The notes beneath the pieces were generated by a model. The model was not told the DNA's origin. It saw only the letters and a program-made list of their open reading frames with translations, and did no database searches. A program made the position numbers and the translations under genes. Source: Chitinophagales bacterium (GTDB lineage Bacteria > Bacteroidota > Bacteroidia > Chitinophagales > JAHQVX01). From it: a stretch of DNA of 64,000 nucleotides. Each line of letters starts with the position of its first letter. Position 1 is the stretch's first letter. Location: the NCBI GenBank assembly GCA_965215685.1, contig OZ244113.1, positions 2,927,487 through 2,991,486 on the forward strand, given 5' to 3'. This document shows positions 1-64,000 of the stretch, one piece after another.

Positions 1-476
1 TGCCGTTTACCCTCCACAAAAAAGTGCTTGTCTTTATTAATAAATATTCGGGCTATCAAATAGCCGATATCATGCATTCGATTGTACTTGATGGAGTCTG
101 CTAAAAAATTATACACATGAATGACGTTGCAATAAGACCTACGATAATCTTGTTTCACATAATCGAGGTTGGAGACAAAGTGCGCCTCATCAAAACTGAA
201 GATATTGGAGTGCAGACTAAAGACCAATACATCGCCTCCAAACTTTATCTCAGATTCTGTTTCGCTTTTTTCATTATATGTGAGTTCAACCGACTCATCC
301 ACCTCATGCATGGTTGCACCCAACTCGTCAATAAGTTCTTTGAGTACTGTCTGAAATTCAAGAAATATTTCTTTACCCTGACGGTAAATATGCTGCTTTA
401 AAACCGCTTTGTCCTTTAGAGCTTCGAGTATTAGCTGCTTACCGCTACTCAGTTTTCCAACTTGTTGTTCTTCCAT
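1..476 (-). CDS. Conserved Bacteroidota hypothetical protein, partial (3' end runs off the window)
   Basis: Manual translation from ATG at 476 is open to the window edge (MEEQQVGKLSSGKQLILEALKDKAVLKQ...YNFLADSIKYNRMHDIGYLIARIFINKDKHFFVEGKR). It starts 14 bp after the proS stop on the same strand and is absent from the ORF track because no stop lies in the window. Confidence 0.75.
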   Translation of the reverse strand, partial: MEEQQVGKLSSGKQLILEALKDKAVLKQHIYRQGKEIFLEFQTVLKELIDELGATMHEVDESVELTYNEKSETESEIKFGGDVLVFSLHSNIFSFDEAHFVSNLDYVKQDYRRSYCNVIHVYNFLADSIKYNRMHDIGYLIARIFINKDKHFFVEGKR

Positions 477-489
477 TTACACCAGTTGA

Positions 490-1971
490 TTAATACGCCC
501 GGGCAAAGATCACCCTTCGTTTTGATGGTTTAGACGAATATACGCATTGTCCGTCTTCCTCTGCCGAATCAAGTAGTATGCACCTAATGGTGGCTTTGGT
601 TTCTTCCTTTATCTTCTCTTCTGTTTCGGCCGTGCCATCCCAATGAGCACTAATAAACCCGCCTTTAGTGTCCAGTACATCTTTAAATTCTTCCCAGGAG
701 TTCACTTCGGTAGTATGTTCTTCTCTAAATTTTAAAGATTTATTAAACATATTCTTATGAATAGCATCTAAGAGTTTAGGTACTTTATCTTCCACTTCGC
801 TCCATTCGTACAGTGCCTTTTCACCTATGTCTCTGCGCGTAATTTCTACATTACCATTTTCCAAATCGCGCGGACCAATTACTAAGCGCAGCGGATAGCC
901 CTTCAATTCTGCTTCGGCAAATTTGAAGCCCGGTCTTTTTGTGGGATCTTTATCGATGGTAATTCTCAGCCCTATTTTGTTTAACGAATTGTTAAATTCC
1001 TCAGCTTTTTCGAGGAGTTTGCCGTTTAACGCATCATCACGTTTGTTTAACATAGGAATAATAATGGCATGATAAGGTGCAACCTTTGGCGGTAAAACCA
1101 GGCCTTTATCATCGGAGTGTGCCATTATAAGTGCTCCTATTAATCTGGTTGACACACCCCAACTGGTAGCCCACACGTACTCTTCTTTATTATCAGCAGT
1201 TAAAAACTTAACATCAAAGGCTTTAGCAAAATTTTGTCCCAAGAAATGTGATGTACCTGCCTGCAGTGCTTTGCCATCCTGCATTAGGGCTTCAATACAG
1301 TAAGTATCTTCTGCCCCTGCAAACCGCTCGCTTTCAGTTTTAATACCTTTTAAAACCGGTATAGCCAGGTATTTTTCAACGAACTCGGCATATACATCTA
1401 AAATTAACTCCGTTTCTTTTATGGCTTCTTCTCTGGTTTCATGCGCTGTATGTCCTTCCTGCCAAAGAAATTCAGCCGTTCGTAAAAACAAACGTGTACG
1501 CATTTCCCAACGCACAATGTTGGCCCATTGATTTATCAAGAGGGGAAGGTCTCTGTAGCTTTGGATCCAGTTTTTATAACTGTTCCATATAATAGTTTCA
1601 GAAGTAGGTCGTACTATAAGCTCCTCTTCCAATTTGGCATCAGGATCTACGATCACTCCACTGCCGTCTTCGGCGTTTTTAAGCCGATAATGTGTAACCA
1701 CCGCACATTCCTTTGCAAAACCTTCAACATGGGCTGCCTCGCGGCTTAAAAAACTTTTTGGAATAAATAGGGGAAAGTAAGCATTTACATGACCTGTGTC
1801 CTTAAACATTTGATCAAGTTGCGCCTTAATATTTTCCCAAAGTGCAAATCCATACGGTTTAATAACCATACAGCCTCGAACATCGGAATGTTCGGCCAAA
1901 TCTCCTTTTCTTACCAGATCGTTATACCATGCACTGTAATCTTCTTCTCTGCTTGTTATCGCCTTGCTCAT
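490..1971 (-). CDS. proS: Proline--tRNA ligase (archaeal/eukaryote-like type)
   Basis: Class II motifs [48 protein letters not shown] and the C-terminal ATIRCI...IFARAY domain. Confidence 0.97.
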
Positions 1972-1985
1972 ATTTATAAAGTGGG

Positions 1986-1993
1986 CAAAGATA
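1986..1993 (-). promoter_or_regulatory. Bacteroidota sigma70 -7 box (TATCTTTG) for proS
   Basis: Exact TAnnTTTG match 15 bp upstream of the proS ATG. Confidence 0.6.
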
Positions 1994-2104
1994 GTTGAAT
2001 AGACATAAGTCTTTTACTCTTGTAACTTTTAGATATAGTGGTTCGTACAAGATCTGGAATGTTATTTGTTAATATAAATCTGTAGATTTACTTAAATACC
2101 AATT

Positions 2105-2722
2105 ATGAGAATATTATACATCCTGGTTGCCTGTGCAGGCCTTTTTCTTTTTGAAGGATGCGGATTAATAAGCAGCTTGTACGATTTAGACCGGAACAGT
2201 GATGAAGTTTTAGTACGGGATTATCAAAACAACGTATTCATTTACTATCCTGATGGAAGAGTAAGGACTGTAGGCAGAGATATTTTTTATCGAACTGATC
2301 CGAACATCTATGGCATATACCGCAATCCGAGAACGGGAAGATACTCTTGCCCGTCAAACCGCAACCGGTATCCCAGAACGCGACCACCTGTTAACCAGCG
2401 CGATCAACAAGCCGGCAACAGAAGATATCCGAACAACAGACCAACATCCAGTCCTGATGGCGGTCGTAAAACTCGTCCGGTTACGCAACCAAATAATCGT
2501 CCGGTCACAAGTCCGGGAGGGGATGCGCCAAGATCGAGAAGAGCACCAAGGCCCGTAAGCAACGAAAAAGCCATAAGAATGAACAGGCCTACAAATAATA
2601 ATCGAACTATTTCTCGAACACCCTCACGAAGCCGAACGCCAAGTTCTACGCCAGCAAGCAGACCTCAGATGAGAACTCCTCGAACGGCTCCAAGTGGTAA
2701 CGATAGTATAAGACCGAGGTAA
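2105..2722 (+). CDS. Putative lipoprotein with an Arg/Pro/Asn-rich disordered C-terminus
   Basis: Hydrophobic signal ending in LFEG-C, then a short Tyr/Arg-rich segment and a long low-complexity tail. Followed by a terminator. Confidence 0.65.
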   Translation: MRILYILVACAGLFLFEGCGLISSLYDLDRNSDEVLVRDYQNNVFIYYPDGRVRTVGRDIFYRTDPNIYGIYRNPRTGRYSCPSNRNRYPRTRPPVNQRDQQAGNRRYPNNRPTSSPDGGRKTRPVTQPNNRPVTSPGGDAPRSRRAPRPVSNEKAIRMNRPTNNNRTISRTPSRSRTPSSTPASRPQMRTPRTAPSGNDSIRPR

Positions 2723-2748
2723 AAATCTTCAGATTAAATGAAAGTAAG

Positions 2749-2776
2749 GCGCGCCGGATTTAGGCGCGCTTTTTTT
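2749..2776 (+). terminator. Intrinsic terminator
   Basis: GCGCGCC-GGATTTA-GGCGCGC stem-loop followed by T7, between convergent genes. Confidence 0.7.
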
Positions 2777-3947
2777 AGCTGCCGCCCTTCCGGCGGATCA
2801 GTTCCTTTTTAATGAGTGCAAGCTCGCGGCTGGTTTGTCCGTCAACCGAAGTGTTTTCCTGTGCCCGACGAATTAAATACGGTATGAGTTCTTTCACCGG
2901 TCCGTATGGCACATATTTCGACGCATTATAGCCTTCCTTAGCCAAATTAAAAGTCAAATGATCGCCCATACCATAAAGCTGCGATGTAATTATATGTTTA
3001 TGATCCTTGTTAACATTATGCTTAACGATCAACTCTTCCAAAAGGTAATTGCTTTCCTCATTATGTGTGGCTACGCACATAGCAATTTCATCAATATGTT
3101 CCAAACAAAACGCAATTGCCAGGTTGTAGTCTCTGTCGGTTGCCTCCTTATCCGGTTGAATTGGTGATGCATAATTCATTTCAGCCGCCCGTTCCCGTTC
3201 TTTTTCCATGTAGGCACCGCGAACCAGTTTTACTGCCAAAATATAATGTTCATTTTTCGCATGCTCATATAACTCTTTTAAATAGCTTAAACGGTCGTGA
3301 CGGTAAAGCTGAATAGTATTGAACACTATTGGTCTTTCTTTGTTATATTTTCGCATCATCATCATAACCAAATCGTCAATAGCTTGCTGCATCCAGCTTT
3401 CTTCCGCATCAAAATAAATGGAGTTTCCGCTATCATAGGCTGCTTTGCTTATCATTTCCACTCTTTCTATCACCCGCTCCCAGGCCGCTTCATCCTGTGG
3501 ATTTAAACCCTGGCCCAAACTCACTTTTTCCAACAGATAGTCGCTTGACAGGGCAGTGATTTTTGAGCTGGCAATGTTGGTGTTAGGATCTTCTTTAACA
3601 TAGGCTATTTTCCTTACCAGAGTTGACGCAATTTCATCTAATATCTTTTCATCATTTTTGGCCTCTACACCGTAATCCAGAATTGTTTCTATGTTGTATT
3701 TGGCCAATTCTTTAATTACTCTTTGTGATTCATCAATGCTTTCACCGCCAACAAAGGCTTCGAAAATGGAATTTTTAACCATATTTTTAATGGGCAGATG
3801 CCACTTAAACGCCCACAGTGTAAGGCTTTTACCCATATTAGATAGCGCATTATTATTTAAAAGCCTGAAAAGAAGGTGAAGCCTTTTCAATTGTTTGCGT
3901 GTTTTGGAAGCAAATGCAATTTCGGTATTGTCAAAATTTAAAGCCAT
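2775..3947 (-). CDS. Monofunctional proline dehydrogenase
   Basis: Motifs YFDAEESWMQ, NTIQLYRHDRL, KLVRGAYMEKE, VATHNEES, QLYGMGD, KYVPYGPV..LIPYLIRRAQENTS. No P5C dehydrogenase domain. Confidence 0.92.
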   Translation of the reverse strand: MALNFDNTEIAFASKTRKQLKRLHLLFRLLNNNALSNMGKSLTLWAFKWHLPIKNMVKNSIFEAFVGGESIDESQRVIKELAKYNIETILDYGVEAKNDEKILDEIASTLVRKIAYVKEDPNTNIASSKITALSSDYLLEKVSLGQGLNPQDEAAWERVIERVEMISKAAYDSGNSIYFDAEESWMQQAIDDLVMMMMRKYNKERPIVFNTIQLYRHDRLSYLKELYEHAKNEHYILAVKLVRGAYMEKERERAAEMNYASPIQPDKEATDRDYNLAIAFCLEHIDEIAMCVATHNEESNYLLEELIVKHNVNKDHKHIITSQLYGMGDHLTFNLAKEGYNASKYVPYGPVKELIPYLIRRAQENTSVDGQTSRELALIKKELIRRKGGS

Positions 3948-3970
3948 GATTCCTCTAAATTAATACCCGA

Positions 3971-4720
3971 TTACGAGTCTGACACCCAAATCTTCCAACT
4001 CTCTTCCGCCTGAATCTCGAGCATTTCTTTTCCGTTCTTTATTTGTGCTCCCTGTTGCTGGCCTTTTTTTAAAAAGGCTGTTACTTCAGGATTGTAAACC
4101 AAATCCAATAAAACATGATCATTATTTATAGAGTTGTAAGGAATGGGGGGAAACTCATCGACTTTTGGAAAGGTACCAAGCGGTGTGGTATTGATAATTA
4201 TTTGGTATCGGGCAAGCAGTTTTTCAGAAATATCGGCGTAGGTTATATGACCATGAGCCAAGCTTCTGGATACAATAAGGAAGTTAATTTTCATGGATTC
4301 AAGAGAGTATGCTACGGCTTTGGCAGCACCGCCGCTTCCCAGAATCAGGGCACTATCTTTGTTTTCCATTAAAAGTTGAAAGGATCTTTTAAAGCCTGCT
4401 ATGTCAGTATTGTAGCCTTCCCATGTTCCGTTATTTTCATTACGTTTAACGGTATTAACAGCCCCAATATCAGCCGCATTTTGGTCAATGCTATCCAAAA
4501 ACTGAATGATCAATTCTTTGTAAGGAATGGTTACATTAAAGCCCTTGATTGATTGATCAGCTGTGGCTTGAGAAAGAAAAAAAGCAGGATCAAGACTTTC
4601 AAATTTTTTGTATTCAACGCCTTCAATTCCTTCTCTTTTAAACTTACTAGCAAAGTATTGGGGAGAAAAACTATGGCTCAACGGATAGCCCAATATGCCG
4701 TAAATCCTTTTAACGTTCAT
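3971..4720 (-). CDS. aroE: Shikimate dehydrogenase
   Basis: GYPLSHSFSP, GFNVTIPYK, GAVNT, GYNTD, LILGSGGAAKA, INTTPLG, DLVYNP, NGKEML. Confidence 0.93.
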   Translation of the reverse strand: MNVKRIYGILGYPLSHSFSPQYFASKFKREGIEGVEYKKFESLDPAFFLSQATADQSIKGFNVTIPYKELIIQFLDSIDQNAADIGAVNTVKRNENNGTWEGYNTDIAGFKRSFQLLMENKDSALILGSGGAAKAVAYSLESMKINFLIVSRSLAHGHITYADISEKLLARYQIIINTTPLGTFPKVDEFPPIPYNSINNDHVLLDLVYNPEVTAFLKKGQQQGAQIKNGKEMLEIQAEESWKIWVSDS

Positions 4721-5639
4721 CTGTACTGTTCAATTTTTCCAAGCCAAATACAACGAAACATCCAAGTATGAAAAACAGTAATGCCATCAATAATTGCGAA
4801 GGTGCCTGATTCAGTTCTGTCCATTGTGCCGGTAAAATGCTTTTTTCGGTAAGGGGTTGTATTTCGCCATGACTATCGGTGTACGTCGAAAGCACTTGTT
4901 TCCAGGGCCAAACTTTGTTCAATGCCCCTATCATAAAACCGGTTAGCAAGGCTAAGGTAATATCTTTAAAGTGTTTAAAAAGGTAACCTAAAATATTAGA
5001 AAATGCGAGCAGACCAATAATTGCACCCCCTATAAAGGGTAGCAGAATTTTAAGATTCAATTCTCCCACCGCACCTACCACAATACTATACATTCCGAGT
5101 AAAAGAAGTATGAAGGAACCCGATATACCAGGCAATATCATGGCACAAATGGCAATGGCTCCACTTAAAACGATGTACCAGACTGAGGCATTACCATTTG
5201 CCGGAGTTATAGTGGTAATAAAGTAGGCTGCTACTGCACCAGCAAGAAGTACCACTGCACATAAAACATTCCAACGCTTTATTTGCGTTGCAATAAAAAT
5301 AGCGGATGCCAGTATTAATCCGAAGAAAAAAGCCCAAACGAGAATGGGATAATTGCTTAAGAGAAAGGTGATAAGCCTGGCAAGACTAAAAATGCTTATT
5401 GCAATTCCGACCAACAGGCTTAACAGAAACCAGCCGTTAATATGTTTCCAAAAGGATGGAATTCCTTTTTTGATCAGAATTTGAACAGCTTTTCCATTAA
5501 CAGATCTGATGCTGTTTATTAGTTCCTCATAAATACCGGTAATAAAAGCAATGGTACCACCTGATACTCCGGGTACTACATCGGCTGCTCCCATAGCTAT
5601 GCCTTTAAGAAAAACGGGGAGTCGAAATTTTGCTTTCAT
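4710..5639 (-). CDS. DUF368 family integral membrane protein
   Basis: Repeated motif KGIAMGAADVVPGVSGGTIA / AICAMILPGISGSFILL and multiple TM helices. Confidence 0.87.
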   Translation of the reverse strand: MKAKFRLPVFLKGIAMGAADVVPGVSGGTIAFITGIYEELINSIRSVNGKAVQILIKKGIPSFWKHINGWFLLSLLVGIAISIFSLARLITFLLSNYPILVWAFFFGLILASAIFIATQIKRWNVLCAVVLLAGAVAAYFITTITPANGNASVWYIVLSGAIAICAMILPGISGSFILLLLGMYSIVVGAVGELNLKILLPFIGGAIIGLLAFSNILGYLFKHFKDITLALLTGFMIGALNKVWPWKQVLSTYTDSHGEIQPLTEKSILPAQWTELNQAPSQLLMALLFFILGCFVVFGLEKLNSTDER

Positions 5640-6415
5640 CAGCCCTCCTCTGAGCCATTTTCAAGAAAGTGATGGAAAGTATCTCCGCGAAGGCCCAATC
5701 GGAGTGTCTCCAAAGCTATTACCTCATCCGGACGAATGTTGCCCAGGTTGACATTAGCTCCGAGCAATTTCACAAACCATACTTGTTGGGCTTTTAAAGG
5801 AGCTTCCCAAATTATTTTCGTTTTGTCTATCTGCGTTAATATTTCATCTACCAGCCCCGATCGCACCTCCCCTGTTTTTCTAAAAATACCTACGGTACCA
5901 CTTTCGCGGGCTTCAGCAATAAGTTTCCAGGTTCCGGCATCCAGTTCCGCCCGCATCATTTGTATCCATTTGTATGGCGCAATGATCTTTTCAATATCCT
6001 TTGAGCCCACCTCGCTCAAAACCTTTACATCCTTCGATAAAATCCTGATGTATTCACATTTTTGTTCCTGTGAAATTTCTATAGAACCATCAGACACCTC
6101 AACCAAATCAAGTTTGTATTTATCAAGTATTCTTCGGTAGTCGTCAAACTGGTTGCGTACAATAAAGGCTTCAAATAAAGTACCGCCGAAGTAAACCGGA
6201 ATATCATAATCCTGATAAAGTTTAATCTTTTCGGTAAGATTAGGGGTAACGTAAGATGTCCCAAATCCCAACTTTATCATATCTACAAAAGGATGAGCAA
6301 TAAGTAGAAAGTTCTCTGCTTCGCGGGTACTTAGCCCCTTGTCCATTACCATGGTAAGGCCAAAATCGCGTGGTTTGCTTTCCCTTTTAGGAAGGCCGCT
6401 AAGGGTAAAATGCAT
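5639..6415 (-). CDS. comA: Phosphosulfolactate synthase family protein
   Basis: GLTMVMDKG, KLGFGTS, YFGGTLFE, VEVSDGSI, LSEVGSKD, IAEARESG, IIWEAP, NVNLGNI, LETLRLGLRGDT. Confidence 0.9.
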   Translation of the reverse strand: MHFTLSGLPKRESKPRDFGLTMVMDKGLSTREAENFLLIAHPFVDMIKLGFGTSYVTPNLTEKIKLYQDYDIPVYFGGTLFEAFIVRNQFDDYRRILDKYKLDLVEVSDGSIEISQEQKCEYIRILSKDVKVLSEVGSKDIEKIIAPYKWIQMMRAELDAGTWKLIAEARESGTVGIFRKTGEVRSGLVDEILTQIDKTKIIWEAPLKAQQVWFVKLLGANVNLGNIRPDEVIALETLRLGLRGDTFHHFLENGSEEG

Positions 6416-6424
6416 AGGCTTTAA

Positions 6425-7846
6425 TTACTCCTGATACTGTTTTAATAGATCAATTATTTCCTGTTGATTTTCCAGTTCAGGAAACAAAGCAAAGATAGAT
6501 GATTTGAGTTTGGGAGACAGGTTTATTGCTTCAGAAAGTTGGTTTAATCCCTCTAAGTTTTTTCCGGCCTTTAGCAAAAAAGCAGATTTAGTATAAATGA
6601 GTTTTGCATTGCCGGGGTTTGTTTCAATTCCCCTGTCCAATACATTAAACAGCATTTCGCTCATGTCCAGCGTATAGTAGCACTTAGCCAAATAAATCCA
6701 ATAGGTAACTTTATGCTCATTAAGCGCAATGGCTTTTATAAAACAGCCTGCCGCTTCAATATATTCTTCTACTTCAAACTGTAGTTTACCAAGGGAGTTC
6801 CAGTATTTTACTTTATCGCTGTTAAATTCTAAGGCACGTTTGTAATAAAAAATTGCCTGTCTGAAATTTGATTCCTTTTCGTAAGATTTTCCAATAAGGT
6901 AGTAACAATTAGCTGTAGCCTGATTGCCTTTTACTTCCCCCATGGCACTTCTGAAATGTTTGCGGGCAACTTCAAACCGACCTTCATTCAAATCGCACTT
7001 TCCTATTTCAATGGATATCTGAGGTTTCTGGTTAAATAGCTCTCCAATTTCAGAAAAAATCTGTCTGGCTTTATCCCACTGCTCTACCTTGCACAAGCAG
7101 GCTGCCAGATCCCAATACACATAATAATAATCATCGTTTATGGCAGTTGCATATTCATAAGCATCTATGGCTTTTTCGTAAAAACCTGATTCTTCATAAG
7201 CATTGCCTAAATTGTTCCATGCCAAATAGTTGTACGGATTAACGTTCAACAATTCTTTATGGAAATCTATGGCCTCTTCATATCTCCCTGCATCATCAAT
7301 AAAGTTCCAGTACCTGTTTAACGCTTCTTCATTGTCCGGACTAAATCTTAAGCATTGCTTCAGCCACAGACCCAAACTCTCAAAATCGTGCATCTGCTCA
7401 TATACATCTGCTATTTCTAAATACACATCGGCTTTATCACCTTCATCCACCACATTTAGCAACGCTTTATAAGCAGTTAGGGCCTCTTCATACTTCAATT
7501 CTGCTAATTTTATATCAGCCAGTAAAAGCATAACATCAGGCGAGTTAGGTTCATAAAGCCGTGCCTTCTCATAAGCTTCTTTGGCCTTTTCAAGCTTTTT
7601 ACGTTGAATTTGGATCTGAGCTTCACGAACATAAAAATTACCGGAAAAAGGAAAAACCTCCGTTGCCTGATGTATGGCGGCGAAAGCCTTGTCAAAATCT
7701 CCGTTAAACTCATAATATTCGATCAATCGCTCATACTCTTCTTCGGTTAAAAACGATACGTAATCATTGTATAAATTATCCTCAAAAAGTGCCAAAAGTT
7801 CCTTCAGATCATTGTCTTTAGGATGAAAGTGTTTTTCGTTCATCAC
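6425..7846 (-). CDS. Tetratricopeptide-repeat protein
   Basis: Multiple 34-aa TPR-like units (AWNNLGNAYEESGFYEKAIDAYEYA; YWNSLGKLQFEVEEYIEAAGCFIKA). Confidence 0.87.
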   Translation of the reverse strand: MMNEKHFHPKDNDLKELLALFEDNLYNDYVSFLTEEEYERLIEYYEFNGDFDKAFAAIHQATEVFPFSGNFYVREAQIQIQRKKLEKAKEAYEKARLYEPNSPDVMLLLADIKLAELKYEEALTAYKALLNVVDEGDKADVYLEIADVYEQMHDFESLGLWLKQCLRFSPDNEEALNRYWNFIDDAGRYEEAIDFHKELLNVNPYNYLAWNNLGNAYEESGFYEKAIDAYEYATAINDDYYYVYWDLAACLCKVEQWDKARQIFSEIGELFNQKPQISIEIGKCDLNEGRFEVARKHFRSAMGEVKGNQATANCYYLIGKSYEKESNFRQAIFYYKRALEFNSDKVKYWNSLGKLQFEVEEYIEAAGCFIKAIALNEHKVTYWIYLAKCYYTLDMSEMLFNVLDRGIETNPGNAKLIYTKSAFLLKAGKNLEGLNQLSEAINLSPKLKSSIFALFPELENQQEIIDLLKQYQE

Positions 7847-8030
7847 CTGTTTTCCGGTTTAATAGAACCATATCAAATATAAATATCCAAATCAAGTATA
7901 AAACTTCCTTTTCCACAATAGGCTGCTTACCAACATGAACCGGAAAAGTTGAGTAAATATATCTATCCTAATCCGGATATAACACGGTGTAATATGTTGT
8001 TAAAATCGACAACATGCACTATTAAGGCAC

Positions 8031-8038
8031 TAATTTTG
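8031..8038 (+). promoter_or_regulatory. Bacteroidota -7 box (TAATTTTG)
   Basis: Exact TAnnTTTG match 18 bp before the ATG at 8057. Confidence 0.5.
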
Positions 8039-8056
8039 TAATGTTGTAACTAATTA

Positions 8057-10177
8057 ATGAAAAGAATGCGTACAGTCTTAGTTCTCGCCCTCTTAGCATG
8101 CAGCCCTGTAACCGTATCTGCACAAAACACGGCAGCTAATGTTATTGCCAGAATTAATCAGGAAATAGACGAATTACAGTACCAAATAGATGGTTTTGAC
8201 GGCATAACGGACAACACCGTTACGCATAAAAACAGCAGGTTTACCGAACGAGCCACAGCAGCATACATTACCCAAATAAATGAGCTGCAGAAAGAGATTA
8301 ATGAGGCTGACGAAAAGTATATACCCACACGAAACAAGCTGCGCGATCTTCGTCGGCGTTTAAAACCTATAGACCGTAATAATCTGTTCGAGTCTTATAA
8401 CTTGGATAAGTTAGAAATTGCCTACTACTCCCAAAAAGGGTTAAGACCTCAATATGTGGCTTCACGTTTGGAAAAAAATGTGCAGTTAGCCATAGACTAT
8501 TTTGATATCTATAAGAATCAACCTTATGCCTATCAAATAATTAAATCGGTTGCTGATAATGACCCGGAACGCTTTATGCGTAATATTGAAATGTTCGAGC
8601 AGTCACCATATGTAACAAAGGTTATTGATGATCTGGTAGCCCTTGATCCCATAAAAATGAAGCGCTGGGTAAATACCAATACACCCATGAATGCCATACT
8701 ATACCGAAGCACGAATTCTGTTACCCGCAATTTTCTAAACGTGTTTAACATACATGGAAGGGCAAGCAAGGCGTACTATATGCTTGATGACATTACCTGC
8801 GGTAAAATGACTGCCGCAGAAGCAGATCTTACAGGCAGTGAATTAACAACTTTCAATAAAAAGCTTATTGAGCTTTCTAAAAAGGACAACATAATAGCCG
8901 AACGATCAGTGCACGAAAAGTTGAGAGAAAATGCTCTAAGGATAATAAGACCAATAAATGATTTGCACGAAAATTACAATGAGGCCGTCCGGTTTAAATC
9001 GGCCGAAGATTTGAGTGCAGAAGAGCTTTACAGTTACATGGTTTATACCCAGGATGAGATATTCACATCAACGTTTAATGGCTTCTATAAACGTTTTAAG
9101 AAAAAACTGGCGCAAAAGGATTCGTACGAGTTTTTACAGGAAATGAACATGAACCGTTATCGCACATTTATTAAAATGTGTGCAGGTTACAGTGTCCTAC
9201 CCGACTTTCTGAGTAAAATGTCTGATCAAAATCAGAAGCTTTTAATGGATAGGTTCGTTTCCAACCTGGAAGAAGGCGACACCAAAGAGAGTTTAACGGC
9301 CGCTGTGGATGTTGCCGATACTTTTGGAAGTATCAACGATAGAGAAATGAAGGACTTCTTTGCCTCTAAGATAAAATCGGAACTTGGCCGCGTTACGCAA
9401 TACAATAACAGACACGGTATTCGCATTTATAAGCTTTTGGCCGTTCTGTTGAATACGGAAAAGACTTATTCCGATGAGTGGATAGCCCAACTCGTTAATC
9501 AATACGACATTCCCAGGATCAATGAATTAGACCACGAATCATTGAAAAACCACGATGGCATTATTGTTCAGCAGGTGTTTTTCTTTGATGATAAAGACGG
9601 AGAGCAATCGTATAAAAGTTTTATGCCTTCTTTCAGAAATGGAAACTGGAAAATTGAAGACAAAAACACCTTCGTGAAGATGATCTCAACGGGTAAACAA
9701 AAAATTGAAGTTTATGCCAACAAGCCTCAGCATGAATTTGAGGGTAAGGCTGATTTACGTAAATTATTCAGAGCAACCGGAAAATATCCAAGCGTAGTGA
9801 TACATCGTGGGCATAGTTTTTATGTTGATACTACCATTAACTCGCTTACACCTTATGCTAAATTAGTAGTTTTGGGCTCATGCGGTGGTTATCATAAACT
9901 CACCAATGTAATAGAGCGCACTCCCGATGTACGCATTATTTCCAGTAAACAAACCGGAACAATGTCCATTAACGATCCTATGATTCGCCAGCTGAACAAC
10001 GAAATGCTAAACAGCCGGAATATTAAATGGCAAAGTTTCTGGAATAAGTTGGGAAGTAAGTTTAAATCTAATCCGGCCACTTACAAAAAATTTCAGGATT
10101 ACGTACCTCCTCATAAAAACCTGGGTGCCATTTTTATTATGGCCTACCAACGTATGAAAAACTTAGATGAGAGTTAA
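8057..10177 (+). CDS. Secreted hypothetical protein with a possible C-terminal caspase-fold (clan CD) His/Cys dyad
   Basis: 706-aa ORF with a signal peptide (VSA|QN). The C-terminal VIHRGHS...LVVLGSCGG suggests a protease domain by motif similarity only. Confidence 0.75.
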   Translation: MKRMRTVLVLALLACSPVTVSAQNTAANVIARINQEIDELQYQIDGFDGITDNTVTHKNSRFTERATAAYITQINELQKEINEADEKYIPTRNKLRDLRRRLKPIDRNNLFESYNLDKLEIAYYSQKGLRPQYVASRLEKNVQLAIDYFDIYKNQPYAYQIIKSVADNDPERFMRNIEMFEQSPYVTKVIDDLVALDPIKMKRWVNTNTPMNAILYRSTNSVTRNFLNVFNIHGRASKAYYMLDDITCGKMTAAEADLTGSELTTFNKKLIELSKKDNIIAERSVHEKLRENALRIIRPINDLHENYNEAVRFKSAEDLSAEELYSYMVYTQDEIFTSTFNGFYKRFKKKLAQKDSYEFLQEMNMNRYRTFIKMCAGYSVLPDFLSKMSDQNQKLLMDRFVSNLEEGDTKESLTAAVDVADTFGSINDREMKDFFASKIKSELGRVTQYNNRHGIRIYKLLAVLLNTEKTYSDEWIAQLVNQYDIPRINELDHESLKNHDGIIVQQVFFFDDKDGEQSYKSFMPSFRNGNWKIEDKNTFVKMISTGKQKIEVYANKPQHEFEGKADLRKLFRATGKYPSVVIHRGHSFYVDTTINSLTPYAKLVVLGSCGGYHKLTNVIERTPDVRIISSKQTGTMSINDPMIRQLNNEMLNSRNIKWQSFWNKLGSKFKSNPATYKKFQDYVPPHKNLGAIFIMAYQRMKNLDES

Positions 10178-10306
10178 TTAGGGATATTCAGAAGCCGCGA
10201 TCTTCAGATCGCGGCTACACATATTAAACCCCGCATGTGCGGGGTCAATTGCATTCCTTCTGAAAAACCCTACCAGCGTATGAACAACTTAGATGAAAGC
10301 TAATCA
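10145..10306. repeat. 36-bp imperfect direct repeats (10145-10180 and 10271-10306)
   Basis: TACCAACGTATGAAAAACTTAGATGAGAGTTAATTA vs TACCAGCGTATGAACAACTTAGATGAAAGCTAATCA, 31/36 identical. Confidence 0.88.
10181..10270. mobile_element. 90-bp MITE-like element
   Basis: Imperfect terminal IRs GGGATATTCAGAAG / CTTCTGAAAAACCC (11/14). Internal palindromes at 10193-10216 and 10228-10245. Sits exactly between the 36-bp direct repeats. Confidence 0.55.
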
Positions 10307-12054
10307 TCATGTAAATAAACGGAGTACTCATCCTTTTCATAAATAATGCGGTAATCCTGTAAGTTGGGTTTAACAAATTTTTTAGAGCTGTCCCATATAA
10401 CCGCATCGTAGCCTCTATCATTATCAAACTCTTCATAATTAACGCTATGCTTATGGGGCATGGCAAAATGCAATTCTTTATGTCTTATCTGATGATAATA
10501 CTCTATATACGGCTTGCTGTAATTGAAATAGTTATACACGTTCTTTACATTATGTTTTTCGAGTTGTACGGCAATTTCTCTGCTAATCCGGTCCACACTT
10601 ATCGACCAGTTCATGAATTTGTGGTTGTGGCTCAATATGCCCAGCACTCCAATCACTAACGGTAGTAGCCACAAGGAAACCGGATATTGTTTAACCTTAA
10701 TCCATCTATTGATCCATCTTAGTAACAAGCCGCTTAGCAACACCATGTAAACTATCAAATAAGAGCTGAGCCTTACTTCTGTAAACCTTCTTAACAGGAA
10801 CAGTATTATGAGTGGTAACACTAAATTGAAAAAAATGAGCCACCCTAAGATTTTATACTGTCTTTTCTTAACCAAAAAAGGCAATACTCCGCCAACAGCC
10901 AACAAAACCAGATACAAAACAGAACTCTTATAAGACAAACCGGTAAAGAAATACGAAGCTTCATCTAACCACCTTAATGATAAGGCAGAAAAATCAACCT
11001 TAACTGATTTTGAAGTTCCATTAACCAACCAGTTAAATTTAGTGGCCATGATCATTGGACTGTACAATATTGCCGTAAAACCGGCAACACACACCGAAGC
11101 AATGATTGCTGGTTTAAGGCCTCGTAATCCTTTGGAAAAAAGCTGTGAAAAAGCAAGAGGCATGAATAAGCCCAATAAAACGAATGAGAAAGTAGGCATG
11201 CTATAAAGACCTAATACAGAAGCCCAGACCAATAACCAATAATGCCATTTATCTCCTTTTGATAGAATAATATTAGCAACCATCCACAAGCAAATAATGG
11301 TGAAGAATACGGTTAATATATAGGCACGCGCATATATGCCATAAAACGTAATTACCGGCGAAAACATCAATACCGCCGTAAGGATCAAAGCCAGGTACTT
11401 ATTAAAGTACTTTCTTGTAAAAAGTAAAAAGGCTACACCTGAAAGTAAGGCGAAAAGTACAAGTAACAACCGAATATTAACTATGGGTTCAAAAGGAAGA
11501 AACTTGAAGAACCATGCTAAAACAGTGTATAGCACGTGGTTATTATGTGGAGCCGTAAGCGGCACCAAGAGTGATTTATCAATAAAGTGCAGATAAGTCC
11601 ATGCGCCATCGTACTGTACAGGCCAGGTAAAGGCATAGAAAACCGCCCTAACAGCTGCTATTGCAAACACAACGTAGGTTAGTACTTTATAAATACCGGG
11701 CTCATTTGAAAACGATGACCGGTGGTAACTCAAACGCCTTTTAAACCAACTCACAAAACCTTCAACCTGCTGTGTTAATTTTTTCCGTTTAATCCAATAC
11801 AATGGCACTATCACCAGCCAATAAAAGGCACATAAAATGATCAGTGCCCTGGAAGTAAAATTGAAACTGGCTTCAGATACAGCCTGCTTTATTCTTTGTT
11901 CAAGATCAGTCCGGCCTAAAACCTCTATGCAAAAATCAACGAAGGACTCGTAGTCCAATTGTTGAAGAAAGATAGTGGCCGCCAACAACAGCAGGCCTAA
12001 CAGTAAAATTTTTAAGAAAAGAAAAAACGGTATGGCTCGTTTATACCAGGCCAA
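10300..12054 (-). CDS. GT-C fold (PMT/ArnT-like) membrane glycosyltransferase-like protein
   Basis: About 12 TM helices, first loop [20 protein letters not shown], and [10 protein letters not shown] typical of GT39/GT83-like proteins. Confidence 0.7.
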
Positions 12055-13294
12055 ATGAAGCTTTTACTTTGTCGAGGTAGTCCAGCTTTTCCCAGGTAAA
12101 CAGTTCTACCTCCTGTTCTATTGTTTTACCATTTAGGTTAAATGTTTTAACCACACTACGCGGTTCTCTACCCATGTGACCGTAGGATGCAGACTCAGCA
12201 TAGATAGGCGATTTTAGTTTTAATCGGCTGATAATTGCAGCAGGTCTTAAATCAAATAGCTCGCTAACTTTCTCCGCTATTTCACCATCGTTCAAATCAA
12301 CATTGGAGGTGCCGTATGTGTTCACATATACACCCATCGGTTCGGCAACTCCAATGGCATAACTTACCTGTACCAAAATTTCATCTGCTACTCCTGCTGC
12401 AACCAGGTTTTTAGCTATGTGCCGTGTGGCATAAGCTGCCGATCTATCTACTTTTGAAGGATCTTTGCCACTAAACGCACCTCCGCCATGCGCACCTTTA
12501 CCGCCATAAGTATCTACAATAATTTTACGTCCGGTAAGGCCTGTATCACCATGCGGGCCGCCAATTACAAATTTGCCGGTAGGATTAACGTGGTACTCAA
12601 TATCATCGGTAAACAGGTTTCTGATCTCTGTAGGTACCATTTCCTTAACACGCGATATAAGAATAGTTTTCACATCATTCTTTATCTTTTCCTGCATGGC
12701 CGACTCTTCACCAAATTCATCGTGTTGTGTTGAAACCACAATGGTTTTTATACGAACCGGCTTGTTATCATTATTGTATTCTATTGTTACCTGCGATTTG
12801 GAGTCCGGTCGCAGGTAGGTCATTACCTCTCCTTCTTTTCGTATATCGGCAAGGGCATAAAGCAAATGATGTGACAGATAGAGCGGTAAAGGCATATAAT
12901 TAGCCGTTTCGTTGGTTGCATAGCCGAACATCATTCCCTGGTCGCCGGCACCTTGTTCCATTTCATTTTCCCGCTCCACACCACGGTTTATATCATCGCT
13001 CTGCTCATGAATTGCCGAAATAACGGCACACGAATCAGCGTCGAATTTGTATTCCGATTTTGTGTAACCTATTTCTCGTATAACGCCACGAGTTACTTTC
13101 TGCAAATCGACATAGACATCGGATTTAACCTCTCCGCTAAGTACAGCTAAACCTGTTGTAACAAGCGTTTCACAAGCCACTTTAGAGTCAGGATCGTGCG
13201 CCAGAAAATTATCTAAAATGGCATCAGAAATTTGATCAGCCACCTTATCCGGATGACCTTCTGAAACCGATTCTGATGTAAAGTAATAAGACAT
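12041..13294 (-). CDS. metK: S-adenosylmethionine synthetase
   Basis: [72 protein letters not shown]. Confidence 0.98.
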
Positions 13295-13313
13295 AGGTTA
13301 TAAAATTGGGCTG

Positions 13314-13321
13314 CAAAAATA
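13314..13321 (-). promoter_or_regulatory. Bacteroidota -7 box (TATTTTTG) for metK
   Basis: Exact TAnnTTTG match 19 bp upstream of the metK ATG. Confidence 0.55.
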
Positions 13322-13362
13322 AGCAGCATTCCTACGAAAAAGTAATTATTCTAAGCTCTAAC

Positions 13363-13968
13363 TCACTTCACATTTACCCTAAGTAATTCTTCGTCTTGCA
13401 AAATCCCTGTCAAAACATCTCCAATAGCCACTGGGCCTACTCCCTCAGGCGTTCCTGTCATTATCAGATCGCCCCTTTGAAGGGAAAATATTTTCGAAAT
13501 GTAACTTATCAGATGATCAATATTGAATATCATATCGTTGCTGTTTCCTTTTTGAACTTCTTCACCGTTCTTTAAAAGTTTAAAGTGCAAATTTTTCATT
13601 CCGTCTTTCACGCCAACAAATTCACCAATGGGTGCGCTGTTATCAAATGCCTTGGCAATTTCCCACGGATGTCCTTTTTCCTTGCACTTAGCCTGAACAT
13701 CACGCGCAGTAAAATCTATTCCCAGAGTCACTTCTTTGTAATAGCGAGATGCGAACTGCCTTTCGATGTGCTTTCCATTTTTGCATATCTTAACCACTAG
13801 TTCACACTCATAATGTACGTTATTTGAAAAATCGGGAAGGTAAAAGTCGTTGCCAGGTTTGAGTAGTGCTGTTGCCGGTTTCATAAACACCATAGGCTTT
13901 TCAGGCACTTTACTATTCATCTCTCTGGCATGATTTACATAATTTCTTCCAATGCAGAAAATTTTCAT
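13363..13968 (-). CDS. Fumarylacetoacetate hydrolase family protein
   Basis: KIFCIGRNYVNHAREM, VHYECELVV, GIDFTARDVQ, WEIAKAFDNSAP, GDLIMTGTPEGVG. Confidence 0.92.
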   Translation of the reverse strand: MKIFCIGRNYVNHAREMNSKVPEKPMVFMKPATALLKPGNDFYLPDFSNNVHYECELVVKICKNGKHIERQFASRYYKEVTLGIDFTARDVQAKCKEKGHPWEIAKAFDNSAPIGEFVGVKDGMKNLHFKLLKNGEEVQKGNSNDMIFNIDHLISYISKIFSLQRGDLIMTGTPEGVGPVAIGDVLTGILQDEELLRVNVK

Positions 13969-14226
13969 AAGCTTATCTTTTTATCCACAAACCCGCGTGC
14001 TTAGTCGGGCCGGTTCGCGAATTTAAATACCTATTCATAAAAAGGTGTGATCCATTAGTTGTAAGATTGTAATTAACAGCAATAATGTAAATTAGTCAGG
14101 CGAAGACTCATACCAATTTAACTTTAAAAAGAATAATTGATAAATACACCTTTTGAATGTTAAAGTGGTATCAATATTAATAACCACGGAGCACTCAAAG
14201 AACTCTTTGCGGTTAATTAGCTACAT

Positions 14227-16020
14227 ATGACAAAATTTATTATCTGTTTACTTGTAACATTCGCATTTATATCATGCGACAGAATCAGCATTTCCAACCC
14301 TTCCGAAGAAGAACTTTTGACTCCTTTTGAAAAGAACGAAAACTATTCTGCAGCTTATGATGAAGGTATTGACTACTTCAAGAAATTAGACCAGGCATTT
14401 ACCAAGCTTAAGGTGATTGAAATTGGTGAAACAGACATCGGGCGACCGCTTCACCTTGCCATTCTTTCCAAAAAATATGAATTTTCGATAGACGAACTTG
14501 TAGCAAGCAACAAACCACTCCTTTTCATCAACAATGCCATACACCCGGGTGAACCATGCGGAGTGGATGCTACCATGATATTATACCGCGATATTCTTAC
14601 CAACGATTCGCTTAGGACCTGGCTAGATCATATAAACATTGTAGCCATACCTTATTATAATGTGGGCGGTGCACTCAACCGGAATTCAACTACCCGTGCA
14701 AACCAGAACGGACCTGATGCTTACGGCTTTAGGGGAAATGCCAAAAACCTTGACCTGAACAGAGATTTTATTAAGGCTGATTCCAAGAATGCGCAAACAT
14801 TTAACAAGGTGTTCAGTCGGTTAAAGCCCGAAGTATTCGTTGACAACCATACAACCAACGGTGCCGACTACCGAGATGCCATCACATTGATCAATACGGT
14901 TCCGGAAAAAATGGAAATGGCATTAGCGGGCGTTTTGAAGAATACATTCATTCCGCAATTACTGGAAGATATGGAAAACAGAGGCTGGCCGGTATCACCC
15001 TATGTATTTCAAATGGGATCAACAGTAAAAGACGGAATTATGGCTTTTAATGATGGTCCGAGGTTTTCATCAGGTTACGCAGCTTTACACGGATCGTGGA
15101 GTTTTATCTCTGAAACACACATGCTAAAACCCTTTAAAGACAGGGTTTGGAGCAATTACCATCTCATGCAAAGTATTATTGGGGTTATGGTTTATAATAA
15201 AGATTTGCTTGCAACCGCAAGAAGTGAATCAGTAAAAAAGACCTATGCCAACACCCCTTACCACCTTAATTGGCGATTAGATACCATAGCAAATAGCATT
15301 ACGTTTCGAGGGTTTGATACCATAAGATATGTAAGTGAGGTTACGGGCTTGCCGGCTTTTAAATATGACAGGAGTAAACCAAAAGATCTTTTGATTCCCT
15401 ACTTCGGTAAATACGTTCCCGCAGATACTATTATCACACCAAAAGCCTACCTTATTCCGCAGGCTTATAGCAAAGTAATTGAACGTTTAGAAATGAATGG
15501 CGTAGTTATGAAAAGACTGGGGCAAGACAGTATCATACAAATTGAACAATATTTTATTGAAGACTTTGATACCGGCCCAAATGCTTACGAAAACCACTAT
15601 CTGCATAACAACATTGCCACCCGCACAGAGGTTACAGACCGGCAATTTTATGCAGGTGACTACTTAGTTAATCTCGGTCAGGAAGCCGACCGTTACATCA
15701 TTGAAACCTTAGAGCCAACAGCCTCCGACTCCTTTTTTGCCTGGAATTTTTTTGATGGAATACTCATGCAAAAGGAATACTTTTCGACGTATTTGTTTGA
15801 AGAAACCGCATTAAAAATGATACAACAGGATACTACTTTGATCGCTGAGTTAGACAGTCTTCGGCAGGCTGATGAAAATTTTGCAAAAAGCCAATTCGCA
15901 CAGCTATACCACTTATATAAAAAATCTCCGCACTATGAGAAAACACATTTGCGTTATCCGGTGGGAAGGATTATGGAGTTCAATGCCCGGGGCAATCATG
16001 ATGGTCTTGTTACTTTTTGA
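14227..16020 (+). CDS. M14 family zinc carboxypeptidase, lipoprotein
   Basis: Lipobox FISC, zinc-binding NNAIHPGEPCG, NLDLNRDF, VDNHTTNG, and SETHMLK. Confidence 0.85.
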   Translation: MTKFIICLLVTFAFISCDRISISNPSEEELLTPFEKNENYSAAYDEGIDYFKKLDQAFTKLKVIEIGETDIGRPLHLAILSKKYEFSIDELVASNKPLLFINNAIHPGEPCGVDATMILYRDILTNDSLRTWLDHINIVAIPYYNVGGALNRNSTTRANQNGPDAYGFRGNAKNLDLNRDFIKADSKNAQTFNKVFSRLKPEVFVDNHTTNGADYRDAITLINTVPEKMEMALAGVLKNTFIPQLLEDMENRGWPVSPYVFQMGSTVKDGIMAFNDGPRFSSGYAALHGSWSFISETHMLKPFKDRVWSNYHLMQSIIGVMVYNKDLLATARSESVKKTYANTPYHLNWRLDTIANSITFRGFDTIRYVSEVTGLPAFKYDRSKPKDLLIPYFGKYVPADTIITPKAYLIPQAYSKVIERLEMNGVVMKRLGQDSIIQIEQYFIEDFDTGPNAYENHYLHNNIATRTEVTDRQFYAGDYLVNLGQEADRYIIETLEPTASDSFFAWNFFDGILMQKEYFSTYLFEETALKMIQQDTTLIAELDSLRQADENFAKSQFAQLYHLYKKSPHYEKTHLRYPVGRIMEFNARGNHDGLVTF

Positions 16021-16128
16021 ACCACATAAGGCACATAAGGACATATAAAAGATAAATCGGTAATAAGGATTGAGAGTTTAACCATTGAAGGAATTACTTA
16101 TTTGCCCTTATATGGTTTAAGAATTAGC

Positions 16129-16698
16129 TCAATTAAACTCCGTCATGGTATTGCTTAAACCGTGGGCCACAAAACTTAAACAGGCTCTTTGGGCTGTTTC
16201 TATATAAGAAGCTAATTCCTCGTCTTCTTTATCAGACCACTTACCGAGTACATAATCTACTTGTTTGCCTTTACTAAAGTTATCACCTATACCAAAACGC
16301 AGACGTGGATAGTTGGCTCCGCCAATAAGTTGCTCAATACTGGCCAGCCCATTATGCCCGGCATGTGAGCCTTTGCCACGTAAACGTAACTTACCAAAAG
16401 GCAAGGCTATGTCATCTACAATAACCAGTAGTCTTTCCGTTGAAATTTTATATTGGTCAAGCCAATATTTTACGGCCTTACCGCTCAAATTCATGTATGT
16501 GTTTGGCTTAAGAAGGTAAATGGTTTTTCCTCTGTATCTGAAATCCGCCCTGTCGGCCAGTTTGCCGGTTATGAATTTTGCACCGAATTCCGTAGCTATG
16601 GCATCAACCACATCAAAACCAATATTGTGACGCGTGCCATCATACTTTGAGCCTATGTTACCAAGTCCGGCAAATAAATACTTCATTTGAAATCGCAA
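16129..16698 (-). CDS. pth: Peptidyl-tRNA hydrolase
   Basis: GLGNIG..Y..TRHNIGF, KPNTYMNLSG, VIVDDIALPFG, GSHAGHNGL, YPRLRFGIG. Confidence 0.96.
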   Translation of the reverse strand: MRFQMKYLFAGLGNIGSKYDGTRHNIGFDVVDAIATEFGAKFITGKLADRADFRYRGKTIYLLKPNTYMNLSGKAVKYWLDQYKISTERLLVIVDDIALPFGKLRLRGKGSHAGHNGLASIEQLIGGANYPRLRFGIGDNFSKGKQVDYVLGKWSDKEDEELASYIETAQRACLSFVAHGLSNTMTEFN

Positions 16699-16699
16699 A

Positions 16700-16980
16700 A
16701 ATCAAAAGACAAATCACAAACAATATTCAAAATACAAATCATAGAACTCAAACTACAAGAACTTTGCAGAAAAGACTAAAAGTTGTCCAATAACCATTTC
16801 GGTTTGAACTTCTTCCTTTTTTAAATATTTAAAAAATTTAAAATTAATAGGTTGTTCCCTTTATGAAATTTCTTCAAGCATCGAATTTCTTCGCGAAATG
16901 AATTCTGCAAAGTTCTCACTATTTAGAAGCTTGAAAACTGAGATTTGGAATGTGTTTACTATTTGAATATTGGCTTTGGA
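16700..16980. repeat. Degenerate inverted low-complexity repeat insert between rplY and pth
   Basis: CAAAT(C/A)-rich heptamer run at about 16700-16760 mirrored by an ATTTG-rich run at about 16935-16980. Confidence 0.4.
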
Positions 16981-16982
16981 AC

Positions 16983-17669
16983 TTAACCTTCGGCCTGAGC
17001 ATCACCGCTATCAGCTTTTGCTTCTCCGCCTTCAGCAGTTGAATCGCCACCTTCACCTTCCGTACTTTCTCCCTCTTCTCCTTCAAGTAATTCGCCTTCT
17101 TCGGCCTCTGCCACAGCCGATTTAAGAGCCCGTGGTATCATTACTGAAGCTATTGGGTTGGCAAGTGGTGTGAGTACTTCAATCTCACCGGTTTCAAGGT
17201 CTCCAACCTTTAAGGATGATCCCAATTCCAGTTCACTTACGTCAATATCGAATGATTCAATCAGGTTTTCGGGCTTTATACGAACACTTAGTGTTCTTAA
17301 TTTTTGCTGAAGCTTACCACCTTCCTGTATTCCGGCGGCAGTTCCCTTTAATTCAATTGGAATTTCGGTTTTAATTTTCCGGCCTTTCACCAATTCCTGA
17401 AAGTCAACATGCGTAACCTTATCGGTAACCGGATGGAATTGAATGTCTTTTAACAATACCTCATAAGATTTTCCATCAACCTCTACATTTACTTTAAAGA
17501 AATCGGGTGTGTAAACAATTTTGCTTATATCCAATTCATTTATTGAAATGTGTACATTCTCTTTACTTCCGTAAATAACACCCGGAATACGCTCTTCACG
17601 TCTTTCGCGACGTGCAAATTTCGATCCCAGTTCTTCGCGCTTTTGCGCATCTATCTTCACAGTTTTCAT
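16983..17669 (-). CDS. rplY: 50S ribosomal protein L25/Ctc with an acidic tail
   Basis: ERIPGVIYG, KDIQFHPVTDKVTHVDF, IELKGTAAG...GG, and an Ala/Glu/Gly-rich tail. Conserved prs-rplY-pth order. Confidence 0.95.
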   Translation of the reverse strand: MKTVKIDAQKREELGSKFARRERREERIPGVIYGSKENVHISINELDISKIVYTPDFFKVNVEVDGKSYEVLLKDIQFHPVTDKVTHVDFQELVKGRKIKTEIPIELKGTAAGIQEGGKLQQKLRTLSVRIKPENLIESFDIDVSELELGSSLKVGDLETGEIEVLTPLANPIASVMIPRALKSAVAEAEEGELLEGEEGESTEGEGGDSTAEGGEAKADSGDAQAEG

Positions 17670-17675
17670 AACTTT

Positions 17676-18629
17676 TTATAACTCTAATTTTTTCAAATAT
17701 CTGATAAACAATGAGTTTATCGATCTGTTTTCGTGAGTGGCTCTAATAGCTTTTGCAAATAAAGGAGCCGAGCTCAGTGCTTTAATTTTATAGCTTTGTT
17801 TTTGTAGTGGTAATGTATCGCATACTACCAGTTCGGTTAGTTGCGAAGCTTCAATTTTTTCCATGGCATTTCCGGATAAAATCGGATGGGTACAAATGGC
17901 CCGTACGCTTTTTGCTCTATGCCTCATCATCACATCTGCGGCCATGCACAGGGTTCCGCCTGTATCAACCATATCGTCAACCAACACCACATTTTTACCT
18001 TCTACATCTCCAATTATGCGCATTTCTGCCACTTCGTTAACTACTTTTCGGTGTTTGTCGCACATCACAAAATCCGTATCGAGATACTTGGCGTAATTTC
18101 TTGCCCTTTTTGTACCACCTATATCCGGTGAAGCCACAATTAAGTTATCCAAGTGCAACGACTGAATATACTCGTAGAAAATGGGCGTGCTCTCCAAGTG
18201 ATCGAACGGGATGTTAAAAAACCCCTGTATTTGGGCGGCATGCAAATCCATGGTAACTATTCGGTTAGCTCCTGCGGCAGTAAGCAAATCGGCCAATAAC
18301 TTAGCACCAATAGCTACACGCGGTTTATCCTTTCTATCCTGTCTGGCATAGCCATAATATGGTATAACCGCTGTAATATAACCCGCAGATGCCCTTTTCG
18401 CAGCATCAATCATAAGCAACAATTCCATTATATTATCAGCTGGTGAAAAGGTACTTTGAATAAAGAAAACATAAGCACCGCGCACAGATTCGAGAATAGC
18501 AGGTTGAAACTCCCCGTCACTAAATTGTTGAATTGAAATTTTACCCAGTCCCTGGCCGTATTCCTCAGCAATTTTTTGTGCTAAATATTTCGAATTCCGG
18601 CCTGAAAATAATTTAACGTCTTGTACCAT
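17676..18629 (-). CDS. prs: Ribose-phosphate pyrophosphokinase
   Basis: FSDGE, YYGYARQDRK, MDLHAAQIQGFF, SPDIGGTKRA, VDDMVDTGGTL. Start moved to ATG 18629 (MVQDVK) because a -7 box lies at 18645-18652. Confidence 0.97.
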   Translation of the reverse strand: MVQDVKLFSGRNSKYLAQKIAEEYGQGLGKISIQQFSDGEFQPAILESVRGAYVFFIQSTFSPADNIMELLLMIDAAKRASAGYITAVIPYYGYARQDRKDKPRVAIGAKLLADLLTAAGANRIVTMDLHAAQIQGFFNIPFDHLESTPIFYEYIQSLHLDNLIVASPDIGGTKRARNYAKYLDTDFVMCDKHRKVVNEVAEMRIIGDVEGKNVVLVDDMVDTGGTLCMAADVMMRHRAKSVRAICTHPILSGNAMEKIEASQLTELVVCDTLPLQKQSYKIKALSSAPLFAKAIRATHENRSINSLFIRYLKKLEL

Positions 18630-18644
18630 GGCAATTTGGAGGCG

Positions 18645-18652
18645 CAAAGGTA
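18645..18652 (-). promoter_or_regulatory. Bacteroidota -7 box (TACCTTTG) for prs-rplY
   Basis: Exact TAnnTTTG match 15 bp upstream of ATG 18629. Confidence 0.6.
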
Positions 18653-18799
18653 TTTAATTTACTTGCGATTACCAATATCTCCAAAGCTTTCAAAGAACAA
18701 AAGTCTTTTGTTCAGACAAAAGACTTTTCATTATTTTGTTTCCAACCGGGGCTTACTGCGCTCAGCACAGGCTTCTCGCCCTATTCGGCTGCAACTGCG

Positions 18800-18872
18800 T
18801 TGGCCTACTAGGGCTCGAACCTAGACTCTTCTGGACCAAAACCAGACGTGTTGCCAGTTACACCATAGGCCA
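18800..18872 (-). tRNA. tRNA-Gln(TTG)
   Basis: TGGCCTATGGTGTAACTGGCAACACGTCTGGTTTTGGTCCAGAAGAGTCTAGGTTCGAGCCCTAGTAGGCCAA. Anticodon arm TCTGG-TT TTG GT-CCAGA, T-loop GGTTCGA, CCA not encoded. Confidence 0.95.
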
Positions 18873-18924
18873 ATAATTAACAAGAACAACATAAAATCCA
18901 AACAAGGATGAATTTTAAGGCCTG

Positions 18925-18932
18925 CAAAGATA
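18925..18932 (-). promoter_or_regulatory. Bacteroidota -7 box (TATCTTTG) for tRNA-Gln
   Basis: Exact match about 50 bp upstream of the tRNA 5' end. Confidence 0.55.
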
Positions 18933-18997
18933 AAGAAACTACCTATATTTCATCAAGTAAATGTTCATGAATATCATTAACAGAATAGGATGTTTTC

Positions 18998-19005
18998 TAT
19001 TTTTG
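18998..19005 (+). promoter_or_regulatory. Bacteroidota -7 box (TATTTTTG) for DUF2723-rlmB
   Basis: Exact match 22 bp upstream of ATG 19028, divergent from the tRNA promoter. Confidence 0.55.
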
Positions 19006-19027
19006 GCGCACCGAAGAAAATACTTTA

Positions 19028-22000
19028 ATGAATTTCAAAAAGATAAATAATATTGCCGGCTGGGTTGTTTTTGCCATAGCCATGCTAACGTACGCGCTCA
19101 CCATGGAAAAAACAGCCAGCTTCTGGGACTGTGGCGAATTTATTGCCGCAGCCGACAAACTGCAGGTTGTTCATGCCCCGGGAGCACCGTTATATCTGAT
19201 GCTCGGACGTTTCTTTTCCATGTTTGTGCCTGCCCAACATGTGGCTCTGGCTGTAAATCTTTTGTCGGCTCTGTCAACCGCCCTGGCGGCCATGTTCGTT
19301 TATTGGAGCATAGCTATTCTGGCTAAGAGACTGTTGCGCAACAAAGAAGGCGAACTGGAAGGCAAAAAGATCTGGGCTGTAATAGCCTCAGGAATAATTG
19401 GGGCTTTAGCCTTCGTTTATCAGGATTCACAGTGGTTTAACGCGGTTGAAGCTGAAGTTTACGCCGTATCTACTTTGCTCACCTCGGCCGTAGTTTGGAT
19501 GGCACTTAAATGGAGTGAACACGCCAATGAGAAATGGTCTGACAGGTTGTTACTCGGTATTGCATACATTATTGGTCTTTCACTTGGGGTACACTTATTG
19601 AACTTACTTGCCCTGCCCGCTATAGCCTTGTTATTCTATTTCTATAGAACGGAAAAAGTGAATGTTAAGGGTATAGTACTCGCCTTTTTGGCAGGTTGTG
19701 GTTTGTTGCTTTTGGTACAATACGGCATTATTCTGGAACTTCCGAAATTAGCATCAGCCTTTGAACTGTCTTTTGTAAATGGTATGGGACTACCCTTTGG
19801 AAGTGGTTTACTTTTCCTTGTAATTTTAATTGTAACAGCACTCATTACGCTTATTCATTATGCCAATTCGCAGAAGAAGTTATTCCTGTACATTGCACTT
19901 GGAGCGCTTGGTATAGTAGCTCTGTCATTGTTGCTCAGAGCCGGCAGTGCATCAGGAATTTTGAAGTTTTTAATAGCCGCAGCATTAGTGGTTGCCTTGT
20001 ATGTGTTGCGAGATAAGCGTGAACTGATCCTTAAAGGCACGCTGGGATTAAGCTTTATTCTTATCGGATACCTCAGTTACATTATGGTTCCGATTCGTTC
20101 AAACGCTAATCCGCCCATTGATATAAACAACCCGGAAAATGTATTTAACCTGCTCTCCTATTTAAACAGAGAACAATATGGTGACAGACCCCTGCTTTAT
20201 GGCAATATTTATACCGCCAAGCCAATAGATTACGAACGTACTGACGATGTTTATATACAAAAAGAAGGGAAATATGTTGATATTGACGATAAGATAAAGT
20301 ACGTATTCAAGGACGAAGATAATATGCTCTTTCCGCGGGTATGGAACATCCACGAAGAGCATAAAAAACAGTTTTATGCCGATTGGCTGGGCATTGGCAA
20401 GTCAAGGCCTTCTATGTTCGATAATTTGAATTTCTTATATACGTACCAATTGGATTTCATGTACTGGCGCTATTTTCTTTGGAATTTCGGCGGACGGCAA
20501 AATGATATTCAGGGCCATGGAGGACCATCGGATGGAAACTGGGAAAGCGGTATTGAATTTATTGACAGCGGCAGAACGGTGAAGGCCGATGCATATCCTG
20601 ATAGTTTGGCATTGAATAAGGCTAAAAACCATTTTTATCTAATACCGTTCATTTTGGGATTGATAGGAGTTTTATTTCACTTTAAATACAATTATAAAGA
20701 TGCCGGAGTACTTACCGCACTCTTTTTGTTAACCGGTATAGCCATTGTGTTCTATCTGAATCAGGAACCTATGCAACCACGCGAAAGAGACTATGCCTAC
20801 GTGGGCTCCTTTATGGCCTTTGCCATGTGGATTGGCTTAGCAGTAGCCGGTTTGGTAAAAGCAGCCGAGAGTGAAAGGTGGAAGAATTTTGGCAGCCTGT
20901 GCGTTGGGTTAATGGGTGTTATGCTGGCCTTATTGGTCCTTGGTTTTAATGCCATGAATCCGATTACGGCTTTTTTAATTCTGGTGATAGCACTTGCCGG
21001 CCTAGCTGTTTTATTCGGTATAGCCATGCTACTGAAAGATAAGTCAACAACCCTTAAAACTGGTGTGTTTGCAGCCATTACAGCCATTGCACCAATACTT
21101 ATGGTTAGTCAGGGTTGGGACGATCATAATAGAAATAAAACACACCTCGCTCAGGCTACCGGTAAAAATTACCTGAATTCCACACTGCCCAACTCCATCA
21201 TTTTCACCGAAGGCGACAACGATACTTATACCCTTTGGTACGCTCAGGGGGTTGAAGGTGTGCGTGAAGATGTGCGAATAGTAAACAACAGTTTACTTAA
21301 AGGCGATTGGTATATCGATCAGGTAAAACAACATAACGGATTACAGCCCGGCCTGGATATCACATTTGATAAGGATGATTATGAAGGCAGTAAACTGGAA
21401 GTAACCAATGTTTTGGAAATGATACCGGCCGCTGATCTATCGGAAGTGATAAAATTTGTAAAGGACGATAGCCAGGAAACGAAACGGCAGTTAACCGATG
21501 GTGAATGGGTGAATTTTATTCCAACTAACACGTTGGTTCTGCCTGTTGATTTAGATGCTCAGGTAAAGAATGGTGTACTAACTCCTGAAGATGCTGAAAT
21601 GGCACAGGATACCATGATATTCAGGCTCCCGAAGGAGCGCGTTATTCGTGATGAGCTTATGATCCTTGATCTTATTGCCCGTTATATAAATGAACGCCCC
21701 ATTTTCTTTACAGGCGAATCGCTGCCTAATAATCTTGGCTTGTCACCGTATATAAGGCAAGAGGGAACGGCCTTCAGACTTACCTCAATTTTAGATCCAC
21801 AGGTTTTATCAGAAGATTACAGTCCGTTTGACCCACATGTTAACGCCATGAGATCTTACGATCTGATCATGAATACTTTGGACGACGGAAACGTTGCCGG
21901 TGGTGCATTTTTAAATGATAATGCAAGGAGGCAGGGTAGCCGTTTGCTCGAAACATACGTAAAAACGTTTGCCGGCCTGGCCAGAATAGATGAAAAGGAA

Positions 22001-22351
22001 AAGGCCATTGAAATATATGACCTGATGATGGAAAGGTTTTTCACTGGGGCCCTGCCTATGGACGATTTGTTTATTATGGTTAAACTTCCTGAAGTAGCAG
22101 AAGGTTTATATGCCATAGGAGAAAACGAGAAGGCATCGGAACTATCCAGCAAATTAGTGAACAATGCTGCCAAAATGGTCACCTTTGTGGCAACTGCACC
22201 ACGAAATATTGAATTTAGAGAAGAAAAGAACCAGAACGCAAGGGCTACAATTTACAATATGACAAACCTGGCCAAAGAAAACGGTAACGAAAGTGACGCG
22301 CAAAAGTTTGAAGAAATAGAAGCTGGTCTTATTGCAAAGTATGGCGAGTAA
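19028..22351 (+). CDS. DUF2723 (TMEM260-like) multi-pass membrane glycosyltransferase
   Basis: ASFWDCGEFIAAA...HAPGAPLY, WFNAVEAEVYA, GVHLLNLL, YLNREQYGDRPL, PRERDYAY, GDNDTYTLWY. Confidence 0.9.
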   Translation: MNFKKINNIAGWVVFAIAMLTYALTMEKTASFWDCGEFIAAADKLQVVHAPGAPLYLMLGRFFSMFVPAQHVALAVNLLSALSTALAAMFVYWSIAILAKRLLRNKEGELEGKKIWAVIASGIIGALAFVYQDSQWFNAVEAEVYAVSTLLTSAVVWMALKWSEHANEKWSDRLLLGIAYIIGLSLGVHLLNLLALPAIALLFYFYRTEKVNVKGIVLAFLAGCGLLLLVQYGIILELPKLASAFELSFVNGMGLPFGSGLLFLVILIVTALITLIHYANSQKKLFLYIALGALGIVALSLLLRAGSASGILKFLIAAALVVALYVLRDKRELILKGTLGLSFILIGYLSYIMVPIRSNANPPIDINNPENVFNLLSYLNREQYGDRPLLYGNIYTAKPIDYERTDDVYIQKEGKYVDIDDKIKYVFKDEDNMLFPRVWNIHEEHKKQFYADWLGIGKSRPSMFDNLNFLYTYQLDFMYWRYFLWNFGGRQNDIQGHGGPSDGNWESGIEFIDSGRTVKADAYPDSLALNKAKNHFYLIPFILGLIGVLFHFKYNYKDAGVLTALFLLTGIAIVFYLNQEPMQPRERDYAYVGSFMAFAMWIGLAVAGLVKAAESERWKNFGSLCVGLMGVMLALLVLGFNAMNPITAFLILVIALAGLAVLFGIAMLLKDKSTTLKTGVFAAITAIAPILMVSQGWDDHNRNKTHLAQATGKNYLNSTLPNSIIFTEGDNDTYTLWYAQGVEGVREDVRIVNNSLLKGDWYIDQVKQHNGLQPGLDITFDKDDYEGSKLEVTNVLEMIPAADLSEVIKFVKDDSQETKRQLTDGEWVNFIPTNTLVLPVDLDAQVKNGVLTPEDAEMAQDTMIFRLPKERVIRDELMILDLIARYINERPIFFTGESLPNNLGLSPYIRQEGTAFRLTSILDPQVLSEDYSPFDPHVNAMRSYDLIMNTLDDGNVAGGAFLNDNARRQGSRLLETYVKTFAGLARIDEKEKAIEIYDLMMERFFTGALPMDDLFIMVKLPEVAEGLYAIGENEKASELSSKLVNNAAKMVTFVATAPRNIEFREEKNQNARATIYNMTNLAKENGNESDAQKFEEIEAGLIAKYGE

Positions 22352-23078
22352 ACCATCTTTCATTTTTGGTCGCAAACCGGTTTTAGAAGCCCTGGAACAG
22401 GCCGGTAGCATAGATAAAGTGTTAATCGGCAATTACACGTCTTCCGTATTTCAAAAGGAGATCATTCATTTGGCGCGCAATGCTGATGTCCCTTTTCAAT
22501 TTGTTCCACGGGGCAAGTTAGATGGCATTACGGGAAAAAATCATCAGGGAGTAATAGCGTTTAATGCCCTTGTTAAATACTATAGTATAGATGATGTACT
22601 TGCCTTTGTGTATGAACATGGGGGCACGCCTCTATTTTTGGCACTTGACGGGGTAACAGATGTAGGCAATTTCGGTGCAATATGCCGTTCGGCTCTTTGT
22701 ATGGGTGTTGATGCCATTATAATTCCGGAAAAAGGAAATGCCCAGGTAACTGCCCAGGTAGTAAAAGCGTCGGCAGGTGCCGTTGAAAGGGTTAAAATTG
22801 TAAGAGAGAAAAAATTACGCCCCGTACTCACCCACCTTAAAGAAAACGGAATTAAGATATTTACGGCGGATATGAAAGGCAGCTCACCGGAAAGTATAAA
22901 TATGACCGCACCTTGCTGCATTGTAATGGGAAGTGAAGAACTGGGTGTGCGGAAATCTATTAGGGAAATAGCCGATGCATCCGTTGCTATTGAAATGCCG
23001 GGAGATTTTGATTCTTTAAATGTGTCTGTCGCAACAGGGATAGTCCTTTACGAATGTTTTAGACAACGAAAACAGTAA
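22341..23078 (+). CDS. rlmB: 23S rRNA (guanosine-2'-O)-methyltransferase, SpoU family
   Basis: IFGRKPVLEAL, NHQGVIA, LDGVTDVGNFGAICRSA, KASAGA, VMGSEELG, SLNVSVATGI. Start taken at ATG 22341, overlapping the upstream stop. Confidence 0.9.
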   Translation: MASKPSFIFGRKPVLEALEQAGSIDKVLIGNYTSSVFQKEIIHLARNADVPFQFVPRGKLDGITGKNHQGVIAFNALVKYYSIDDVLAFVYEHGGTPLFLALDGVTDVGNFGAICRSALCMGVDAIIIPEKGNAQVTAQVVKASAGAVERVKIVREKKLRPVLTHLKENGIKIFTADMKGSSPESINMTAPCCIVMGSEELGVRKSIREIADASVAIEMPGDFDSLNVSVATGIVLYECFRQRKQ

Positions 23079-23146
23079 AGCTTTCAAAACCGGTAATTAT
23101 GACAATAAGTACACATAAAATTGGATAATCAAGCTTCAATTAATAA

Positions 23147-26100
23147 ATGATTATAATGAGACGACATATATACTTCATACTAGCCACCATTCTATTGCCC
23201 GGAACAATGTATAGTCAACAAAAAGACATTATTACAGACTACAAATACTACATTGAAAATGAACAAGTAATTAGTGCGTTAAAATTGCCTGCTCGCGCTT
23301 CTTTTACCTCATTCACAACTATTGAAGCACGAGAAGCTGACAAGCCTGAATATTTCAAATCATTAAATGGTATCTGGAAATTTAATTGGGTAAGAAACCC
23401 CAAAGAACGTCCTACAACATTCATGAACCCCAAATTTGATGCTTCAGATTGGGATGATATTAAAGTACCATCTAACTGGGAAGTTGAGGGGTTTGGAGTA
23501 CCTATCTATGTAAACCATCAATATGAATTTGCCGACTATAAGGCTCCGGTTGCTGAAGATATGGAATTGACCGATGGAATTTACCCTAAGAATCCCGGAG
23601 ACGTTCCGGACAATTACAATCCCGTTGGCACATATATAAGAGAGTTTACTCTTAATAAGAACTGGAAAGACAAGAATGTTTATTTACATATAGGAGCTAT
23701 GAAATCGGGGGGTTTTGTTTGGGTAAATGGGAAGTTTACCGGTTATTCTCAAGGTAGTAAACTACCTGCCGAATTCAACATTACCGATGCAATTAAAGCC
23801 GGAAAAAATACAGTAGCACTACAAATTTTTCGTTGGACAGATGGTTCCTATTTGGAATGTCAGGATTTTTGGCGTATTAGTGGCATTGAACGAGATGTAT
23901 TTATCTATGCACAACCCAAAATCAGAATTCAGGATTTTGAAATAATCTCCGTCCTGGATGCTGCTTATACCAATGGTGATCTATCCATGAATATAGACCT
24001 GGAAAATCATCTTCTTAAAGATAAAACTGTTACGCTGTCTTATCAGGTGTCAGACATTAACCAAAATATAATCGCTACTGATGAATCAACTTTTCGTACC
24101 AAAAAATCATATACAACGTCAGTCAGTTTTCAATCAACAATTCCTGATGTTAAACCATGGAGTGCTGAACATCCAAATCTTTATACACTTGTTTTAGAAT
24201 TAAAAGATGAAAGAAACAACCTGATTGAAACCACCTCATCAAAAATAGGTTTTCGCTCTGTTGAGATAAAAAACGGATTACTATTAGTAAACGGGCAACG
24301 CATTACATTAAAAGGAGTTAATGCACAGGAAACAGATCCTGAAACAGGGCATGTAATGTCTGAAGAATTGATAATGAAAGATATTCGCATGTGGAAAGAA
24401 AATAACATTAATGCTGTTCGTTTAAGTCATTATCCGAGAGGAAGAAGATTTTATGAGCTATGTGACTATTACGGTTTATATGTTGTGGATGAGGCTAATA
24501 TAGAATCTCATGGCATGTATTATGGCAAATATTCCTTAGCTAAGAAACCGAATTGGGAAAAAGCGCATGTAGATAGAATGGTCCGTATGGTGAAACGTGA
24601 TAGAAATCATCCATCGGTAATTATTTGGTCAATGGGAAATGAAGGTGGCAACGGAGTTAACTTTTTTAAAGGATACACTGCCATAAAAAATAATGATAGA
24701 AGCAAACGACCCGTACAATATGAACGTACTTACAAGGAATATGATGGAAGTATTTATGACATGGAAAGTAATACCGATATAATTGTACCTCAATATCCTA
24801 CTCCTGCCCGTTTTGAAGCAGCGGGTAAATCTAAAACAGACCGACCATTTATACCCAGTGAATATGCGCATTCAATGGGAAACAGCACCGGAAACTTTCA
24901 GGACTATTGGAACATTATTGAACAATACGATAATTTACAAGGGGGCTTTATTTGGGATTGGGTTGATCAATCCATCTGGAAAACCAATAATAAGGGAGAA
25001 CGTTACTATGCCTTTGGTGGAGATTATGGCAAAAACATGCCAACAGATAATACATTTCTTAACAACGGCATCGTATTTCCCGATCGCACTCCGCAACCGG
25101 CACTCTATGAGGTTAAGAAAGCTTATGAGTTTATTAATTTTAAACACAAAGGCATAAACGAACACAACGAATTGAGGGTTCTTATTGAAAATTTATATGA
25201 TTTCACAAACCTCAATCACTTCAATTTCACAGCTCAAATTAAAGCAGATGGCAAAGTTTTAAAAACCTTTACGTTTGAAAATGTTGATGTTGAAACGCAT
25301 ACCGGAAAACTAATTCGCATTCCGCTCAAAGACATAAATTTCATAGCAAACACCGAATATTTTGTAGAAATAGCCGCGACTACAAAAAGCAATTGGGATA
25401 TTTTACCATTAGGATTTGAAGTAGCTCACGAACAAATTGCCTTGACCGGTAAATTCAAAAACACAAAGACAAATATTCCAGAAAGTCCAAAATTAAAGGT
25501 AGAAGACTCTAAGGGAATTCTCACTTTTTCGAATGATCAACTAAATATTGTTTTTAATAAAAACGACGGTAGAATAACATCCTATACTTTCAATGACAAT
25601 GAATTACTTAAAGATGAAAGAGGCCCTAAACCGAATTTTTGGCGAGCCCCAACCGATAATGATTTTGGAAATGGCATGGAATGGAAAAATATTGGGTGGA
25701 AAATAGCTTCAAATAGAGCTACGGTTACAGATTTTAGTGTTGATCAATCTCAAAACCACAGCATTTTATTGACAGTTACTTACACTTTACCTGCTGTTGA
25801 AACTACTTTTACTACAATCTATACAATTTATGGTAATGGAGTTATTCATATCAAAAACACATTAGATACAACTGCCTATAAAGGTGATATTCCAAGAATT
25901 GGTATGCGTATGCAAATGCCCGGGACCCATAGTAATTTAACCTATTTCGGAAGAGGACCCTGGGAAAATTACCAAGACCGTAACTCCTCGGCTTTTATTG
26001 ATTTGTACTCATCAAAAGTGGCTGACCAATATGTACCATACATTCGGCCACAAGACAATGGTTATAAAACAGATACGAGATGGTTGGCCCTGTCTGATGA

Positions 26101-26455
26101 AAACAGTAATGGAATTTTATTCGTTTCCAATAATGTAAACGGATTTGGATTTAGCGCGCTTCATATGGAAAATGAAGATTTTGACACCACCAACGGAACA
26201 GATTACAAAAACTCAAATAGAAGTAAACACACCATTGATATAAAGGAGAAAGATTTAGTGCAACTAAATATAGATTTAGGACAACGTGGTTTAGGAGGAG
26301 ACGATAGTTGGTATTCTATGCCACAGGAACAATACCTTTTTAAGGGAAGTAAGAAACACTCATACAGTTTTTTTATGATACCTTTTGAAGGCGGAACTCC
26401 TGAAAAATATTTGGAATTAAGCAAGCTATACAAAAACGTAAGCAACAATAACTAA
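23147..26455 (+). CDS. lacZ: Beta-galactosidase, glycoside hydrolase family 2 (secreted)
   Basis: Signal peptide, LECQDFWRISGIERDV, NAVRLSHYP, acid/base WSMGNEGG, nucleophile PSEYAHSMGN, GGFIWDWVDQ, and a small-chain domain. Confidence 0.92.
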   Translation: MIIMRRHIYFILATILLPGTMYSQQKDIITDYKYYIENEQVISALKLPARASFTSFTTIEAREADKPEYFKSLNGIWKFNWVRNPKERPTTFMNPKFDASDWDDIKVPSNWEVEGFGVPIYVNHQYEFADYKAPVAEDMELTDGIYPKNPGDVPDNYNPVGTYIREFTLNKNWKDKNVYLHIGAMKSGGFVWVNGKFTGYSQGSKLPAEFNITDAIKAGKNTVALQIFRWTDGSYLECQDFWRISGIERDVFIYAQPKIRIQDFEIISVLDAAYTNGDLSMNIDLENHLLKDKTVTLSYQVSDINQNIIATDESTFRTKKSYTTSVSFQSTIPDVKPWSAEHPNLYTLVLELKDERNNLIETTSSKIGFRSVEIKNGLLLVNGQRITLKGVNAQETDPETGHVMSEELIMKDIRMWKENNINAVRLSHYPRGRRFYELCDYYGLYVVDEANIESHGMYYGKYSLAKKPNWEKAHVDRMVRMVKRDRNHPSVIIWSMGNEGGNGVNFFKGYTAIKNNDRSKRPVQYERTYKEYDGSIYDMESNTDIIVPQYPTPARFEAAGKSKTDRPFIPSEYAHSMGNSTGNFQDYWNIIEQYDNLQGGFIWDWVDQSIWKTNNKGERYYAFGGDYGKNMPTDNTFLNNGIVFPDRTPQPALYEVKKAYEFINFKHKGINEHNELRVLIENLYDFTNLNHFNFTAQIKADGKVLKTFTFENVDVETHTGKLIRIPLKDINFIANTEYFVEIAATTKSNWDILPLGFEVAHEQIALTGKFKNTKTNIPESPKLKVEDSKGILTFSNDQLNIVFNKNDGRITSYTFNDNELLKDERGPKPNFWRAPTDNDFGNGMEWKNIGWKIASNRATVTDFSVDQSQNHSILLTVTYTLPAVETTFTTIYTIYGNGVIHIKNTLDTTAYKGDIPRIGMRMQMPGTHSNLTYFGRGPWENYQDRNSSAFIDLYSSKVADQYVPYIRPQDNGYKTDTRWLALSDENSNGILFVSNNVNGFGFSALHMENEDFDTTNGTDYKNSNRSKHTIDIKEKDLVQLNIDLGQRGLGGDDSWYSMPQEQYLFKGSKKHSYSFFMIPFEGGTPEKYLELSKLYKNVSNNN

Positions 26456-26474
26456 ATATAAGGGCCATTTACAA

Positions 26475-27419
26475 TCAAACAGAAACCCCCGAAGAAGCCC
26501 TCAAATGAGAGATCATATCTTTCACCATGCTTTCGGTATTAAATTTCGGATCCCAATTCCAGTCATTTCTTGCTACCGAATCGTCTAAACTTGAAGGCCA
26601 ACTCTCCGCAATAGCCTGCCGGTAATCAGGTTTGTAATCAATCGTAAAATCAGGGATGTGTTTTTGAATCTCTTGTGCCAATTCAGCCGGACAAAAACTC
26701 ATTCCCGAAATGTTATAGGACATTCTAATAGTAAGAGATTCGGCCGGAGCTTCCATAAGCCTTAATACTCCTTCAATTGCATCATTCATGTACAGCATGG
26801 GCAAATAGGTATCGGCTTTCAAAAAACAATCGTAATGACTGTGGCTCAGTGCCTTGTGAAATATTTCCACGGCATAATCGGTAGTTCCTCCGCCAGGTTC
26901 GCCCAGATGGCTAATAATACCCGGAAAGCGCACACTTCGCACATCAATACCATATTGCTGATGATAATACTGACACCACATTTCACCTGTAAACTTGCTG
27001 ATGCCATAAACAGTGGTGGGTTCACATATTGTGGCCTGAGGAACGTCAAAATCGGGAGTGGTTTTACCAAATACACCTATAGATGAAGGCCAGAAAACCT
27101 TTGTTCCAAACTCCCGCGCAATTTCCAATACATTCATCAGTCCCTTAAAATTGATCTGCCAGGCCATTTCCGGGCGCTTTTCACCGGCGGCAGAAAGGAT
27201 TGCGGCTAAATGATAGATTTCATTGATCTCATATTTTTCAATCAATTGCCTGAATTTTTCAGAGTCCAACACATCGAGTGTTTCCGATTCGAAATCAGAA
27301 TTGTCGCTTGGGTGAAGATCAGTACAAAGAATTTTTACTCCGGGATAAGCATCAGCCAGCATGCAGGCTAAATTGCTTCCTATTTGTCCGTTGGAACCGG
27401 TGATAAGAATGTGTCTCAT
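26475..27419 (-). CDS. NAD-dependent epimerase/dehydratase, SDR-type L-threonine 3-dehydrogenase-like
   Basis: ITGSNGQIG, YHLAAILSAAGE, WPSSIGVFG, TTVYGISK, GGGTTDYAVEIF, PDYRQAIAESWP. Start at ATG 27419 (MRHILITG). Confidence 0.85.
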   Translation of the reverse strand: MRHILITGSNGQIGSNLACMLADAYPGVKILCTDLHPSDNSDFESETLDVLDSEKFRQLIEKYEINEIYHLAAILSAAGEKRPEMAWQINFKGLMNVLEIAREFGTKVFWPSSIGVFGKTTPDFDVPQATICEPTTVYGISKFTGEMWCQYYHQQYGIDVRSVRFPGIISHLGEPGGGTTDYAVEIFHKALSHSHYDCFLKADTYLPMLYMNDAIEGVLRLMEAPAESLTIRMSYNISGMSFCPAELAQEIQKHIPDFTIDYKPDYRQAIAESWPSSLDDSVARNDWNWDPKFNTESMVKDMISHLRASSGVSV

Positions 27420-27944
27420 TCGCGTATGTTTTGCGAAGTTATTGAAACAAAAAAATATTAGGCACAACTTTACCGCAGGATATGAACATGGCTATGACTT
27501 TGTGCAAAGATGCATCATGCTTTTGCATGTTTATTTGCGGCTAATTCCGGTTCTAACTAACTTAGGCAAACAAAAAATTAGCCATAAGGAGCTTTTTGCG
27601 AGGACTGCCGTTGTGCTTAATAAATTCTTAGAATGAAATTTCAAAAAGAAATTGAAGCTCTTTTGAAAAGATATCCTTCTCTTAAAGAAAGCGGGAGGAT
27701 TACTTCAAAATCTGAAGCAATCAAGGTCGGTTTTGAACCGATCAGCAAATTGTAGAAGGTTTTGACCTTTAAAAATTTCCATAATAACCCTAATTTTATT
27801 GAATCCTAAGTTAAGTATTTAAGTGACGACTTCTATAAATTTAATCTAACCAGGCATGCCCGATTAGATTAAAACAACTAACTTTATTATAAAACAAATC
27901 CATCGGTCAGACTTAAGCGGACACCCCGCACTACATGTATTAAT

Positions 27945-30626
27945 ATGAACAGACTTATCCTAGTAACCTTAATTAGCATCGCACTTCAGGTTAATTTAAG
28001 TGCACAGATAAAACTTATACCTACTCCGCAAAAGTTAGAACTTAAAAATGCAAAATTTGAGTTTACAAATCCAACCAAAATCATAAGTAATGACTTAGAT
28101 ACTTTTTTAATAATAGAACTATCAAACTGTATTGAAAAGGAATTAGGTTTTCAACTAAAGAACAAGGCAAAACCTAAGAGCAGTATTGAATTTATAAAGG
28201 CTGCTTCGGCAGAAGAATTAGCTACTGTTTTAAGGAGAAACAAGTTAAACCCAACATTTAGTACTGGTGCAGAAGGGTATGTATTGGATATTTCCTCGAA
28301 AAAAATAAAAATTATTGCTCAAACAGATGCAGGAATCTTTTACGGTGTTCAGACCTTAAAGCAAATAATCACCGCCAACAAAACAGGAAACACTATCCCA
28401 TCTATGGTGATCCATGACTATCCGGATTTTCCTGTTCGCGCCTGGCAAGACGATATTAGCAGAGGCCCTATACCAAGCATGGAATTACTAAAGGAGCAGA
28501 TCAGGACGATGGCTTCTTACAAACAGAATTTTTTTCATTTATACATTGAGCATGTTTTTAAATTGGAAAAGCACCCTGGTATAGCCCCTGCCAGTGGTAT
28601 TTCAAAAGCACAATTACATGAGTTAAGCCAATACGCCAAAAAATATCATGTTCAGCTTATTGGAAGTTATCAATCTTTTGGGCATATGGAAGAAACCTTA
28701 TCGCATCCTGACTATAAGCACCTTGCCGAAAACGACCACATTATCTCCCCTGCTTTAAAAGAATCCTATGAGTTTCTTGAAGATGTTTACTCGGAAATAG
28801 TGCCAGAATTTGGTAGTAAATTTTTTAATATTAACTGTGATGAAACCCATGGACTGGGAGAGGGAAAATCGAAAGAAATGGTTGATAGCTTAGGTATCGA
28901 TGGCGTTTATATATATCACATCAATAAACTAAATAAAATTCTGGAAAAGTATGATAAAAACATACTAATGTGGGGGGATATTGTAAGTCGTTATCCTAAT
29001 TCAATTGATCAGCTGCCCAAAGATATTACCGTTATGGCATGGGGCTATCATATTGCCGATAGCTTCGATTATGCCATTGCCCCTTTAGCAAATAGCGGAC
29101 TTGATTTTTGGGTTGCTCCCGGAATCAGTTGTTGGTCAACTATATTTCCGAATATTCATACAGCAGAAATTAATATATATAACTTCATCCGCGACGGATA
29201 CAAACACAAAGCCAGCGGGGTACTAAATACAAGTTGGGATGATGACGGATTAAACTTCTTTCACAACAACTGGCACGGTTTAATATGGGGGGCTGAAAAT
29301 AGTTGGAAAGCTCCTGCATACGGTAATTCAAAGGAACAATCTGATAAAAAAAGAACAGCACGTTTTAAAATGTTCAATAGTGCTTACGACGAACTTTTTT
29401 ACGGCGTGAAGAATGGATCACTCACAGACCTTATTATCGAATTCTCTAATCTTCACCAAAGGGAAGTAAGAAACGCATTAAGAAACAGCCGGTTTTTTGA
29501 ATCAATATTCCCAATACATCTTGAATATAGTTCTGAAGAAAAGAGGCAGGAAAATTTAAAGCTACTGAGCCAGCTAACAAACCTGAATAATAGTATTGAC
29601 AGTTTAACTGCTCAGGTTACTAATAACGCTATAACCATTGAGTACCTCAAATTTGCTATCCGTCAAGTTCAGTTTACGCTCAATAAAAACCTTCTGCGCA
29701 TAGCATTATTTCATTATATAAATACCGATTCAGAAATATCCGCTATAGAAATTAAAAAAGAGATAAGCGAACTATTACAAGAAGTAGAAGAATTAAGAAA
29801 GGAGTACAGAACTTTATGGCTTAAAGAGAACCGGCCTTATTGGCTAGAAAACAACCTTACAAAATATGACAGACTAATAGAAGAACTAACCAATCTTGAA
29901 GGTTATTGTATAATTACGCCTGATACTAAGATCTCTGAAAAGGGAAGAAAGGTCACATTACGTTCCTTATATGGAGACCTGCCTGTTTACTACACAATAA
30001 ATGATGACAGCGTAACACATTTGCATAAAAAATATACGAAACCGATATTTCTTAAGGATAACGCAACCATTAAGGCAAGAGTGATCTCTGATGTAAAAAA
30101 ATACCCCATTTCTGAAAGCACGCTTGTATATCATAAGGCAATTGGGAAATTACATCGGCTAAATGCCAAACACAGCACCTACCACCCCAGTTACGATGGA
30201 GGGGGAAAATATGGCTTACTGGATGGCAAACAAGGAGACACGGATAACTTAAGAAGCGGAAAATGGCAAGGGTTTTCCGGGCAAAATATCGATATCGAAA
30301 TAGATTTGGATGAGAAACAGCCCATTAATTCGTTGTCAATGGGCTTCTTCCAAAATACCGGTTCATGGATTATTTTTCCTGTAAAGGTCGAAATATACGT
30401 TAAAGACAATGCGGAAGATGAGTATATATTGCTTGACACCATTACCAATACAATTATGCCGGAAGAAAAAGGTGCTTTAAAACAAAACCTGACAACTGAA
30501 TTTGAAGATGTACGAACGCGATACATAAGGGTAATTGCATATACTTATGGGAAATTACCGGAATGGCATCACGCAGGTTCCAAATATGATTCTATGCTAT
30601 TTTCTGATGAGATTATCTTAAAATAA
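27945..30626 (+). CDS. Beta-N-acetylhexosaminidase, GH20, with C-terminal chitobiase-like and F5/8-type domains
   Basis: Signal peptide, EGYVLDIS...AGIFYGVQTLKQ, RAWQDDISRG, catalytic NINCDETHG, MWGD, and C-terminal WIIFP...RYIRV...FSDEI. Confidence 0.88.
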   Translation: MNRLILVTLISIALQVNLSAQIKLIPTPQKLELKNAKFEFTNPTKIISNDLDTFLIIELSNCIEKELGFQLKNKAKPKSSIEFIKAASAEELATVLRRNKLNPTFSTGAEGYVLDISSKKIKIIAQTDAGIFYGVQTLKQIITANKTGNTIPSMVIHDYPDFPVRAWQDDISRGPIPSMELLKEQIRTMASYKQNFFHLYIEHVFKLEKHPGIAPASGISKAQLHELSQYAKKYHVQLIGSYQSFGHMEETLSHPDYKHLAENDHIISPALKESYEFLEDVYSEIVPEFGSKFFNINCDETHGLGEGKSKEMVDSLGIDGVYIYHINKLNKILEKYDKNILMWGDIVSRYPNSIDQLPKDITVMAWGYHIADSFDYAIAPLANSGLDFWVAPGISCWSTIFPNIHTAEINIYNFIRDGYKHKASGVLNTSWDDDGLNFFHNNWHGLIWGAENSWKAPAYGNSKEQSDKKRTARFKMFNSAYDELFYGVKNGSLTDLIIEFSNLHQREVRNALRNSRFFESIFPIHLEYSSEEKRQENLKLLSQLTNLNNSIDSLTAQVTNNAITIEYLKFAIRQVQFTLNKNLLRIALFHYINTDSEISAIEIKKEISELLQEVEELRKEYRTLWLKENRPYWLENNLTKYDRLIEELTNLEGYCIITPDTKISEKGRKVTLRSLYGDLPVYYTINDDSVTHLHKKYTKPIFLKDNATIKARVISDVKKYPISESTLVYHKAIGKLHRLNAKHSTYHPSYDGGGKYGLLDGKQGDTDNLRSGKWQGFSGQNIDIEIDLDEKQPINSLSMGFFQNTGSWIIFPVKVEIYVKDNAEDEYILLDTITNTIMPEEKGALKQNLTTEFEDVRTRYIRVIAYTYGKLPEWHHAGSKYDSMLFSDEIILK

Positions 30627-30796
30627 CGTGAATAATGGATAAGATTAATTGCCGAATTTGTCATCATTTTTGGTCAAAAATGCCGCCAAATTCTCACGTT
30701 TTTCGCTTTGTAGCCTGGAGTAAAAACCCCAGGCCACAAATATTAAGCTCCTACGGAGCTTTTTCCGTCCTAATTTAGGTTATACATTATTCACGT
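30626..30796. mobile_element. 171-bp MITE with ACGTGAATAATG terminal IRs
   Basis: Perfect 12-bp TIRs and a perfect 7-bp target duplication TAAAATA (30619-30625 and 30797-30803). No ORF; internal hairpins. Confidence 0.8.
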
Positions 30797-31126
30797 TAAA
30801 ATAACTTAACATTCTTATGGTCAAAACAACGGAACATAAATGCGGTGTTGTTCCTATCTCGTTGTAAAGCAGAAGTTTTTAGTGTACTTAGCGACTATGC
30901 CGGTAATTGCACAGATACCGATTCCGCTTGAAGCATTATTTTAACGCGAATTCGACTTAAGAAACTTTTACAGTGATTTGATTATCAATTTTTTAACCAC
31001 GAATGCACGAATTTTTTCGTTGTCAACAACCTCTGTTTCGCTTCAGTGAAACACATTAGTGCTCTTCGTTCCAAATTAATCACCAAGATTTTCGCGCTAA
31101 TTCGCAAATTCGTAGTTAATCTAATT

Positions 31127-32201
31127 GGCTGTAGTTTAATTTAGCTATTATTATCTTAGGAGTATGAAAAAAGAAGAGATAAGAACCTATTTCATGGGTC
31201 TTTCAACTGAAGATCAAGAGAATCTTCTAAGAGAACTTGAACAGGTGAAAGATGAGCATTTTCTGCCCAAATGCCAGCAAATGAGAAGACATTTGTTAAA
31301 CAACAAGCAAGGCTGTTGTGCTCATTGCGGTCACTCAAAATATGTCAAGTTTGGTATAGACAAAGGTGCACAACGCTATAAATGTAAGTCTTGCAATCGC
31401 AGTTTTACGGAATATACCGGCACTTGGATGGCAGGTATTCATAAAAAGGATAAGATAGATGATTATTTGCAGTTGATGGCAAAGGAACAGAGTTTGGACA
31501 AGATAAAGGAGAAGCTTCACATCAATAAGAAGACGGCTTTTGATTGGAGACATAAGGTGTTGTCATCTTTTGATGATAATGATACAGATAGCTTTACCGG
31601 TATTACTGAAAGCGATGAGACTTTCTTTCTACATTCAGAAAAAGGCATGGATGTAAATGATAGAAAGCCGCGTAAACGAGGCGGTTCTTCCAGCAAGAAA
31701 GGGGTTAATAATGATCATATAGCCGTCATTGTTACCCAGGATAGAAAACGACATATGGAATTAACAGTAGCCACCACCGGCAGGATAAAGAAAAAAGATA
31801 TCGCAAACTCTATTGGACATAGAGTTACAGCACAAACTATTTTGTGTACAGACTCTCATGTAAGTTATAAAGGTTTTGCCATAGACAATAATCTGGAACA
31901 TCATCCTTTAAGGGCAGATATGAAACAGAGGGTTAAGCAGGGTCTCTACCATATTCAGCATGTTAACTCAACCCATAACAGAGTGAAAAAATGGTTGGAT
32001 AATAAGTTTTGGGGAGTATCCACCAAATACTTACAGCAATACCTCAATTGGTTTAAGCTAAAACAAACGCTAAAAACCAGTAGAAACTTCCTAAATGAGT
32101 TTGCTCAAAGGTCGGTAGAAGACATTCAGGCCTATGCTAAGTACAAGGCCATACCCGACAAGTATGAACTATTAATATCAACGCAATGTTAAACTACAGC
32201 C
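31127..32201 (+). mobile_element. IS1595-family insertion sequence (1075 bp)
   Basis: Perfect 13-bp TIRs GGCTGTAGTTTAA, 8-bp TSD ATCTAATT (31119-31126 and 32202-32209), single transposase ORF. Confidence 0.93.
31164..32192 (+). CDS. IS1595-family transposase (ISXO2-like; DDN type)
   Basis: Zn ribbon CAHC...CKSC, HTH (TAFDWRHK), ESDETFF, TDSH, HIQHVNSTH, GVSTKYLQQYLNWF. Confidence 0.93.
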   Translation: MKKEEIRTYFMGLSTEDQENLLRELEQVKDEHFLPKCQQMRRHLLNNKQGCCAHCGHSKYVKFGIDKGAQRYKCKSCNRSFTEYTGTWMAGIHKKDKIDDYLQLMAKEQSLDKIKEKLHINKKTAFDWRHKVLSSFDDNDTDSFTGITESDETFFLHSEKGMDVNDRKPRKRGGSSSKKGVNNDHIAVIVTQDRKRHMELTVATTGRIKKKDIANSIGHRVTAQTILCTDSHVSYKGFAIDNNLEHHPLRADMKQRVKQGLYHIQHVNSTHNRVKKWLDNKFWGVSTKYLQQYLNWFKLKQTLKTSRNFLNEFAQRSVEDIQAYAKYKAIPDKYELLISTQC

Positions 32202-32416
32202 ATCTAATTATCTAATCCGTTGATAAACAGCACACTGTTATTTCACAAATAATCCCGCCTGCGGGATTCCTTATCCCGAACTCACGTTATTTAAGCCCTG
32301 TAAGGGCGATTCATCTTTGATGCCGGTTTAGCTTTTAAAATCGGATGTTCATTCGGGCGAGCAGGAGTTTTTTGGCTAGACAATGAAGAAAATTTTCGGA
32401 ATAGCAGTAGCTGTTG

Positions 32417-32584
32417 TGGCTGTTGCACAATTGATTTGGCAAAGAAATTTAATCCCTAAATTTCGGGACAGAAAAATTCAAAACGGAATAACCTATTGGT
32501 TTTGAGTATTTTAATTTTTCAAAAAGGAAGAAGTTCACAGCCAAATCAATTATAAAATGCTAAGCCGGGGTTGTGCAACAGCCA
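32417..32584. mobile_element. 168-bp MITE with TGGCTGTTGCACAA terminal IRs
   Basis: Perfect 14-bp TIRs, flanks CTGTTG / CTATTG (5/6), and an inner IR AATTGATTTGGC / GCCAAATCAATT. Confidence 0.7.
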
Positions 32585-32684
32585 CTATTGTTAGATTTTA
32601 TGAAGATGTATAGGCAAAACCCGTCTGCGGAACGGGCAGGAAAGAACAATTTTTAAAGTGATTCTTTTAAGTAGAAAGGGTATT

Positions 32685-33340
32685 AGTTCATTTATAGCTT
32701 TATCGACCGCTACTTATGATTATCGCGTTTTTTTTTGCGTTTAAATCGGAAATTAGGACAACCAAATCAAAAAGCCGGACAAAGGGTAAAACAATTGTGC
32801 TGAAATTTAGCTTAATGAATTTCTTAGGGGATCTTCTGGTAGTAGAAGGTTATATTCCGGCTGGCTTTTAACTCATAAAGTCAGCCGGTTTTTTTTATCT
32901 GTCTTTGCCCTGGTAACCATATAGTAATCTTTAATTCCCACTCCTAACTAAAACATTGCATGGTCGAATTTAAAAAGTCATGTAAAGGATGTCTTTTGGG
33001 CGGGATTTGGGTGAACTAACTGTTCTATCACTTCAGCGTACGCTGATATTGTAAATGTTGGTTGTTGAATCTGTTTCAGTTCATTTTTGACTTTTTCGAC
33101 CGATATTCATGTATGGCGTGTTTTTTTTGCGTTGAAGTCGAAAATCAGGACAAGTAAATCAAGAAGCCGGACAAGGGGTAAAACAATTATTCTGACATTT
33201 AACTTGATAATTTCTGAGGGGATCTTCTGAGTAGTAGAAGGTTATATTCCGGCTGGCTTTTAACTCATAAAGTCAGCCGGTTTTCTTTTGTCTGTCTTTG
33301 CCCTAATAACCATGTAATAACCTTTAATTTCCATTTCTTA
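32685..33340. repeat. About 260-bp diverged direct duplication (32685-32947 and 33078-33340)
   Basis: Offset 393 bp. Identical core GTAGTAGAAGGTTATATTCCGGCTGGCTTTTAACTCATAAAGTCAGCCGGTTTT. Includes the ALDH 3' end. Confidence 0.85.
33249..33289 (+). terminator. Terminator-like hairpin (second copy at 32857-32896)
   Basis: CCGGCTGGCTTT / AAAGTCAGCCGG 12-bp stem followed by a T-tract on the + strand. Confidence 0.45.
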
Positions 33341-34656
33341 CGAGGTGTGTATTTTAAATTTAATTCTAGCCAGGTAGGTTTATCCAAAACACTTTTGAAA
33401 TGGGAGAAGGCATCAAACCCAAATTTTCCATGATAGGATCCAATTCCGCTGGCGCCTACACCACCAAAAGGTAAGTTGCTGTTTGTAAAGTGCATTACTG
33501 CATCGTTCACCGCGCCACCGCCAAAGGAGATACTGTTTAACACCTTATCCTTTATTTGTTTTTTATTAGTAAAAACGTAGCATGCCAAGGGGCGAGGCAG
33601 GCTTTTCACCCGGTTAATGGCCTCGTCAAGGCTGTTGTACTCTATTACTGGTAGTATTGGGCCAAATATCTCATCCTTCATTATCTCATCATCAAAAGAA
33701 ACATTGTGCATCACGGTTGGACTGATGAATCGCTCATCCAAATTTATTTCACCGCCACAATAGATCTTAGATCGATCTAAAGCGGCCATTAGTCGGTTCA
33801 TGTTGCTTTGGTTTATGATCTGTACGTAGTTATCATTCTCATAGCTGTACTTTGATGCCACTATTTCTTTTTTGAGAAGTTCTAACAATTCATCCTTCTT
33901 GCTTGAATGAACAAGAATATAATCCACCGCTAAGCAGGACTGACCTGCATTGAGAAACTTTCCCCATACCAGGCGTTTTACGGCTATTTTAAGGTTGCAA
34001 CTTTGGGTGATGAAGGCTGGGCTTTTACCTCCCAACTCCAGGGAAACAGGTGTTAAGTGTTTGGCGGCTGCTTTATATACAATACGACCAACCTTTGTAC
34101 TTCCTGTAAAAAATATTTTATCGAATCTTTGTCCCAGCAATGCTGTGGTTTCCAATATACCTCCTTCAACCACCTTAAAAAATGCCGGATCGAAATTATT
34201 ATTTATTAACCCGGCCATTACCGAACTGGTAGATGAAGGAACCTCGCTTGGCTTTAGAACAACGGTATTGCCAGCAGCAATTGACGATATAGCCGGAACC
34301 AGTGACAGTTGATAGGGAAAATTCCAGGCACCAATTACCAGGCTTACACCTAATGGTTCAGGAATGGTATAACTACGTGCAGGAAAATTCAGTAAATTAG
34401 TTTGTACTTGTTTGGGTTTGGCCCAACTATTTAAATTGTTTACGGCAAGGTCAATTTCGTGGTAAATGATTCCTAACTCCGTACCATAAGTTTCAAAAAC
34501 CGACTTCTTAAAATCTTTATCTATGGCTCGGTAGAGTACCGATTCGTTCGCCTTAATTATTGGTTTAAGTTTCTTTAGCTGATCACGTCTAAACTTTATG
34601 TCTTTGGTTGTACCTGTGAAAAAGAATTCACGCTGCTTTTCTACAATTTCTCTCAC
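33265..34656 (-). CDS. Aldehyde dehydrogenase (class 3 / coniferyl-aldehyde-like)
   Basis: GAWNFPYQL, LKPSE, FFTGSTKVG, LELGGKSP, catalytic NAGQSC, DEIFGPILP, LPFGGVGASGIGSYHG. Confidence 0.93.
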   Translation of the reverse strand: MREIVEKQREFFFTGTTKDIKFRRDQLKKLKPIIKANESVLYRAIDKDFKKSVFETYGTELGIIYHEIDLAVNNLNSWAKPKQVQTNLLNFPARSYTIPEPLGVSLVIGAWNFPYQLSLVPAISSIAAGNTVVLKPSEVPSSTSSVMAGLINNNFDPAFFKVVEGGILETTALLGQRFDKIFFTGSTKVGRIVYKAAAKHLTPVSLELGGKSPAFITQSCNLKIAVKRLVWGKFLNAGQSCLAVDYILVHSSKKDELLELLKKEIVASKYSYENDNYVQIINQSNMNRLMAALDRSKIYCGGEINLDERFISPTVMHNVSFDDEIMKDEIFGPILPVIEYNSLDEAINRVKSLPRPLACYVFTNKKQIKDKVLNSISFGGGAVNDAVMHFTNSNLPFGGVGASGIGSYHGKFGFDAFSHFKSVLDKPTWLELNLKYTPRKKWKLKVITWLLGQRQTKENRLTL

Positions 34657-35108
34657 TTTTTGATATTCTTTTCATAGAGTTCAATCCAGTCTTTTACTGT
34701 CATTTTAGTCATCAATTCACCAATAAGGTCATAAGGGATATCATCCATGTACTTCAGTCTTACACAACTTTTGCCCATATCTAACTTACGCTTTGCATAT
34801 TTCGGAAATTCAGCTGTAAACCATTTGTGCATGGCCGATTGTGCATAAATTCCACTATGATAAAAACCCAAAAAGTTCTTTTGATTTGCGATGGAAGCAA
34901 ACGGAAGAGCATCTTCCGGCTTGCAATGGTAACCAGCGGGGTAAATGCTGTGCGGCACTACGTAGCTTATCATATTGTACTGGATGGTTTCTTCGAAACC
35001 CTTAGGTATGTTTTTAAGTATTGTGTCTCTTAGCCTGGTGAAGGCTGGTTTTCTTTCTTCCGGAACTGCATTGAGGTATTCCTGCACAGAGTTATATTTT
35101 TTTGGCAT
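34653..35108 (-). CDS. DUF1801 domain protein
   Basis: SVQEYLNAVPEERK...LRDTI, YHC...LPFASIANQKNF, KLDMGKSCVR...IPYDLIGEL. Confidence 0.85.
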   Translation of the reverse strand: MPKKYNSVQEYLNAVPEERKPAFTRLRDTILKNIPKGFEETIQYNMISYVVPHSIYPAGYHCKPEDALPFASIANQKNFLGFYHSGIYAQSAMHKWFTAEFPKYAKRKLDMGKSCVRLKYMDDIPYDLIGELMTKMTVKDWIELYEKNIKK

Positions 35109-35448
35109 TACATGGTATTTGAAGTCTTAAATTAGAGAAAGTTATTGAACCGCTATAGACATACGGGAAACAGTAGAACTAATTATTTACGTTTTTGTTG
35201 TAGAAATCGGTGTCTGACCGGTTTTTAGGATTGTTTCTGATATAGTATTTTGTGTTCTTGAATATATTTTCATCTTCAATTTTACTTTCGTAATACTTTG
35301 GTTGCCACGAAAAATTTGTATCAATTAGTCTGCTTTATGGTAACTGATGATTTAAACCCCCTTATGATTGACACAAGATTTTTAGCTTGAGGTCCAAATT
35401 GATTTTGGCAAATTAGGCTCACGATGCATCAATGAGAGGATAACAGCA

Positions 35449-37182
35449 TCACTTATTCGCCATGGCTATCCTTCTATAGAGTTTTAAAACTGTTTCGGGT
35501 AAATCGTTGGGTTTGGAAAGAATGCTGTAATGATTGACCCCAAACATTTGTGGCAAGTAGTACCGAGCCTGTTCCTCAATGGCAACAGCGTAGCTTTGAA
35601 TATGTTTGCTATGTAATTCCTTAATGGCTTGCTTAATGTCTTCCACGCCGTACTTTCCTTCATATCTGTCGTAGTCGTTAGGTTTGCCGTCTGATAACAA
35701 GATGACCCATTTAGCTTTAGATACGTGCTTACTCAATAAAAAACCGGCGTGCCTAATGGCCGGGCCAATACGTGTAAATCCCTGTGGTGAAATAGCTCCG
35801 ACATTTGTACGAGCTCCTGTCCACCTGTCTTTGAAATGTTTGAGTGTTACGTAAGAACAAAAGTTTCTGGTTTTAGAGAAAAAACCGTCTATCTGGAAGT
35901 CGATATCAAATTCTGAAAACACCTCGCCGAGAATGATAACGGCCTGTTTTTCAATATCAATAACACGTTGGCCGGAAATATAGCTTTCACCGGAAAGACT
36001 TAAATCGATCAGAAAGAGAATAGATAGTTCTTTTTTACGCTTTCGTCTGGAGATATATATATTCTCATCAGGGGTTACGCGCGAGTGAATATCTGTGTAC
36101 ATGTCAGTTACCTGATCCAGATCAAATTGGTCGCCCTGGCTTACTCTGTTCACCTTAGCAGATGAATTATAAAAATGGGCAAGATTTTTCTTTAAAGAGG
36201 TAATGTTCCTTTGGTTGGCTCTAACGGTATCAAGCGCATATTCACTTTTGTAAGATTTGAAAAGTAAAGGATATACACGGCAGAAATCGTTTCTGTACCG
36301 GGCTGTCTTTCCGTTCCATTCGGGGTAAGAGTAATAATGCCCTTCTTCTTTCAGAGCCTTACTTTCAGCTAAGGTAAGTTGCCCTCCAAAATCGACTTTA
36401 TAAACGGAGTGAACCACATCATCTACCCGAACGGTATGTTTTAGATTCAGTTCTTCCAAAGCGTGAGCATCATCCTTCAAATTGTCATCACCTTCAAAAT
36501 CACGCCATATATCATCAAATTCTTCTGCGGTTTCAATTTTCTCGAAATTGTGTTGTAATGTGAAATCTTCCTGCGCCTCTTTATCTACCTGAATGGTAGT
36601 CATTTCTTCTACCGGCTTGGACTCTATTTCAGTAGTAATATCATTATCGCCTGCCTTTCCTGTAATATCGTTAGCATGTTCCAGTTCATCGGGGCTGAAA
36701 AAAAGATCATCCTTCATCCACTTGCCATAGAGCCAGTAACTTTCTATTTCTGCAATATTCAATTCAGCATGCAGGGCAGGGAAGTGCTCAAACTCTTTTT
36801 TAACCGATGCAATTACTTCTGGAGCGATCTGTTTGGCTGCATATCGGGCTTCTTCGGTCTTCACATCTTGCCTTTTAAGGCGTTCTGCCGCCACGTTCTG
36901 TTGATAACTCAAATAGAAAACGCGGTAGAGATAAAACTTGAAGTTTTGTTCTAACGTCTCATAGAGATTCATCTTTTCGGGCAGATAGAAATTAAGCCCT
37001 TTTCTGCCGCCTTCGCCAATAGCAGGCATAATTTCAATGGGTTCATTGGTCAGGGCGCGGGCAATTAAGGTTAGTCGTGGCCTTACTTCATGGAGAAAAA
37101 CGGCGTGTACGTCCTCACTCTCTCGCTTTTTCTTCTTTCTCCACAGAACGAATTTCTTAAACAGTTTTTCGCTGATATCCAT
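35449..37182 (-). CDS. norD: Nitric oxide reductase activation protein (VWA domain)
   Basis: YSYPEWNG...Y, MIDAS motif LIDLSLSG, TRIGPAIRHA, LSDGKPNDYDRYEGKYGVED. Directly follows norQ. Confidence 0.9.
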   Translation of the reverse strand: MDISEKLFKKFVLWRKKKKRESEDVHAVFLHEVRPRLTLIARALTNEPIEIMPAIGEGGRKGLNFYLPEKMNLYETLEQNFKFYLYRVFYLSYQQNVAAERLKRQDVKTEEARYAAKQIAPEVIASVKKEFEHFPALHAELNIAEIESYWLYGKWMKDDLFFSPDELEHANDITGKAGDNDITTEIESKPVEEMTTIQVDKEAQEDFTLQHNFEKIETAEEFDDIWRDFEGDDNLKDDAHALEELNLKHTVRVDDVVHSVYKVDFGGQLTLAESKALKEEGHYYSYPEWNGKTARYRNDFCRVYPLLFKSYKSEYALDTVRANQRNITSLKKNLAHFYNSSAKVNRVSQGDQFDLDQVTDMYTDIHSRVTPDENIYISRRKRKKELSILFLIDLSLSGESYISGQRVIDIEKQAVIILGEVFSEFDIDFQIDGFFSKTRNFCSYVTLKHFKDRWTGARTNVGAISPQGFTRIGPAIRHAGFLLSKHVSKAKWVILLSDGKPNDYDRYEGKYGVEDIKQAIKELHSKHIQSYAVAIEEQARYYLPQMFGVNHYSILSKPNDLPETVLKLYRRIAMANK

Positions 37183-37190
37183 GGCAAAAC

Positions 37191-37973
37191 TTAAATAGCC
37201 AGGTATGCTATGTCTTCCAATGCCTGGTTGGTCTCTTCATCGTCCGATAAAGGCTCTAACACGGCTACTTTCACGGCCAACCGCGGAGGTAAGCCGCTCC
37301 GGATCAATTTAGCCGCATCTACTAGTAATCGGGTTGATGCTGTTTCACTTAGACCTAACTCCGTAAGATTCCTGATTTTGTTACCAATAGTCACCAATTT
37401 GCCGGCCAAACTTGAACCTACTCCTGTTTCTTGCGCAATAATCTCCTTTTCTACTGATTCTTTTGGATACTGAAAGGAAAGAGAAACAAATCGTTGTCGT
37501 GTGGATGGTTTTAATTCCTTAAAACCTTTTTGATAGCCCGGATTGTATGAACCAACCAGCATAAAATCTTCATGCGCCACAATTTCAACACCTAACTTAT
37601 CAATAAAAAGGGTACGCCGATAGTCAGTAAGGGAGTGAATAGCCACCAAAATATCAGGACGTGCCTCGGCAATCTCATCTAAATAAATGATGGAACCGTT
37701 TTTTGCTGCCTGTGTTAATGGACCATCAATCCATATGGTTTCGGCACCACGAATGATGTACCGTCCGATTAAATCTGTAGATGATGTTTCTTCGTGACAA
37801 GTAACCGTTAAAATATCCTTATCCAAGCTATAAGCCATGTACTCGACAAAGCGCGATTTACCTGTACCCGTTGGCCCCTTAAGCAACAAGGGAAGCTGGT
37901 TTTTATACGTATGCTCAAATACTTCAGTCTCCCGGTCAATCTGCCGGTAATATGGTTCAGTTGCGATCTTCAC
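37191..37973 (-). CDS. norQ: NorQ/NirQ/CbbQ AAA+ ATPase
   Basis: Walker A GPTGTGKS, CHEETSSTDLIGRY, YLDEIAEAR, SYNPGYQ...KELKPSTRQRF, STRLLV. Confidence 0.93.
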   Translation of the reverse strand: MKIATEPYYRQIDRETEVFEHTYKNQLPLLLKGPTGTGKSRFVEYMAYSLDKDILTVTCHEETSSTDLIGRYIIRGAETIWIDGPLTQAAKNGSIIYLDEIAEARPDILVAIHSLTDYRRTLFIDKLGVEIVAHEDFMLVGSYNPGYQKGFKELKPSTRQRFVSLSFQYPKESVEKEIIAQETGVGSSLAGKLVTIGNKIRNLTELGLSETASTRLLVDAAKLIRSGLPPRLAVKVAVLEPLSDDEETNQALEDIAYLAI

Positions 37974-38011
37974 TTAGACGATATGCGTTCTGCCTAACAA
38001 TTATACAACTC

Positions 38012-39376
38012 TTATGCAGGAGTTGGGATAAATTGATCTTCCGGACTCTCTATAGCTTCTTCAGTCGGTCTTCCGTATTTAATGAAGTCAATAATATAAA
38101 GTACAACACCAAAGGTGAACAAACACGCTGCCGCAAGCATGATCCAAAAGTGAACGGAAAGTTCATTTTGTGCTTCCATGAAATTCATACCAACTTTTCG
38201 CTCAAGATAAACCTGTCCTATACCGGCAGCAGCCAGGGCGGTTGTCATACCCACCATACCAATGTTGGATGTCCAAAAGGCCAGCTGACCCCGGGAGTTT
38301 TTGTATAGTTTTCTGCCTGTAAGCAATGGCATGGCGTAAGCTATAAGTGCAAAAACGAGCATGCCGTATGCACCCCAAAAAGCAAGGTGCCCGTGCATAG
38401 CCGTAACCAACGTGCCATGTGTCCAAAGGTTAACCTGTGGTAAGGTATGGGCAGCCCCAAGTAAACCGGCACCAACAAACGAAGTAATGGCACAACCCAA
38501 CGTCCAGTACAAGGCAATGGTGTTCGGATGTTTTTTATTTCCCTTTCTGTACATAGCAAAGGCGAAAAGTGCCATCCCTAGAAAAGCCAAAGGTTCTAAG
38601 GCAGAGAAAATACCACCAATAACCAACCAGTAATTGGGAGTACCAATGTAATAGTAGTGGTGCCCTGTTCCAAGAATTCCTGATATAAATGTAAGCCCAA
38701 TAATGACATACAACCATTTCTCTATCACTTCGCGGTCAACACCCGTTAATTTAATTAATAAGTAGGCCAAAATACCACCCATTATTAGTTCCCAAACACC
38801 TTCAACCCAAAGATGAACAACCCACCAACGGAAGTAAGAATCGAGGGTTTGATTATTGAACCATAACATACCCGGCAAGTAAAGCAATGCCGCAAAAACA
38901 AGTCCCATGGCAAGGACCATAGCCGTAGTAGTACGTTGTTTTCCTTTCCACAATGTGGCTAAAATAATTCCGAGAAATAGTAATACATTCACCACTACCA
39001 AATAGTCAAGCGGCCTGGGTATCTCCAAAAACTTTCGACCTTCCCACCAGTTAAAGTGGTAACCGACAACTGCAACAACACCTACCAAAGCAAAGCTCCA
39101 AAACTGCAGTTTGGCCAATGGCACGGACGCAAGTTCGCGTTGAGATTCTTCCGGAATGATATAATACGCAGCACCCATAAAACCTGAGAGCAGCCAAACA
39201 ACTAAAAGGTTAGTGTGCGTGGCACGTGCGGTGTTAAACGGAATGAATTGGTGAAACCACTCATCGAAGCCCAAACGGCCTAAACCCATTATGAAACCAT
39301 ACACGATTTGCAGTACCAGCAATAGCATGCTGAGTGCGAAAAATAAATAAGCGACTTTTTGTGATTTATACTTCAT
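38012..39376 (-). CDS. norB: Nitric oxide reductase large subunit (cNOR)
   Basis: ARATHTNL (heme b His), RWWVVHLWVEGVWE, GTGHHYY, HGHLAFWG. Length 454 aa with no N-terminal qNor extension. Confidence 0.95.
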   Translation of the reverse strand: MKYKSQKVAYLFFALSMLLLVLQIVYGFIMGLGRLGFDEWFHQFIPFNTARATHTNLLVVWLLSGFMGAAYYIIPEESQRELASVPLAKLQFWSFALVGVVAVVGYHFNWWEGRKFLEIPRPLDYLVVVNVLLFLGIILATLWKGKQRTTTAMVLAMGLVFAALLYLPGMLWFNNQTLDSYFRWWVVHLWVEGVWELIMGGILAYLLIKLTGVDREVIEKWLYVIIGLTFISGILGTGHHYYYIGTPNYWLVIGGIFSALEPLAFLGMALFAFAMYRKGNKKHPNTIALYWTLGCAITSFVGAGLLGAAHTLPQVNLWTHGTLVTAMHGHLAFWGAYGMLVFALIAYAMPLLTGRKLYKNSRGQLAFWTSNIGMVGMTTALAAAGIGQVYLERKVGMNFMEAQNELSVHFWIMLAAACLFTFGVVLYIIDFIKYGRPTEEAIESPEDQFIPTPA

Positions 39377-39388
39377 GATTTCGGGGTT

Positions 39389-39826
39389 TTAATTTGATGA
39401 TTCTTGTTTCAGGTCCGGTTCTGGAGGAAAGCCGTTAAGATCAACTTCTCCGCACCATTTCAAAAAAGCTATAACTGCATCTGCATCTTCTTCGTTCATC
39501 TCATAAGCGACCATTTGTCTTCCGTTTGGCCCCCACGGAACCGGCGATGTCATAATGGCTTTTATTATTTCGGGGCCAACCCTTTCGTATGATTTTGTTA
39601 ACTCTGGTGCATAATAGGCACCTTCGCCCAAAATGGTATGGCAGCCCATACAGTTGTTCTTTTCCCATATTTTCTTACCCTTAATAACCTGTGCAGTTAG
39701 GTTTTCTGCGTTGGTTTGGCCGGGAACGGACTTGGCCACCGTATGCCAGGTTAGCCCGAGAAAGACGGCAAAGGAAAGAATAGTACCGCCGAAGAAAAAT
39801 ATTTGCGCTTGTTTTTTAGATAACAT
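39389..39826 (-). CDS. norC: Nitric oxide reductase cytochrome c subunit
   Basis: N-terminal TM anchor, CMGCHTILGEGAYYAPELT, and RQM axial Met. Confidence 0.95.
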   Translation of the reverse strand: MLSKKQAQIFFFGGTILSFAVFLGLTWHTVAKSVPGQTNAENLTAQVIKGKKIWEKNNCMGCHTILGEGAYYAPELTKSYERVGPEIIKAIMTSPVPWGPNGRQMVAYEMNEEDADAVIAFLKWCGEVDLNGFPPEPDLKQESSN

Positions 39827-39878
39827 TTGCCTTTGTTTTGTTGCGAGTGTAAATATCGGTCAGAAACAATAAAAAATA

Positions 39879-39898
39879 AAAAGATATTTTTATCTTTT
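39879..39898. promoter_or_regulatory. Putative Rrf2 operator upstream of norC
   Basis: Perfect palindrome AAAAGATA-TTTT-TATCTTTT, nearly identical to 46508-46527. Confidence 0.6.
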
Positions 39899-39928
39899 TT
39901 GTGCCAGACACTTAAATAGTCAACGCCA

Positions 39929-40360
39929 TTACAAAACTCCCTGATTGTCCATCTTTCTTAAATACTCCAATACTGCACGGGCCTTGGTTTCGTCAAGCAT
40001 ACCTACTACCATGGCTATTTTTTTATATTCCTCGAAAAGGGCCCTTGCTTCAGGATTATGTTTAACCATATCCTTGTTATGCAACAGAAGGTTCATTATA
40101 TAATTTGGCGACCTTCGGTTGGTTACCCCTGCCAAAGGCGGTCCTATTAACTTATTGTCAAACCGGTGACAGGCGGTACATATTTTGTTAAATTCAATCT
40201 CGCCTAAAGCCGCCAGTTCATCATCAATATCGGTTAGTTCTACTGTTATATAATTTTGCATTTCCCATTGTTTGTTATTTTTTTTGTTTGAGGAACAGGA
40301 TAGAAACAAAAGGACCAGGGAAGCAATAAGAATTATGGAAATCGCAATTTTATTCTGCAT
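39929..40360 (-). CDS. Monoheme cytochrome c, lipoprotein
   Basis: Lipobox LFLSC, heme motif CTACH, KLIGPPLAGVTNRRSPNYIMN, and a distal AM. Confidence 0.88.
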   Translation of the reverse strand: MQNKIAISIILIASLVLLFLSCSSNKKNNKQWEMQNYITVELTDIDDELAALGEIEFNKICTACHRFDNKLIGPPLAGVTNRRSPNYIMNLLLHNKDMVKHNPEARALFEEYKKIAMVVGMLDETKARAVLEYLRKMDNQGVL

Positions 40361-40582
40361 GGCTAAAGATATTATATGAAGATATGGAAATACAAATGGT
40401 GGGTATTGTTAGGCATAATTTTACTTACAGGTGTGTTATCTTATTCCAACAAAGAAAGAGTGATTCAAAAGGATTGTGGAGAGCATTGTTATTGTAGATT
40501 CTCTGTTAGGAAAAAATCTATTTTCTTTATTACAATAGAAAATAAGCAATCCTTTTTAGAGCGGGTTTGTCATTAGTCCCTT

Positions 40583-41354
40583 TCGTCAGGGTGAGCTCGC
40601 CTGAATGACTTAGTCGGGCAGGCTTGCTAACGTCATGGCGAGCCTGACGAACCATGAGACCCTATTTGATCTCTCTTTGACTTTTAATTGCATGTTTTCA
40701 ATCTGTGCACAAACCTTCTTCAGAGTCTCTCTAAAACTCCAAATTTTAGTAGAATTGTGTTACGAGTCGAAGACTCTGAAGAAGCCTTCGCTTCGGCTTC
40801 GATCAGCTCAGGGTGACGTCGTGTCGACATCTTCGTCATGGTGAGCTTGACGAACCATGAGACCTACACTATAGAATAGGACAATACAAGTCTCACCCTT
40901 CGTCAAGCTCAGGGTGACGCCGTGTCAACATCTTCGTCATGTTGAGCTTGACGAACCATGAGTTCTGTTAACCGTATTGATCTCTTCGTCATGGTGAGCT
41001 TGACGAACCATGAAACCTGTTAACCGTATTGATCTCTTCGTCATGGTGAGCCTGACGAACCATGAGACGGGCACCCCAAAACAAAACAATTCACATCTCA
41101 CCCTTCGTCAAGCTCAGGGTGACGTCATGTCAACATTACTAATCGCATCGGAATCTTCGTCATGGTGAGCCTGACGAACCATGAGATCCTATTTGATCTC
41201 TGTTTGACTTTTTATTGCATGATTTCAATCTGTGCACAAACCTTCTTCAGAGCCTCTCTAAAACTTCAAATTTTAGTAAAAATGTGTTACGAGTCGAAGA
41301 CTCTGAAGAAGCCTTCACTTCGGCTTCGCTCAGTGCAGGCTGGCTCAGGGTGAC
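40583..41354. repeat. REP/BIME-like mosaic of palindromic units
   Basis: Six 27-bp CGTCATGGTGAGC(T/C)TGACGAACCATGA units at 40631, 40834, 40935, 40987, 41039 and 41158. Partner units CACCCTTCGTCAAGCTCAGGGTGACG. A roughly 185-bp segment occurs twice (about 40631-40817 and 41158-41354). Confidence 0.88.
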
Positions 41355-41451
41355 GACGGGTCAAACTTCACCCCTCCGGCCTTAATTTTTCGGGCAGGCG
41401 TTAGGGTAACATCTTACCAATGCTTGTGGATCGGGGAGTTTGCGACTCCTG

Positions 41452-43461
41452 TTACTTAGGTTGCAGATTTAAGTCTAAACCTATATAAAAAGATCTTCCC
41501 CAGGAAAACAGGGTAGTTTCGTGCGCTGAACCTGCCGATATCGTTTTCTCTTCCAGGTTATTCTGGTTTAAAATATTACGTACTCCCACACCTACATTCA
41601 ACAAGTCATTGGCCACCTTCTTATTAAGGTGTGCATCAACTAAATGCATGCCTTTGGTCTGTGTTTCGTAGTAGGTATCATTCGGCCTTGAATAGTAATA
41701 ACCCCTGCGCTGCCCTCGCATTTTATACCTTAAAGTTGCGCCACCTTTTTGGTAAGGCATTGAGTAAGTTAGACTTGAAACAAGATCAGACGATAACAAC
41801 CATTTATCCGTTTGGCCGTTACTTGTGCCGTATAAATCGTTCTTGTTCTGAAAAAGATGATGGCCCAGATCAAGTGACAAATTGCGCACTGGCTTAAGTG
41901 CCAGCTCGGCCTGCAAACCGTAGGTTACATCGGAGTTAATATTTATATAGTGCCTACTGAAGTTTTCTAAAGGACTTAATGCTATAAGATCTTTCATATT
42001 ATTATAGTGGGCCTTTACCTCCAAGCTGCCGGGCTTACCAAAAATGTCGTTGTTGAATTTATAACCCAACTGAATATGATCAGATGTTTCCGGTTTTAGC
42101 TTTTCATTACCCGTAATGTGATATGTAAAGGGTCCTGCCGCAATTCTAAAATCTAAATAAAGTTCTTTTAAGCTCGGACTTCGAAAACCGTGGGCGTAAG
42201 ATGCCCAAATCTTATTGTGATCATTTAATTGGTATTTACTGCTAATGGCCGGAGTAGCTACATTCTCGCCGTAAGAGTAGTGCGTTAATCTAAGGGAGGG
42301 TTCAATGGTTAACGCAGGAACTGGAAAGTATTTAATGGCGGAGAAAGCCGCCAGATCACTTAAGTGCTGTTTCCTGTTTAAAATTCTTTGTCCCGTAGTA
42401 TGCTCCCGACTAAACTCAGCTCCGGCTAAAATGTGCAGTTTTTCATCGGTCGGGCTATAGCTATAGGTTCCCCTAATATGCCAGGTGTTGAACTTTGTAG
42501 TGTCGTGGTTTGTGGCATCTGACAAATTAGAGATTCCGCTATTCAAATCTGTTGTATAAGATAAGAGTTCGCGGTTGTAGTTTGAATTAGACACACTTAA
42601 CTCCATATAGTTAGCCGAGCTTGTGTTTCCACTCAGAATAATAGAATTTACCAACCGTTTTGTACGATAGTTAAAATCCTCGGCTATGCCGTTGGTATCT
42701 CCAACTCCCCGATCTGTAAGTTTATCATTGGCATAAGACGACCTAACATGGGCCTGCCAATCCTTCATGTAATAGATATAGTCTAAGGCTGCAGAATATT
42801 GCTTTCTTTTTTCCCAATCAAGTGCCCGGTCATCATTGAAAGAAACACCGGCTGCATTATTGGTACTGCCGCTTAGTTGAAACGAATGCTGTCCGGTAGT
42901 AAAATGACCTTTTGCATTCAAATCAACAGCATCTATACTTTCATACTGTGCGCCCAAAGCGAAAAGAAATTTTTCTGAACCCTGATTCTCAGTAATAATA
43001 TTAATGATTCCGCCTATAGCATCGGTGCCGTAATACGCCGAAGTAGGACCTTCAATGATCTCCACCCGATTTACGTAATCAAGGTTGATCTGATTCAGAT
43101 CTATTACACCATCTAATCGGCCTACTACGGGTACGCCATTTACCAGAATTTTAATATTCTCTTTTGACACTCCGTGGATACTGGAACTAGTACCAAAGAC
43201 CGATGCCTGAGTCAGGTCAAAGCCCAGTTGCAAAAACAGGGCTTCCCGTAACCGGAAAGCCCTTATGTTCTTTAGTTCTTCGGCGGTAATAACCTTTACA
43301 GGAACTACCGTCTTTTCAGGTGAAAGTGGGTGAAACTGACCAGTAACGACTACTTGTTCAATTTCACCGTAAAGCAGAGAATCCGGGGTTTGGGAAAGAC
43401 CCAACCGACTTGCCATTATCAATAATACAATGCCTATTAAATTTCTCATGCTTCTTTTCAT
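41452..43461 (-). CDS. TonB-dependent receptor, heme/tetrapyrrole type (HmuR-like)
   Basis: TonB box EQVVVTG, plug KILVNGVPV...RVEIIEGPTSAYYGTDAIGGIINIIT, GFRSP...YHITGNEKLKPE (FRAP/NPNL-like with His), C-terminal GRSFYIGLDLNL. Confidence 0.9.
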   Translation of the reverse strand: MKRSMRNLIGIVLLIMASRLGLSQTPDSLLYGEIEQVVVTGQFHPLSPEKTVVPVKVITAEELKNIRAFRLREALFLQLGFDLTQASVFGTSSSIHGVSKENIKILVNGVPVVGRLDGVIDLNQINLDYVNRVEIIEGPTSAYYGTDAIGGIINIITENQGSEKFLFALGAQYESIDAVDLNAKGHFTTGQHSFQLSGSTNNAAGVSFNDDRALDWEKRKQYSAALDYIYYMKDWQAHVRSSYANDKLTDRGVGDTNGIAEDFNYRTKRLVNSIILSGNTSSANYMELSVSNSNYNRELLSYTTDLNSGISNLSDATNHDTTKFNTWHIRGTYSYSPTDEKLHILAGAEFSREHTTGQRILNRKQHLSDLAAFSAIKYFPVPALTIEPSLRLTHYSYGENVATPAISSKYQLNDHNKIWASYAHGFRSPSLKELYLDFRIAAGPFTYHITGNEKLKPETSDHIQLGYKFNNDIFGKPGSLEVKAHYNNMKDLIALSPLENFSRHYININSDVTYGLQAELALKPVRNLSLDLGHHLFQNKNDLYGTSNGQTDKWLLSSDLVSSLTYSMPYQKGGATLRYKMRGQRRGYYYSRPNDTYYETQTKGMHLVDAHLNKKVANDLLNVGVGVRNILNQNNLEEKTISAGSAHETTLFSWGRSFYIGLDLNLQPK

Positions 43462-43476
43462 CTTATTGTGAAAAAA

Positions 43477-45159
43477 TTAATAAATATCGTCTCTTGTATT
43501 ATACACGTTGAACTTACCGGTAGGTGTTACCATCCATTCACCGGTAATCTCATTTTTCAACTCGAGCGTTTTGTCGTCATATACAAGAAGAGCGTTTTCC
43601 AATGGTTTATCCATTTTACCCCAAACAGAGACCCATACTTCGGTTCCTTCTTTGTTATATTCCATGTGTACAGCACGTCCTTTATATTTTTCAGGAACCT
43701 GAATGGACTTCTTCAATTCCAATGTGTTTACATCAAACACATCAATGGTGCGTTGTAAATCAACCGCGTTACTAAGTGCTCTATCGGCCCAAAGATGTTT
43801 AGAGTTAGGGTGGCTCTTAACGAAAAGGTTTCCACCACCTCCACCGGTTCCTTTTGCCGTGGCAACTTCTTTAAACTGGTTGGCTCCGGGATCTGTGGCT
43901 ATAAACGATAGTCGGTTCTCCCCAATATGACCTGAAACCCATAAGTTACCGTACTTAGGATTCTTGATATTAGTACCTCTGCCGGGGTGAGGCTTAACTC
44001 CAACGTCAATAATAGTTTCCAACTTTTTATTAGGAACATCTATCACAACAAGTTTGTTGCTGGCATTAGCGGCTACGATAAAGTATTTTCCGCTTTGGTC
44101 CCAACCGCCGTCATGTAAGAACTGTGCAGAAGGGATCTTGGCAGTGTTTTCATCTATCTTATCAAGATCTGAGTAATCAACCAACCAAACCATTCCGGTT
44201 TCTTTTACATTTACGACCCAAATAGGATCGGTATGTGACGCCACAATGGAGGCTACGCGCGCTTCTTCCAAAAATTCACCTTCATCAAGAATTTTACCTG
44301 ATGTTTTAATGACTTTTAGAGGTTCCAGCGTCATGGCATCCATTACCACATAGTGTGAAGGTGTATAACCACCTACAATGAGATATTTGTCGCGGAAATC
44401 ACCAAGCGGTCCGTTATATTTTGATACTTCAACCGAACGGGCGTCGAAAGATGCTTTACCCTCAGCAACAACTCCCGGAGTTTTCATCCAAAGGTCAATG
44501 AGCGTTACCTTACCATCTCGACCAATACTGTAGAAGTACCTTCCTGAAGAAGATGATCTTAAAATATGTACTGCATAACCTGTTTCAACAATGGCAATTT
44601 TTTCCTTTGTGTCACCATCAATTATGGCCACCTTACCTGCATCTCTAAGGATCAATCCGAAGAAGTTTTCCCAGTTCCTGTCATGCTGTGGTTCTGTTGG
44701 TCTGTCCGCAACAGGAACAATAACATTCCACTTCTCCTGCATATCGTCCATAGTCCATTCCGGAATTGGAGGAGGATCCAACTGAATGAACTTAGCCATA
44801 AGTGTTACTTCCTCCGGACTTAAAATTCCCTGGTTTCCCCAGTCTGGCATACCACCCGGAGTACCATTATGAATAAATGCTTCAAGGCCTTCTGTTGTCA
44901 ACAGCTGAGTTCTATCATCCGGTAACAGGGCCGGACCGGTGGCCCCTTTACGGGCCGTACCGTGGCAGCCTGCACAAGTTTGGAAATAGATATTCTTGGC
45001 GCGCTGCATATCAGCACCCGCAAGTCTTACTTTACCATCGGCCGATACATATGTTTTAGTATCTACCTTCTCTTTTTTGCCTTCAGTACTTTTCTTACAC
45101 TGTACAAATACCATTGCACAAAGCAGGAAAAAGGCTACATATTTAATAGGTTTCATCAA
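43477..45159 (-). CDS. nirS: Cytochrome cd1 nitrite reductase
   Basis: CAGCHG..RKGATGPAL, GMPDW, d1 axial GYAVHILRSS, catalytic FLHDGGWD and PHPGRG, C-terminal TPTGKFNVYNTRDDIY. Confidence 0.95.
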   Translation of the reverse strand: MMKPIKYVAFFLLCAMVFVQCKKSTEGKKEKVDTKTYVSADGKVRLAGADMQRAKNIYFQTCAGCHGTARKGATGPALLPDDRTQLLTTEGLEAFIHNGTPGGMPDWGNQGILSPEEVTLMAKFIQLDPPPIPEWTMDDMQEKWNVIVPVADRPTEPQHDRNWENFFGLILRDAGKVAIIDGDTKEKIAIVETGYAVHILRSSSSGRYFYSIGRDGKVTLIDLWMKTPGVVAEGKASFDARSVEVSKYNGPLGDFRDKYLIVGGYTPSHYVVMDAMTLEPLKVIKTSGKILDEGEFLEEARVASIVASHTDPIWVVNVKETGMVWLVDYSDLDKIDENTAKIPSAQFLHDGGWDQSGKYFIVAANASNKLVVIDVPNKKLETIIDVGVKPHPGRGTNIKNPKYGNLWVSGHIGENRLSFIATDPGANQFKEVATAKGTGGGGGNLFVKSHPNSKHLWADRALSNAVDLQRTIDVFDVNTLELKKSIQVPEKYKGRAVHMEYNKEGTEVWVSVWGKMDKPLENALLVYDDKTLELKNEITGEWMVTPTGKFNVYNTRDDIY

Positions 45160-45177
45160 TGTGGTTTTTGGTTTATG

Positions 45178-46476
45178 TTAATTGGTTTCTTTTAATGATT
45201 TTATGAATTTAGGATTGAAGCTAACCATAGCGTAAATCCAGTTTTGAGTGGCATCTTTTGATCCGCCTTTTAGCACTTCCATAGTTTCAGATGGAAACAT
45301 ATGAGAGTATCCGATTCCGGCATTAACCATTGGATTAAGTTTGAATTTTGAACTTAGGTCCAACTCCGTACCCAAATAAGCCGGCATGGCATCATTTGTT
45401 GTAGCCGGATCACGGACATCGGCAGCAGCAGAGAAAAAGTGAAGATCTGCACCAAGCCCAACTTTTGGCAGTTTGAATTTTGCCTTGGCATAAATGTCGG
45501 CAAGCCCAACGCTACCGCCATGATTGCCTACATAGAAATAGTCCATGTGGCCGTTGAACTTGTGGTTTGTGCCGTATAACGGCGTAAATGCTTTTTGCTT
45601 TGCATCCTGATCGGTTTGTGAATTTCCTGATTGAAGCTCACCACCAATAATACCGGTTACTATATCAGATAACTTATAGCTTAGATCAAAGCCTAACAGA
45701 TAGGCACTTAAGTCGGTTTTTGTATAAACAGGAGCCTTTCCGGTTTGGAGATAGGCGTTAGCAGTTAGTCCCAGCTTATCTTTCTTATAGTTAAGATGTG
45801 TGCCAAAGGTTTGGCTAAACTTTGTGTCAAACTCAGTAGGGATACCACCGGAAACCTGAACTCCATTATTCAAAGCAAGAAGACTAAGCCCAAGTTCATC
45901 GTTCAGTTTAGTGTTGAACCAGGCAAACTGTATGGTTTTGTAATTACCGGGAACAGTATAAACCGTTGAATTCAGAATGGGGGCGTTCTGATTGAAGGCC
46001 AAGCCAATATCTAACTTGGAAACGGTACCCGGAGTGAATTGAAGTAACAAGGCATCGTGGCTACGAGCTTGTTGCGCCCAACCTACATTACCGAAAAAGC
46101 GGCTGTCGTCATAAATAATTTCCTGCCGACCGGCCTTAATAGCAGCTTTTCTTGCTTTGCCAATATAGGCCTTGGCCCATGCCTGATGAATGGAAAGTGC
46201 ATTGTCTTCATTGCCAACTAACTGTCGTTGATTTCCCCATGTCCGCACATCTTGAGCACTTAAATAAGCTTCAGCCCAGTTTCCTTTATATCCTGCATTT
46301 AACCGTGTTCGTTGTGTTGTATGAAAACCTGGATCCTGGTTTTCTGCCGCCAAAGTTTTTAATCCGTGTGTGTATTCTGTTCGAGGTCTGAATTCGCCTG
46401 ATATTTCAATTTCCTGCGTATAAGAAGCCATACTTCCGGCAAGAATTAATAATAAAATAAACAATCTATATTGCAT
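45178..46476 (-). CDS. Alginate-export (AlgE-like) family outer-membrane porin
   Basis: Signal peptide, ISGEFRPRTEY...TQRTRL, GRQEIIYDDSRFFGNVGWAQQARSHD, FTPLYGTNHKFNGHMDYF, LGTELD. Start at ATG 46476, supported by the -7 box. Confidence 0.82.
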   Translation of the reverse strand: MQYRLFILLLILAGSMASYTQEIEISGEFRPRTEYTHGLKTLAAENQDPGFHTTQRTRLNAGYKGNWAEAYLSAQDVRTWGNQRQLVGNEDNALSIHQAWAKAYIGKARKAAIKAGRQEIIYDDSRFFGNVGWAQQARSHDALLLQFTPGTVSKLDIGLAFNQNAPILNSTVYTVPGNYKTIQFAWFNTKLNDELGLSLLALNNGVQVSGGIPTEFDTKFSQTFGTHLNYKKDKLGLTANAYLQTGKAPVYTKTDLSAYLLGFDLSYKLSDIVTGIIGGELQSGNSQTDQDAKQKAFTPLYGTNHKFNGHMDYFYVGNHGGSVGLADIYAKAKFKLPKVGLGADLHFFSAAADVRDPATTNDAMPAYLGTELDLSSKFKLNPMVNAGIGYSHMFPSETMEVLKGGSKDATQNWIYAMVSFNPKFIKSLKETN

Positions 46477-46494
46477 CGTTAGAAATTTAAAAAG

Positions 46495-46502
46495 CAAAAT
46501 TA
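46495..46502 (-). promoter_or_regulatory. -7 box (TAATTTTG) of the porin-nirS-TBDR operon
   Basis: Exact TAnnTTTG match 18 bp upstream of ATG 46476. Confidence 0.6.
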
Positions 46503-46507
46503 CGATA

Positions 46508-46527
46508 AGAAGATATTTTTATCCTTT
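46508..46527. promoter_or_regulatory. Putative Rrf2 operator between the divergent porin and Rrf2 genes
   Basis: AAGATA-TTTT-TATCCT, one mismatch from the norC palindrome, lying over the expected -33 region of the operon promoter. Confidence 0.6.
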
Positions 46528-46560
46528 ATTATGCAAAATATTTTCTTCAAATTTGCCAAT

Positions 46561-46956
46561 ATGCTATCTAAGAGAACCAAGTATGGTTTAAGGGCTATGG
46601 TGCATTTGGCCAGGGAGGGTAGAAAAACTAAATTGATGAGTGTGGAACACCTGGCGCATTGGTTAAATGTACCAAAGCATTTCTTAGCTAACATAATGCG
46701 TGAGTTGGCCAGGCATAAGTTGGTTTCTTCTCAAAAGGGGCCTGGCGGAGGTTTTTATCTGAATGAACTGCAAATTCTTAAAAGCCCGCACGATATTATT
46801 ATGGCTCTGGAAGGCGATCATTTCCTGGGATCGTGTTTGTTGGAATTGAAACCCTGCGTTGTATTAGAACCATGCCCTTTTCACGAACACTATGGAAGTT
46901 TTAAGGAATCCTTTTTAGCACAAATGGCCAGTAAGAGATTGCTGGATCTTATTTAG
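46561..46956 (+). CDS. Rrf2 family (NsrR/IscR-like) Fe-S transcriptional regulator
   Basis: MLSKRTKYGLRAMVHLA, SQKGPGGGFYL, and the C-x6-C-x5-C-x2-H cluster motif. Start taken at ATG 46561. Confidence 0.9.
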   Translation: MLSKRTKYGLRAMVHLAREGRKTKLMSVEHLAHWLNVPKHFLANIMRELARHKLVSSQKGPGGGFYLNELQILKSPHDIIMALEGDHFLGSCLLELKPCVVLEPCPFHEHYGSFKESFLAQMASKRLLDLI

Positions 46957-47069
46957 GTTACGCTTTATCCGGTACCATGCCTTTCTTCTTCATAAACGAT
47001 CGGACATTAGATTTTAAGACCTAATACCAAAAGAATATTAAAGAATTTGACCATTCCATAATTATATCA

Positions 47070-47807
47070 TTATAAAGGTTGCATAGTAGGCCTTATGGTC
47101 ACTTCATTAACGCTAACACTATCCGGTTGTGATATGGCATAAGATACGCCACGGGCAATATCATCAGCCTCAAGGAAATCGAACTGCGGCCATTGTTTGA
47201 AGACTTCTGCAACTTCCGGGTCGGTAATGGTGTTCATTAATTCGGTGGTAACTGCTCCCGGTTGAATGTCGGTTACCCTTACGTTTTTGCCGTTCATGGC
47301 CATTTCCTGGCGCAATCCTTCACTAAAGGCACGTACAAAAAACTTAGTGCCGGAATATACTGCTCCGGCAGGCATCACTATTTTACCGGCTATGGAAGAG
47401 ACGTTTACAAAATGGCCGTTGTTTTTCTCCATCATGTGTGGCAAAGCGGCATAAACGAGGTTCATAACGCCTTTTATGTTTACATCTACCATTTTATTTC
47501 CTTCGTCTAGCTTTCCGTTTTTAAGGAAGGATAAAGGCATTAGTCCGGCATTGTTTACAACGGCATCAATACTTCCAAGATGTTGTATTATTTGGCTTAC
47601 GTTTTCTTTAACAGCCTCAAAATCGGTTACATCACATGCATGAATAAAGGCTTTGCCGCCGTCCGCTTCAATTTCGTTTTTAAGCGCTTCGAGTTTTTCT
47701 GCCCTTCGGGCCATTAATACCACGTTATGCCCTTCTTTGGCTAATCTTTTGGCGCACGCAGCACCTATACCGCTACTTGCTCCGGTAATTAATATGTTTT
47801 TACTCAT
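47070..47807 (-). CDS. SDR family oxidoreductase
   Basis: ITGASSGIG, NNAG, SSIAG, YSGTK, IQPGAVTTEL, VNEVTIRP. Confidence 0.92.
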   Translation of the reverse strand: MSKNILITGASSGIGAACAKRLAKEGHNVVLMARRAEKLEALKNEIEADGGKAFIHACDVTDFEAVKENVSQIIQHLGSIDAVVNNAGLMPLSFLKNGKLDEGNKMVDVNIKGVMNLVYAALPHMMEKNNGHFVNVSSIAGKIVMPAGAVYSGTKFFVRAFSEGLRQEMAMNGKNVRVTDIQPGAVTTELMNTITDPEVAEVFKQWPQFDFLEADDIARGVSYAISQPDSVSVNEVTIRPTMQPL

Positions 47808-48253
47808 GTTTTATTTGACTATTAATAGTTAAGTGGAAAATATATTCTGACGATAAATTTAAAACTTTAAACTTCAAAATGGTTTTAGTGCTATAATATC
47901 CCAAAGAACATTACCCAGATTACTACCAACACATCGGGTATGTGGCAAAATCAGGGTACTATAATTCTAAGGGTATATTATTTAACCGTGTGCTCAATTT
48001 TTTCTTTTACTATAGTGAGCGGTTTTGCCGAGCGGGAATTGGCATATTCGCTTAAAATTATTTCTAAAAAATACTTAAGCAACAGGCCAATTGGGGATTG
48101 AATATGTGTTAAAATGCTGATAGACAATTTATTGCGAATAACGCGAACGATTCCGTAAACAGAATTCTTATCTGGTTTTACATTAAATAGCTCGGAGTTG
48201 AACATCAGTTAGCCGTCAGTACGTAGCGGTTTCTTTACTAAATGTAAAATTTA

Positions 48254-48285
48254 TTTGACAAATGGTTGTGTTTTCTTTACCTTTA
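48254..48285 (+). promoter_or_regulatory. Probable promoter for the membrane-protein/Xre pair
   Basis: TTTG-N20-TACCTTTA (one mismatch to the -7 consensus), overlapped by the imperfect palindrome TGTAAAAT-TT-ATTTGACA. Confidence 0.45.
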
Positions 48286-48307
48286 GGTTGAATTTAAACA
48301 ATATATT

Positions 48308-48784
48308 ATGAGAATTAATTATTTATTTCCGAACAAGTTCAAAATAATCGGCTGGATTATACTTATTCCTGCTGCAATTATTGGCTTTATAACGCTTAGA
48401 TATGAATATGAGCCATACTTTTTAGACTTTAACGTTCCAGCTATACTTTTTGATGATTTTATAAAAGACAAACAAATATTTGGAATGGTGCGTAACAATA
48501 TTCTAAATGAAATTCTGGGACTCTTAGTTATTATTAGTGCTTTATTGGTTGCTTTTTCTAAAGAAAAATCGGAGGACGAATACATTTCAAAAATCAGGTT
48601 AGAATCTTTGGTTTGGGCCGTATATTTTAACTATGGCATTCTTTTATTTTCATTTTTATTTATTTACGGTTTATCTTTTTTATGGGTCATGATATTTAAT
48701 ATGTTTACGGTTTTAATATTTTTCATAGTTAGATTCAATTGGCAAATTTCCAAACTTAAAAAGTCAGCTCGTTATGAAGAATAG
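48308..48784 (+). CDS. Small membrane protein (4 TM)
   Basis: Hydrophobic segments plus FSKEKSEDEYISKIRLESL, typical of proteins paired with Xre regulators. Confidence 0.8.
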   Translation: MRINYLFPNKFKIIGWIILIPAAIIGFITLRYEYEPYFLDFNVPAILFDDFIKDKQIFGMVRNNILNEILGLLVIISALLVAFSKEKSEDEYISKIRLESLVWAVYFNYGILLFSFLFIYGLSFLWVMIFNMFTVLIFFIVRFNWQISKLKKSARYEE

Positions 48785-48980
48785 TATTAAAGTTGAGAGA
48801 GCAAAGAGAAACATTACGCAAGCTGATTTGGCTAAGCTGGCTAAAGTAAGCAGGCAAACAATTAATGCTATTGAATTAGGGAAATATGCTCCGTCAACAG
48901 TTTTATCCTTGAGATTAGCGAAGATTTTTGAAGTTGAAGTAAGTCAAATTTTTACATTAGAAGATTCCGATTGGGATTAG
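48774..48980 (+). CDS. Xre/Cro HTH transcriptional regulator
   Basis: ITQADLAKLAKVSRQTINAIELGKYAPSTVLSLRLAKIF. Confidence 0.9.
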   Translation: MKNSIKVERAKRNITQADLAKLAKVSRQTINAIELGKYAPSTVLSLRLAKIFEVEVSQIFTLEDSDWD

Positions 48981-49298
48981 ATGATCTAACAAAAGGGCCG
49001 TACCAAATTTAACCTAAGTGGGGAAATTAGGCTAACTGCACAGCGAAAAGCCTCATGAACAGCACGAAAACCCCGTAGAAAAAACTCCTGCTTTACAGCG
49101 AGATAGGAGCAACATTAAGTTCATGTTTGGTCGTTCCGACCACAGGAACGCTTAGTTGTTGTGCGTTCGTTTTTAATTTTCGGTCAATTTTATCCAATTC
49201 CTCAATCGTGTGAAATCCATCATCTCCTTTTTTTCGTTATTCTTGTTTTTATTTTTCCAGCAGACCAAAATATAAAATCCAATTTTTTCATTTCGGAC

Positions 49299-50610
49299 CA
49301 TTCCTGTCCTAAATAATTTTCAATCTTAAAAAATAGGTTCCACAACCCTTATAAACAGGCTTAGATTTCGTTATTTAAAATTTAGAACCCCCTGAAGTGA
49401 TTTTGGTGGCGGTTTTTCGGGCTTTTGAAATGGATTGTTTAGCCATTGTAGTAGATCAATTTTCACAAAGCAGTTGAGCCTGATAAAAGCTATTAGATCG
49501 GACAAATTCCACTTGAATTTTTAAGTATTTGAGCAATAATATGGTTGTCAGAGCCGTCCATATTTGAATCATTACCGCATTTTCACTTGTACCGATAAAG
49601 GTTTTAATGTGCGTTAATTGCTTGATGTCTCTGAAGAATATCTCAATCTGCCATCGCTGCTTATACAACTGCCCTATAGTTTGAGCTGCCCACTTGAAAT
49701 TATTGGTAATCAGTTCTATTACTTGCTCATTTTTTTCGTCCCTCACCGCTACTCTGCGAAGTTTTTCAGGATACTTTTCTTTTGACTGTGCATGAAGTAG
49801 TTCAATCTCCTGGTCTATAAGTATGTGTTGAGCGTGCTTTTGAGGCAGTTCCCGTTCTTTTACTTGCCGATATCGAAGATTGTCTTTATGTCTAATAACG
49901 AAATAAACATCTCTGCTGTCCCAAACCTTGAGCATAGGGAAGTCATTGTAATACCTATCGGCTACAATTACTGATCCGGCTTGCAAGGGAATACTTTTTG
50001 CCCCTTTATTATCACCCACTTTGCCATCGGTAATGTTTACATAAACCGGTAGTTTACTGTCGTAATCGAGCAATGTGTGTAGCTTAATGGCCCCTTTGGT
50101 GGTTCTGAATTTTGCCCAGTCAAATAAGGATAAGCACAAGCTAACTATGGTTGAATCCAACAAATAAACAGGCACTTTTATGCGTAGGTTTATCCGTTTG
50201 CCCTTAATCTGCTGTCCTAATTGTTGAAGTAAGAGAAAATAAAAATCTTTAAACAAGGTGTAATCTCTGTTTTTATTTTGATAGCTGATAGAAGATTTGC
50301 TTGGTGCCCGTTGTATGCCCAAATGATTTAAGTTGCCCGTGGCTGAACGCAAACCGTTAGAAATATCCCGAACAGATAAACTGTGGGCAAAATGGCAAAA
50401 CAGCATAGAAACCAGGTGTGTCCAGCTATCAAATCCTTTGTTATGCTTGTCAGTTTCTTTTTTAACAACTATTTTTTTGAAATTTACTCGATCTATTAGT
50501 GATATAATCTGAGAAAATAATGTGAAATTTGACATGGAGGTTTTGTTTAAAATCAACTCGAAATTATTCGAGAAAACTTAATCTCCATCTTTTTATTTAG
50601 GACGGGATTG
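49299..50610 (-). mobile_element. IS4-family insertion sequence (about 1312 bp)
   Basis: 18-bp IRs CATTCCTGTCCTAAATAA / TTATTTAGGACGGGATTG (16/18). No flanking direct repeat is visible. Confidence 0.8.
49371..50535 (-). pseudogene. IS4-family transposase (DUF4372 + DDE), frameshifted near the C-terminus
   Basis: LLDSTIV, KLHTLLD, VADRYY, YKQRWQIEIFFR. After KYLK the reading frame diverges, and the family-like tail KWNLSDLIAFIRLNCFVKIDLLQWLNNPF...NFK* continues in another frame to a stop at 49371. Confidence 0.8.
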
Positions 50611-50640
50611 GTTTTGTCCGATTTATTGGGGGCTAGACCA

Positions 50641-51264
50641 CCTGTTTTGAGAAAAGTTCTTGGAATGAATTTAGGGTAAAAGGTGAAATTTGGTAAAGCA
50701 CACAATCCTCAGAAGAAATAAAGAAAAATTATTTCAATAACCCTCCTGTTTTGAGAAAAGTTCTTGGAATGAATTTAGGGTAAAAGGTGAAATTTGGTAA
50801 AGCGCATAATCCTCAAAAGAAATAATGAATAATTATTTCAATAATCATCCTGTTTTGAGAAAAGTTCTTGGAATGAATTTAGGGTAAAAGATGAAATTTG
50901 GTAAAGCGCATAATCCTCAAAAGAAATAATGAATAATTATTTCAATAACCCTCATGTTTTGAGAAAAGTTCTTGCAATGAATTTAGGGTAAAAGGTGAAA
51001 TTTGGTAAAGCACACAATCCTCAGAAGAAATAATGAATAATTATTTCAATAACCCTCCTGTTTTGAGAAAAGTTCTTGGAATGAATTTAGGGTAAAAGGT
51101 GAAATTTGGTAAAGCGCATAATCCTCAAAAGAAATAATGAATAATTATTTCAATAACCATCCTGTTTTGAGAAGAATTCTTGGAATGAATTTAGGGTAAA
51201 AGGTGAAATTTGGTAAAGCGCACAATCCTCAAAAGAAATAATGAATAATTATTTCAATAATCAC
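50641..51264. repeat. Tandem array, 6 x 104 bp
   Basis: Units start at 50641, 50745, 50849, 50953, 51057 and 51161, with a few substitutions per unit. No spacers; period not divisible by 3. Confidence 0.95.
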
Positions 51265-51283
51265 TATTATTGACCTCACATTT

Positions 51284-51357
51284 CGGGGTGTAGCTTAGCC
51301 CGGTAAAGCGCACGTCTGGGGGGCGTGAGATCGGAGGTTCAAATCCTCTCACCCCGA
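51284..51357 (+). tRNA. tRNA-Pro(GGG)
   Basis: CGGGGTGTAGCTTAGCCCGGTAAAGCGCACGTCTGGGGGGCGTGAGATCGGAGGTTCAAATCCTCTCACCCCGA; anticodon arm CACGT-CT GGG GG-GCGTG. Confidence 0.94.
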
Positions 51358-51422
51358 CTCCCCATTTCCTGCACTTTTAGCTAAGTTGGTTTACCTGTCC
51401 TACTATGTGTCGGATAAATATT

Positions 51423-51497
51423 GGGATATTAGCTCAGTTGGTTTAGAGTGCTGCCTTGACAGGGCAGAGGTCACTGGTTCGAATCCGGTATATCCCA
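51423..51497 (+). tRNA. tRNA-Val(GAC)
   Basis: GGGATATTAGCTCAGTTGGTTTAGAGTGCTGCCTTGACAGGGCAGAGGTCACTGGTTCGAATCCGGTATATCCCA. Confidence 0.95.
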
Positions 51498-51505
51498 CAT
51501 TGAGA

Positions 51506-52399
51506 AAGACTCCAGTATCAAGAATCAAGACTTTTCAATATCAATAGCAATGGCAATGACAATGGCAATCAAAATCAAAATGAAATCAAAACTCTCTTAC
51601 ACTCTGTGGTTAATACCAATTAGTATTGTGACTTTTCGGGACAGGAATCAAGACTTTTCAACTTCCATTTTTTTCTACATGCTCACAGCACCGGGCGGAG
51701 TTGTCACCTCCGGTCATGCCGGAGACAACTCCGGCCAAACGGCTATGGATTTTTAAAACCGAAAATAAAAACAGCGTAATATGAGATCTTTCCCCCGCCT
51801 TGCGGGATCAGGATGACGCAGTTTTTATTTTTTCGTTCTTCCCAAAGACTAATCACTCTGTAAACTCTAATTAAAACCTGAAATATCTGCGCAAATCAGC
51901 CAGCCCGACTGGTCATTCTGGCGGTCGAAATCTGCGGGAAAGGCTTTGCGCCGTTGCGCCGTGGCGAGAAAAAGAAACTTCAATCATAATAGTGCTAAGG
52001 CACAGGATTTAAGAATTGAGATTTTTAGACTGAAGACTCCAGTATCAAGAATCTGGAATCAAGAATCAAGACTTTTCAATATCAATGGCAATAGCAATGA
52101 CAATGGCAATATCAATGGCAATCAAAATCAAAATGAAAATCAAAACTCTCTTACACTCTGTGGTTAATACCAATTAGTATTGTGACTTTTAGAGACAGGA
52201 ATCAAGACTTCTCAACTTCCATTTTTTTCTACATGTTCACAGCACCGGGCGGAGTTGTCACCTCCGGTCATGCCGGAGACAACTCCGGCCAAACGGCTAT
52301 GGATTTTTAAAACCGAAAATAAAAACAGCGTAATATGAGATCCTTCTCCCGCCGAGCGGGATCGGGATGACGCAGTTCTTATTTTCTTGTCCTGCCCAA
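51506..52399. repeat. Two roughly 340-370-bp direct repeats (51506-51845 and 52033-52399)
   Basis: Near-identical blocks with a variable CAAT(G/A)(G/A/T) hexamer tract, a long bulged hairpin (51697-51732) and a REP-like GAGATC...GGATGAC end. Confidence 0.9.
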
Positions 52400-52638
52400 C
52401 TCATCACTCTGGGTTCCCTGTCCCCCACCGGAGGGGGAAGATTTTCAAGGCTTATCCTGAGCTTGTCGAAGGAGAGCCGTAGTAAAATCAGGAGGAGGAA
52501 AGAAAAGCTTTGCCCCGTAGCGAGAGAAGAAATATACCCTTAAAACTTCATGAAAGATCAAGCTATGAAAAACTTAAATCAAAAACTTTTCTGCCCAAAC
52601 GAGAAAATCTAAACATCATTCCTATATTTACCCCTGAA

Positions 52639-52707
52639 ATGAAAAAAGTAATTAGCATAAATAACTGGTGGTGGTACATTCCAAAATCAAACGGAGTGAC
52701 CCATTAG
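52639..52707 (+). CDS. trpL: trp operon leader peptide
   Basis: MKKVISINNWWWYIPKSNGVTH*, with three tandem TGG codons at 52666-52674, 65 bp before trpE. Confidence 0.85.
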   Translation: MKKVISINNWWWYIPKSNGVTH

Positions 52708-52732
52708 TATTGTGCTGTACTAATAATATTTG

Positions 52733-52761
52733 AAGCCTGTCGCTCCGCGGCGGGCTTTTTT
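52733..52761 (+). terminator. trp attenuator terminator
   Basis: AAGCCTGTCGC / GCGGCGGGCTT stem plus a T-tract. Alternative antiterminator pairing CGGAGTGAC (52692-52700) with GTCGCTCCG (52739-52747). Confidence 0.8.
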
Positions 52762-52772
52762 AATAACAGTGC

Positions 52773-54194
52773 ATGATCACAGATAGTAAACCGAACCAAA
52801 GAACAAAGTACAAAGCCACAAAGCATACTTTGCAGGGCGACCGAATTACACCGGTAGAGGCCTATTACCGCCTTCGTGATTTCGCGCCCGATGCCGTGCT
52901 TTTGGAAAGTTCCGATTACCATAGTCGCGAACACAGTCTCTCATTTTTGTGTATTGACCCGGTAGCGGAAATTGAGATCAAAGACAGCACAGTTACCTAC
53001 GTTAATCGAAACTTGGTGCATCGTCAGCCACTTGCCCCAACCGAAAGCATAGCCGGTGTGCTTCAGCAATGGCTTAATCACTTTGAAATAGAATCGGATG
53101 CGGAAACGTATAAACACATTGGAGTATTCGGATTTACTACCAATTCTGTTATTGAAAATACTTTGTCCGTCGAAATGTCGCGCAAAAGTGCGCTGCCCGT
53201 CTGCAACTACCGCTTCTATCGTTTTATACTCATCTTCGATCATTTTAACTATACCCTCAGGTGTATTGAAAACACAGGTGAAGGTCAATCCTCCCGGTTA
53301 TCGGACTTACTGGCTCGCCTGCGAATTCCCGGAGCACATGAATTTCCGGTTCAGATCTCTCCCGAACGAGAATCGAATATGACGGATGCCGAATTCTTAG
53401 ATATGGTAGCCAGGGGCAAGCAGCACTGCCATCGCGGCGATGTATTTCAAATTGTGTTGAGCCGGGCATACAGCCGCACTTTTACCGGAGATCCTTTTAC
53501 GTTGTACCGCTCGTTACGATCGGTCAATCCTTCTCCATATTTGTTTTACTTCGATTATGGTGCGTACAAATTATTTGGGTCTTCGCCGGAATCTCAGCTC
53601 ATTATTCAGGATGGAACAGCCGAAATTCATCCCATTGCCGGCACCTACAAACGAACCGGAGACGATGATGCCGATATGGCGGCATCCCGAGCCATTGTCA
53701 ACGATACTAAAGAAACAGCCGAGCACATGATGCTGGTAGATCTGGCACGTAACGATCTAAGCACTTTTGCCGATAATGTACAGGTAGAGCGATTAAAAGA
53801 GATCCAGTTTTTCAGCCATGTCATACACATGACATCTAAAGTAACCGGCACCTTAAAGCCGGAAAGCACAGCGTTTAAGGCCCTTTTTAATTCTTTTCCT
53901 GCAGGAACTTTAAGTGGTGCACCTAAGAAGAGAGCATTGGAACTGATCACCGAATATGAAGCGGGACCTCGCAACTTGTATGGCGGAGCGGTTGGAATGA
54001 TGGGCCTTGATGGCAGTGTGAATCACGCCATTATCATAAGGTCATTTTTGACTATAGGCAACGAATTACATTACCAAGCAGGTGCCGGCATCGTCATGGA
54101 TTCCAATCCGCAAAGCGAATTAGACGAAGTGGAAAACAAGGTAGGTGCCCTGGAAAAAGCCATAGAACTAAGCCGTAAATCACTGAAGCTATGA
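52773..54194 (+). CDS. trpE: Anthranilate synthase component I
   Basis: LLESSDY, GDVFQIVLSR, NPSPYLFY, GSSPE, HPIAGT, AEHMMLVDLARND, FPAGTLSGAPKKRA, IIIRS. Confidence 0.96.
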   Translation: MITDSKPNQRTKYKATKHTLQGDRITPVEAYYRLRDFAPDAVLLESSDYHSREHSLSFLCIDPVAEIEIKDSTVTYVNRNLVHRQPLAPTESIAGVLQQWLNHFEIESDAETYKHIGVFGFTTNSVIENTLSVEMSRKSALPVCNYRFYRFILIFDHFNYTLRCIENTGEGQSSRLSDLLARLRIPGAHEFPVQISPERESNMTDAEFLDMVARGKQHCHRGDVFQIVLSRAYSRTFTGDPFTLYRSLRSVNPSPYLFYFDYGAYKLFGSSPESQLIIQDGTAEIHPIAGTYKRTGDDDADMAASRAIVNDTKETAEHMMLVDLARNDLSTFADNVQVERLKEIQFFSHVIHMTSKVTGTLKPESTAFKALFNSFPAGTLSGAPKKRALELITEYEAGPRNLYGGAVGMMGLDGSVNHAIIIRSFLTIGNELHYQAGAGIVMDSNPQSELDEVENKVGALEKAIELSRKSLKL

Positions 54195-54772
54195 AACGTA
54201 TAATGCTCATAGATAATTACGATTCCTTCACGTATAATTTGGTGCAATATATCGGTAAGGATCATCAGGCACAGTGTGATGTCTTTTTCTGCGATGATAA
54301 AAAGGTATTTGACTTCTCGGAATATGACGCCCTTGTAATTTCTCCGGGCCCGGGCTTGCCGTCGGAGTCGGGTTATTTGTTGGAAGTGCTGGCCGACCTG
54401 GAAAAACTGCCCCCAACCCTGGGCGTATGCCTTGGGCTGCAAGCTATTGCCGAAAGCAGGGGCGGAAAACTACGGCAGTTGGACAGTGTCTTTCACGGCG
54501 TAGCGGAAAATGTTGTGCAGCTGGCCGAAGACAAATTGTTTGAAAACGTGCCGCAAACATTTGAAGCCGGAAGATATCATAGTTGGGTAGTAGATGCTCC
54601 CTCATTGGAGGGAACAGATCTGGAGATCATGGCGACGGACGATCATGGTTTTCTTATGGCGGCAAGGCATAAGAACTTACCGGTTTTCGGTGTGCAGTTT
54701 CATCCCGAATCCATACTCACCCCTTCGGGACAAACCATTATTTCAAATTTTATTAAACACTATGCCCGCTAA
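54191..54772 (+). CDS. trpG: Anthranilate synthase component II (glutamine amidotransferase)
   Basis: IDNYDSFTYNL, SPGPGLP, LGVCLGLQ, GRYHSW, GVQFHPESILT. Confidence 0.96.
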   Translation: MKRIMLIDNYDSFTYNLVQYIGKDHQAQCDVFFCDDKKVFDFSEYDALVISPGPGLPSESGYLLEVLADLEKLPPTLGVCLGLQAIAESRGGKLRQLDSVFHGVAENVVQLAEDKLFENVPQTFEAGRYHSWVVDAPSLEGTDLEIMATDDHGFLMAARHKNLPVFGVQFHPESILTPSGQTIISNFIKHYAR

Positions 54773-54775
54773 GCT

Positions 54776-55768
54776 ATGAAGGATCTGCTGCAAAAACTAT
54801 ATCATCATCAAACACTAGAGAGCACCGAGGCCTTTGATCTGCTAAAAGCCATAGCTGATGGCACTTTAAATCCTGAGCAAACGGTATCTGTAATGACGAT
54901 TTTGGTTATGCGCCCGGTGAAAACCGAGGAGTTGCTGGGTTTTCAAAAAGCCTTGTTGGAAATGGCTATTCCTTTCGATACATCGGGCAGGCAAACCATT
55001 GATGTTTGCGGTACGGGCGGCGATGGCAAAAACTCCTTTAATATTTCCACCCTGGCAGCATTTGTTATTGCCGGGGCAGGCTACAAAGTGGTAAAGCATG
55101 GCAACTATGGCGTGTCTTCGCTGTGCGGATCAAGCAATGTATTGGAGCAAATGGGCATCAGTTTTACCAACGATACTAACAAGTTGAACCAATGTCTTAA
55201 CGAGAGCAATATTTGTTTTCTGCACGCCCCCTTATTCCACCCGGCTATGAAAGCAGTGGCCCCTTTACGCCGCGCTTTGGGCATACGAACCTTTTTTAAT
55301 ATGTTGGGTCCGCTGGTTAATCCCGCTGAGCCCAGCCACCAGCTAACCGGTGTGTATGATCTTACACTGGCCCGCCAATACAACGCCATACAAAGTATGC
55401 ATGGCAGGCATTATTCTATTGTGCACAGCTTAGACGGTTTCGATGAGATATCGCTTACATCACCGGTAAAATTTTATAGTGATAAGGGCGAAGGAACCTT
55501 GCATCCGCATGATTTTGGTTTCAAGCCCTGTTCAGAAGAATCTATTTCAGGAGGAAATACATTGGAGGAAGCAGGAAATATTTTCCGAAATGTTTTAACG
55601 GGGAAAGGCAGCAAAGCACAGCAAAATGTGGTATTGGCCAATGCGGCTACAGCCATTAAGTGTATGGAGCCTGAGTGGAATTTACAGGAATGTATGGCAT
55701 GTGCCAGAGAAGCATTGCTTTCAGGAAAGGCCATGAAAAGTTTAGAAAAAATGAGGGCACTTAATTAG
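54776..55768 (+). CDS. trpD: Anthranilate phosphoribosyltransferase
   Basis: DVCGTGGDGKNSFNIST, KHGNYGVSSLCGSS, RTFFNMLGPLVNP, DGFDE. Confidence 0.96.
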   Translation: MKDLLQKLYHHQTLESTEAFDLLKAIADGTLNPEQTVSVMTILVMRPVKTEELLGFQKALLEMAIPFDTSGRQTIDVCGTGGDGKNSFNISTLAAFVIAGAGYKVVKHGNYGVSSLCGSSNVLEQMGISFTNDTNKLNQCLNESNICFLHAPLFHPAMKAVAPLRRALGIRTFFNMLGPLVNPAEPSHQLTGVYDLTLARQYNAIQSMHGRHYSIVHSLDGFDEISLTSPVKFYSDKGEGTLHPHDFGFKPCSEESISGGNTLEEAGNIFRNVLTGKGSKAQQNVVLANAATAIKCMEPEWNLQECMACAREALLSGKAMKSLEKMRALN

Positions 55769-55775
55769 AACTCCA

Positions 55776-56588
55776 ATGAAAGCATTAGAAGATATTATAC
55801 GCTATAAAAAAATTCAGGTAAAGGAGATGAAAGCACGTATTCCGGTTAAAGAACTGGAACAGAGCCAGTACTTTGTACAACCCTGTGTATCCTTAGCTAA
55901 TGCTATACAAAATAAAGCTAAACATGGTATAATAGCCGAGTTTAAGCGCCGTTCTCCATCGCGTGGAGATATCCATGCCAATGCCCGTCCGGCTGAGATC
56001 TGTACAGGCTATATGCAGGCCGGAGCTTCGGCACTATCAATACTTACCGATACACCAAGTTTTGGCGGGAGCAATGTAGATGTGGTTGAAGCGAGAGGGC
56101 GAAATACCGGCCCCATTTTGCGCAAGGAATTTATAATTGACGAATACCAGATAACTGAGGCGAAATCCATAGGTGCAGATGCGGTGTTGCTTATCGCGGC
56201 TATTCTTACGAAAAAAGAAATAGGTACGTTTACCGAAATAGCACAATCACTCGGCTTAGAAGTTTTGTTGGAGATACATGAAGAAAATGAACTGGATAAA
56301 ATAACGGAAAAGGCTGATCTGATTGGCGTAAACAGCCGTTGCCTGAAAACGATGACTACGCTTAGAGACCGCCATGTACAACTCGTTGATCAGCTTCCGA
56401 AGGAAAGTGTAAAAATCGCTGAAAGTGGTATTAGTACTGCCCTGGATGCTTTTCAACGACAACAGATGGGATATGATGGCTTTCTTATCGGAACCGAGTT
56501 TATGAGTAATAATGATCCGGCGAAAGCCTGTGCGCAATTCATTAATGAACTGCAAACTATGAAGGTAAGAGCTTTGAAAAAAATCTAA
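55776..56588 (+). CDS. trpC: Indole-3-glycerol phosphate synthase
   Basis: IIAEFKRRSPSRG, LSILTD...FGGS, LRKEFII..YQI.EA, AESGI, FLIGTEFM. Confidence 0.95.
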   Translation: MKALEDIIRYKKIQVKEMKARIPVKELEQSQYFVQPCVSLANAIQNKAKHGIIAEFKRRSPSRGDIHANARPAEICTGYMQAGASALSILTDTPSFGGSNVDVVEARGRNTGPILRKEFIIDEYQITEAKSIGADAVLLIAAILTKKEIGTFTEIAQSLGLEVLLEIHEENELDKITEKADLIGVNSRCLKTMTTLRDRHVQLVDQLPKESVKIAESGISTALDAFQRQQMGYDGFLIGTEFMSNNDPAKACAQFINELQTMKVRALKKI

Positions 56589-56592
56589 TGCA

Positions 56593-57219
56593 ATGAAATT
56601 GAAAGTCTGCGGCATAGATGTAGAAAAGACAGCCATTGAAGTGGTGTTGACGGCCGATGTGTTGGGTTTTATCTTTTATAAAAACTCACCACGTAATGTG
56701 GCCGAAAGTACTTATTCGGTTATAAAGAGTATGACCGGAGTGCGAAAAGCAGGTGTATTTGTCGATGAAGATTTGGATACCATCAGACAAGTGGCAGGGA
56801 AATGCGAATTAACACATATTCAATTGCATGGCAACGAACTGCCTTCGCAATGTGCAGAACTGAGATACGATTACAAAGTGATAAAGGCCATTTCCGTGGA
56901 TGATTCTCTGGATGTTGACGTGCTGTGGGCTTATGAAGGAAATGTAGATTATTTTCTGTTCGACACAAAAACAGAGCTCAAAGGTGGTAGCGGTAAGCAA
57001 TTCAATTGGAACGTGTTGGATCAGTATGACCTGGACATTCCGTTTTGGTTAAGCGGAGGAATAGGGCCAAAAGATGCGAATGCCGTTTCGGCCTTTAACC
57101 ATAACATGTGTATCGGCGTGGACATCAACAGCCGTTTTGAGATTTCGCCCGGAGAGAAAGATGTAAACGCCATTATTCAGTTTAAAAAAGAACTAATCGC
57201 TTATGAAAACCGGAATTAG
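56593..57219 (+). CDS. trpF: Phosphoribosylanthranilate isomerase
   Basis: KLKVCGI, GFIFY..SPR, IQLHGNE, LFDT...GGSGKQFNW, WLSGGI, VDINSRFEISPG.KD. Confidence 0.94.
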   Translation: MKLKVCGIDVEKTAIEVVLTADVLGFIFYKNSPRNVAESTYSVIKSMTGVRKAGVFVDEDLDTIRQVAGKCELTHIQLHGNELPSQCAELRYDYKVIKAISVDDSLDVDVLWAYEGNVDYFLFDTKTELKGGSGKQFNWNVLDQYDLDIPFWLSGGIGPKDANAVSAFNHNMCIGVDINSRFEISPGEKDVNAIIQFKKELIAYENRN

Positions 57220-58402
57220 AGCAGATGAAAGGGGATTTTTTGGTGAATTTGGTGGGGCATTTATCCCTGAAATGCTGCATGCCAACATCGCTCAATTGCA
57301 GAAAAACTATTTGAAAATCGTTTCGGGAGAAAAATTTCAGCATCGACATAGCGGATTGTTACAAAATTACTGCGGAAGACCGACACCCTTAACGTATGCT
57401 AAAAATCTTTCAGGAGAATTGGGCTATAAACTGTTTTTGAAGCGCGAAGACCTAAACCACACTGGCTCGCATAAGTTGAATAATGCTTTGGGTCAGGCAC
57501 TAATAGCCATGGAATTGGGAAAGAAACGCATAATTGCCGAAACAGGTGCCGGACAGCACGGTGTGGCTACGGCTACGGCCTGTGCCTTGCTGGGCCTGGA
57601 ATGTGTGGTGTATATGGGTAGCAAGGATGTGGCACGGCAAGCACCTAATGTAAAGCGAATGAAGATGCTCGGTGCCGGTGTTGTGCCTGTAACTTCGGGT
57701 TCGCAAACCTTGAAAGATGCCACCAACGAGGCCATTCGTGATTGGATTAACAACCCCCTTGATACGCATTACATTATCGGCTCTACGGTGGGGCCGCATC
57801 CATACCCCGAAATGGTGGCTTACTTGCAATCGGTGATAAGCAAAGAGTTAGCACAACAGATCACGGACTATGGCAAGGAGAACCCTCACGCCATTGTGGC
57901 CTGTGTAGGCGGCGGAAGCAATTCTGCCGGAGCCTTTTATCATTTTATAAAGAATGAAAAATGCCGTCTAATTGCGGTTGAAGCTGCAGGAAAAGGATTG
58001 CGATCGGGACAAACAGCAGCCACGGCTACGTTGGGAAATACAGGCATACTCCATGGTAGTAAAACCCTGTTATTACAGGATGAATACGGACAGATCAATG
58101 AAGCGCACTCCATTTCTGCCGGACTGGACTACCCGGGAATTGGTCCCATGCACGCCCATCTAATTCGCAAAGGCAGGATGGAGGTGCTTTCGGCAACCGA
58201 TGATGAAGCCATACAAGCGGCTGCCTGGATGGCGGAAAGGGAAGGTATTATTCCGGCTTTGGAAACGGCACACGCTATTGCCAAATTGAAGGAGATCAAT
58301 TGCAGGAAAGATGATGTGGTTGTTTTGTGTCTTTCAGGACGGGGAGATAAGGATATGGCAACCTATTCAAAACATTTGTTTAAAACAGACGGCAATGAAT
58401 AG
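57203..58402 (+). CDS. trpB: Tryptophan synthase beta chain
   Basis: LKREDLNHTGSHKLNN, AETGAGQHGVATA, ACVGGGSN, SISAGLDYPGIGP, LSGRGDKD. Confidence 0.98.
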   Translation: MKTGIRADERGFFGEFGGAFIPEMLHANIAQLQKNYLKIVSGEKFQHRHSGLLQNYCGRPTPLTYAKNLSGELGYKLFLKREDLNHTGSHKLNNALGQALIAMELGKKRIIAETGAGQHGVATATACALLGLECVVYMGSKDVARQAPNVKRMKMLGAGVVPVTSGSQTLKDATNEAIRDWINNPLDTHYIIGSTVGPHPYPEMVAYLQSVISKELAQQITDYGKENPHAIVACVGGGSNSAGAFYHFIKNEKCRLIAVEAAGKGLRSGQTAATATLGNTGILHGSKTLLLQDEYGQINEAHSISAGLDYPGIGPMHAHLIRKGRMEVLSATDDEAIQAAAWMAEREGIIPALETAHAIAKLKEINCRKDDVVVLCLSGRGDKDMATYSKHLFKTDGNE

Positions 58403-58562
58403 TGGAAATGGTTATTTGAATTTCCCGTTGCTCGCGCCCGCCAAAATGAAAGAATATATTCTTTCGGGCTGGCAGATTAACGCAGATACTATGAAAAATC
58501 TGCGAACATTAGCGGGATCTGCGGGCATAGTAAATCGGTTATTTCCTTAAACGGTTAGTATA
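58403..58562. repeat. Palindromic REP-like insert between trpB and trpA
   Basis: GCAGATTAACGCAGAT...ATCTGCGAACATTAGCGGGATCTGCGGG, the same family as ATCTGCGCAAAT...ATCTGCGGG near 51885-51940. Confidence 0.55.
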
Positions 58563-59303
58563 ATGAGCAAACTACTGAACATCTATTTTACGGCGGGTTT
58601 TCCGGAGTTGAATGCCACTTCGGATATTTTATTGGCTTTGCAGCATTCAAAGGCAGATATTATTGAGATAGGCCTACCTTTTTCAGATCCGCTGGCAGAC
58701 GGGCCAACCATTCAGCAAAGCAGCAAAATTGCCTTAGATAACGGCATGAACACCGATGTGCTTTTTAACCAATTACAATCCTGTAAAGAACAGATAACGA
58801 AGGATGTTTATATCATGTGTTATTTGAATCAGGTGATGGTCTATGGCTTTGAGCGTTTTTGCCTTAGGGCTGTGGAAACAAGTGTAACCGGACTAATTCT
58901 GCCCGATCTTCCGCCCGATCATTACGAAGAAAACTACAGGCAAATTGTAGAGCAAGCGAGCTTAAAAATGGTGTTTCTCATTACGCCTGAAACTTCGCCG
59001 GACAGGGTAGAGCGGGCTGTAAAAATGAGTACGGGCTTTGTGTATTTTGTATCAAGCCATGCTACTACAGGTGCAGAAAAAACTAAAATAAACACAGATT
59101 ATTTCCAAAAAATAAAAAAAGTAGAAACCGATGTTCCCAAGCTCATCGGCTTTGGTATTTCAGACCATGCGGGATTTCGGCAGGCCGGCCAATATGCCGA
59201 TGGAGCCATTGTTGGCTCGGCGTTTATACGGTATATTAAAAATGGTTTTAGCCGAAAGCATATTGAGGCTTTTGTAAGAGAGATAAGGGGGAATGATGTG
59301 TAA
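58563..59303 (+). CDS. trpA: Tryptophan synthase alpha chain
   Basis: YFTAGFP, IIEIGLPFSDPLADGPTIQ, LILPDLP, FLITPET, GFGIS, DGAIVGSAF. Confidence 0.96.
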   Translation: MSKLLNIYFTAGFPELNATSDILLALQHSKADIIEIGLPFSDPLADGPTIQQSSKIALDNGMNTDVLFNQLQSCKEQITKDVYIMCYLNQVMVYGFERFCLRAVETSVTGLILPDLPPDHYEENYRQIVEQASLKMVFLITPETSPDRVERAVKMSTGFVYFVSSHATTGAEKTKINTDYFQKIKKVETDVPKLIGFGISDHAGFRQAGQYADGAIVGSAFIRYIKNGFSRKHIEAFVREIRGNDV

Positions 59304-59409
59304 GCCAACAAGGCTATAATTTAACGTGAGTTCGGGATAAGGAATCCCGCAGGCGGGATTATTTGTGAAATAACAATGTGCTGTTTATCAACGGATTAGA
59401 TAATTAGAT

Positions 59410-60479
59410 GGCTGTAGTTTAACATTGCGTTGATATTAATAGTTCATACCTGTCGGGTATGGCCTTGTACTTAGCATAGGCCTGAATGTCTTCTACCGAC
59501 CTTTGAGCAAACTCATTTAGGAAGTTTCTACTGGTTTTTAGCGTTTGTTTTAGCTTAAACCAATTGAGGTATTGCTGTAAGTATTTGGTGGATACTCCCC
59601 AAAACTTATTATCCAACCATTTTTTCACTCTGTTATGGGTTGAGTTAACATGCTGAATATGGTAGAGACCCTGCTTAACCCTCTGTTTCATATCTGCCCT
59701 TAAAGGATGATGTTCCAGATTATTGTCTATGGCAAAACCTTTATAACTTACATGAGAGTCTGTACACAAAATAGTTTGTGCTGTAACTCTATGTCCAATA
59801 GAGTTTGCGATATCTTTTTTCTTTATCCTGCCGGTGGTGGCTACTGTTAATTCCATATGTCGTTTTCTATCCTGGGTAACAATGACGGCTATATGATCAT
59901 TATTAACCCCTTTCTTGCTGGAAGAACCGCCTCGTTTACGCGGCTTTCTATCATTTACATCCATGCCTTTTTCTGAATGTAGAAAGAAAGTCTCATCGCT
60001 TTCAGTAATACCGGTAAAGCTATCTGTATCATTATCATCAAAAGATGACAACACCTTATGTCTCCAATCAAAAGCCGTCTTCTTATTGATGTGAAGCTTC
60101 TCCTTTATCTTGTCCAAACTCTGTTCCTTTGCCATCAACTGCAAATAATCATCTATCTTATCCTTTTTATGAATACCTGCCATCCAAGTGCCGGTATATT
60201 CCGTAAAACTGCGATTGCAAGACTTACATTTATAACGTTGTGCACCTTTGTCTATACCAAACTTGACATATTTTGAGTGACCGCAATGAGCACAACAGCC
60301 TTGCTTGTTGTTTAACAAATGTCTTCTCATTTGCTGGCATTTGGGCAGAAAATGCTCATCTTTCACCTGTTCAAGTTCTCTTAGAAGATTCTCTTGATCT
60401 TCAGTTGAAAGACCCATGAAATAGGTTCTCTTCTTTTTTCATACTCCTAAGATAATAATAGCTAAATTAAACTACAGCC
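59410..60479 (-). mobile_element. IS1595-family insertion sequence, copy 2 (1070 bp)
   Basis: Same GGCTGTAGTTTAA TIRs and the same 8-bp TSD (AATTAGAT on + strand at 59402-59409 and 60480-60487). Confidence 0.93.
59419..60442 (-). pseudogene. IS1595 transposase with a 5-bp deletion after codon 4 (frameshift; could restart at ATG 60417)
   Basis: Copy 1 reads GAAGAGATAAGAACC, copy 2 reads GAAGAGAACC, so the original ATG 60442 is out of frame with the rest. Confidence 0.8.
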
Positions 60480-60656
60480 AATTAGATTAACTACGAATTT
60501 GCGAATTAGCGCGAAAATCTTGGTGATTAATTTTGAACGAAGAGCACTAATGTGTTTCGCTGAAGCGAAACAGAGGTTGTTGACAACGAAAAAATTCGTG
60601 CATTCGTGGTTAAAAAATTGATAATCAAATCACTGTAAAAGTTTCTTACGTCGAAT

Positions 60657-61646
60657 TCACGTTAATTTACTAAGTCTCTTCAATTTACCTCTATACGCCT
60701 GTAAATAATTTCTTTTCGTTCTTTCATCCAAATATGAAGCTAGCACAAGCTTTTCAACCCGGTGAGACATAGACAGCATCGCACTAAGACTTCGGCCTGC
60801 TATACCTTTTTTTATGCTCGCATTTTCTGCCAGTACCCTGAATTGTTCATTTATTTTTCCCCGACTCAAAGTACCGGGCAAAAGCCCGTCATCCAATGCA
60901 AAATCTTTATCATCAATATGAATTTTGGTATTCAGTAAGTCGTATGCCGGACTTAGCCTATAATCGCCAAGTGGAGTTTCTAACAACGAAAAATTCTTAA
61001 GGTGGGCATCGCCGTTTGAAAACAGATAGTTAAATATTAATATTTTAAAAAGTTTAATCGATTCAGATGGGTAAACGAGTAAATAGTTTTTCATTAGATC
61101 AAAAAGTTCCAGGTAATTTCCCTTATACTTGTAATGTTCACCATGTGTTTGAGGCGTCTTTCCGGCTAACGAGGCAAAATCTTCCTGTGCGAGCTTTGAG
61201 CCATCTTGTTTTAAATCAAATCTTTTGGTTATATATGCGGCTGCACCGTTCTTAAAAAAAATAAGTGCGTTTTCTGCTGTTTCAATTCCAAACACCTGTC
61301 TCGCAATTTGCATGGTCAGATGTTCATTTGCAGGCATTTGATCCGATTTTTTTCCTGCCTGTGGAATCGGCTTAAGTATATGTGTTCCTTGCTCATTTTC
61401 ATTCGTTAATCTTAACTTGTTTTTTTCAAGAAGTACTGAAAATTTTTCCTGAACTCCTGAAATGGATATTCTTTTTCTGTTCTCCAGGAAAAGCTCATCT
61501 GTTTGCGCATTTGAGGAAGGGGAATAATATGGCAATACATGATGAACTTTTTTACCATTAAATACTCTTTTAAGGCATGTTCTGCTATAAGATGTAAATC
61601 CTTCGGCGAGCGTTCCCGGGCAACGCTCTGTTTTCTGAATTGACAT
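60657..61646 (-). CDS. HipA-family Ser/Thr kinase toxin (HipT-like, lacks the N-terminal subdomain)
   Basis: Gly-rich loop ISISGVQEKFS, ENEHL-like ANEHLTMQ, YITKRFD, EDFA, catalytic NGDAHLKNFS, LSPAYDLL. Confidence 0.9.
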   Translation of the reverse strand: MSIQKTERCPGTLAEGFTSYSRTCLKRVFNGKKVHHVLPYYSPSSNAQTDELFLENRKRISISGVQEKFSVLLEKNKLRLTNENEQGTHILKPIPQAGKKSDQMPANEHLTMQIARQVFGIETAENALIFFKNGAAAYITKRFDLKQDGSKLAQEDFASLAGKTPQTHGEHYKYKGNYLELFDLMKNYLLVYPSESIKLFKILIFNYLFSNGDAHLKNFSLLETPLGDYRLSPAYDLLNTKIHIDDKDFALDDGLLPGTLSRGKINEQFRVLAENASIKKGIAGRSLSAMLSMSHRVEKLVLASYLDERTKRNYLQAYRGKLKRLSKLT

Positions 61647-61648
61647 TG

Positions 61649-61972
61649 CTACCGGAGACTTGTAAGCCGGACAGCTCCTATATTGTCATAGCCGGCTGTA
61701 ATGATCAATTGGCTGAAGTAATCATCGGCATCAACTTTGTTTTGCTGGCATACCACCTGTTTGTTGGAGCCCTCGGGCAGCATATTAAAAAAGAAGGGGA
61801 ACAATTGCCCGGAGTGATATTTTTCTTTTCTTTTCGGAAGTGTAGGACTTATGTCCGGCTTACGTATATCATTCACCCAATCAGCCGTGTATTTGAATGT
61901 AAAAGAACCATCATCATGCTGCGTTAGCAGACCGGCAACTTCATTTTTAAATATAACATGTGCCGATCTCAT
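61649..61972 (-). CDS. Stand-alone HipA N-terminal domain protein (HipS-like antitoxin)
   Basis: AGLLTQHDDGSFTFKY...ISPTLP...LFPFFFNMLPEG...NIGAV. Confidence 0.88.
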   Translation of the reverse strand: MRSAHVIFKNEVAGLLTQHDDGSFTFKYTADWVNDIRKPDISPTLPKRKEKYHSGQLFPFFFNMLPEGSNKQVVCQQNKVDADDYFSQLIITAGYDNIGAVRLTSLR

Positions 61973-62178
61973 TCTTTACCTGCTTTATCCTTTCGTTTTA
62001 AACATACTTCCAGCCCAAGCACATTTGATATTTTCTGCAATGTTTTGAGCTTCGGATTTCCTTTACCGCTTTCGAACTGCTTAATAGTTCTTAGGCCTAC
62101 ATCTGACAACTCAGCCAATAGCTCCTGCGTTATTTGCAATGAAGCTCTACGTTTTTTTATAGTTTGAATTAACTCCAA
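61969..62178 (-). CDS. HipB-like HTH antitoxin/repressor
   Basis: ITQELLAELSDVGLRTIKQFESGKGNPKLKTLQKISNVLGLEV; TTG start; overlaps the next gene by 4 bp. Confidence 0.88.
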   Translation of the reverse strand: MELIQTIKKRRASLQITQELLAELSDVGLRTIKQFESGKGNPKLKTLQKISNVLGLEVCLKRKDKAGKE

Positions 62179-62320
62179 AAGTGTAATTTAATGCTCTATT
62201 TTGTATAAAATTAAGTAATTCAATCGTAATAAACTCACAAAAGTGCTTTTTAATGCACTATTACTTTAATTTTACGTCAAAACCCATTATTTTCTGTTAT
62301 AAGTGCATTATACTGCACTT
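62179..62320. promoter_or_regulatory. Three operator-like palindromes AAGTGCA-N6-TGCACT(T/A)
   Basis: 62179-62198 AAGTGTAATTTAATGCTCTA; 62241-62260 AAGTGCTTTTTAATGCACTA; 62301-62320 AAGTGCATTATACTGCACTT (perfect). Confidence 0.7.
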
Positions 62321-62914
62321 TTATGGATGCCCGGCCCTGCTTTGTAATTCCTTTTCTATATCACCAAAACACAGATCCTTGGCTTTAAGCAATATCAATA
62401 AATGATACAGCAGGTCTGCGGCTTCATTGATAAAAAGCTCTCTATTGTCATCTTTGGCTTCTATAACCAGTTCCACGGCTTCTTCCCCCACCTTTTGGGC
62501 TATTTTATTTATGCCTTTCTGAAACAGGTTGTTGGTGTAGGACCCCTCCTGATCTTCATCAATTCGTTGATTGATGGTCTGTTCCAAAGCATACAAATAT
62601 CCTTTTGAAATGTCTTCTTTAAAGCAGGAAACACTACCTGTATGGCAGGTGGGACCTGAGGGATTGGCTTTGACCAAAAGCGTATCGTTATCGCAATCGG
62701 AGATAATTTGATCTACAAAGAGAAAATTACCTGATTCTTCCCCTTTGGTCCACAGCCGGTTTTTGCTTCTGCTGAAGAATGTTACCTTGCCTTCTGCCCT
62801 GGTTTTTTGTAGTGCTTCTTCATTCATATAGCCCAGCATCAATACCTGATGAGTAAAGGTGTTTTGAATGATCACCGGCAGTAAACCATTGGTTTTATTA
62901 AAATCTAATTGCAT
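62321..62914 (-). CDS. hisIE: Bifunctional phosphoribosyl-AMP cyclohydrolase / phosphoribosyl-ATP pyrophosphatase
   Basis: [54 protein letters not shown]. Confidence 0.96.
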
Positions 62915-63699
62915 CTTACGGGTATTTTATTTCTGATTAAATATTTTTTCAGTTCCGGAATGGGAATCTCACCGAAATGAAAAACACTGGCAGCCAGGGC
63001 ACCACTCGCCCGGGAGTTTTCAAATATTTCTTTAAAGTGCGCCGGACTGCCGGCCCCACCCGAGGCGATAACCGGAATTGACAGGCTACTGGCAATTTTG
63101 TTTGTTATTTCAACGGCAAATCCATTTTTGGTTCCATCGTGGTTCATAGATGTGAGCAAGATCTCACCGGCACCCAGCTGTTCAGCCTGCCGGGCCCAGT
63201 TAAAAGCAGATAGCGATGTCTTTGTTCGTCCGCCATGAATCATGACTATCCAATCATCACTTACCGCTTTTATTGAATGGTCGTGTTTTTGTCTCTCAAT
63301 CTGCAGCGCATCAATAGCTACTACCACACACTGACTCCCCAATCGCCCGGCTATTTGAGTGATGAGTTCCGGGGTGTTGACCGCGGCAGAGTTTATTGAA
63401 ATTTTATCGGCACCGGCAGAGATCAGGGCGGAGGCATCTGTGACCGTACTTATACCGCCCCCCACCGTAAAGGGGATATTTATTTCCGCTGCTATCCGTT
63501 CAACCAGTTTAATGGTTGTTTTCCGGTTTTCGGTAGTGGCGATAATGTCCAGAAAAACCAGTTCGTCAGCACCTTCGGTTACATACCTTTTTGCCAGTTC
63601 AACCGGATCACCTGCATCTTTGATGTCTATAAAGTTGACCCCCTTGACCGTGCGGCCGTTTTGTATATCCAAACAGGGAATAATTCTTTTCTTTAACAT
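62905..63699 (-). CDS. hisF: Imidazole glycerol phosphate synthase cyclase subunit
   Basis: [57 protein letters not shown]. Confidence 0.97.
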
Positions 63700-64000
63700 A
63701 GCTTTTGTAGTTGTTTAAGCGTTAGTTTTCCTTCGTAAATAGCCTTTCCTATTATGCTTCCGTCGCAGTCCAGGGTTTGTAGCATTTCCAGATCGTGCAT
63801 GGTGGTGATGCCTCCGCTTGCTATTAGTTTTACGGTAGTGCGACTTAATATATCCCGGTATAGGTCAACAGATGTACCGGCCAGTTGACCGTCCTTATCT
63901 ATATCGGTACAGATTACGTATTGAATACCATTTTTCTCATAATTGGCAATAAAATCAATTACATCCAGCGATGTACTGCCAAGCCAGCCATTGGTAGCAA
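63693..64000 (-). CDS. hisA: HisA isomerase, 3' part (5' end outside the window)
   Basis: Manual translation ...[13 protein letters not shown]...[13 protein letters not shown]...LIASGGI...[20 protein letters not shown]; the stop overlaps the hisF start. Confidence 0.92.

Follow-up and report, generated by a model that had tools for sequence, protein, structure and literature searches.

Two copies of an IS lie in inverted orientation within the 64,000-nucleotide stretch of DNA analysed here (the window), and each of them sits at the same position inside a copy of the same MITE. This raises the question whether the MITE has carried the IS along as cargo or whether the IS has repeatedly chosen the MITE as its landing site.

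Two filled copies in the window

Exact alignment places the shared block at 30944-32287 (forward strand) and 59324-60662 (reverse strand), i.e., 1.34 kb with 99.1% identity, a likeness far above chance level. The shared IS and flanks of the sequence-only reading are thereby confirmed to the base, and the alignment returns the same difference counts that it had given. That is, the MITE arms differ at 5 positions per 261 bp (copy 1/copy 2: 30947 C/T, 30957 T/G, 31047 T/C, 31072 C/A and 32235 C/T), and the IS shows two substitutions (31376 C/T, 32161 A/G) and the loss of the 5 bp 31177-31181 in copy 2. It had also correctly described the same 8-bp duplication around the IS in both copies (ATCTAATT on each side) and the MITE's own 7-bp duplication, which is perfect at copy 2. 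Respective features are listed below, where P denotes a third filled copy just beyond the window.

30636..30800, forward strand: another short repeat, present in >20 copies in the genome, just upstream of copy 1; it ends ...CATTATTCACGT, an IS982-type terminus
30937..30943, unstranded: left outer target duplication of copy 1, TATTTTA
30944..32287, forward strand: copy 1 (Q), a 261-bp IS982-type MITE of haplotype A with the IS inside, 1344 bp in total
30944..31126, forward strand: left arm of the copy 1 MITE, 183 bp, with terminal inverted repeat ACGCGAATTCGACTTAAGAA
31104..31119, forward strand: motif GCAAATTCGTAGTTAA immediately 5' of the hot spot, also present in the sister family MITE-2, whose homologous site has received an insertion
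31119-31126: 8-bp IS target ATCTAATT closing the left arm of copy 1
31127..32201, forward strand: IS1595-family IS of copy 1, 1075 bp, haplotype H1
31127-31139 and 32189-32201: perfect 13-bp inverted repeats GGCTGTAGTTTAA of the copy 1 IS
31164..32192, forward strand: transposase gene of copy 1, 342 aa, with N-terminal zinc-binding domain and IS1595 DDE domain (ORF, PF12762, NF033547, NF050000)
32202..32287, forward strand: second 8-bp target ATCTAATT (32202-32209), then the right MITE arm (32210-32287) ending CGAACTCACGT
32288..32293, unstranded: right outer target duplication of copy 1, TATTTA, equal to the left flank of copy P
58563-59303: trpA, convergent, ending 21 bp from the other MITE end of copy 2
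59317-59323 and 60663-60669: perfect 7-bp outer duplication of copy 2, TAATTTA
59324..60662, reverse strand: copy 2 (R), a MITE of consensus haplotype B with the IS inside, 1339 bp in total
59402-59409 and 60480-60487: 8-bp targets flanking the IS of copy 2
59410..60479, reverse strand: IS of copy 2, 1070 bp, haplotype H3, with the 5-bp deletion near 60430 and a T at IS column 249 (0-based)
59419..60417, reverse strand: transposase ORF of copy 2, 332 aa, an open frame without stops and with full IS1595 score
60657..61646, reverse strand: HipA_C-domain gene adjoining copy 2

The 5-bp deletion shifts the transposase start of copy 2 to an in-frame downstream ATG, while the remainder of the gene is intact. 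For the adjoining HipA_C-domain gene, the MITE terminus provides the last sense codon and the stop, such that one residue is gained.

A pair of inverted 1.34-kb repeats at a distance of 27 kb could stem from a mis-assembled duplicate or could bracket the DNA in between as a composite transposon. However, both copies lie in unique flanks, have substitutions private to them and are each bounded by a separate 7-bp duplication. The genome is a single closed contig in which the IS occurs 12 times, and the DNA between the two copies holds ordinary housekeeping genes, e.g., trpA, a neighbouring gene for a PALP-domain (pyridoxal-phosphate-dependent) enzyme and hisI/E. Nor does a duplication surround the pair as a unit, since copy 2 is flanked by TAATTTA and copy 1 by TATTTTA / TATTTA. 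Based on the exact alignment and the separate outer duplications, we rejected both readings and assign them next to no probability.

The outer duplication of copy 1 is imperfect (TATTTTA / TATTTAA). The best explanation is that the 34-kb genome segment 2924822-2958429 between copy 1 and P was inverted: the two copies have exchanged their outer duplications, and GC skew is reversed across the interval between them. As the inversion swapped the duplications, the true partner of the left duplication of copy 1 is now found beside copy P outside the window.

Family assignment of the IS and its host MITE

Terminal inverted repeats and an 8-bp target duplication are properties of the IS1595 family. 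Both are observed here, with perfect 8-bp duplications at 12/12 full IS copies and inverted repeats (GGCTGTAGTTTAA) that are perfect over 13 bp. The transposase scores 170.5 bits against NF033547 (cut-off 75) and 44 bits against PF12762 (cut-off 27), and its residues 52-83 match the N-terminal zinc-binding domain that is common to IS1 (NF050000 IS1_IS1595_Zn; 41.5 bits, cut-off 28). All 12 full copies reach 171.7 bits against the IS1595 family model. Thus, the inserted element is an IS1595-family IS, which it also resembles in its size of about 1.07 kb and in inverted repeats starting with GGCT, next to the 8-bp duplication and the Zn domain (ISfinder; NCBIfam NF033547). IS relatives in two other genomes show an equal architecture of inverted repeats and 8-bp duplication. 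The IS, which is probably young and active, has 12 near-identical full copies in the genome.

The MITE is composed of a 183-bp and a 78-bp arm (261 bp) with ends ACG(C/T)GAATTCG and CGAACTCACGT. Its outer duplications span 5-8 bp over 13 copies, every one beginning with TA. The suggestion of the sequence-only reading that these ends look IS982-like finds support from two sides. First, two metagenomic full-length elements of about 1 kb, L119 (1015 bp) and L161 (998 bp), have the same 20-bp ends as the MITE (ACGTGAGTTCGAC(G/A)TAAGRA at both ends) and encode IS982 transposases (250 and 231 bits on NF033520, respectively; cut-off 130). Second, the resident IS982, which is the sole IS982 lineage of the genome and present in 5 copies, has ends (ACCTGAGTTCG / ACCTGAGTTCGATT) that match those of the MITE in 10/11 bases but are divergent beyond base 11. 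Metagenomic MITEs with the same ends as this MITE show 6-8 bp duplications.

For the IS982 family, an inverted-repeat consensus AC(N)6T(N)5TT and direct repeats of variable length have been described (Fayad et al. 2020, PMC7335449). Like this family and its MITEs (PMC7335449), the MITE starts with 5'-AC, has a T at position 9 (both at either end) and shows duplications of variable length. It differs in that positions 15-16 are TA instead of TT, that it is without coding capacity and that its cognate autonomous element is missing: no autonomous IS982 with the MITE's own exact ends was found in this genome. The MITE itself is absent from the 40 related genomes examined. The host MITE is IS982-type, non-autonomous and defunct, and probably older than the IS.

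Occupancy of the site and haplotypes of arms and IS

We inventoried all sites in the whole 3.2 Mb genome. The MITE (MITE-1) is present in 13 copies, of which 6 are filled with the IS at ATCTAATT, 6 are empty and 1 carries a filler insert. Within the filled MITEs, the IS is oriented alike in 5 cases and inverted in one (2428796, with flanks reading AATTAGAT). The remaining 6 of the 12 full IS copies are found at sites outside the MITE-1 hot spot. The IS at 1500965 occupies the homologous site of the sister MITE-2 family, 8 nt after GCAAATTCGCGGTT (the spacing is 9 nt in MITE-1), and the copies at 639942 and 3075520 use the same (C/T)AAATTAA site of another repeat in opposite orientations, i.e., a second hot spot. 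This results in occupancies of 6/13 for MITE-1, 1/16 for the homologous site of MITE-2 and 2/5 for the second repeat. The preference of the IS for the MITE site is thus strong but not exclusive. The sequence-only reading had held that a landing pad fails if IS1595 copies sit elsewhere; six copies indeed do so, but given such a strong yet non-exclusive preference this demand was too strict.

Next, we compared the arms with the IS inside. Among the 6 filled copies, the arms show 12 segregating sites per 261 bp vs. 3 events per 1075 bp in the IS (Fisher p = 6.5e-7), which makes the arms about 17-fold more variable than the IS. For the window pair, 5 differences per 261 bp face 3 per 1075 bp (p = 0.009). 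The IS sequences of copy 2986810 and the inverted copy are identical while their arms differ at 5 positions. IS haplotype H3 with its unique 5-bp deletion is shared by a forward and the inverted MITE copy as well as by a solo site; copy 1 carries H1 instead, and the window copies differ in IS haplotype as well as in MITE haplotype. For the pairs P-Q and 842767-2986810, the arm/IS divergences do not discriminate between models.

These data bear on the possibility of a single IS entry into one MITE, after which an IS982 transposase would have used the MITE ends to copy the 1344-bp composite to new sites. Such a route would fit that the filled MITEs lie at different loci, each within an outer duplication of its own, that 5/6 IS are oriented alike, that arm haplotype A and IS haplotype H1 occur together in three filled copies, and that P and Q differ at only 2/1344 positions. 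Furthermore, the resident IS982 with its 10/11 matching end bases was recently active. A composite is however expected to diverge evenly, which is at odds with the excess of arm variation, and it could not produce the inverted copy. The window copies are unlike in both haplotypes, and the empty copy 265533 has two derived arm states (T14, C129) in common with the three filled haplotype-A copies, i.e., an empty copy is nested within a filled lineage. Between copy 2397037 and P there are 4 differences, all within the 78-bp right arm, and 0 in the other 1258 bp. Beyond that, the resident IS982 ends diverge after base 11 with no element with the MITE's own ends present, and both the MITE-2 hit and the second hot spot are left unexplained. 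We consider spread of the MITE with its cargo very unlikely.

Alternatively, one or two true insertions may have been spread by ectopic gene conversion into empty MITEs via the 183-bp and 78-bp arms. This predicts equal site and orientation while the distal arm polymorphisms of the recipient are kept, and copy 2397037 is such a mosaic, with a left arm identical to group A and the 4 differences in its right arm. Recombination between filled copies is moreover demonstrated by the swapped duplications and reversed GC skew of P and Q. On the other hand, positions 129 and 209 are not co-converted, so that in a transfer between A and B the conversion tracts would have to end no more than 54 bp from the IS on the left and 26 bp on the right. 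This route cannot yield the inverted copy, the hit in MITE-2 or the second hot spot, and the presence of H3 and H1 in one arm background requires a further event. Overall, we regard homology-driven spread as unlikely.

Recurrent insertion, in turn, is favoured because 6/13 MITEs are hit at the same site, both orientations are observed, IS and MITE haplotypes are incongruent, MITE-2 is hit at the homologous place and the generic target consensus is insufficient (see below). It is therefore likely, in our assessment, that a young and active IS1595-family IS has a strong hot spot in a non-autonomous MITE of IS982 type that is older than the IS, and that the window copies are separate insertions into already diverged MITEs. 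The pair would then reflect two transposition events into such copies rather than one self-copying composite. At least 2-3 hits were independent and probably more, while cargo hitch-hiking or gene conversion may have contributed an extra copy or two. The mild lean of the sequence-only reading towards a landing pad over cargo is thus strongly supported by the 6/13 occupancy with one inverted copy, the ~17-fold arm divergence, the haplotypes and the MITE-2 hit. Subsequent homologous recombination among filled copies would account for the 34-kb inversion between copy 1 and P and for the mosaic copy 2397037. Insertions at the hot spot presumably persist because the MITE is neutral DNA.

With regard to recurrent insertion, the points that speak against it are the six copies elsewhere, the like orientation of 5/6 MITE-borne copies and the common arm haplotype of 3 of them. 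Common orientation and arm haplotype are also expected from composite transposition or gene conversion. A further point against it is that the 12 IS copies might in principle have been kept uniform by gene conversion with one another while the arms diverged.

Possible target recognition and comparison with known systems

The proposed hot spot comprises the 8 bp ATCTAATT directly 3' of the motif GCAAATTCGTAGTTA. Here, a local sequence or DNA-shape feature of the MITE module may be recognised by the transposase itself or by a bound host protein, with a cut predicted 8-9 bp downstream of ...CGNNGTT. The motif alone is insufficient for targeting, given 1/16 filled MITE-2 vs. 6/13 filled MITE-1 copies.

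As a background model, we used related IS from two other genomes (13 and 28 copies; 38 scorable insertions; 59-70% identity). No site is used twice among them; they are inserted at unrelated AT-rich sites with a weak palindromic consensus T-W-A / WWNNNNWW / T-W-A. These sister genomes are without hot-spot behaviour. A weight matrix built from the 38 insertion sites places the hot spot within the top 0.5% of genome positions, where 15,364 positions score equal or better, and at rank 5 inside the MITE. The expected hot-spot share is 1.3e-4 per insertion, which yields P(>=2 of 8) = 4.5e-7; allowing 10-fold for survivorship raises this to 4.5e-5. Repeated insertion into a single position of a multi-copy extragenic repeat hence exceeds chance with P <= 4.5e-5 under generic target preference. 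Both the matrix rank and the expected share rule out the generic family consensus as the cause of the hot spot, and this behaviour is particular to the element or genome studied here.

The transposases of IS30 and IS911 target sequences that are like the element's own ends. Similarly, GTAGTTAAT adjoining the hot spot is loosely similar to the IS end GTAGTTTAAT. We rejected such pseudo-end targeting, as ungapped and gapped comparisons do not exceed random or shuffled controls: 80% of random sites attain the observed 9/17 matches, and 161/500 and 280/500 shuffles are as good. A comparison of hot spots 1 and 2 for a common motif revealed no significant similarity. The MITE folds somewhat better than its shuffles (z = -3.5), but the target is outside any distinctive loop, and no hairpin or cruciform was evident there. 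A metagenome scan for population polymorphism gave 0 matches to the empty-site 35-mer. When screening for IS1595 relatives near IS982-type ends elsewhere, we found one suggestive case (L079), which is about the chance expectation by our own arithmetic. In the published literature, we found no site preference for the IS1595 family.

A more far-reaching reading is that the conserved MITE module TAATTNGCAAATTCGNNGTTAA plus its downstream sequence is a genuine sequence-specific site for an IS1595-family transposase, i.e., a near site-specific, programmable-looking DDE integration for which MITEs serve as genomic flypaper. We deem this quite unlikely. If it were true, old IS982-type MITEs would soak up new IS insertions and thereby protect genes. 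In a stronger version, MITE modules may even be retained because they trap IS elements.

The locus provides an unusually clean natural experiment, as empty, filled, inverted and scarred copies of one site are found in one closed genome. It also illustrates how nested repeats seed rearrangements, with a 34-kb inversion traceable to two filled copies, and warns for annotation that identical IS-in-MITE composites are not necessarily mobile units.

That one mobile element serves another as a favoured landing place is clear here, but such cases have precedents. IS specific for extragenic repeats are IS1397 and ISKpn1 in BIME/REP as well as ISPpu9, ISPpu10, ISPsy8, ISPa11, ISRm22 and ISRm19 in REP (Tobes and Pareja 2006, PMC1525189; for ISPpu9, which is of the IS110 family, PMC12288879). 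With these, our case shares an autonomous IS that is repeatedly found at a fixed position within a short non-coding repeat present in multiple copies. This repeat acts as a harmless landing pad and is both occupied and empty within one genome. Our case adds the IS1595 family, and as target a MITE derived from a transposon, to the short list of IS with preferred extragenic-repeat sites. The known cases are other families that insert into REP palindromes (IS1397, e.g., belongs to the IS3 family), whereas here an IS1595-family element enters a transposon-derived IS982-type MITE. Furthermore, both orientations are used here, half of the copies are located elsewhere and no target hairpin is evident.

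Anatomy of the window copies

The sequence-only reading had described two inverted copies of an IS1595-family insertion sequence (IS), each at the identical site of a MITE. Exact alignment agrees with this in every detail. The block common to both copies spans 30944-32287 (+) and 59324-60662 (-), ATCTAATT borders the IS on either side in both (the claimed shared 8-bp target duplication), and the copies differ, as had been counted by eye, at 5 positions of the MITE arms, i.e., the halves flanking the IS, and by 2 substitutions and a deletion of 5 bp in the IS. The outer 7-mer duplication is perfect at copy 2, again as read, and imperfect at copy 1. The MITE itself comprises 183 + 78 = 261 bp with ends ACG(C/T)GAATTCG and CGAACTCACGT.

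Features of the window
30944-32287 (+), copy 1, MITE with inserted IS
31127-32201, IS of copy 1, 1075 bp, perfect 13-bp inverted repeats GGCTGTAGTTTAA
31164-32192, transposase ORF of copy 1, 342 aa, IS1595 family
59324-60662 (-), copy 2, MITE with inserted IS
58563-59303, trpA, neighbour of copy 2
60657-61646 (-), HipA_C-domain gene, neighbour of copy 2
50534-51353, 51506-52399, 40631-41342 and 32839-33341, other repeats

The copy 1 transposase is matched by NF033547 (170.5 bits, cut-off 75) as well as PF12762 and carries the zinc-binding N-terminus of IS1/IS1595. Within copy 2, the 5-bp deletion makes an in-frame ATG, 10 codons further on, the new start, and the remainder is open. Copy 2 is flanked by trpA and the HipA_C-domain gene, whose 3' ends converge on it; the final codon and stop of the HipA_C-domain gene come from the MITE terminus (60657-60662). 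The original protein end ...SKL-stop is thereby converted to ...SKLT-stop, the TGA being that of ACGTGA in the MITE. Copy 1 is found in a repeat-rich 2.6-kb intergenic stretch from a GH20 hexosaminidase gene to an aldehyde dehydrogenase gene, where another short repeat adjoins it just upstream. This repeat measures ~130-165 bp, is present in more than 20 copies and ends in CATTATTCACGT, an IS982-type terminus. A composite transposon formed by the window pair was rejected, since the 27 kb between the copies hold ordinary biosynthetic genes.

The window further contains a 104-bp tandem array (at least 6 overlapping 300-nt copies at 104-bp spacing), repeats of 263 bp and 80 bp at a distance of about 550 bp, 52-bp units with TCTTCGTCATGGTGAGCTTGACGAACCATGAG, and a duplication spaced 393 bp that ends in terminator-like hairpins. 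The genome is very IS-rich, with about 40 repeat intervals of IS1634-family elements (~1.65 kb, two subfamilies) besides IS1182, IS91-like, IS982 and IS1595 elements. Nesting is frequent; for instance, the IS1595 at 1628275 is inserted in an IS1634, about 25 bp inward of its end, and a MITE-2 copy at 242302 contains an IS982.

The outer element and the genomic inventory

On three lines of evidence, the outer element is a non-coding IS982-type MITE. The resident IS982 (five near-identical 1058-bp copies; 300-aa protein, NF033520 272 bits, cut-off 130) has ends ACCTGAGTTCGATT that match the MITE ends at 10/11 positions, with 5-bp TA..TA duplications. Both MITE ends share the degenerate 20-mer ACGTGARTTCGRSRTAAGRA, and a metagenome scan with it gave more than 120 matches. 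Among these, L119 and L161 are ~1-kb elements bounded by the 20-mer that encode IS982-family transposases (250 and 231 bits; 50% identity to the resident one), and several metagenomic 130-207-bp MITEs show the same ends with 6-8-bp duplications beginning with TA. Published IS982-family ends start with 5'-AC and follow AC(N)6T, and the direct repeats of the family vary in length (PMC7335449), which the TA-initial 5-8-bp duplications at the 13 genomic MITE copies fit. The link to IS982 ends, drawn in the sequence-only reading from their 5'-AC start, is borne out by the resident IS982 and by L119 and L161. A transposase-bearing element with the MITE's own ends was not found in this genome.

The window occupies positions 2927487-2991486 of a closed 3.2-Mb contig. 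This contig contains 12 full IS copies, all 12 with perfect 8-bp duplications, besides a fragment of 334 bp and an old remnant. Six full copies are inserted in the MITE at exactly ATCTAATT, from here on the hot spot.

IS-filled MITEs (genome positions)
842767, same orientation
2397037, same orientation
2923478-2924821 (copy P, 2.7 kb ahead of the window start), same orientation
2958430 (copy 1), same orientation
2986810 (copy 2), same orientation
2428710, inverted, IS flanks AATTAGAT, the reverse complement of ATCTAATT

The other six IS show differing duplications (TAATTAAA, TTAATTTG, AATGTTTT, AAAAAGTA, ACAAGCTA, TAAATTAA), most within other repeats. The other MITE copies are six empty ones and one (genome 1241490-1241820) with a 70-bp insert, which lies to the right of the hot spot at a distance of 4 bp (BLAST boundaries: 5 bp). 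This insert consists of two pieces derived from other loci, one identical to 1621208-1621244 (37 bp) and one 94% identical to 1641057-1641091 (35 bp). It looks like templated filler DNA and may possibly be a repair scar left by an excised IS. A MITE relative at genome 1196839-1197011 (79% identity) begins with ACATGAGTTCGACGTAAG, and its homology ends exactly at the hot spot (...TTCGTAGTTAA), with unrelated sequence beyond.

The 12 IS copies fall into three haplotypes: H1 (7 copies including copy 1), H2 (two solo copies) and H3, which is defined by the unique 5-bp deletion and carried by copy 2, the inverted MITE copy and one solo site.

Repeated insertion versus composite transposition and gene conversion

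If the filled MITE had copied itself as a composite, arms and IS should have diverged evenly. The six filled copies show 12 segregating sites in 261 bp of arms vs. 3 events in 1075 bp of IS (odds ratio 17, Fisher p = 6.5e-7), and the window pair 5/261 vs. 3/1075 (p = 0.009), which argues against the composite. Mean pairwise differences are 1.1 per 1075 bp among the 12 IS copies and 3.7-5.2 per 261 bp among MITEs, which puts the age of the IS burst at roughly a tenth of that of the MITE burst. Furthermore, recombination between filled copies can exchange arms but not reverse the IS between them, such that the inverted copy needs its own insertion event at this 8-bp site.

The arms of copy 1 represent a derived haplotype A (T14, T104, C129), of which T14 and C129 are also present in the empty copy at 265533, and those of copy 2 are consensus. 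A conservative count yields two independent MITE-1 insertions (forward and inverted) plus one in MITE-2, the homologous sister family. Arm haplotypes A and B raise this to at least three, since co-conversion did not extend to positions 129 and 209; conversion tracts between the A and B lineages would need to stop at most 54 bp and at most 26 bp from the IS. With the IS haplotypes seen in lineage B, the suggested count is four.

The genome contains 29 occurrences of motif GCAAATTCGNNGTTAA, 13 in MITE-1 and 16 in MITE-2 (~280 bp, at least 16 copies, ends ACGTGAATAATGG, internal modules in common with MITE-1).

Examples of MITE-2 and further IS982-type MITEs
genome 120394-120624
genome 285536-285766
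genome 2280268-2280497
window 30636-30800

The solo IS at 1500965 lies inside a MITE-2 copy, 8 nt past ...GTT (9 nt in MITE-1), with its own duplication AAAACATT. Its flank is significantly similar to the MITE-1 site (19/22 identical, equalled by 0/300 shuffles). Composite transposition cannot yield an insertion at this homologous place, nor can MITE-1 conversion guided by the arms. The MITE-2 insertion implicates the conserved module upstream of the hot spot as a candidate recognition determinant. This module is insufficient alone, given 1/16 filled MITE-2 vs. 6/13 filled MITE-1 copies (p = 0.026).

A second hot spot is used by the IS at 639942-641016 and 3075520-3076594, which share (C/T)AAATTAA in opposite orientations within a short repeat (about 60-85 bp across five copies). 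The target region at 3075520 is also tandemly duplicated (22 bp), and the repeat also directly adjoins two MITEs, the one at 2430048 and that of copy P.

As a control, we used transposase relatives (59-70% identity) that are multi-copy in two Flavobacteriales MAGs; their 13 and 28 insertions are all at unrelated sites. The 38 insertions with perfect 8-bp duplication provided a target matrix with weak palindromic consensus T-W-A | WWNNNNWW | T-W-A. Under this matrix, the hot spot is among the top 0.5% of genome positions, 15,364 positions score equal or higher, and it ranks just 5th within the MITE. Its expected share is 1.3e-4 per insertion, and the probability of at least two out of eight events is 4.5e-7, or 4.5e-5 given a ten-fold survivorship advantage for non-coding DNA.

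In summary, divergence of arms and IS, the inverted copy, the haplotypes and the MITE-2 insertion strongly support the MITE as a landing pad for repeated targeted insertion, the reading already mildly favoured from sequence alone. Composite transposition and gene conversion or recombination are retained as minor contributors. Two pairs are uninformative between the models, namely P and copy 1 (1 arm and 1 IS difference) and 842767 and copy 2 (1 arm difference, 2 IS events). The four differences between 2397037 and P are all in the 78-bp right arm, with 0 in the other 1258 bp; within the MITE, the chance of this is (78/261)^4 = 0.008, which indicates that 2397037 is a mosaic from recombination or gene conversion.

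Recombination has probably also acted between P and copy 1. Copy 1 has outer duplications TATTTTA (left) and TATTTA (right), and P has TATTTA and TATTTTA. This swap is the exact pattern left by a crossing-over inversion between inverted copies and explains the imperfect duplication of copy 1. The interval between them (genome 2924822-2958429), which begins 2.7 kb ahead of the window and ends at window base 30943, has a GC skew of -0.038 vs. a replichore mean of +0.016 (sd 0.027), within the lowest 1.2% of equal-length windows. A 34-kb inversion is thus probable.

Comparison with known systems

Literature searches of open-access text gave no account of a MITE serving as a hot spot for the IS1595 family. 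A Bacteroidales MAG contig (JANTGF010000182.1, 1381-2545) has an IS982-type terminus TA|ACGTGAGTTCGGAATAG 52 bp upstream of an IS1595 relative (55% identity, without matching 8-bp duplication), which could be a second association of IS1595 with an IS982-type MITE or chance. Empty, filled, inverted, scarred and sister-family sites form a natural series, in which the determinant of targeting can be tested directly.

IS that target extragenic repeats include IS1397, ISKpn1, ISPpu9/10, ISPsy8, ISPa11 and ISRm19/22 (PMC1525189; PMC12288879). Like the IS1397/ISKpn1/ISPpu9 class, the element studied here targets an extragenic repeat, but its transposase belongs to the IS1595 family. In contrast to REP-targeting IS, it inserts not into a REP palindrome but into a MITE that belongs to a different IS family, and its preference is non-exclusive.

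Follow-up and report, generated by a model that had tools for sequence, protein, structure and literature searches.

The window analysed here, a 64-kb stretch of the genome of a Chitinophagales bacterium, contains a cluster of genes for denitrification (Table 1). The nirS gene is followed on the same strand, 15 bp downstream, by a gene for a TonB-dependent receptor, and the coordinates of the open reading frames agree with the spacing given in the original prediction. An ATG located one codon inside the listed TTG is the likely start of nirS. About 70% of the nirS-receptor loci, among them that of Sulfidibacter, contain a homologue of the AlgE-like barrel encoded ahead of nirS, and some of these clusters additionally contain conserved small hypothetical genes. 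The product of the divergently oriented regulator gene scored 75.9 bits with the NCBIfam model rrf2_super, which is above the cut-off, and an Rrf2 gene adjoins the cluster also in five other loci (L004, L020, L027, L036 and L111). The same palindrome core is located in front of both the nirS-receptor operon and norC, with half-sites AAGAT...ATCTT, which we take to resemble an NsrR box. A shared NsrR-like operator of this kind, as read from the DNA, would fit a regulation together with denitrification. The spacer between the two gene groups contains a 52-nt unit present five times, a 185-nt unit present twice and inverted repeats, and no credible open reading frame was identified in it. In a scan for promoters and terminators, the counts were not above the shuffled expectation. 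Public sequencing runs with the locus carry no label of their type and probably represent DNA of the assembly itself.

Table 1. Features of the nirS-receptor and nor gene cluster (positions refer to the window).
Feature	Position	Strand	Basis or location
norD	35449-37182	minus	Pfam VWA
norQ	37191-37973	minus	Pfam AAA_5 + CbbQ_C
norB	38012-39376	minus	Pfam COX1 1e-65
norC	39389-39826	minus	Pfam Cytochrom_C/NorB_cyt_c-like
norC-norB-norQ-norD block	35449-39826	minus	
Palindrome AAGATAAAAATATCTT, second copy	39881-39896		precedes norC; read from sequence
Small c-type cytochrome, possible electron donor	39929-40360	minus	Pfam Cytochrom_C 3e-5
Repeat-packed non-coding spacer, 1.1 kb	40361-41451		between nirS-receptor and nor genes
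TonB-dependent receptor, candidate haem d1 importer	41452-43461	minus	Plug + barrel
nirS, cytochrome cd1 nitrite reductase, predicted lipoprotein	43477-45159	minus	PF02239 + cytochrome c domain
AlgE-like (Alginate_exp) outer-membrane beta-barrel, operon's first gene	45178-46497	minus	Pfam PF13372 4e-9
Palindromic operator-like site, core GATAAAAATATC	46510-46526		precedes porin-nirS-receptor operon; read from sequence
Rrf2-family (NsrR-like) regulator, divergent from nirS operon	46531-46956	plus	Pfam Rrf2 1e-21

For NirS of the window, matches to Pfam Cytochrom_D1 (PF02239; 1.8e-113) and to a cytochrome c domain (PF13442; 1.6e-12) were obtained, and the protein aligned over nearly its whole length with Pseudomonas aeruginosa NirS (1NIR) at 532 bits. 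The Cytochrom_D1 match corresponds to the eight-bladed propeller for haem d1. In P. aeruginosa NirS, His182 is the proximal residue and His327 and His369 are the distal residues of the haem d1 site, while the Arg residues bind the carboxylates. The three histidines are kept (H198, H349 and H391 in the window protein, by alignment), as predicted at the outset for a full cytochrome cd1 enzyme, and so are Arg156/185/198/225/372 (R172/201/214/241/394), Met88 and the CxxCH motif, here present as CAGCH. Among the NirS proteins encoded in receptor-linked loci, all 54 of 54 share each of the eight haem d1 residues without exception, and the same holds for CxxCH and the Met ligand of haem c. This points to a NirS that is maintained for haem d1 in the linked loci. 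The motifs -LHD-, -PyD- and -LDD- have been described to distinguish NirS, NirF and NirN, respectively (supplement, PMC10999283), and the sequence FLHDGGW in the window protein is of the NirS type. Unlike the soluble proteobacterial NirS, the protein is predicted to be a lipoprotein, with the N-terminus MKPIKYVAFFLLCAMVFVQC followed by KK.

Haem d1 is regarded as being made privately by each nirS denitrifier. The genome that contains the window (G000) comprises 3.2 Mb in one contig and is 100% complete, so that the absence of the biosynthesis genes, originally noted for the 64 kb, could be followed up over its whole length, and profile searches found no haem d1 pathway anywhere in it. With respect to NirF and NirN, PF02239 matched NirS alone in the whole genome. 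The best score for NirJ in the genome was 43.8 bits with TIGR04051, at a cut-off of 515, and the corresponding open reading frame codes for a TrsS/Tes-type radical SAM protein and not for NirJ. Neither PF17805 (NirDLGH/AhbAB) nor TIGR01469 (SUMT/NirE) had a match in the whole genome, and HemB and ferrochelatase (HemH) were also not found in it. Since SUMT, HemB and ferrochelatase are lacking, the bacterium is predicted from its gene content to be unable to synthesize any tetrapyrrole, haem d1 included. An HmuY partner, likewise noted as missing near the receptor, was not found by tblastn anywhere in the genome. No second haem system was detected in the genome, and the next-best two TonB-dependent receptors have no haem-related neighbours. 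Among 60 order-level relatives, NirS was identified in none, so that the island is considered to be foreign to this lineage, and for this reason the comparison was made through the receptor instead.

The receptor contains a signal peptide and a TonB-box-like IEQVVVTG at its N-terminus, and the Pfam Plug (2.5e-17) and barrel (9.9e-31) domains were identified, in line with the plug and 22-strand barrel of a TonB-dependent transporter. The two boxes resembling the FRAP/NPNL signature of heme receptors, as noted earlier, are present as FRSP and NEKL within the motif GFRSPSLKELYLDFRIAAGPFTYHITGNEKLKPE. The best NCBIfam family was TonB-hemin (TIGR01785) with 120.9 bits, below the cut-off of 316.85, followed by BtuB (TIGR01779, 113.5 bits against 599.7; NF007926, 103 against 836). 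An AF2 model (pLDDT 80) gave TM values of 0.7-0.86 to solved TonB-dependent transporters, with BtuB and PhuR tied as the top fold matches. The fold search was rejected as a source for the substrate, since the E-values of BtuB, PhuR, siderophore receptors and Cir differ by no more than about 100-fold. Thus, neither the sequence nor the fold of the receptor discriminates between haem d1, haem b and cobalamin.

The nearest relative of the receptor is HmuR of the HmuR/HmuY system, which is of the Porphyromonas type and found in Bacteroidota, with 29-33% identity and the same plug-plus-barrel build. Both have FRAP-like and NPNL-like boxes, and on the receptor tree the HmuY-flanked HmuR haem receptors form the sister clade, which makes a tetrapyrrole ligand plausible for the nirS-linked receptor. 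The latter, however, is about 75 residues shorter, has no HmuY partner and is always located beside nirS. In loop 7, 27 of 27 HmuY-linked receptors have a His at a position at which the receptors of the nirS clade have Tyr (42) or Phe (8), with an insertion of 3-4 residues. The receptors of the nirS clade also share an AGP insertion and an invariant Arg503 and Lys100. The window receptor has Tyr447-His448 in loop 7, as PhuR does, and its loop 'TYHITGNEKLKPE' aligns with 'GYHIEPNPNLKPE' of PhuR, the 'YHI' segment, in which the Tyr is a haem ligand. In comparison to PhuR/ShuA/ChuA/HemR of Proteobacteria (TIGR01785), which gave the best family and barrel matches and with PhuR one of the joint top folds, the 121 bits are far below the cut-off of 317, and genes for haem degradation or ABC transport are absent beside the nirS-linked receptor. 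In addition, its operon is regulated with denitrification genes and has no obvious iron-starvation signature.

When loci were searched with the single receptor protein, nothing was obtained; with an alignment of 29 sequences, 80 loci were identified. In 46 of these 80 best loci from the receptor profile, nirS is located immediately upstream of the receptor gene. Considering species-level genomes that encode a closely related receptor (identity of about 31-33% or higher) and have readable upstream sequence, the receptor gene directly follows nirS in 46 of 46 (locus L053 begins at a contig end). No close orthologue away from nirS, or beside hmuY or btu genes, was found where the upstream sequence could be read, and HmuY was identified beside none of the 46 nirS-adjacent receptors. 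These receptors occur in genomes of Bacteroidota and Rhodothermus, and the nirS-receptor operon is also present in more than 50 other species. In seven of seven metagenomic contexts, nirS was likewise found directly upstream, and the pair persists in loci in which the nor genes lie elsewhere (L007, L013, L014 and L018). On the tree of the receptors, the nirS label was strongly clustered (an equally low value in 0 of 500 shuffles), and the distances of NirS and receptor co-vary (Mantel r = 0.62; 0 of 999 permutations). On these comparative grounds, it was confirmed that the adjacency of nirS and the receptor gene is more than chance. In two further loci (L067 and L075), an HmuY/HmuR-type system is located beside nirS; here, also the loop His is lost and the pathway is absent from the genome. 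This arrangement is a second, independent link.

The genome survey proposed in the original prediction placed the receptor clade beside nirS, with the haem d1 pathway absent from 47 of 48 genomes. In the nirS-plus-receptor genomes tested, NirJ and NirF/NirN were absent from 47 of 48 and NirDLGH from 46 of 48. The exception is Sulfidibacter corallicola, which contains a full haem d1 cluster and a related receptor 4 kb from nirS. Its NirJ, at 523 bits, served as an internal positive control, showing that the same searches detect the pathway where it exists. Since Sulfidibacter has both a related receptor and the full pathway, such receptors do not occur strictly in haem d1 auxotrophs alone. Of 401 genomes sampled evenly over the phylum, NirS was identified in four, all with a single PF02239 match and the receptor next door, and no haem d1 pathway was found in the sample. 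The genomes used for comparison are mostly MAGs, and the complete or isolate genomes (G000, G110, G083, G116 and G522) agree with them.

One of these isolates, Lutibacter profundi LP1T (G522), has the gene order norCB-nirS-receptor-porin-norQD and a single PF02239 match. The published work on this strain (PMC5219744) reports Nap, NirS, Nor and Nos, a reduction of nitrate that ends at nitrite, and no anaerobic growth with nitrate. The stop at nitrite in pure culture fits a dependence on haem d1; other causes are possible. Rhodothermus marinus, which denitrifies in pure culture, was dropped as a second case because NirK is present besides NirS (PMC11214002), so that its phenotype is no test of NirS.

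The receptor probably supplies apo-NirS in the periplasm directly with scavenged haem d1. The scavenging suggested in the original prediction is supported by the comparative genomics and by one published phenotype, and haem d1 is the candidate ligand. Gene order, the missing pathway, synteny throughout the clade, the relationship to haem receptors and the conserved haem d1 site are observed; the nature of the ligand, the source from which it comes and its direct transfer to the lipoprotein NirS are inferred as follows. The ligand, haem d1 or a similar iron isobacteriochlorin, would be released by other denitrifiers. The Rrf2 regulator would respond to NO and turn on the porin-nirS-receptor operon, and NirS would be exported and lipid-anchored in the periplasm, with haem c present and the haem d1 pocket empty. 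The receptor, as an importer specialised for this ligand, would catch free haem d1 at the cell surface, TonB energy would drive its release into the periplasm, and apo-NirS would bind it directly, so that an inner-membrane transporter and NirF, NirN, NirJ, NirDLGH and NirE would not be needed.

Several known systems resemble such a route. In E. coli, the TonB-dependent receptor PqqU (YncD) brings a finished cofactor to the periplasm for apo-glucose dehydrogenase. The likeness lies in a periplasm-facing enzyme that is encoded while its cofactor is not made, and in a receptor that imports only to the periplasm. PqqU was among the family and fold matches of the receptor without being a close relative; its ligand is a quinone instead of an iron tetrapyrrole, and its gene does not share an operon with that of the client enzyme. 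BtuB resembles the proposed system in that a complex tetrapyrrole produced by other members of the community is imported in a TonB-dependent way, but BtuFCD/BtuG partners are absent beside the receptor, and the proposed cargo would stay in the periplasm. In Pseudomonas stutzeri, the TonB-dependent copper receptor NosA/OprC serves N2O reductase and is thus a precedent for an outer-membrane protein that is dedicated to providing a denitrification enzyme in the periplasm with its cofactor, although it transports a metal ion instead of an organic cofactor and is a member of a receptor subfamily that is not related. The original prediction knew of no described haem d1 importer, and a search for haem d1 importers, auxotrophy and scavenging likewise found nothing relevant in the searchable literature. 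Pold et al. (2024) tabulated the helper genes within 10 kb of nirS and did not discuss their whole-genome absence or the receptor.

The main rival to haem d1 delivery is that the receptor is a general importer of haem b or iron porphyrin, co-expressed because NirS and NorCB need much haem and iron, above all where the bacterium is a haem auxotroph. Five genomes lack both HemB and HemH (G000, G083, G061, G082 and G101), G000 being a haem b auxotroph with no other HmuR/HmuY-like system detected, and both the family matches to haem and B12 receptors and the loop-7 Tyr-His pair shared with the haem b receptor PhuR would agree with such a function. However, the receptor is also kept in haem prototrophs, as four genomes with nirS and the receptor contain HemB and HemH (G110, G064, G067 and G116). 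The clade is located only beside nirS and does not adjoin norB or oxidase genes; it was never found in a nirS-free genome among the 80 best loci. The His invariant in HmuR is replaced and Arg and Lys are specific for the clade. Haem b import would moreover leave a conserved, haem d1-competent NirS without a source of its cofactor, and we regard this explanation as unlikely.

It is more doubtful still that NirS works with a different cofactor, for instance haem b or a compound derived from it, or has another role, for example in the handling of NO or O2, with the receptor importing that cofactor or an unrelated substrate. The absence of the pathway from the even sample of 401 genomes, the predicted lipoprotein in place of a soluble enzyme and the NirK of R. 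marinus could be read in this way. Against it, the iron- and carboxylate-binding residues for haem d1 are invariant in 54 of 54 proteins, the alignment to structurally characterised cd1 enzymes is near full-length with about 530 bits, and nirS sits with norCBQD under an NO-type regulator. A non-homologous route for haem d1 biosynthesis, with the receptor as an unrelated neighbour, is highly improbable: SUMT, present in 12 of 44 genomes, and the small hypothetical genes might hint at it, but G000 without HemB, SUMT and ferrochelatase would have no tetrapyrrole precursor, the complete genome G110 (HemB and HemH present) and the isolate G083 lack SUMT, and an unrelated gene would hardly keep strict synteny in three phyla.

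A wider view has about an even chance of being correct, namely that haem d1 is a traded public good. All nirS-carrying Bacteroidota and Rhodothermus, and several Acidobacteriota, would then be obligate auxotrophs that reduce nitrite only with producer neighbours, a dedicated receptor handing the cofactor to the lipid-anchored NirS. The uptake of haem d1 can be tested with existing isolates and purified haem d1. If true, cofactor cross-feeding would be a dependency of a new type within communities of denitrifiers and would explain isolates like L. profundi, in which the denitrification genes are 'complete' and the reaction stops at nitrite, and TonB-dependent transporters would gain a ligand class. 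Counts of nirS genes would overstate the capacity for autonomous denitrification, which would change how the abundance of nirS in metagenomes is used to estimate nitrite reduction as well as the production of NO and N2O.

The denitrification genes of the window form a compact island on the minus strand, in which an outer-membrane barrel gene, nirS, the gene for a TonB-dependent receptor, a spacer, a cytochrome c gene and the nor genes follow one another (see table). Rereading of the sequence confirmed the original prediction in its coordinates, in the gap of 15 bp and in the receptor motif that it quoted. The nirS operon and norC share a palindrome, which is consistent with common NO-responsive control, the palindromes being a putative binding site of the adjacent Rrf2/NsrR-like regulator. 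In the spacer, a 52-nt unit occurs five times and a 185-nt unit twice, besides several REP- or MITE-like inverted repeats. The AlgE-like barrel, which may conduct the anions nitrite or nitrate, accompanies the pair in ~70% of the nirS-receptor loci, Sulfidibacter included (e.g. L008, L009, L063; L numbers denote loci recovered with the receptor profile).

Features of the denitrification island and its surroundings (window positions)
Feature	Position	Strand	Remark
Palindrome	39881-39896		same core GATAAAAATATC (AAGATAAAAATATCTT-like); precedes norC
Small cytochrome c, then norC, norB, norQ, norD	35449-40360	-	
Spacer, 1.1 kb	40361-41451		non-coding, repeat-filled; between receptor and cytochrome c genes
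TonB-dependent receptor	41452-43461	-	start 15 bp past nirS
nirS	43477-45159	-	start 18 bp past barrel gene
NirS N-terminus	44860-45159	-	lipoprotein-type signal
AlgE-like (Alginate_exp) outer-membrane barrel	45178-46497	-	upstream of nirS
Palindrome	46510-46526		core GATAAAAATATC (AAGATAAAAATATCTT-like); precedes barrel-nirS-receptor operon
Rrf2-family regulator	46531-46956		divergent from barrel gene
IS4 transposase	49456-50556		flanks island

The NirS of the window matches Pseudomonas aeruginosa NirS with 532 bits. It retains the CxxCH motif and Met ligand of haem c, the proximal haem d1 ligand His182, the distal His327 and His369, and Arg156, 185, 198, 225 and 372, and it contains the -LHD- motif, which distinguishes NirS from NirF and NirN (PMC10999283). 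Judged by its sequence, it is a genuine cd1 enzyme. The signal at its N-terminus ends in a Cys and is followed by a Lys/Asp/Glu-rich linker. While proteobacterial NirS is soluble, this lipoprotein-type Cys is common to all NirS proteins from Bacteroidota and Rhodothermus that adjoin the receptor; those at acidobacteriotal receptor loci lack it and carry extra cytochrome c domains instead.

The genome of the window's organism (G000) is complete, with a single contig of 3.2 Mb, on which the window spans C1:2927487-2991486. The original prediction had noted the absence of haem d1 genes near nirS, and the genome-wide search extended this to the whole of G000. PF02239, the family of NirS, NirF and NirN, was matched by NirS itself only, and no match was obtained genome-wide for NirDLGH/AhbAB (PF17805), SUMT/NirE (TIGR01469), ferrochelatase (PF00762) or HemB (PF00490). 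For NirJ (TIGR04051), the top score in the genome was 43.8 bits against a cut-off of 515, and the corresponding open reading frame was assigned to a TrsS/Tes-type radical SAM protein and rejected as NirJ. Since the same searches detected all six families in other genomes and recovered a textbook nirJ-nirDLGH-nirF-nirE-nirN cluster in Sulfidibacter corallicola, these absences are considered real. The lack of both HemB and SUMT removes the isobacteriochlorin route, and therefore even an unknown late pathway is excluded. From its gene content, G000 is unable to make haem d1 or any tetrapyrrole and is thus a total tetrapyrrole auxotroph, despite its genes for NirS, NorCB and c-type cytochromes. 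An HmuY-type haem uptake system was not found in G000. Another TonB-dependent receptor, recognized by a Plug domain match only, lies beside a convergent DUF6580 gene (L112 7573-10260; G000:C1:3179572-3182259), and the two might be a cofactor uptake pair.

Haem d1 genes were also sought in 47 further NirS-carrying genomes with such a receptor. NirJ above the cut-off or additional PF02239 proteins were present only in Sulfidibacter, and PF17805 only in Sulfidibacter and one Holophagae MAG. SUMT was missing in 32 of 44 genomes, among them G110, which is a second complete genome, and the isolate Gaetbulibacter sp. S0825. An even sample of the phylum (401 genomes) contained NirS in only four, each with a single PF02239 match and an adjoining receptor; for Lutibacter, NirS was identified in 5 of 61 genomes, with one PF02239 match each. 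Sulfidibacter corallicola M133 (Acidobacteriota; L063, G102), with a genome of 11.8 Mb, is the only organism found to have both the receptor and the pathway. Its receptor locus at 0.88 Mb has the order ScdA, receptor, Crp/Fnr, hypothetical protein, AlgE-like barrel and NirS, and its haem d1 cluster (G102:C1:11050061-11056788) is located 10 Mb away.

Relatives of the receptor comprise ~660 residues with 33-47% identity. In seven of seven metagenomic contexts nirS was directly upstream, within a variable surrounding gene order. A profile search with one genome per species recovered 80 loci, and nirS was immediately upstream in 46, which are all the close homologues (about 31-33% identity or more) with readable upstream sequence; L053 begins at a contig end. 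The receptor thus belongs to a clade seen only beside nirS, in a comparison of the kind that the original prediction had proposed for Bacteroidota genomes. The pair was identified in Saprospiraceae, Lewinellaceae, Cyclobacteriaceae, Cytophagales, Weeksellaceae, Bacteroidales and Rhodothermus, and among Flavobacteriaceae in Lutibacter, Maribacter and Gaetbulibacter. At L007, L013, L014 and L018 it stands alone amid housekeeping genes, so the receptor is linked with nirS rather than with the nor genes. Receptor and NirS distances co-vary (Mantel r = 0.62, 0/999 permutations), which indicates joint inheritance. In a related acidobacteriotal clade, receptor, AlgE-like barrel and nirS lie within a few kilobases.

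Farther homologues (<=32% identity) are flanked by HmuY and form a separate, well-supported clade of HmuR-type haem receptors. In two Flavobacteriales MAGs (L067 6678-12975 and L075 6634-12933), nirS is followed by a T9SS-tail protein, an HmuR-type receptor and HmuY. The loop His of this receptor is replaced by Ile, and the haem d1 pathway is absent from these two genomes too. This arrangement suggests that a haem-uptake system was recruited to nirS a second time, independently.

The receptor consists of a signal peptide, a TonB box, a plug and a barrel. Among known families it comes closest to the haem and cobalamin receptors, with scores far under the cut-offs, and BtuB and PhuR tied as top fold matches of the predicted model. 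In the stretch from the FRAP-like to the NPNL-like box, one position is always His in the HmuY-linked clade (27/27), whereas in the nirS-linked clade it is occupied by Tyr (42) or Phe (8), past an insertion of 3-4 residues. Arg503 and Lys100 are invariant in the nirS-linked clade and peculiar to it relative to the HmuY-linked one; the acidobacteriotal clade agrees with it in the loop and in Arg503 but not in Lys100. The window's TYHITGNEKLKPE aligns with GYHIEPNPNLKPE of PhuR, the Tyr of which is a haem ligand. Together with the arrangement in the two Flavobacteriales MAGs, these features fit a metal-tetrapyrrole other than the cargo of HmuR and do not single out the ligand.

A conserved, haem d1-competent NirS in genomes unable to make haem d1 implies that an outside source is needed, and we lean towards the receptor being a dedicated haem d1 importer. 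Haem d1 has a mass of ~700 Da and four carboxylates, which by our own reasoning makes it cargo for a TonB receptor rather than a porin. As the periplasm is where NirS acts, transport across the outer membrane would be all that its supply requires; the nirS-receptor cluster contains no inner-membrane transport genes, in agreement with delivery only to the periplasm. Semi-apo NirS takes up haem d1 spontaneously in vitro. PqqU and BtuB are precedents for this import logic.

The main alternative, a general haem b importer, gains from the haem auxotrophy of G000 and is nonetheless unlikely. HemB and HemH are missing in other carriers and present in G110, G064, G067 and G116, so the nirS-receptor pair is not simply a trait of haem b auxotrophs. 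Haem b uptake leaves unexplained the exclusive tie of the clade to nirS and the receptor in haem prototrophs, and gives no origin for haem d1.

Lutibacter profundi LP1T (G522) has the gene order Rrf2-norC-norB-nirS-receptor-barrel-norQ-norD. According to its genome paper (PMC5219744), the strain encodes NapAB, NirS, NorBC and NosZ, takes nitrate no further than nitrite and shows no anaerobic growth with nitrate. This stop at nitrite is what an empty NirS in pure culture would produce, other causes being possible. Rhodothermus marinus is a pure-culture denitrifier but uninformative on NirS, since NirK is also present (PMC11214002).

The island was probably acquired horizontally. NirS occurs in none of 60 order-level relatives, and the closest NirS (75-81%), NorB (87%) and receptor (43-45%) are from a Saprospiraceae MAG. 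The Saprospiraceae MAG nearest to the window (L012 8849-9862; G061:C15:13047-14229) has its nirS broken into two PF02239 segments that lie in different reading frames, owing to a frameshift or else to an error in long-read assembly.

The literature searched yielded no description of haem d1 import or of haem d1 auxotrophy. Pold et al. (2024) listed, clade by clade, the helper genes up to 10 kb away from nirS, the receptor and whole-genome absence not being addressed. The machinery is of a known kind, a TonB-dependent transporter; if the proposal is true, the novelty would lie in the ligand, in the receptor sharing an operon with its client enzyme, and in the consequence for ecology.
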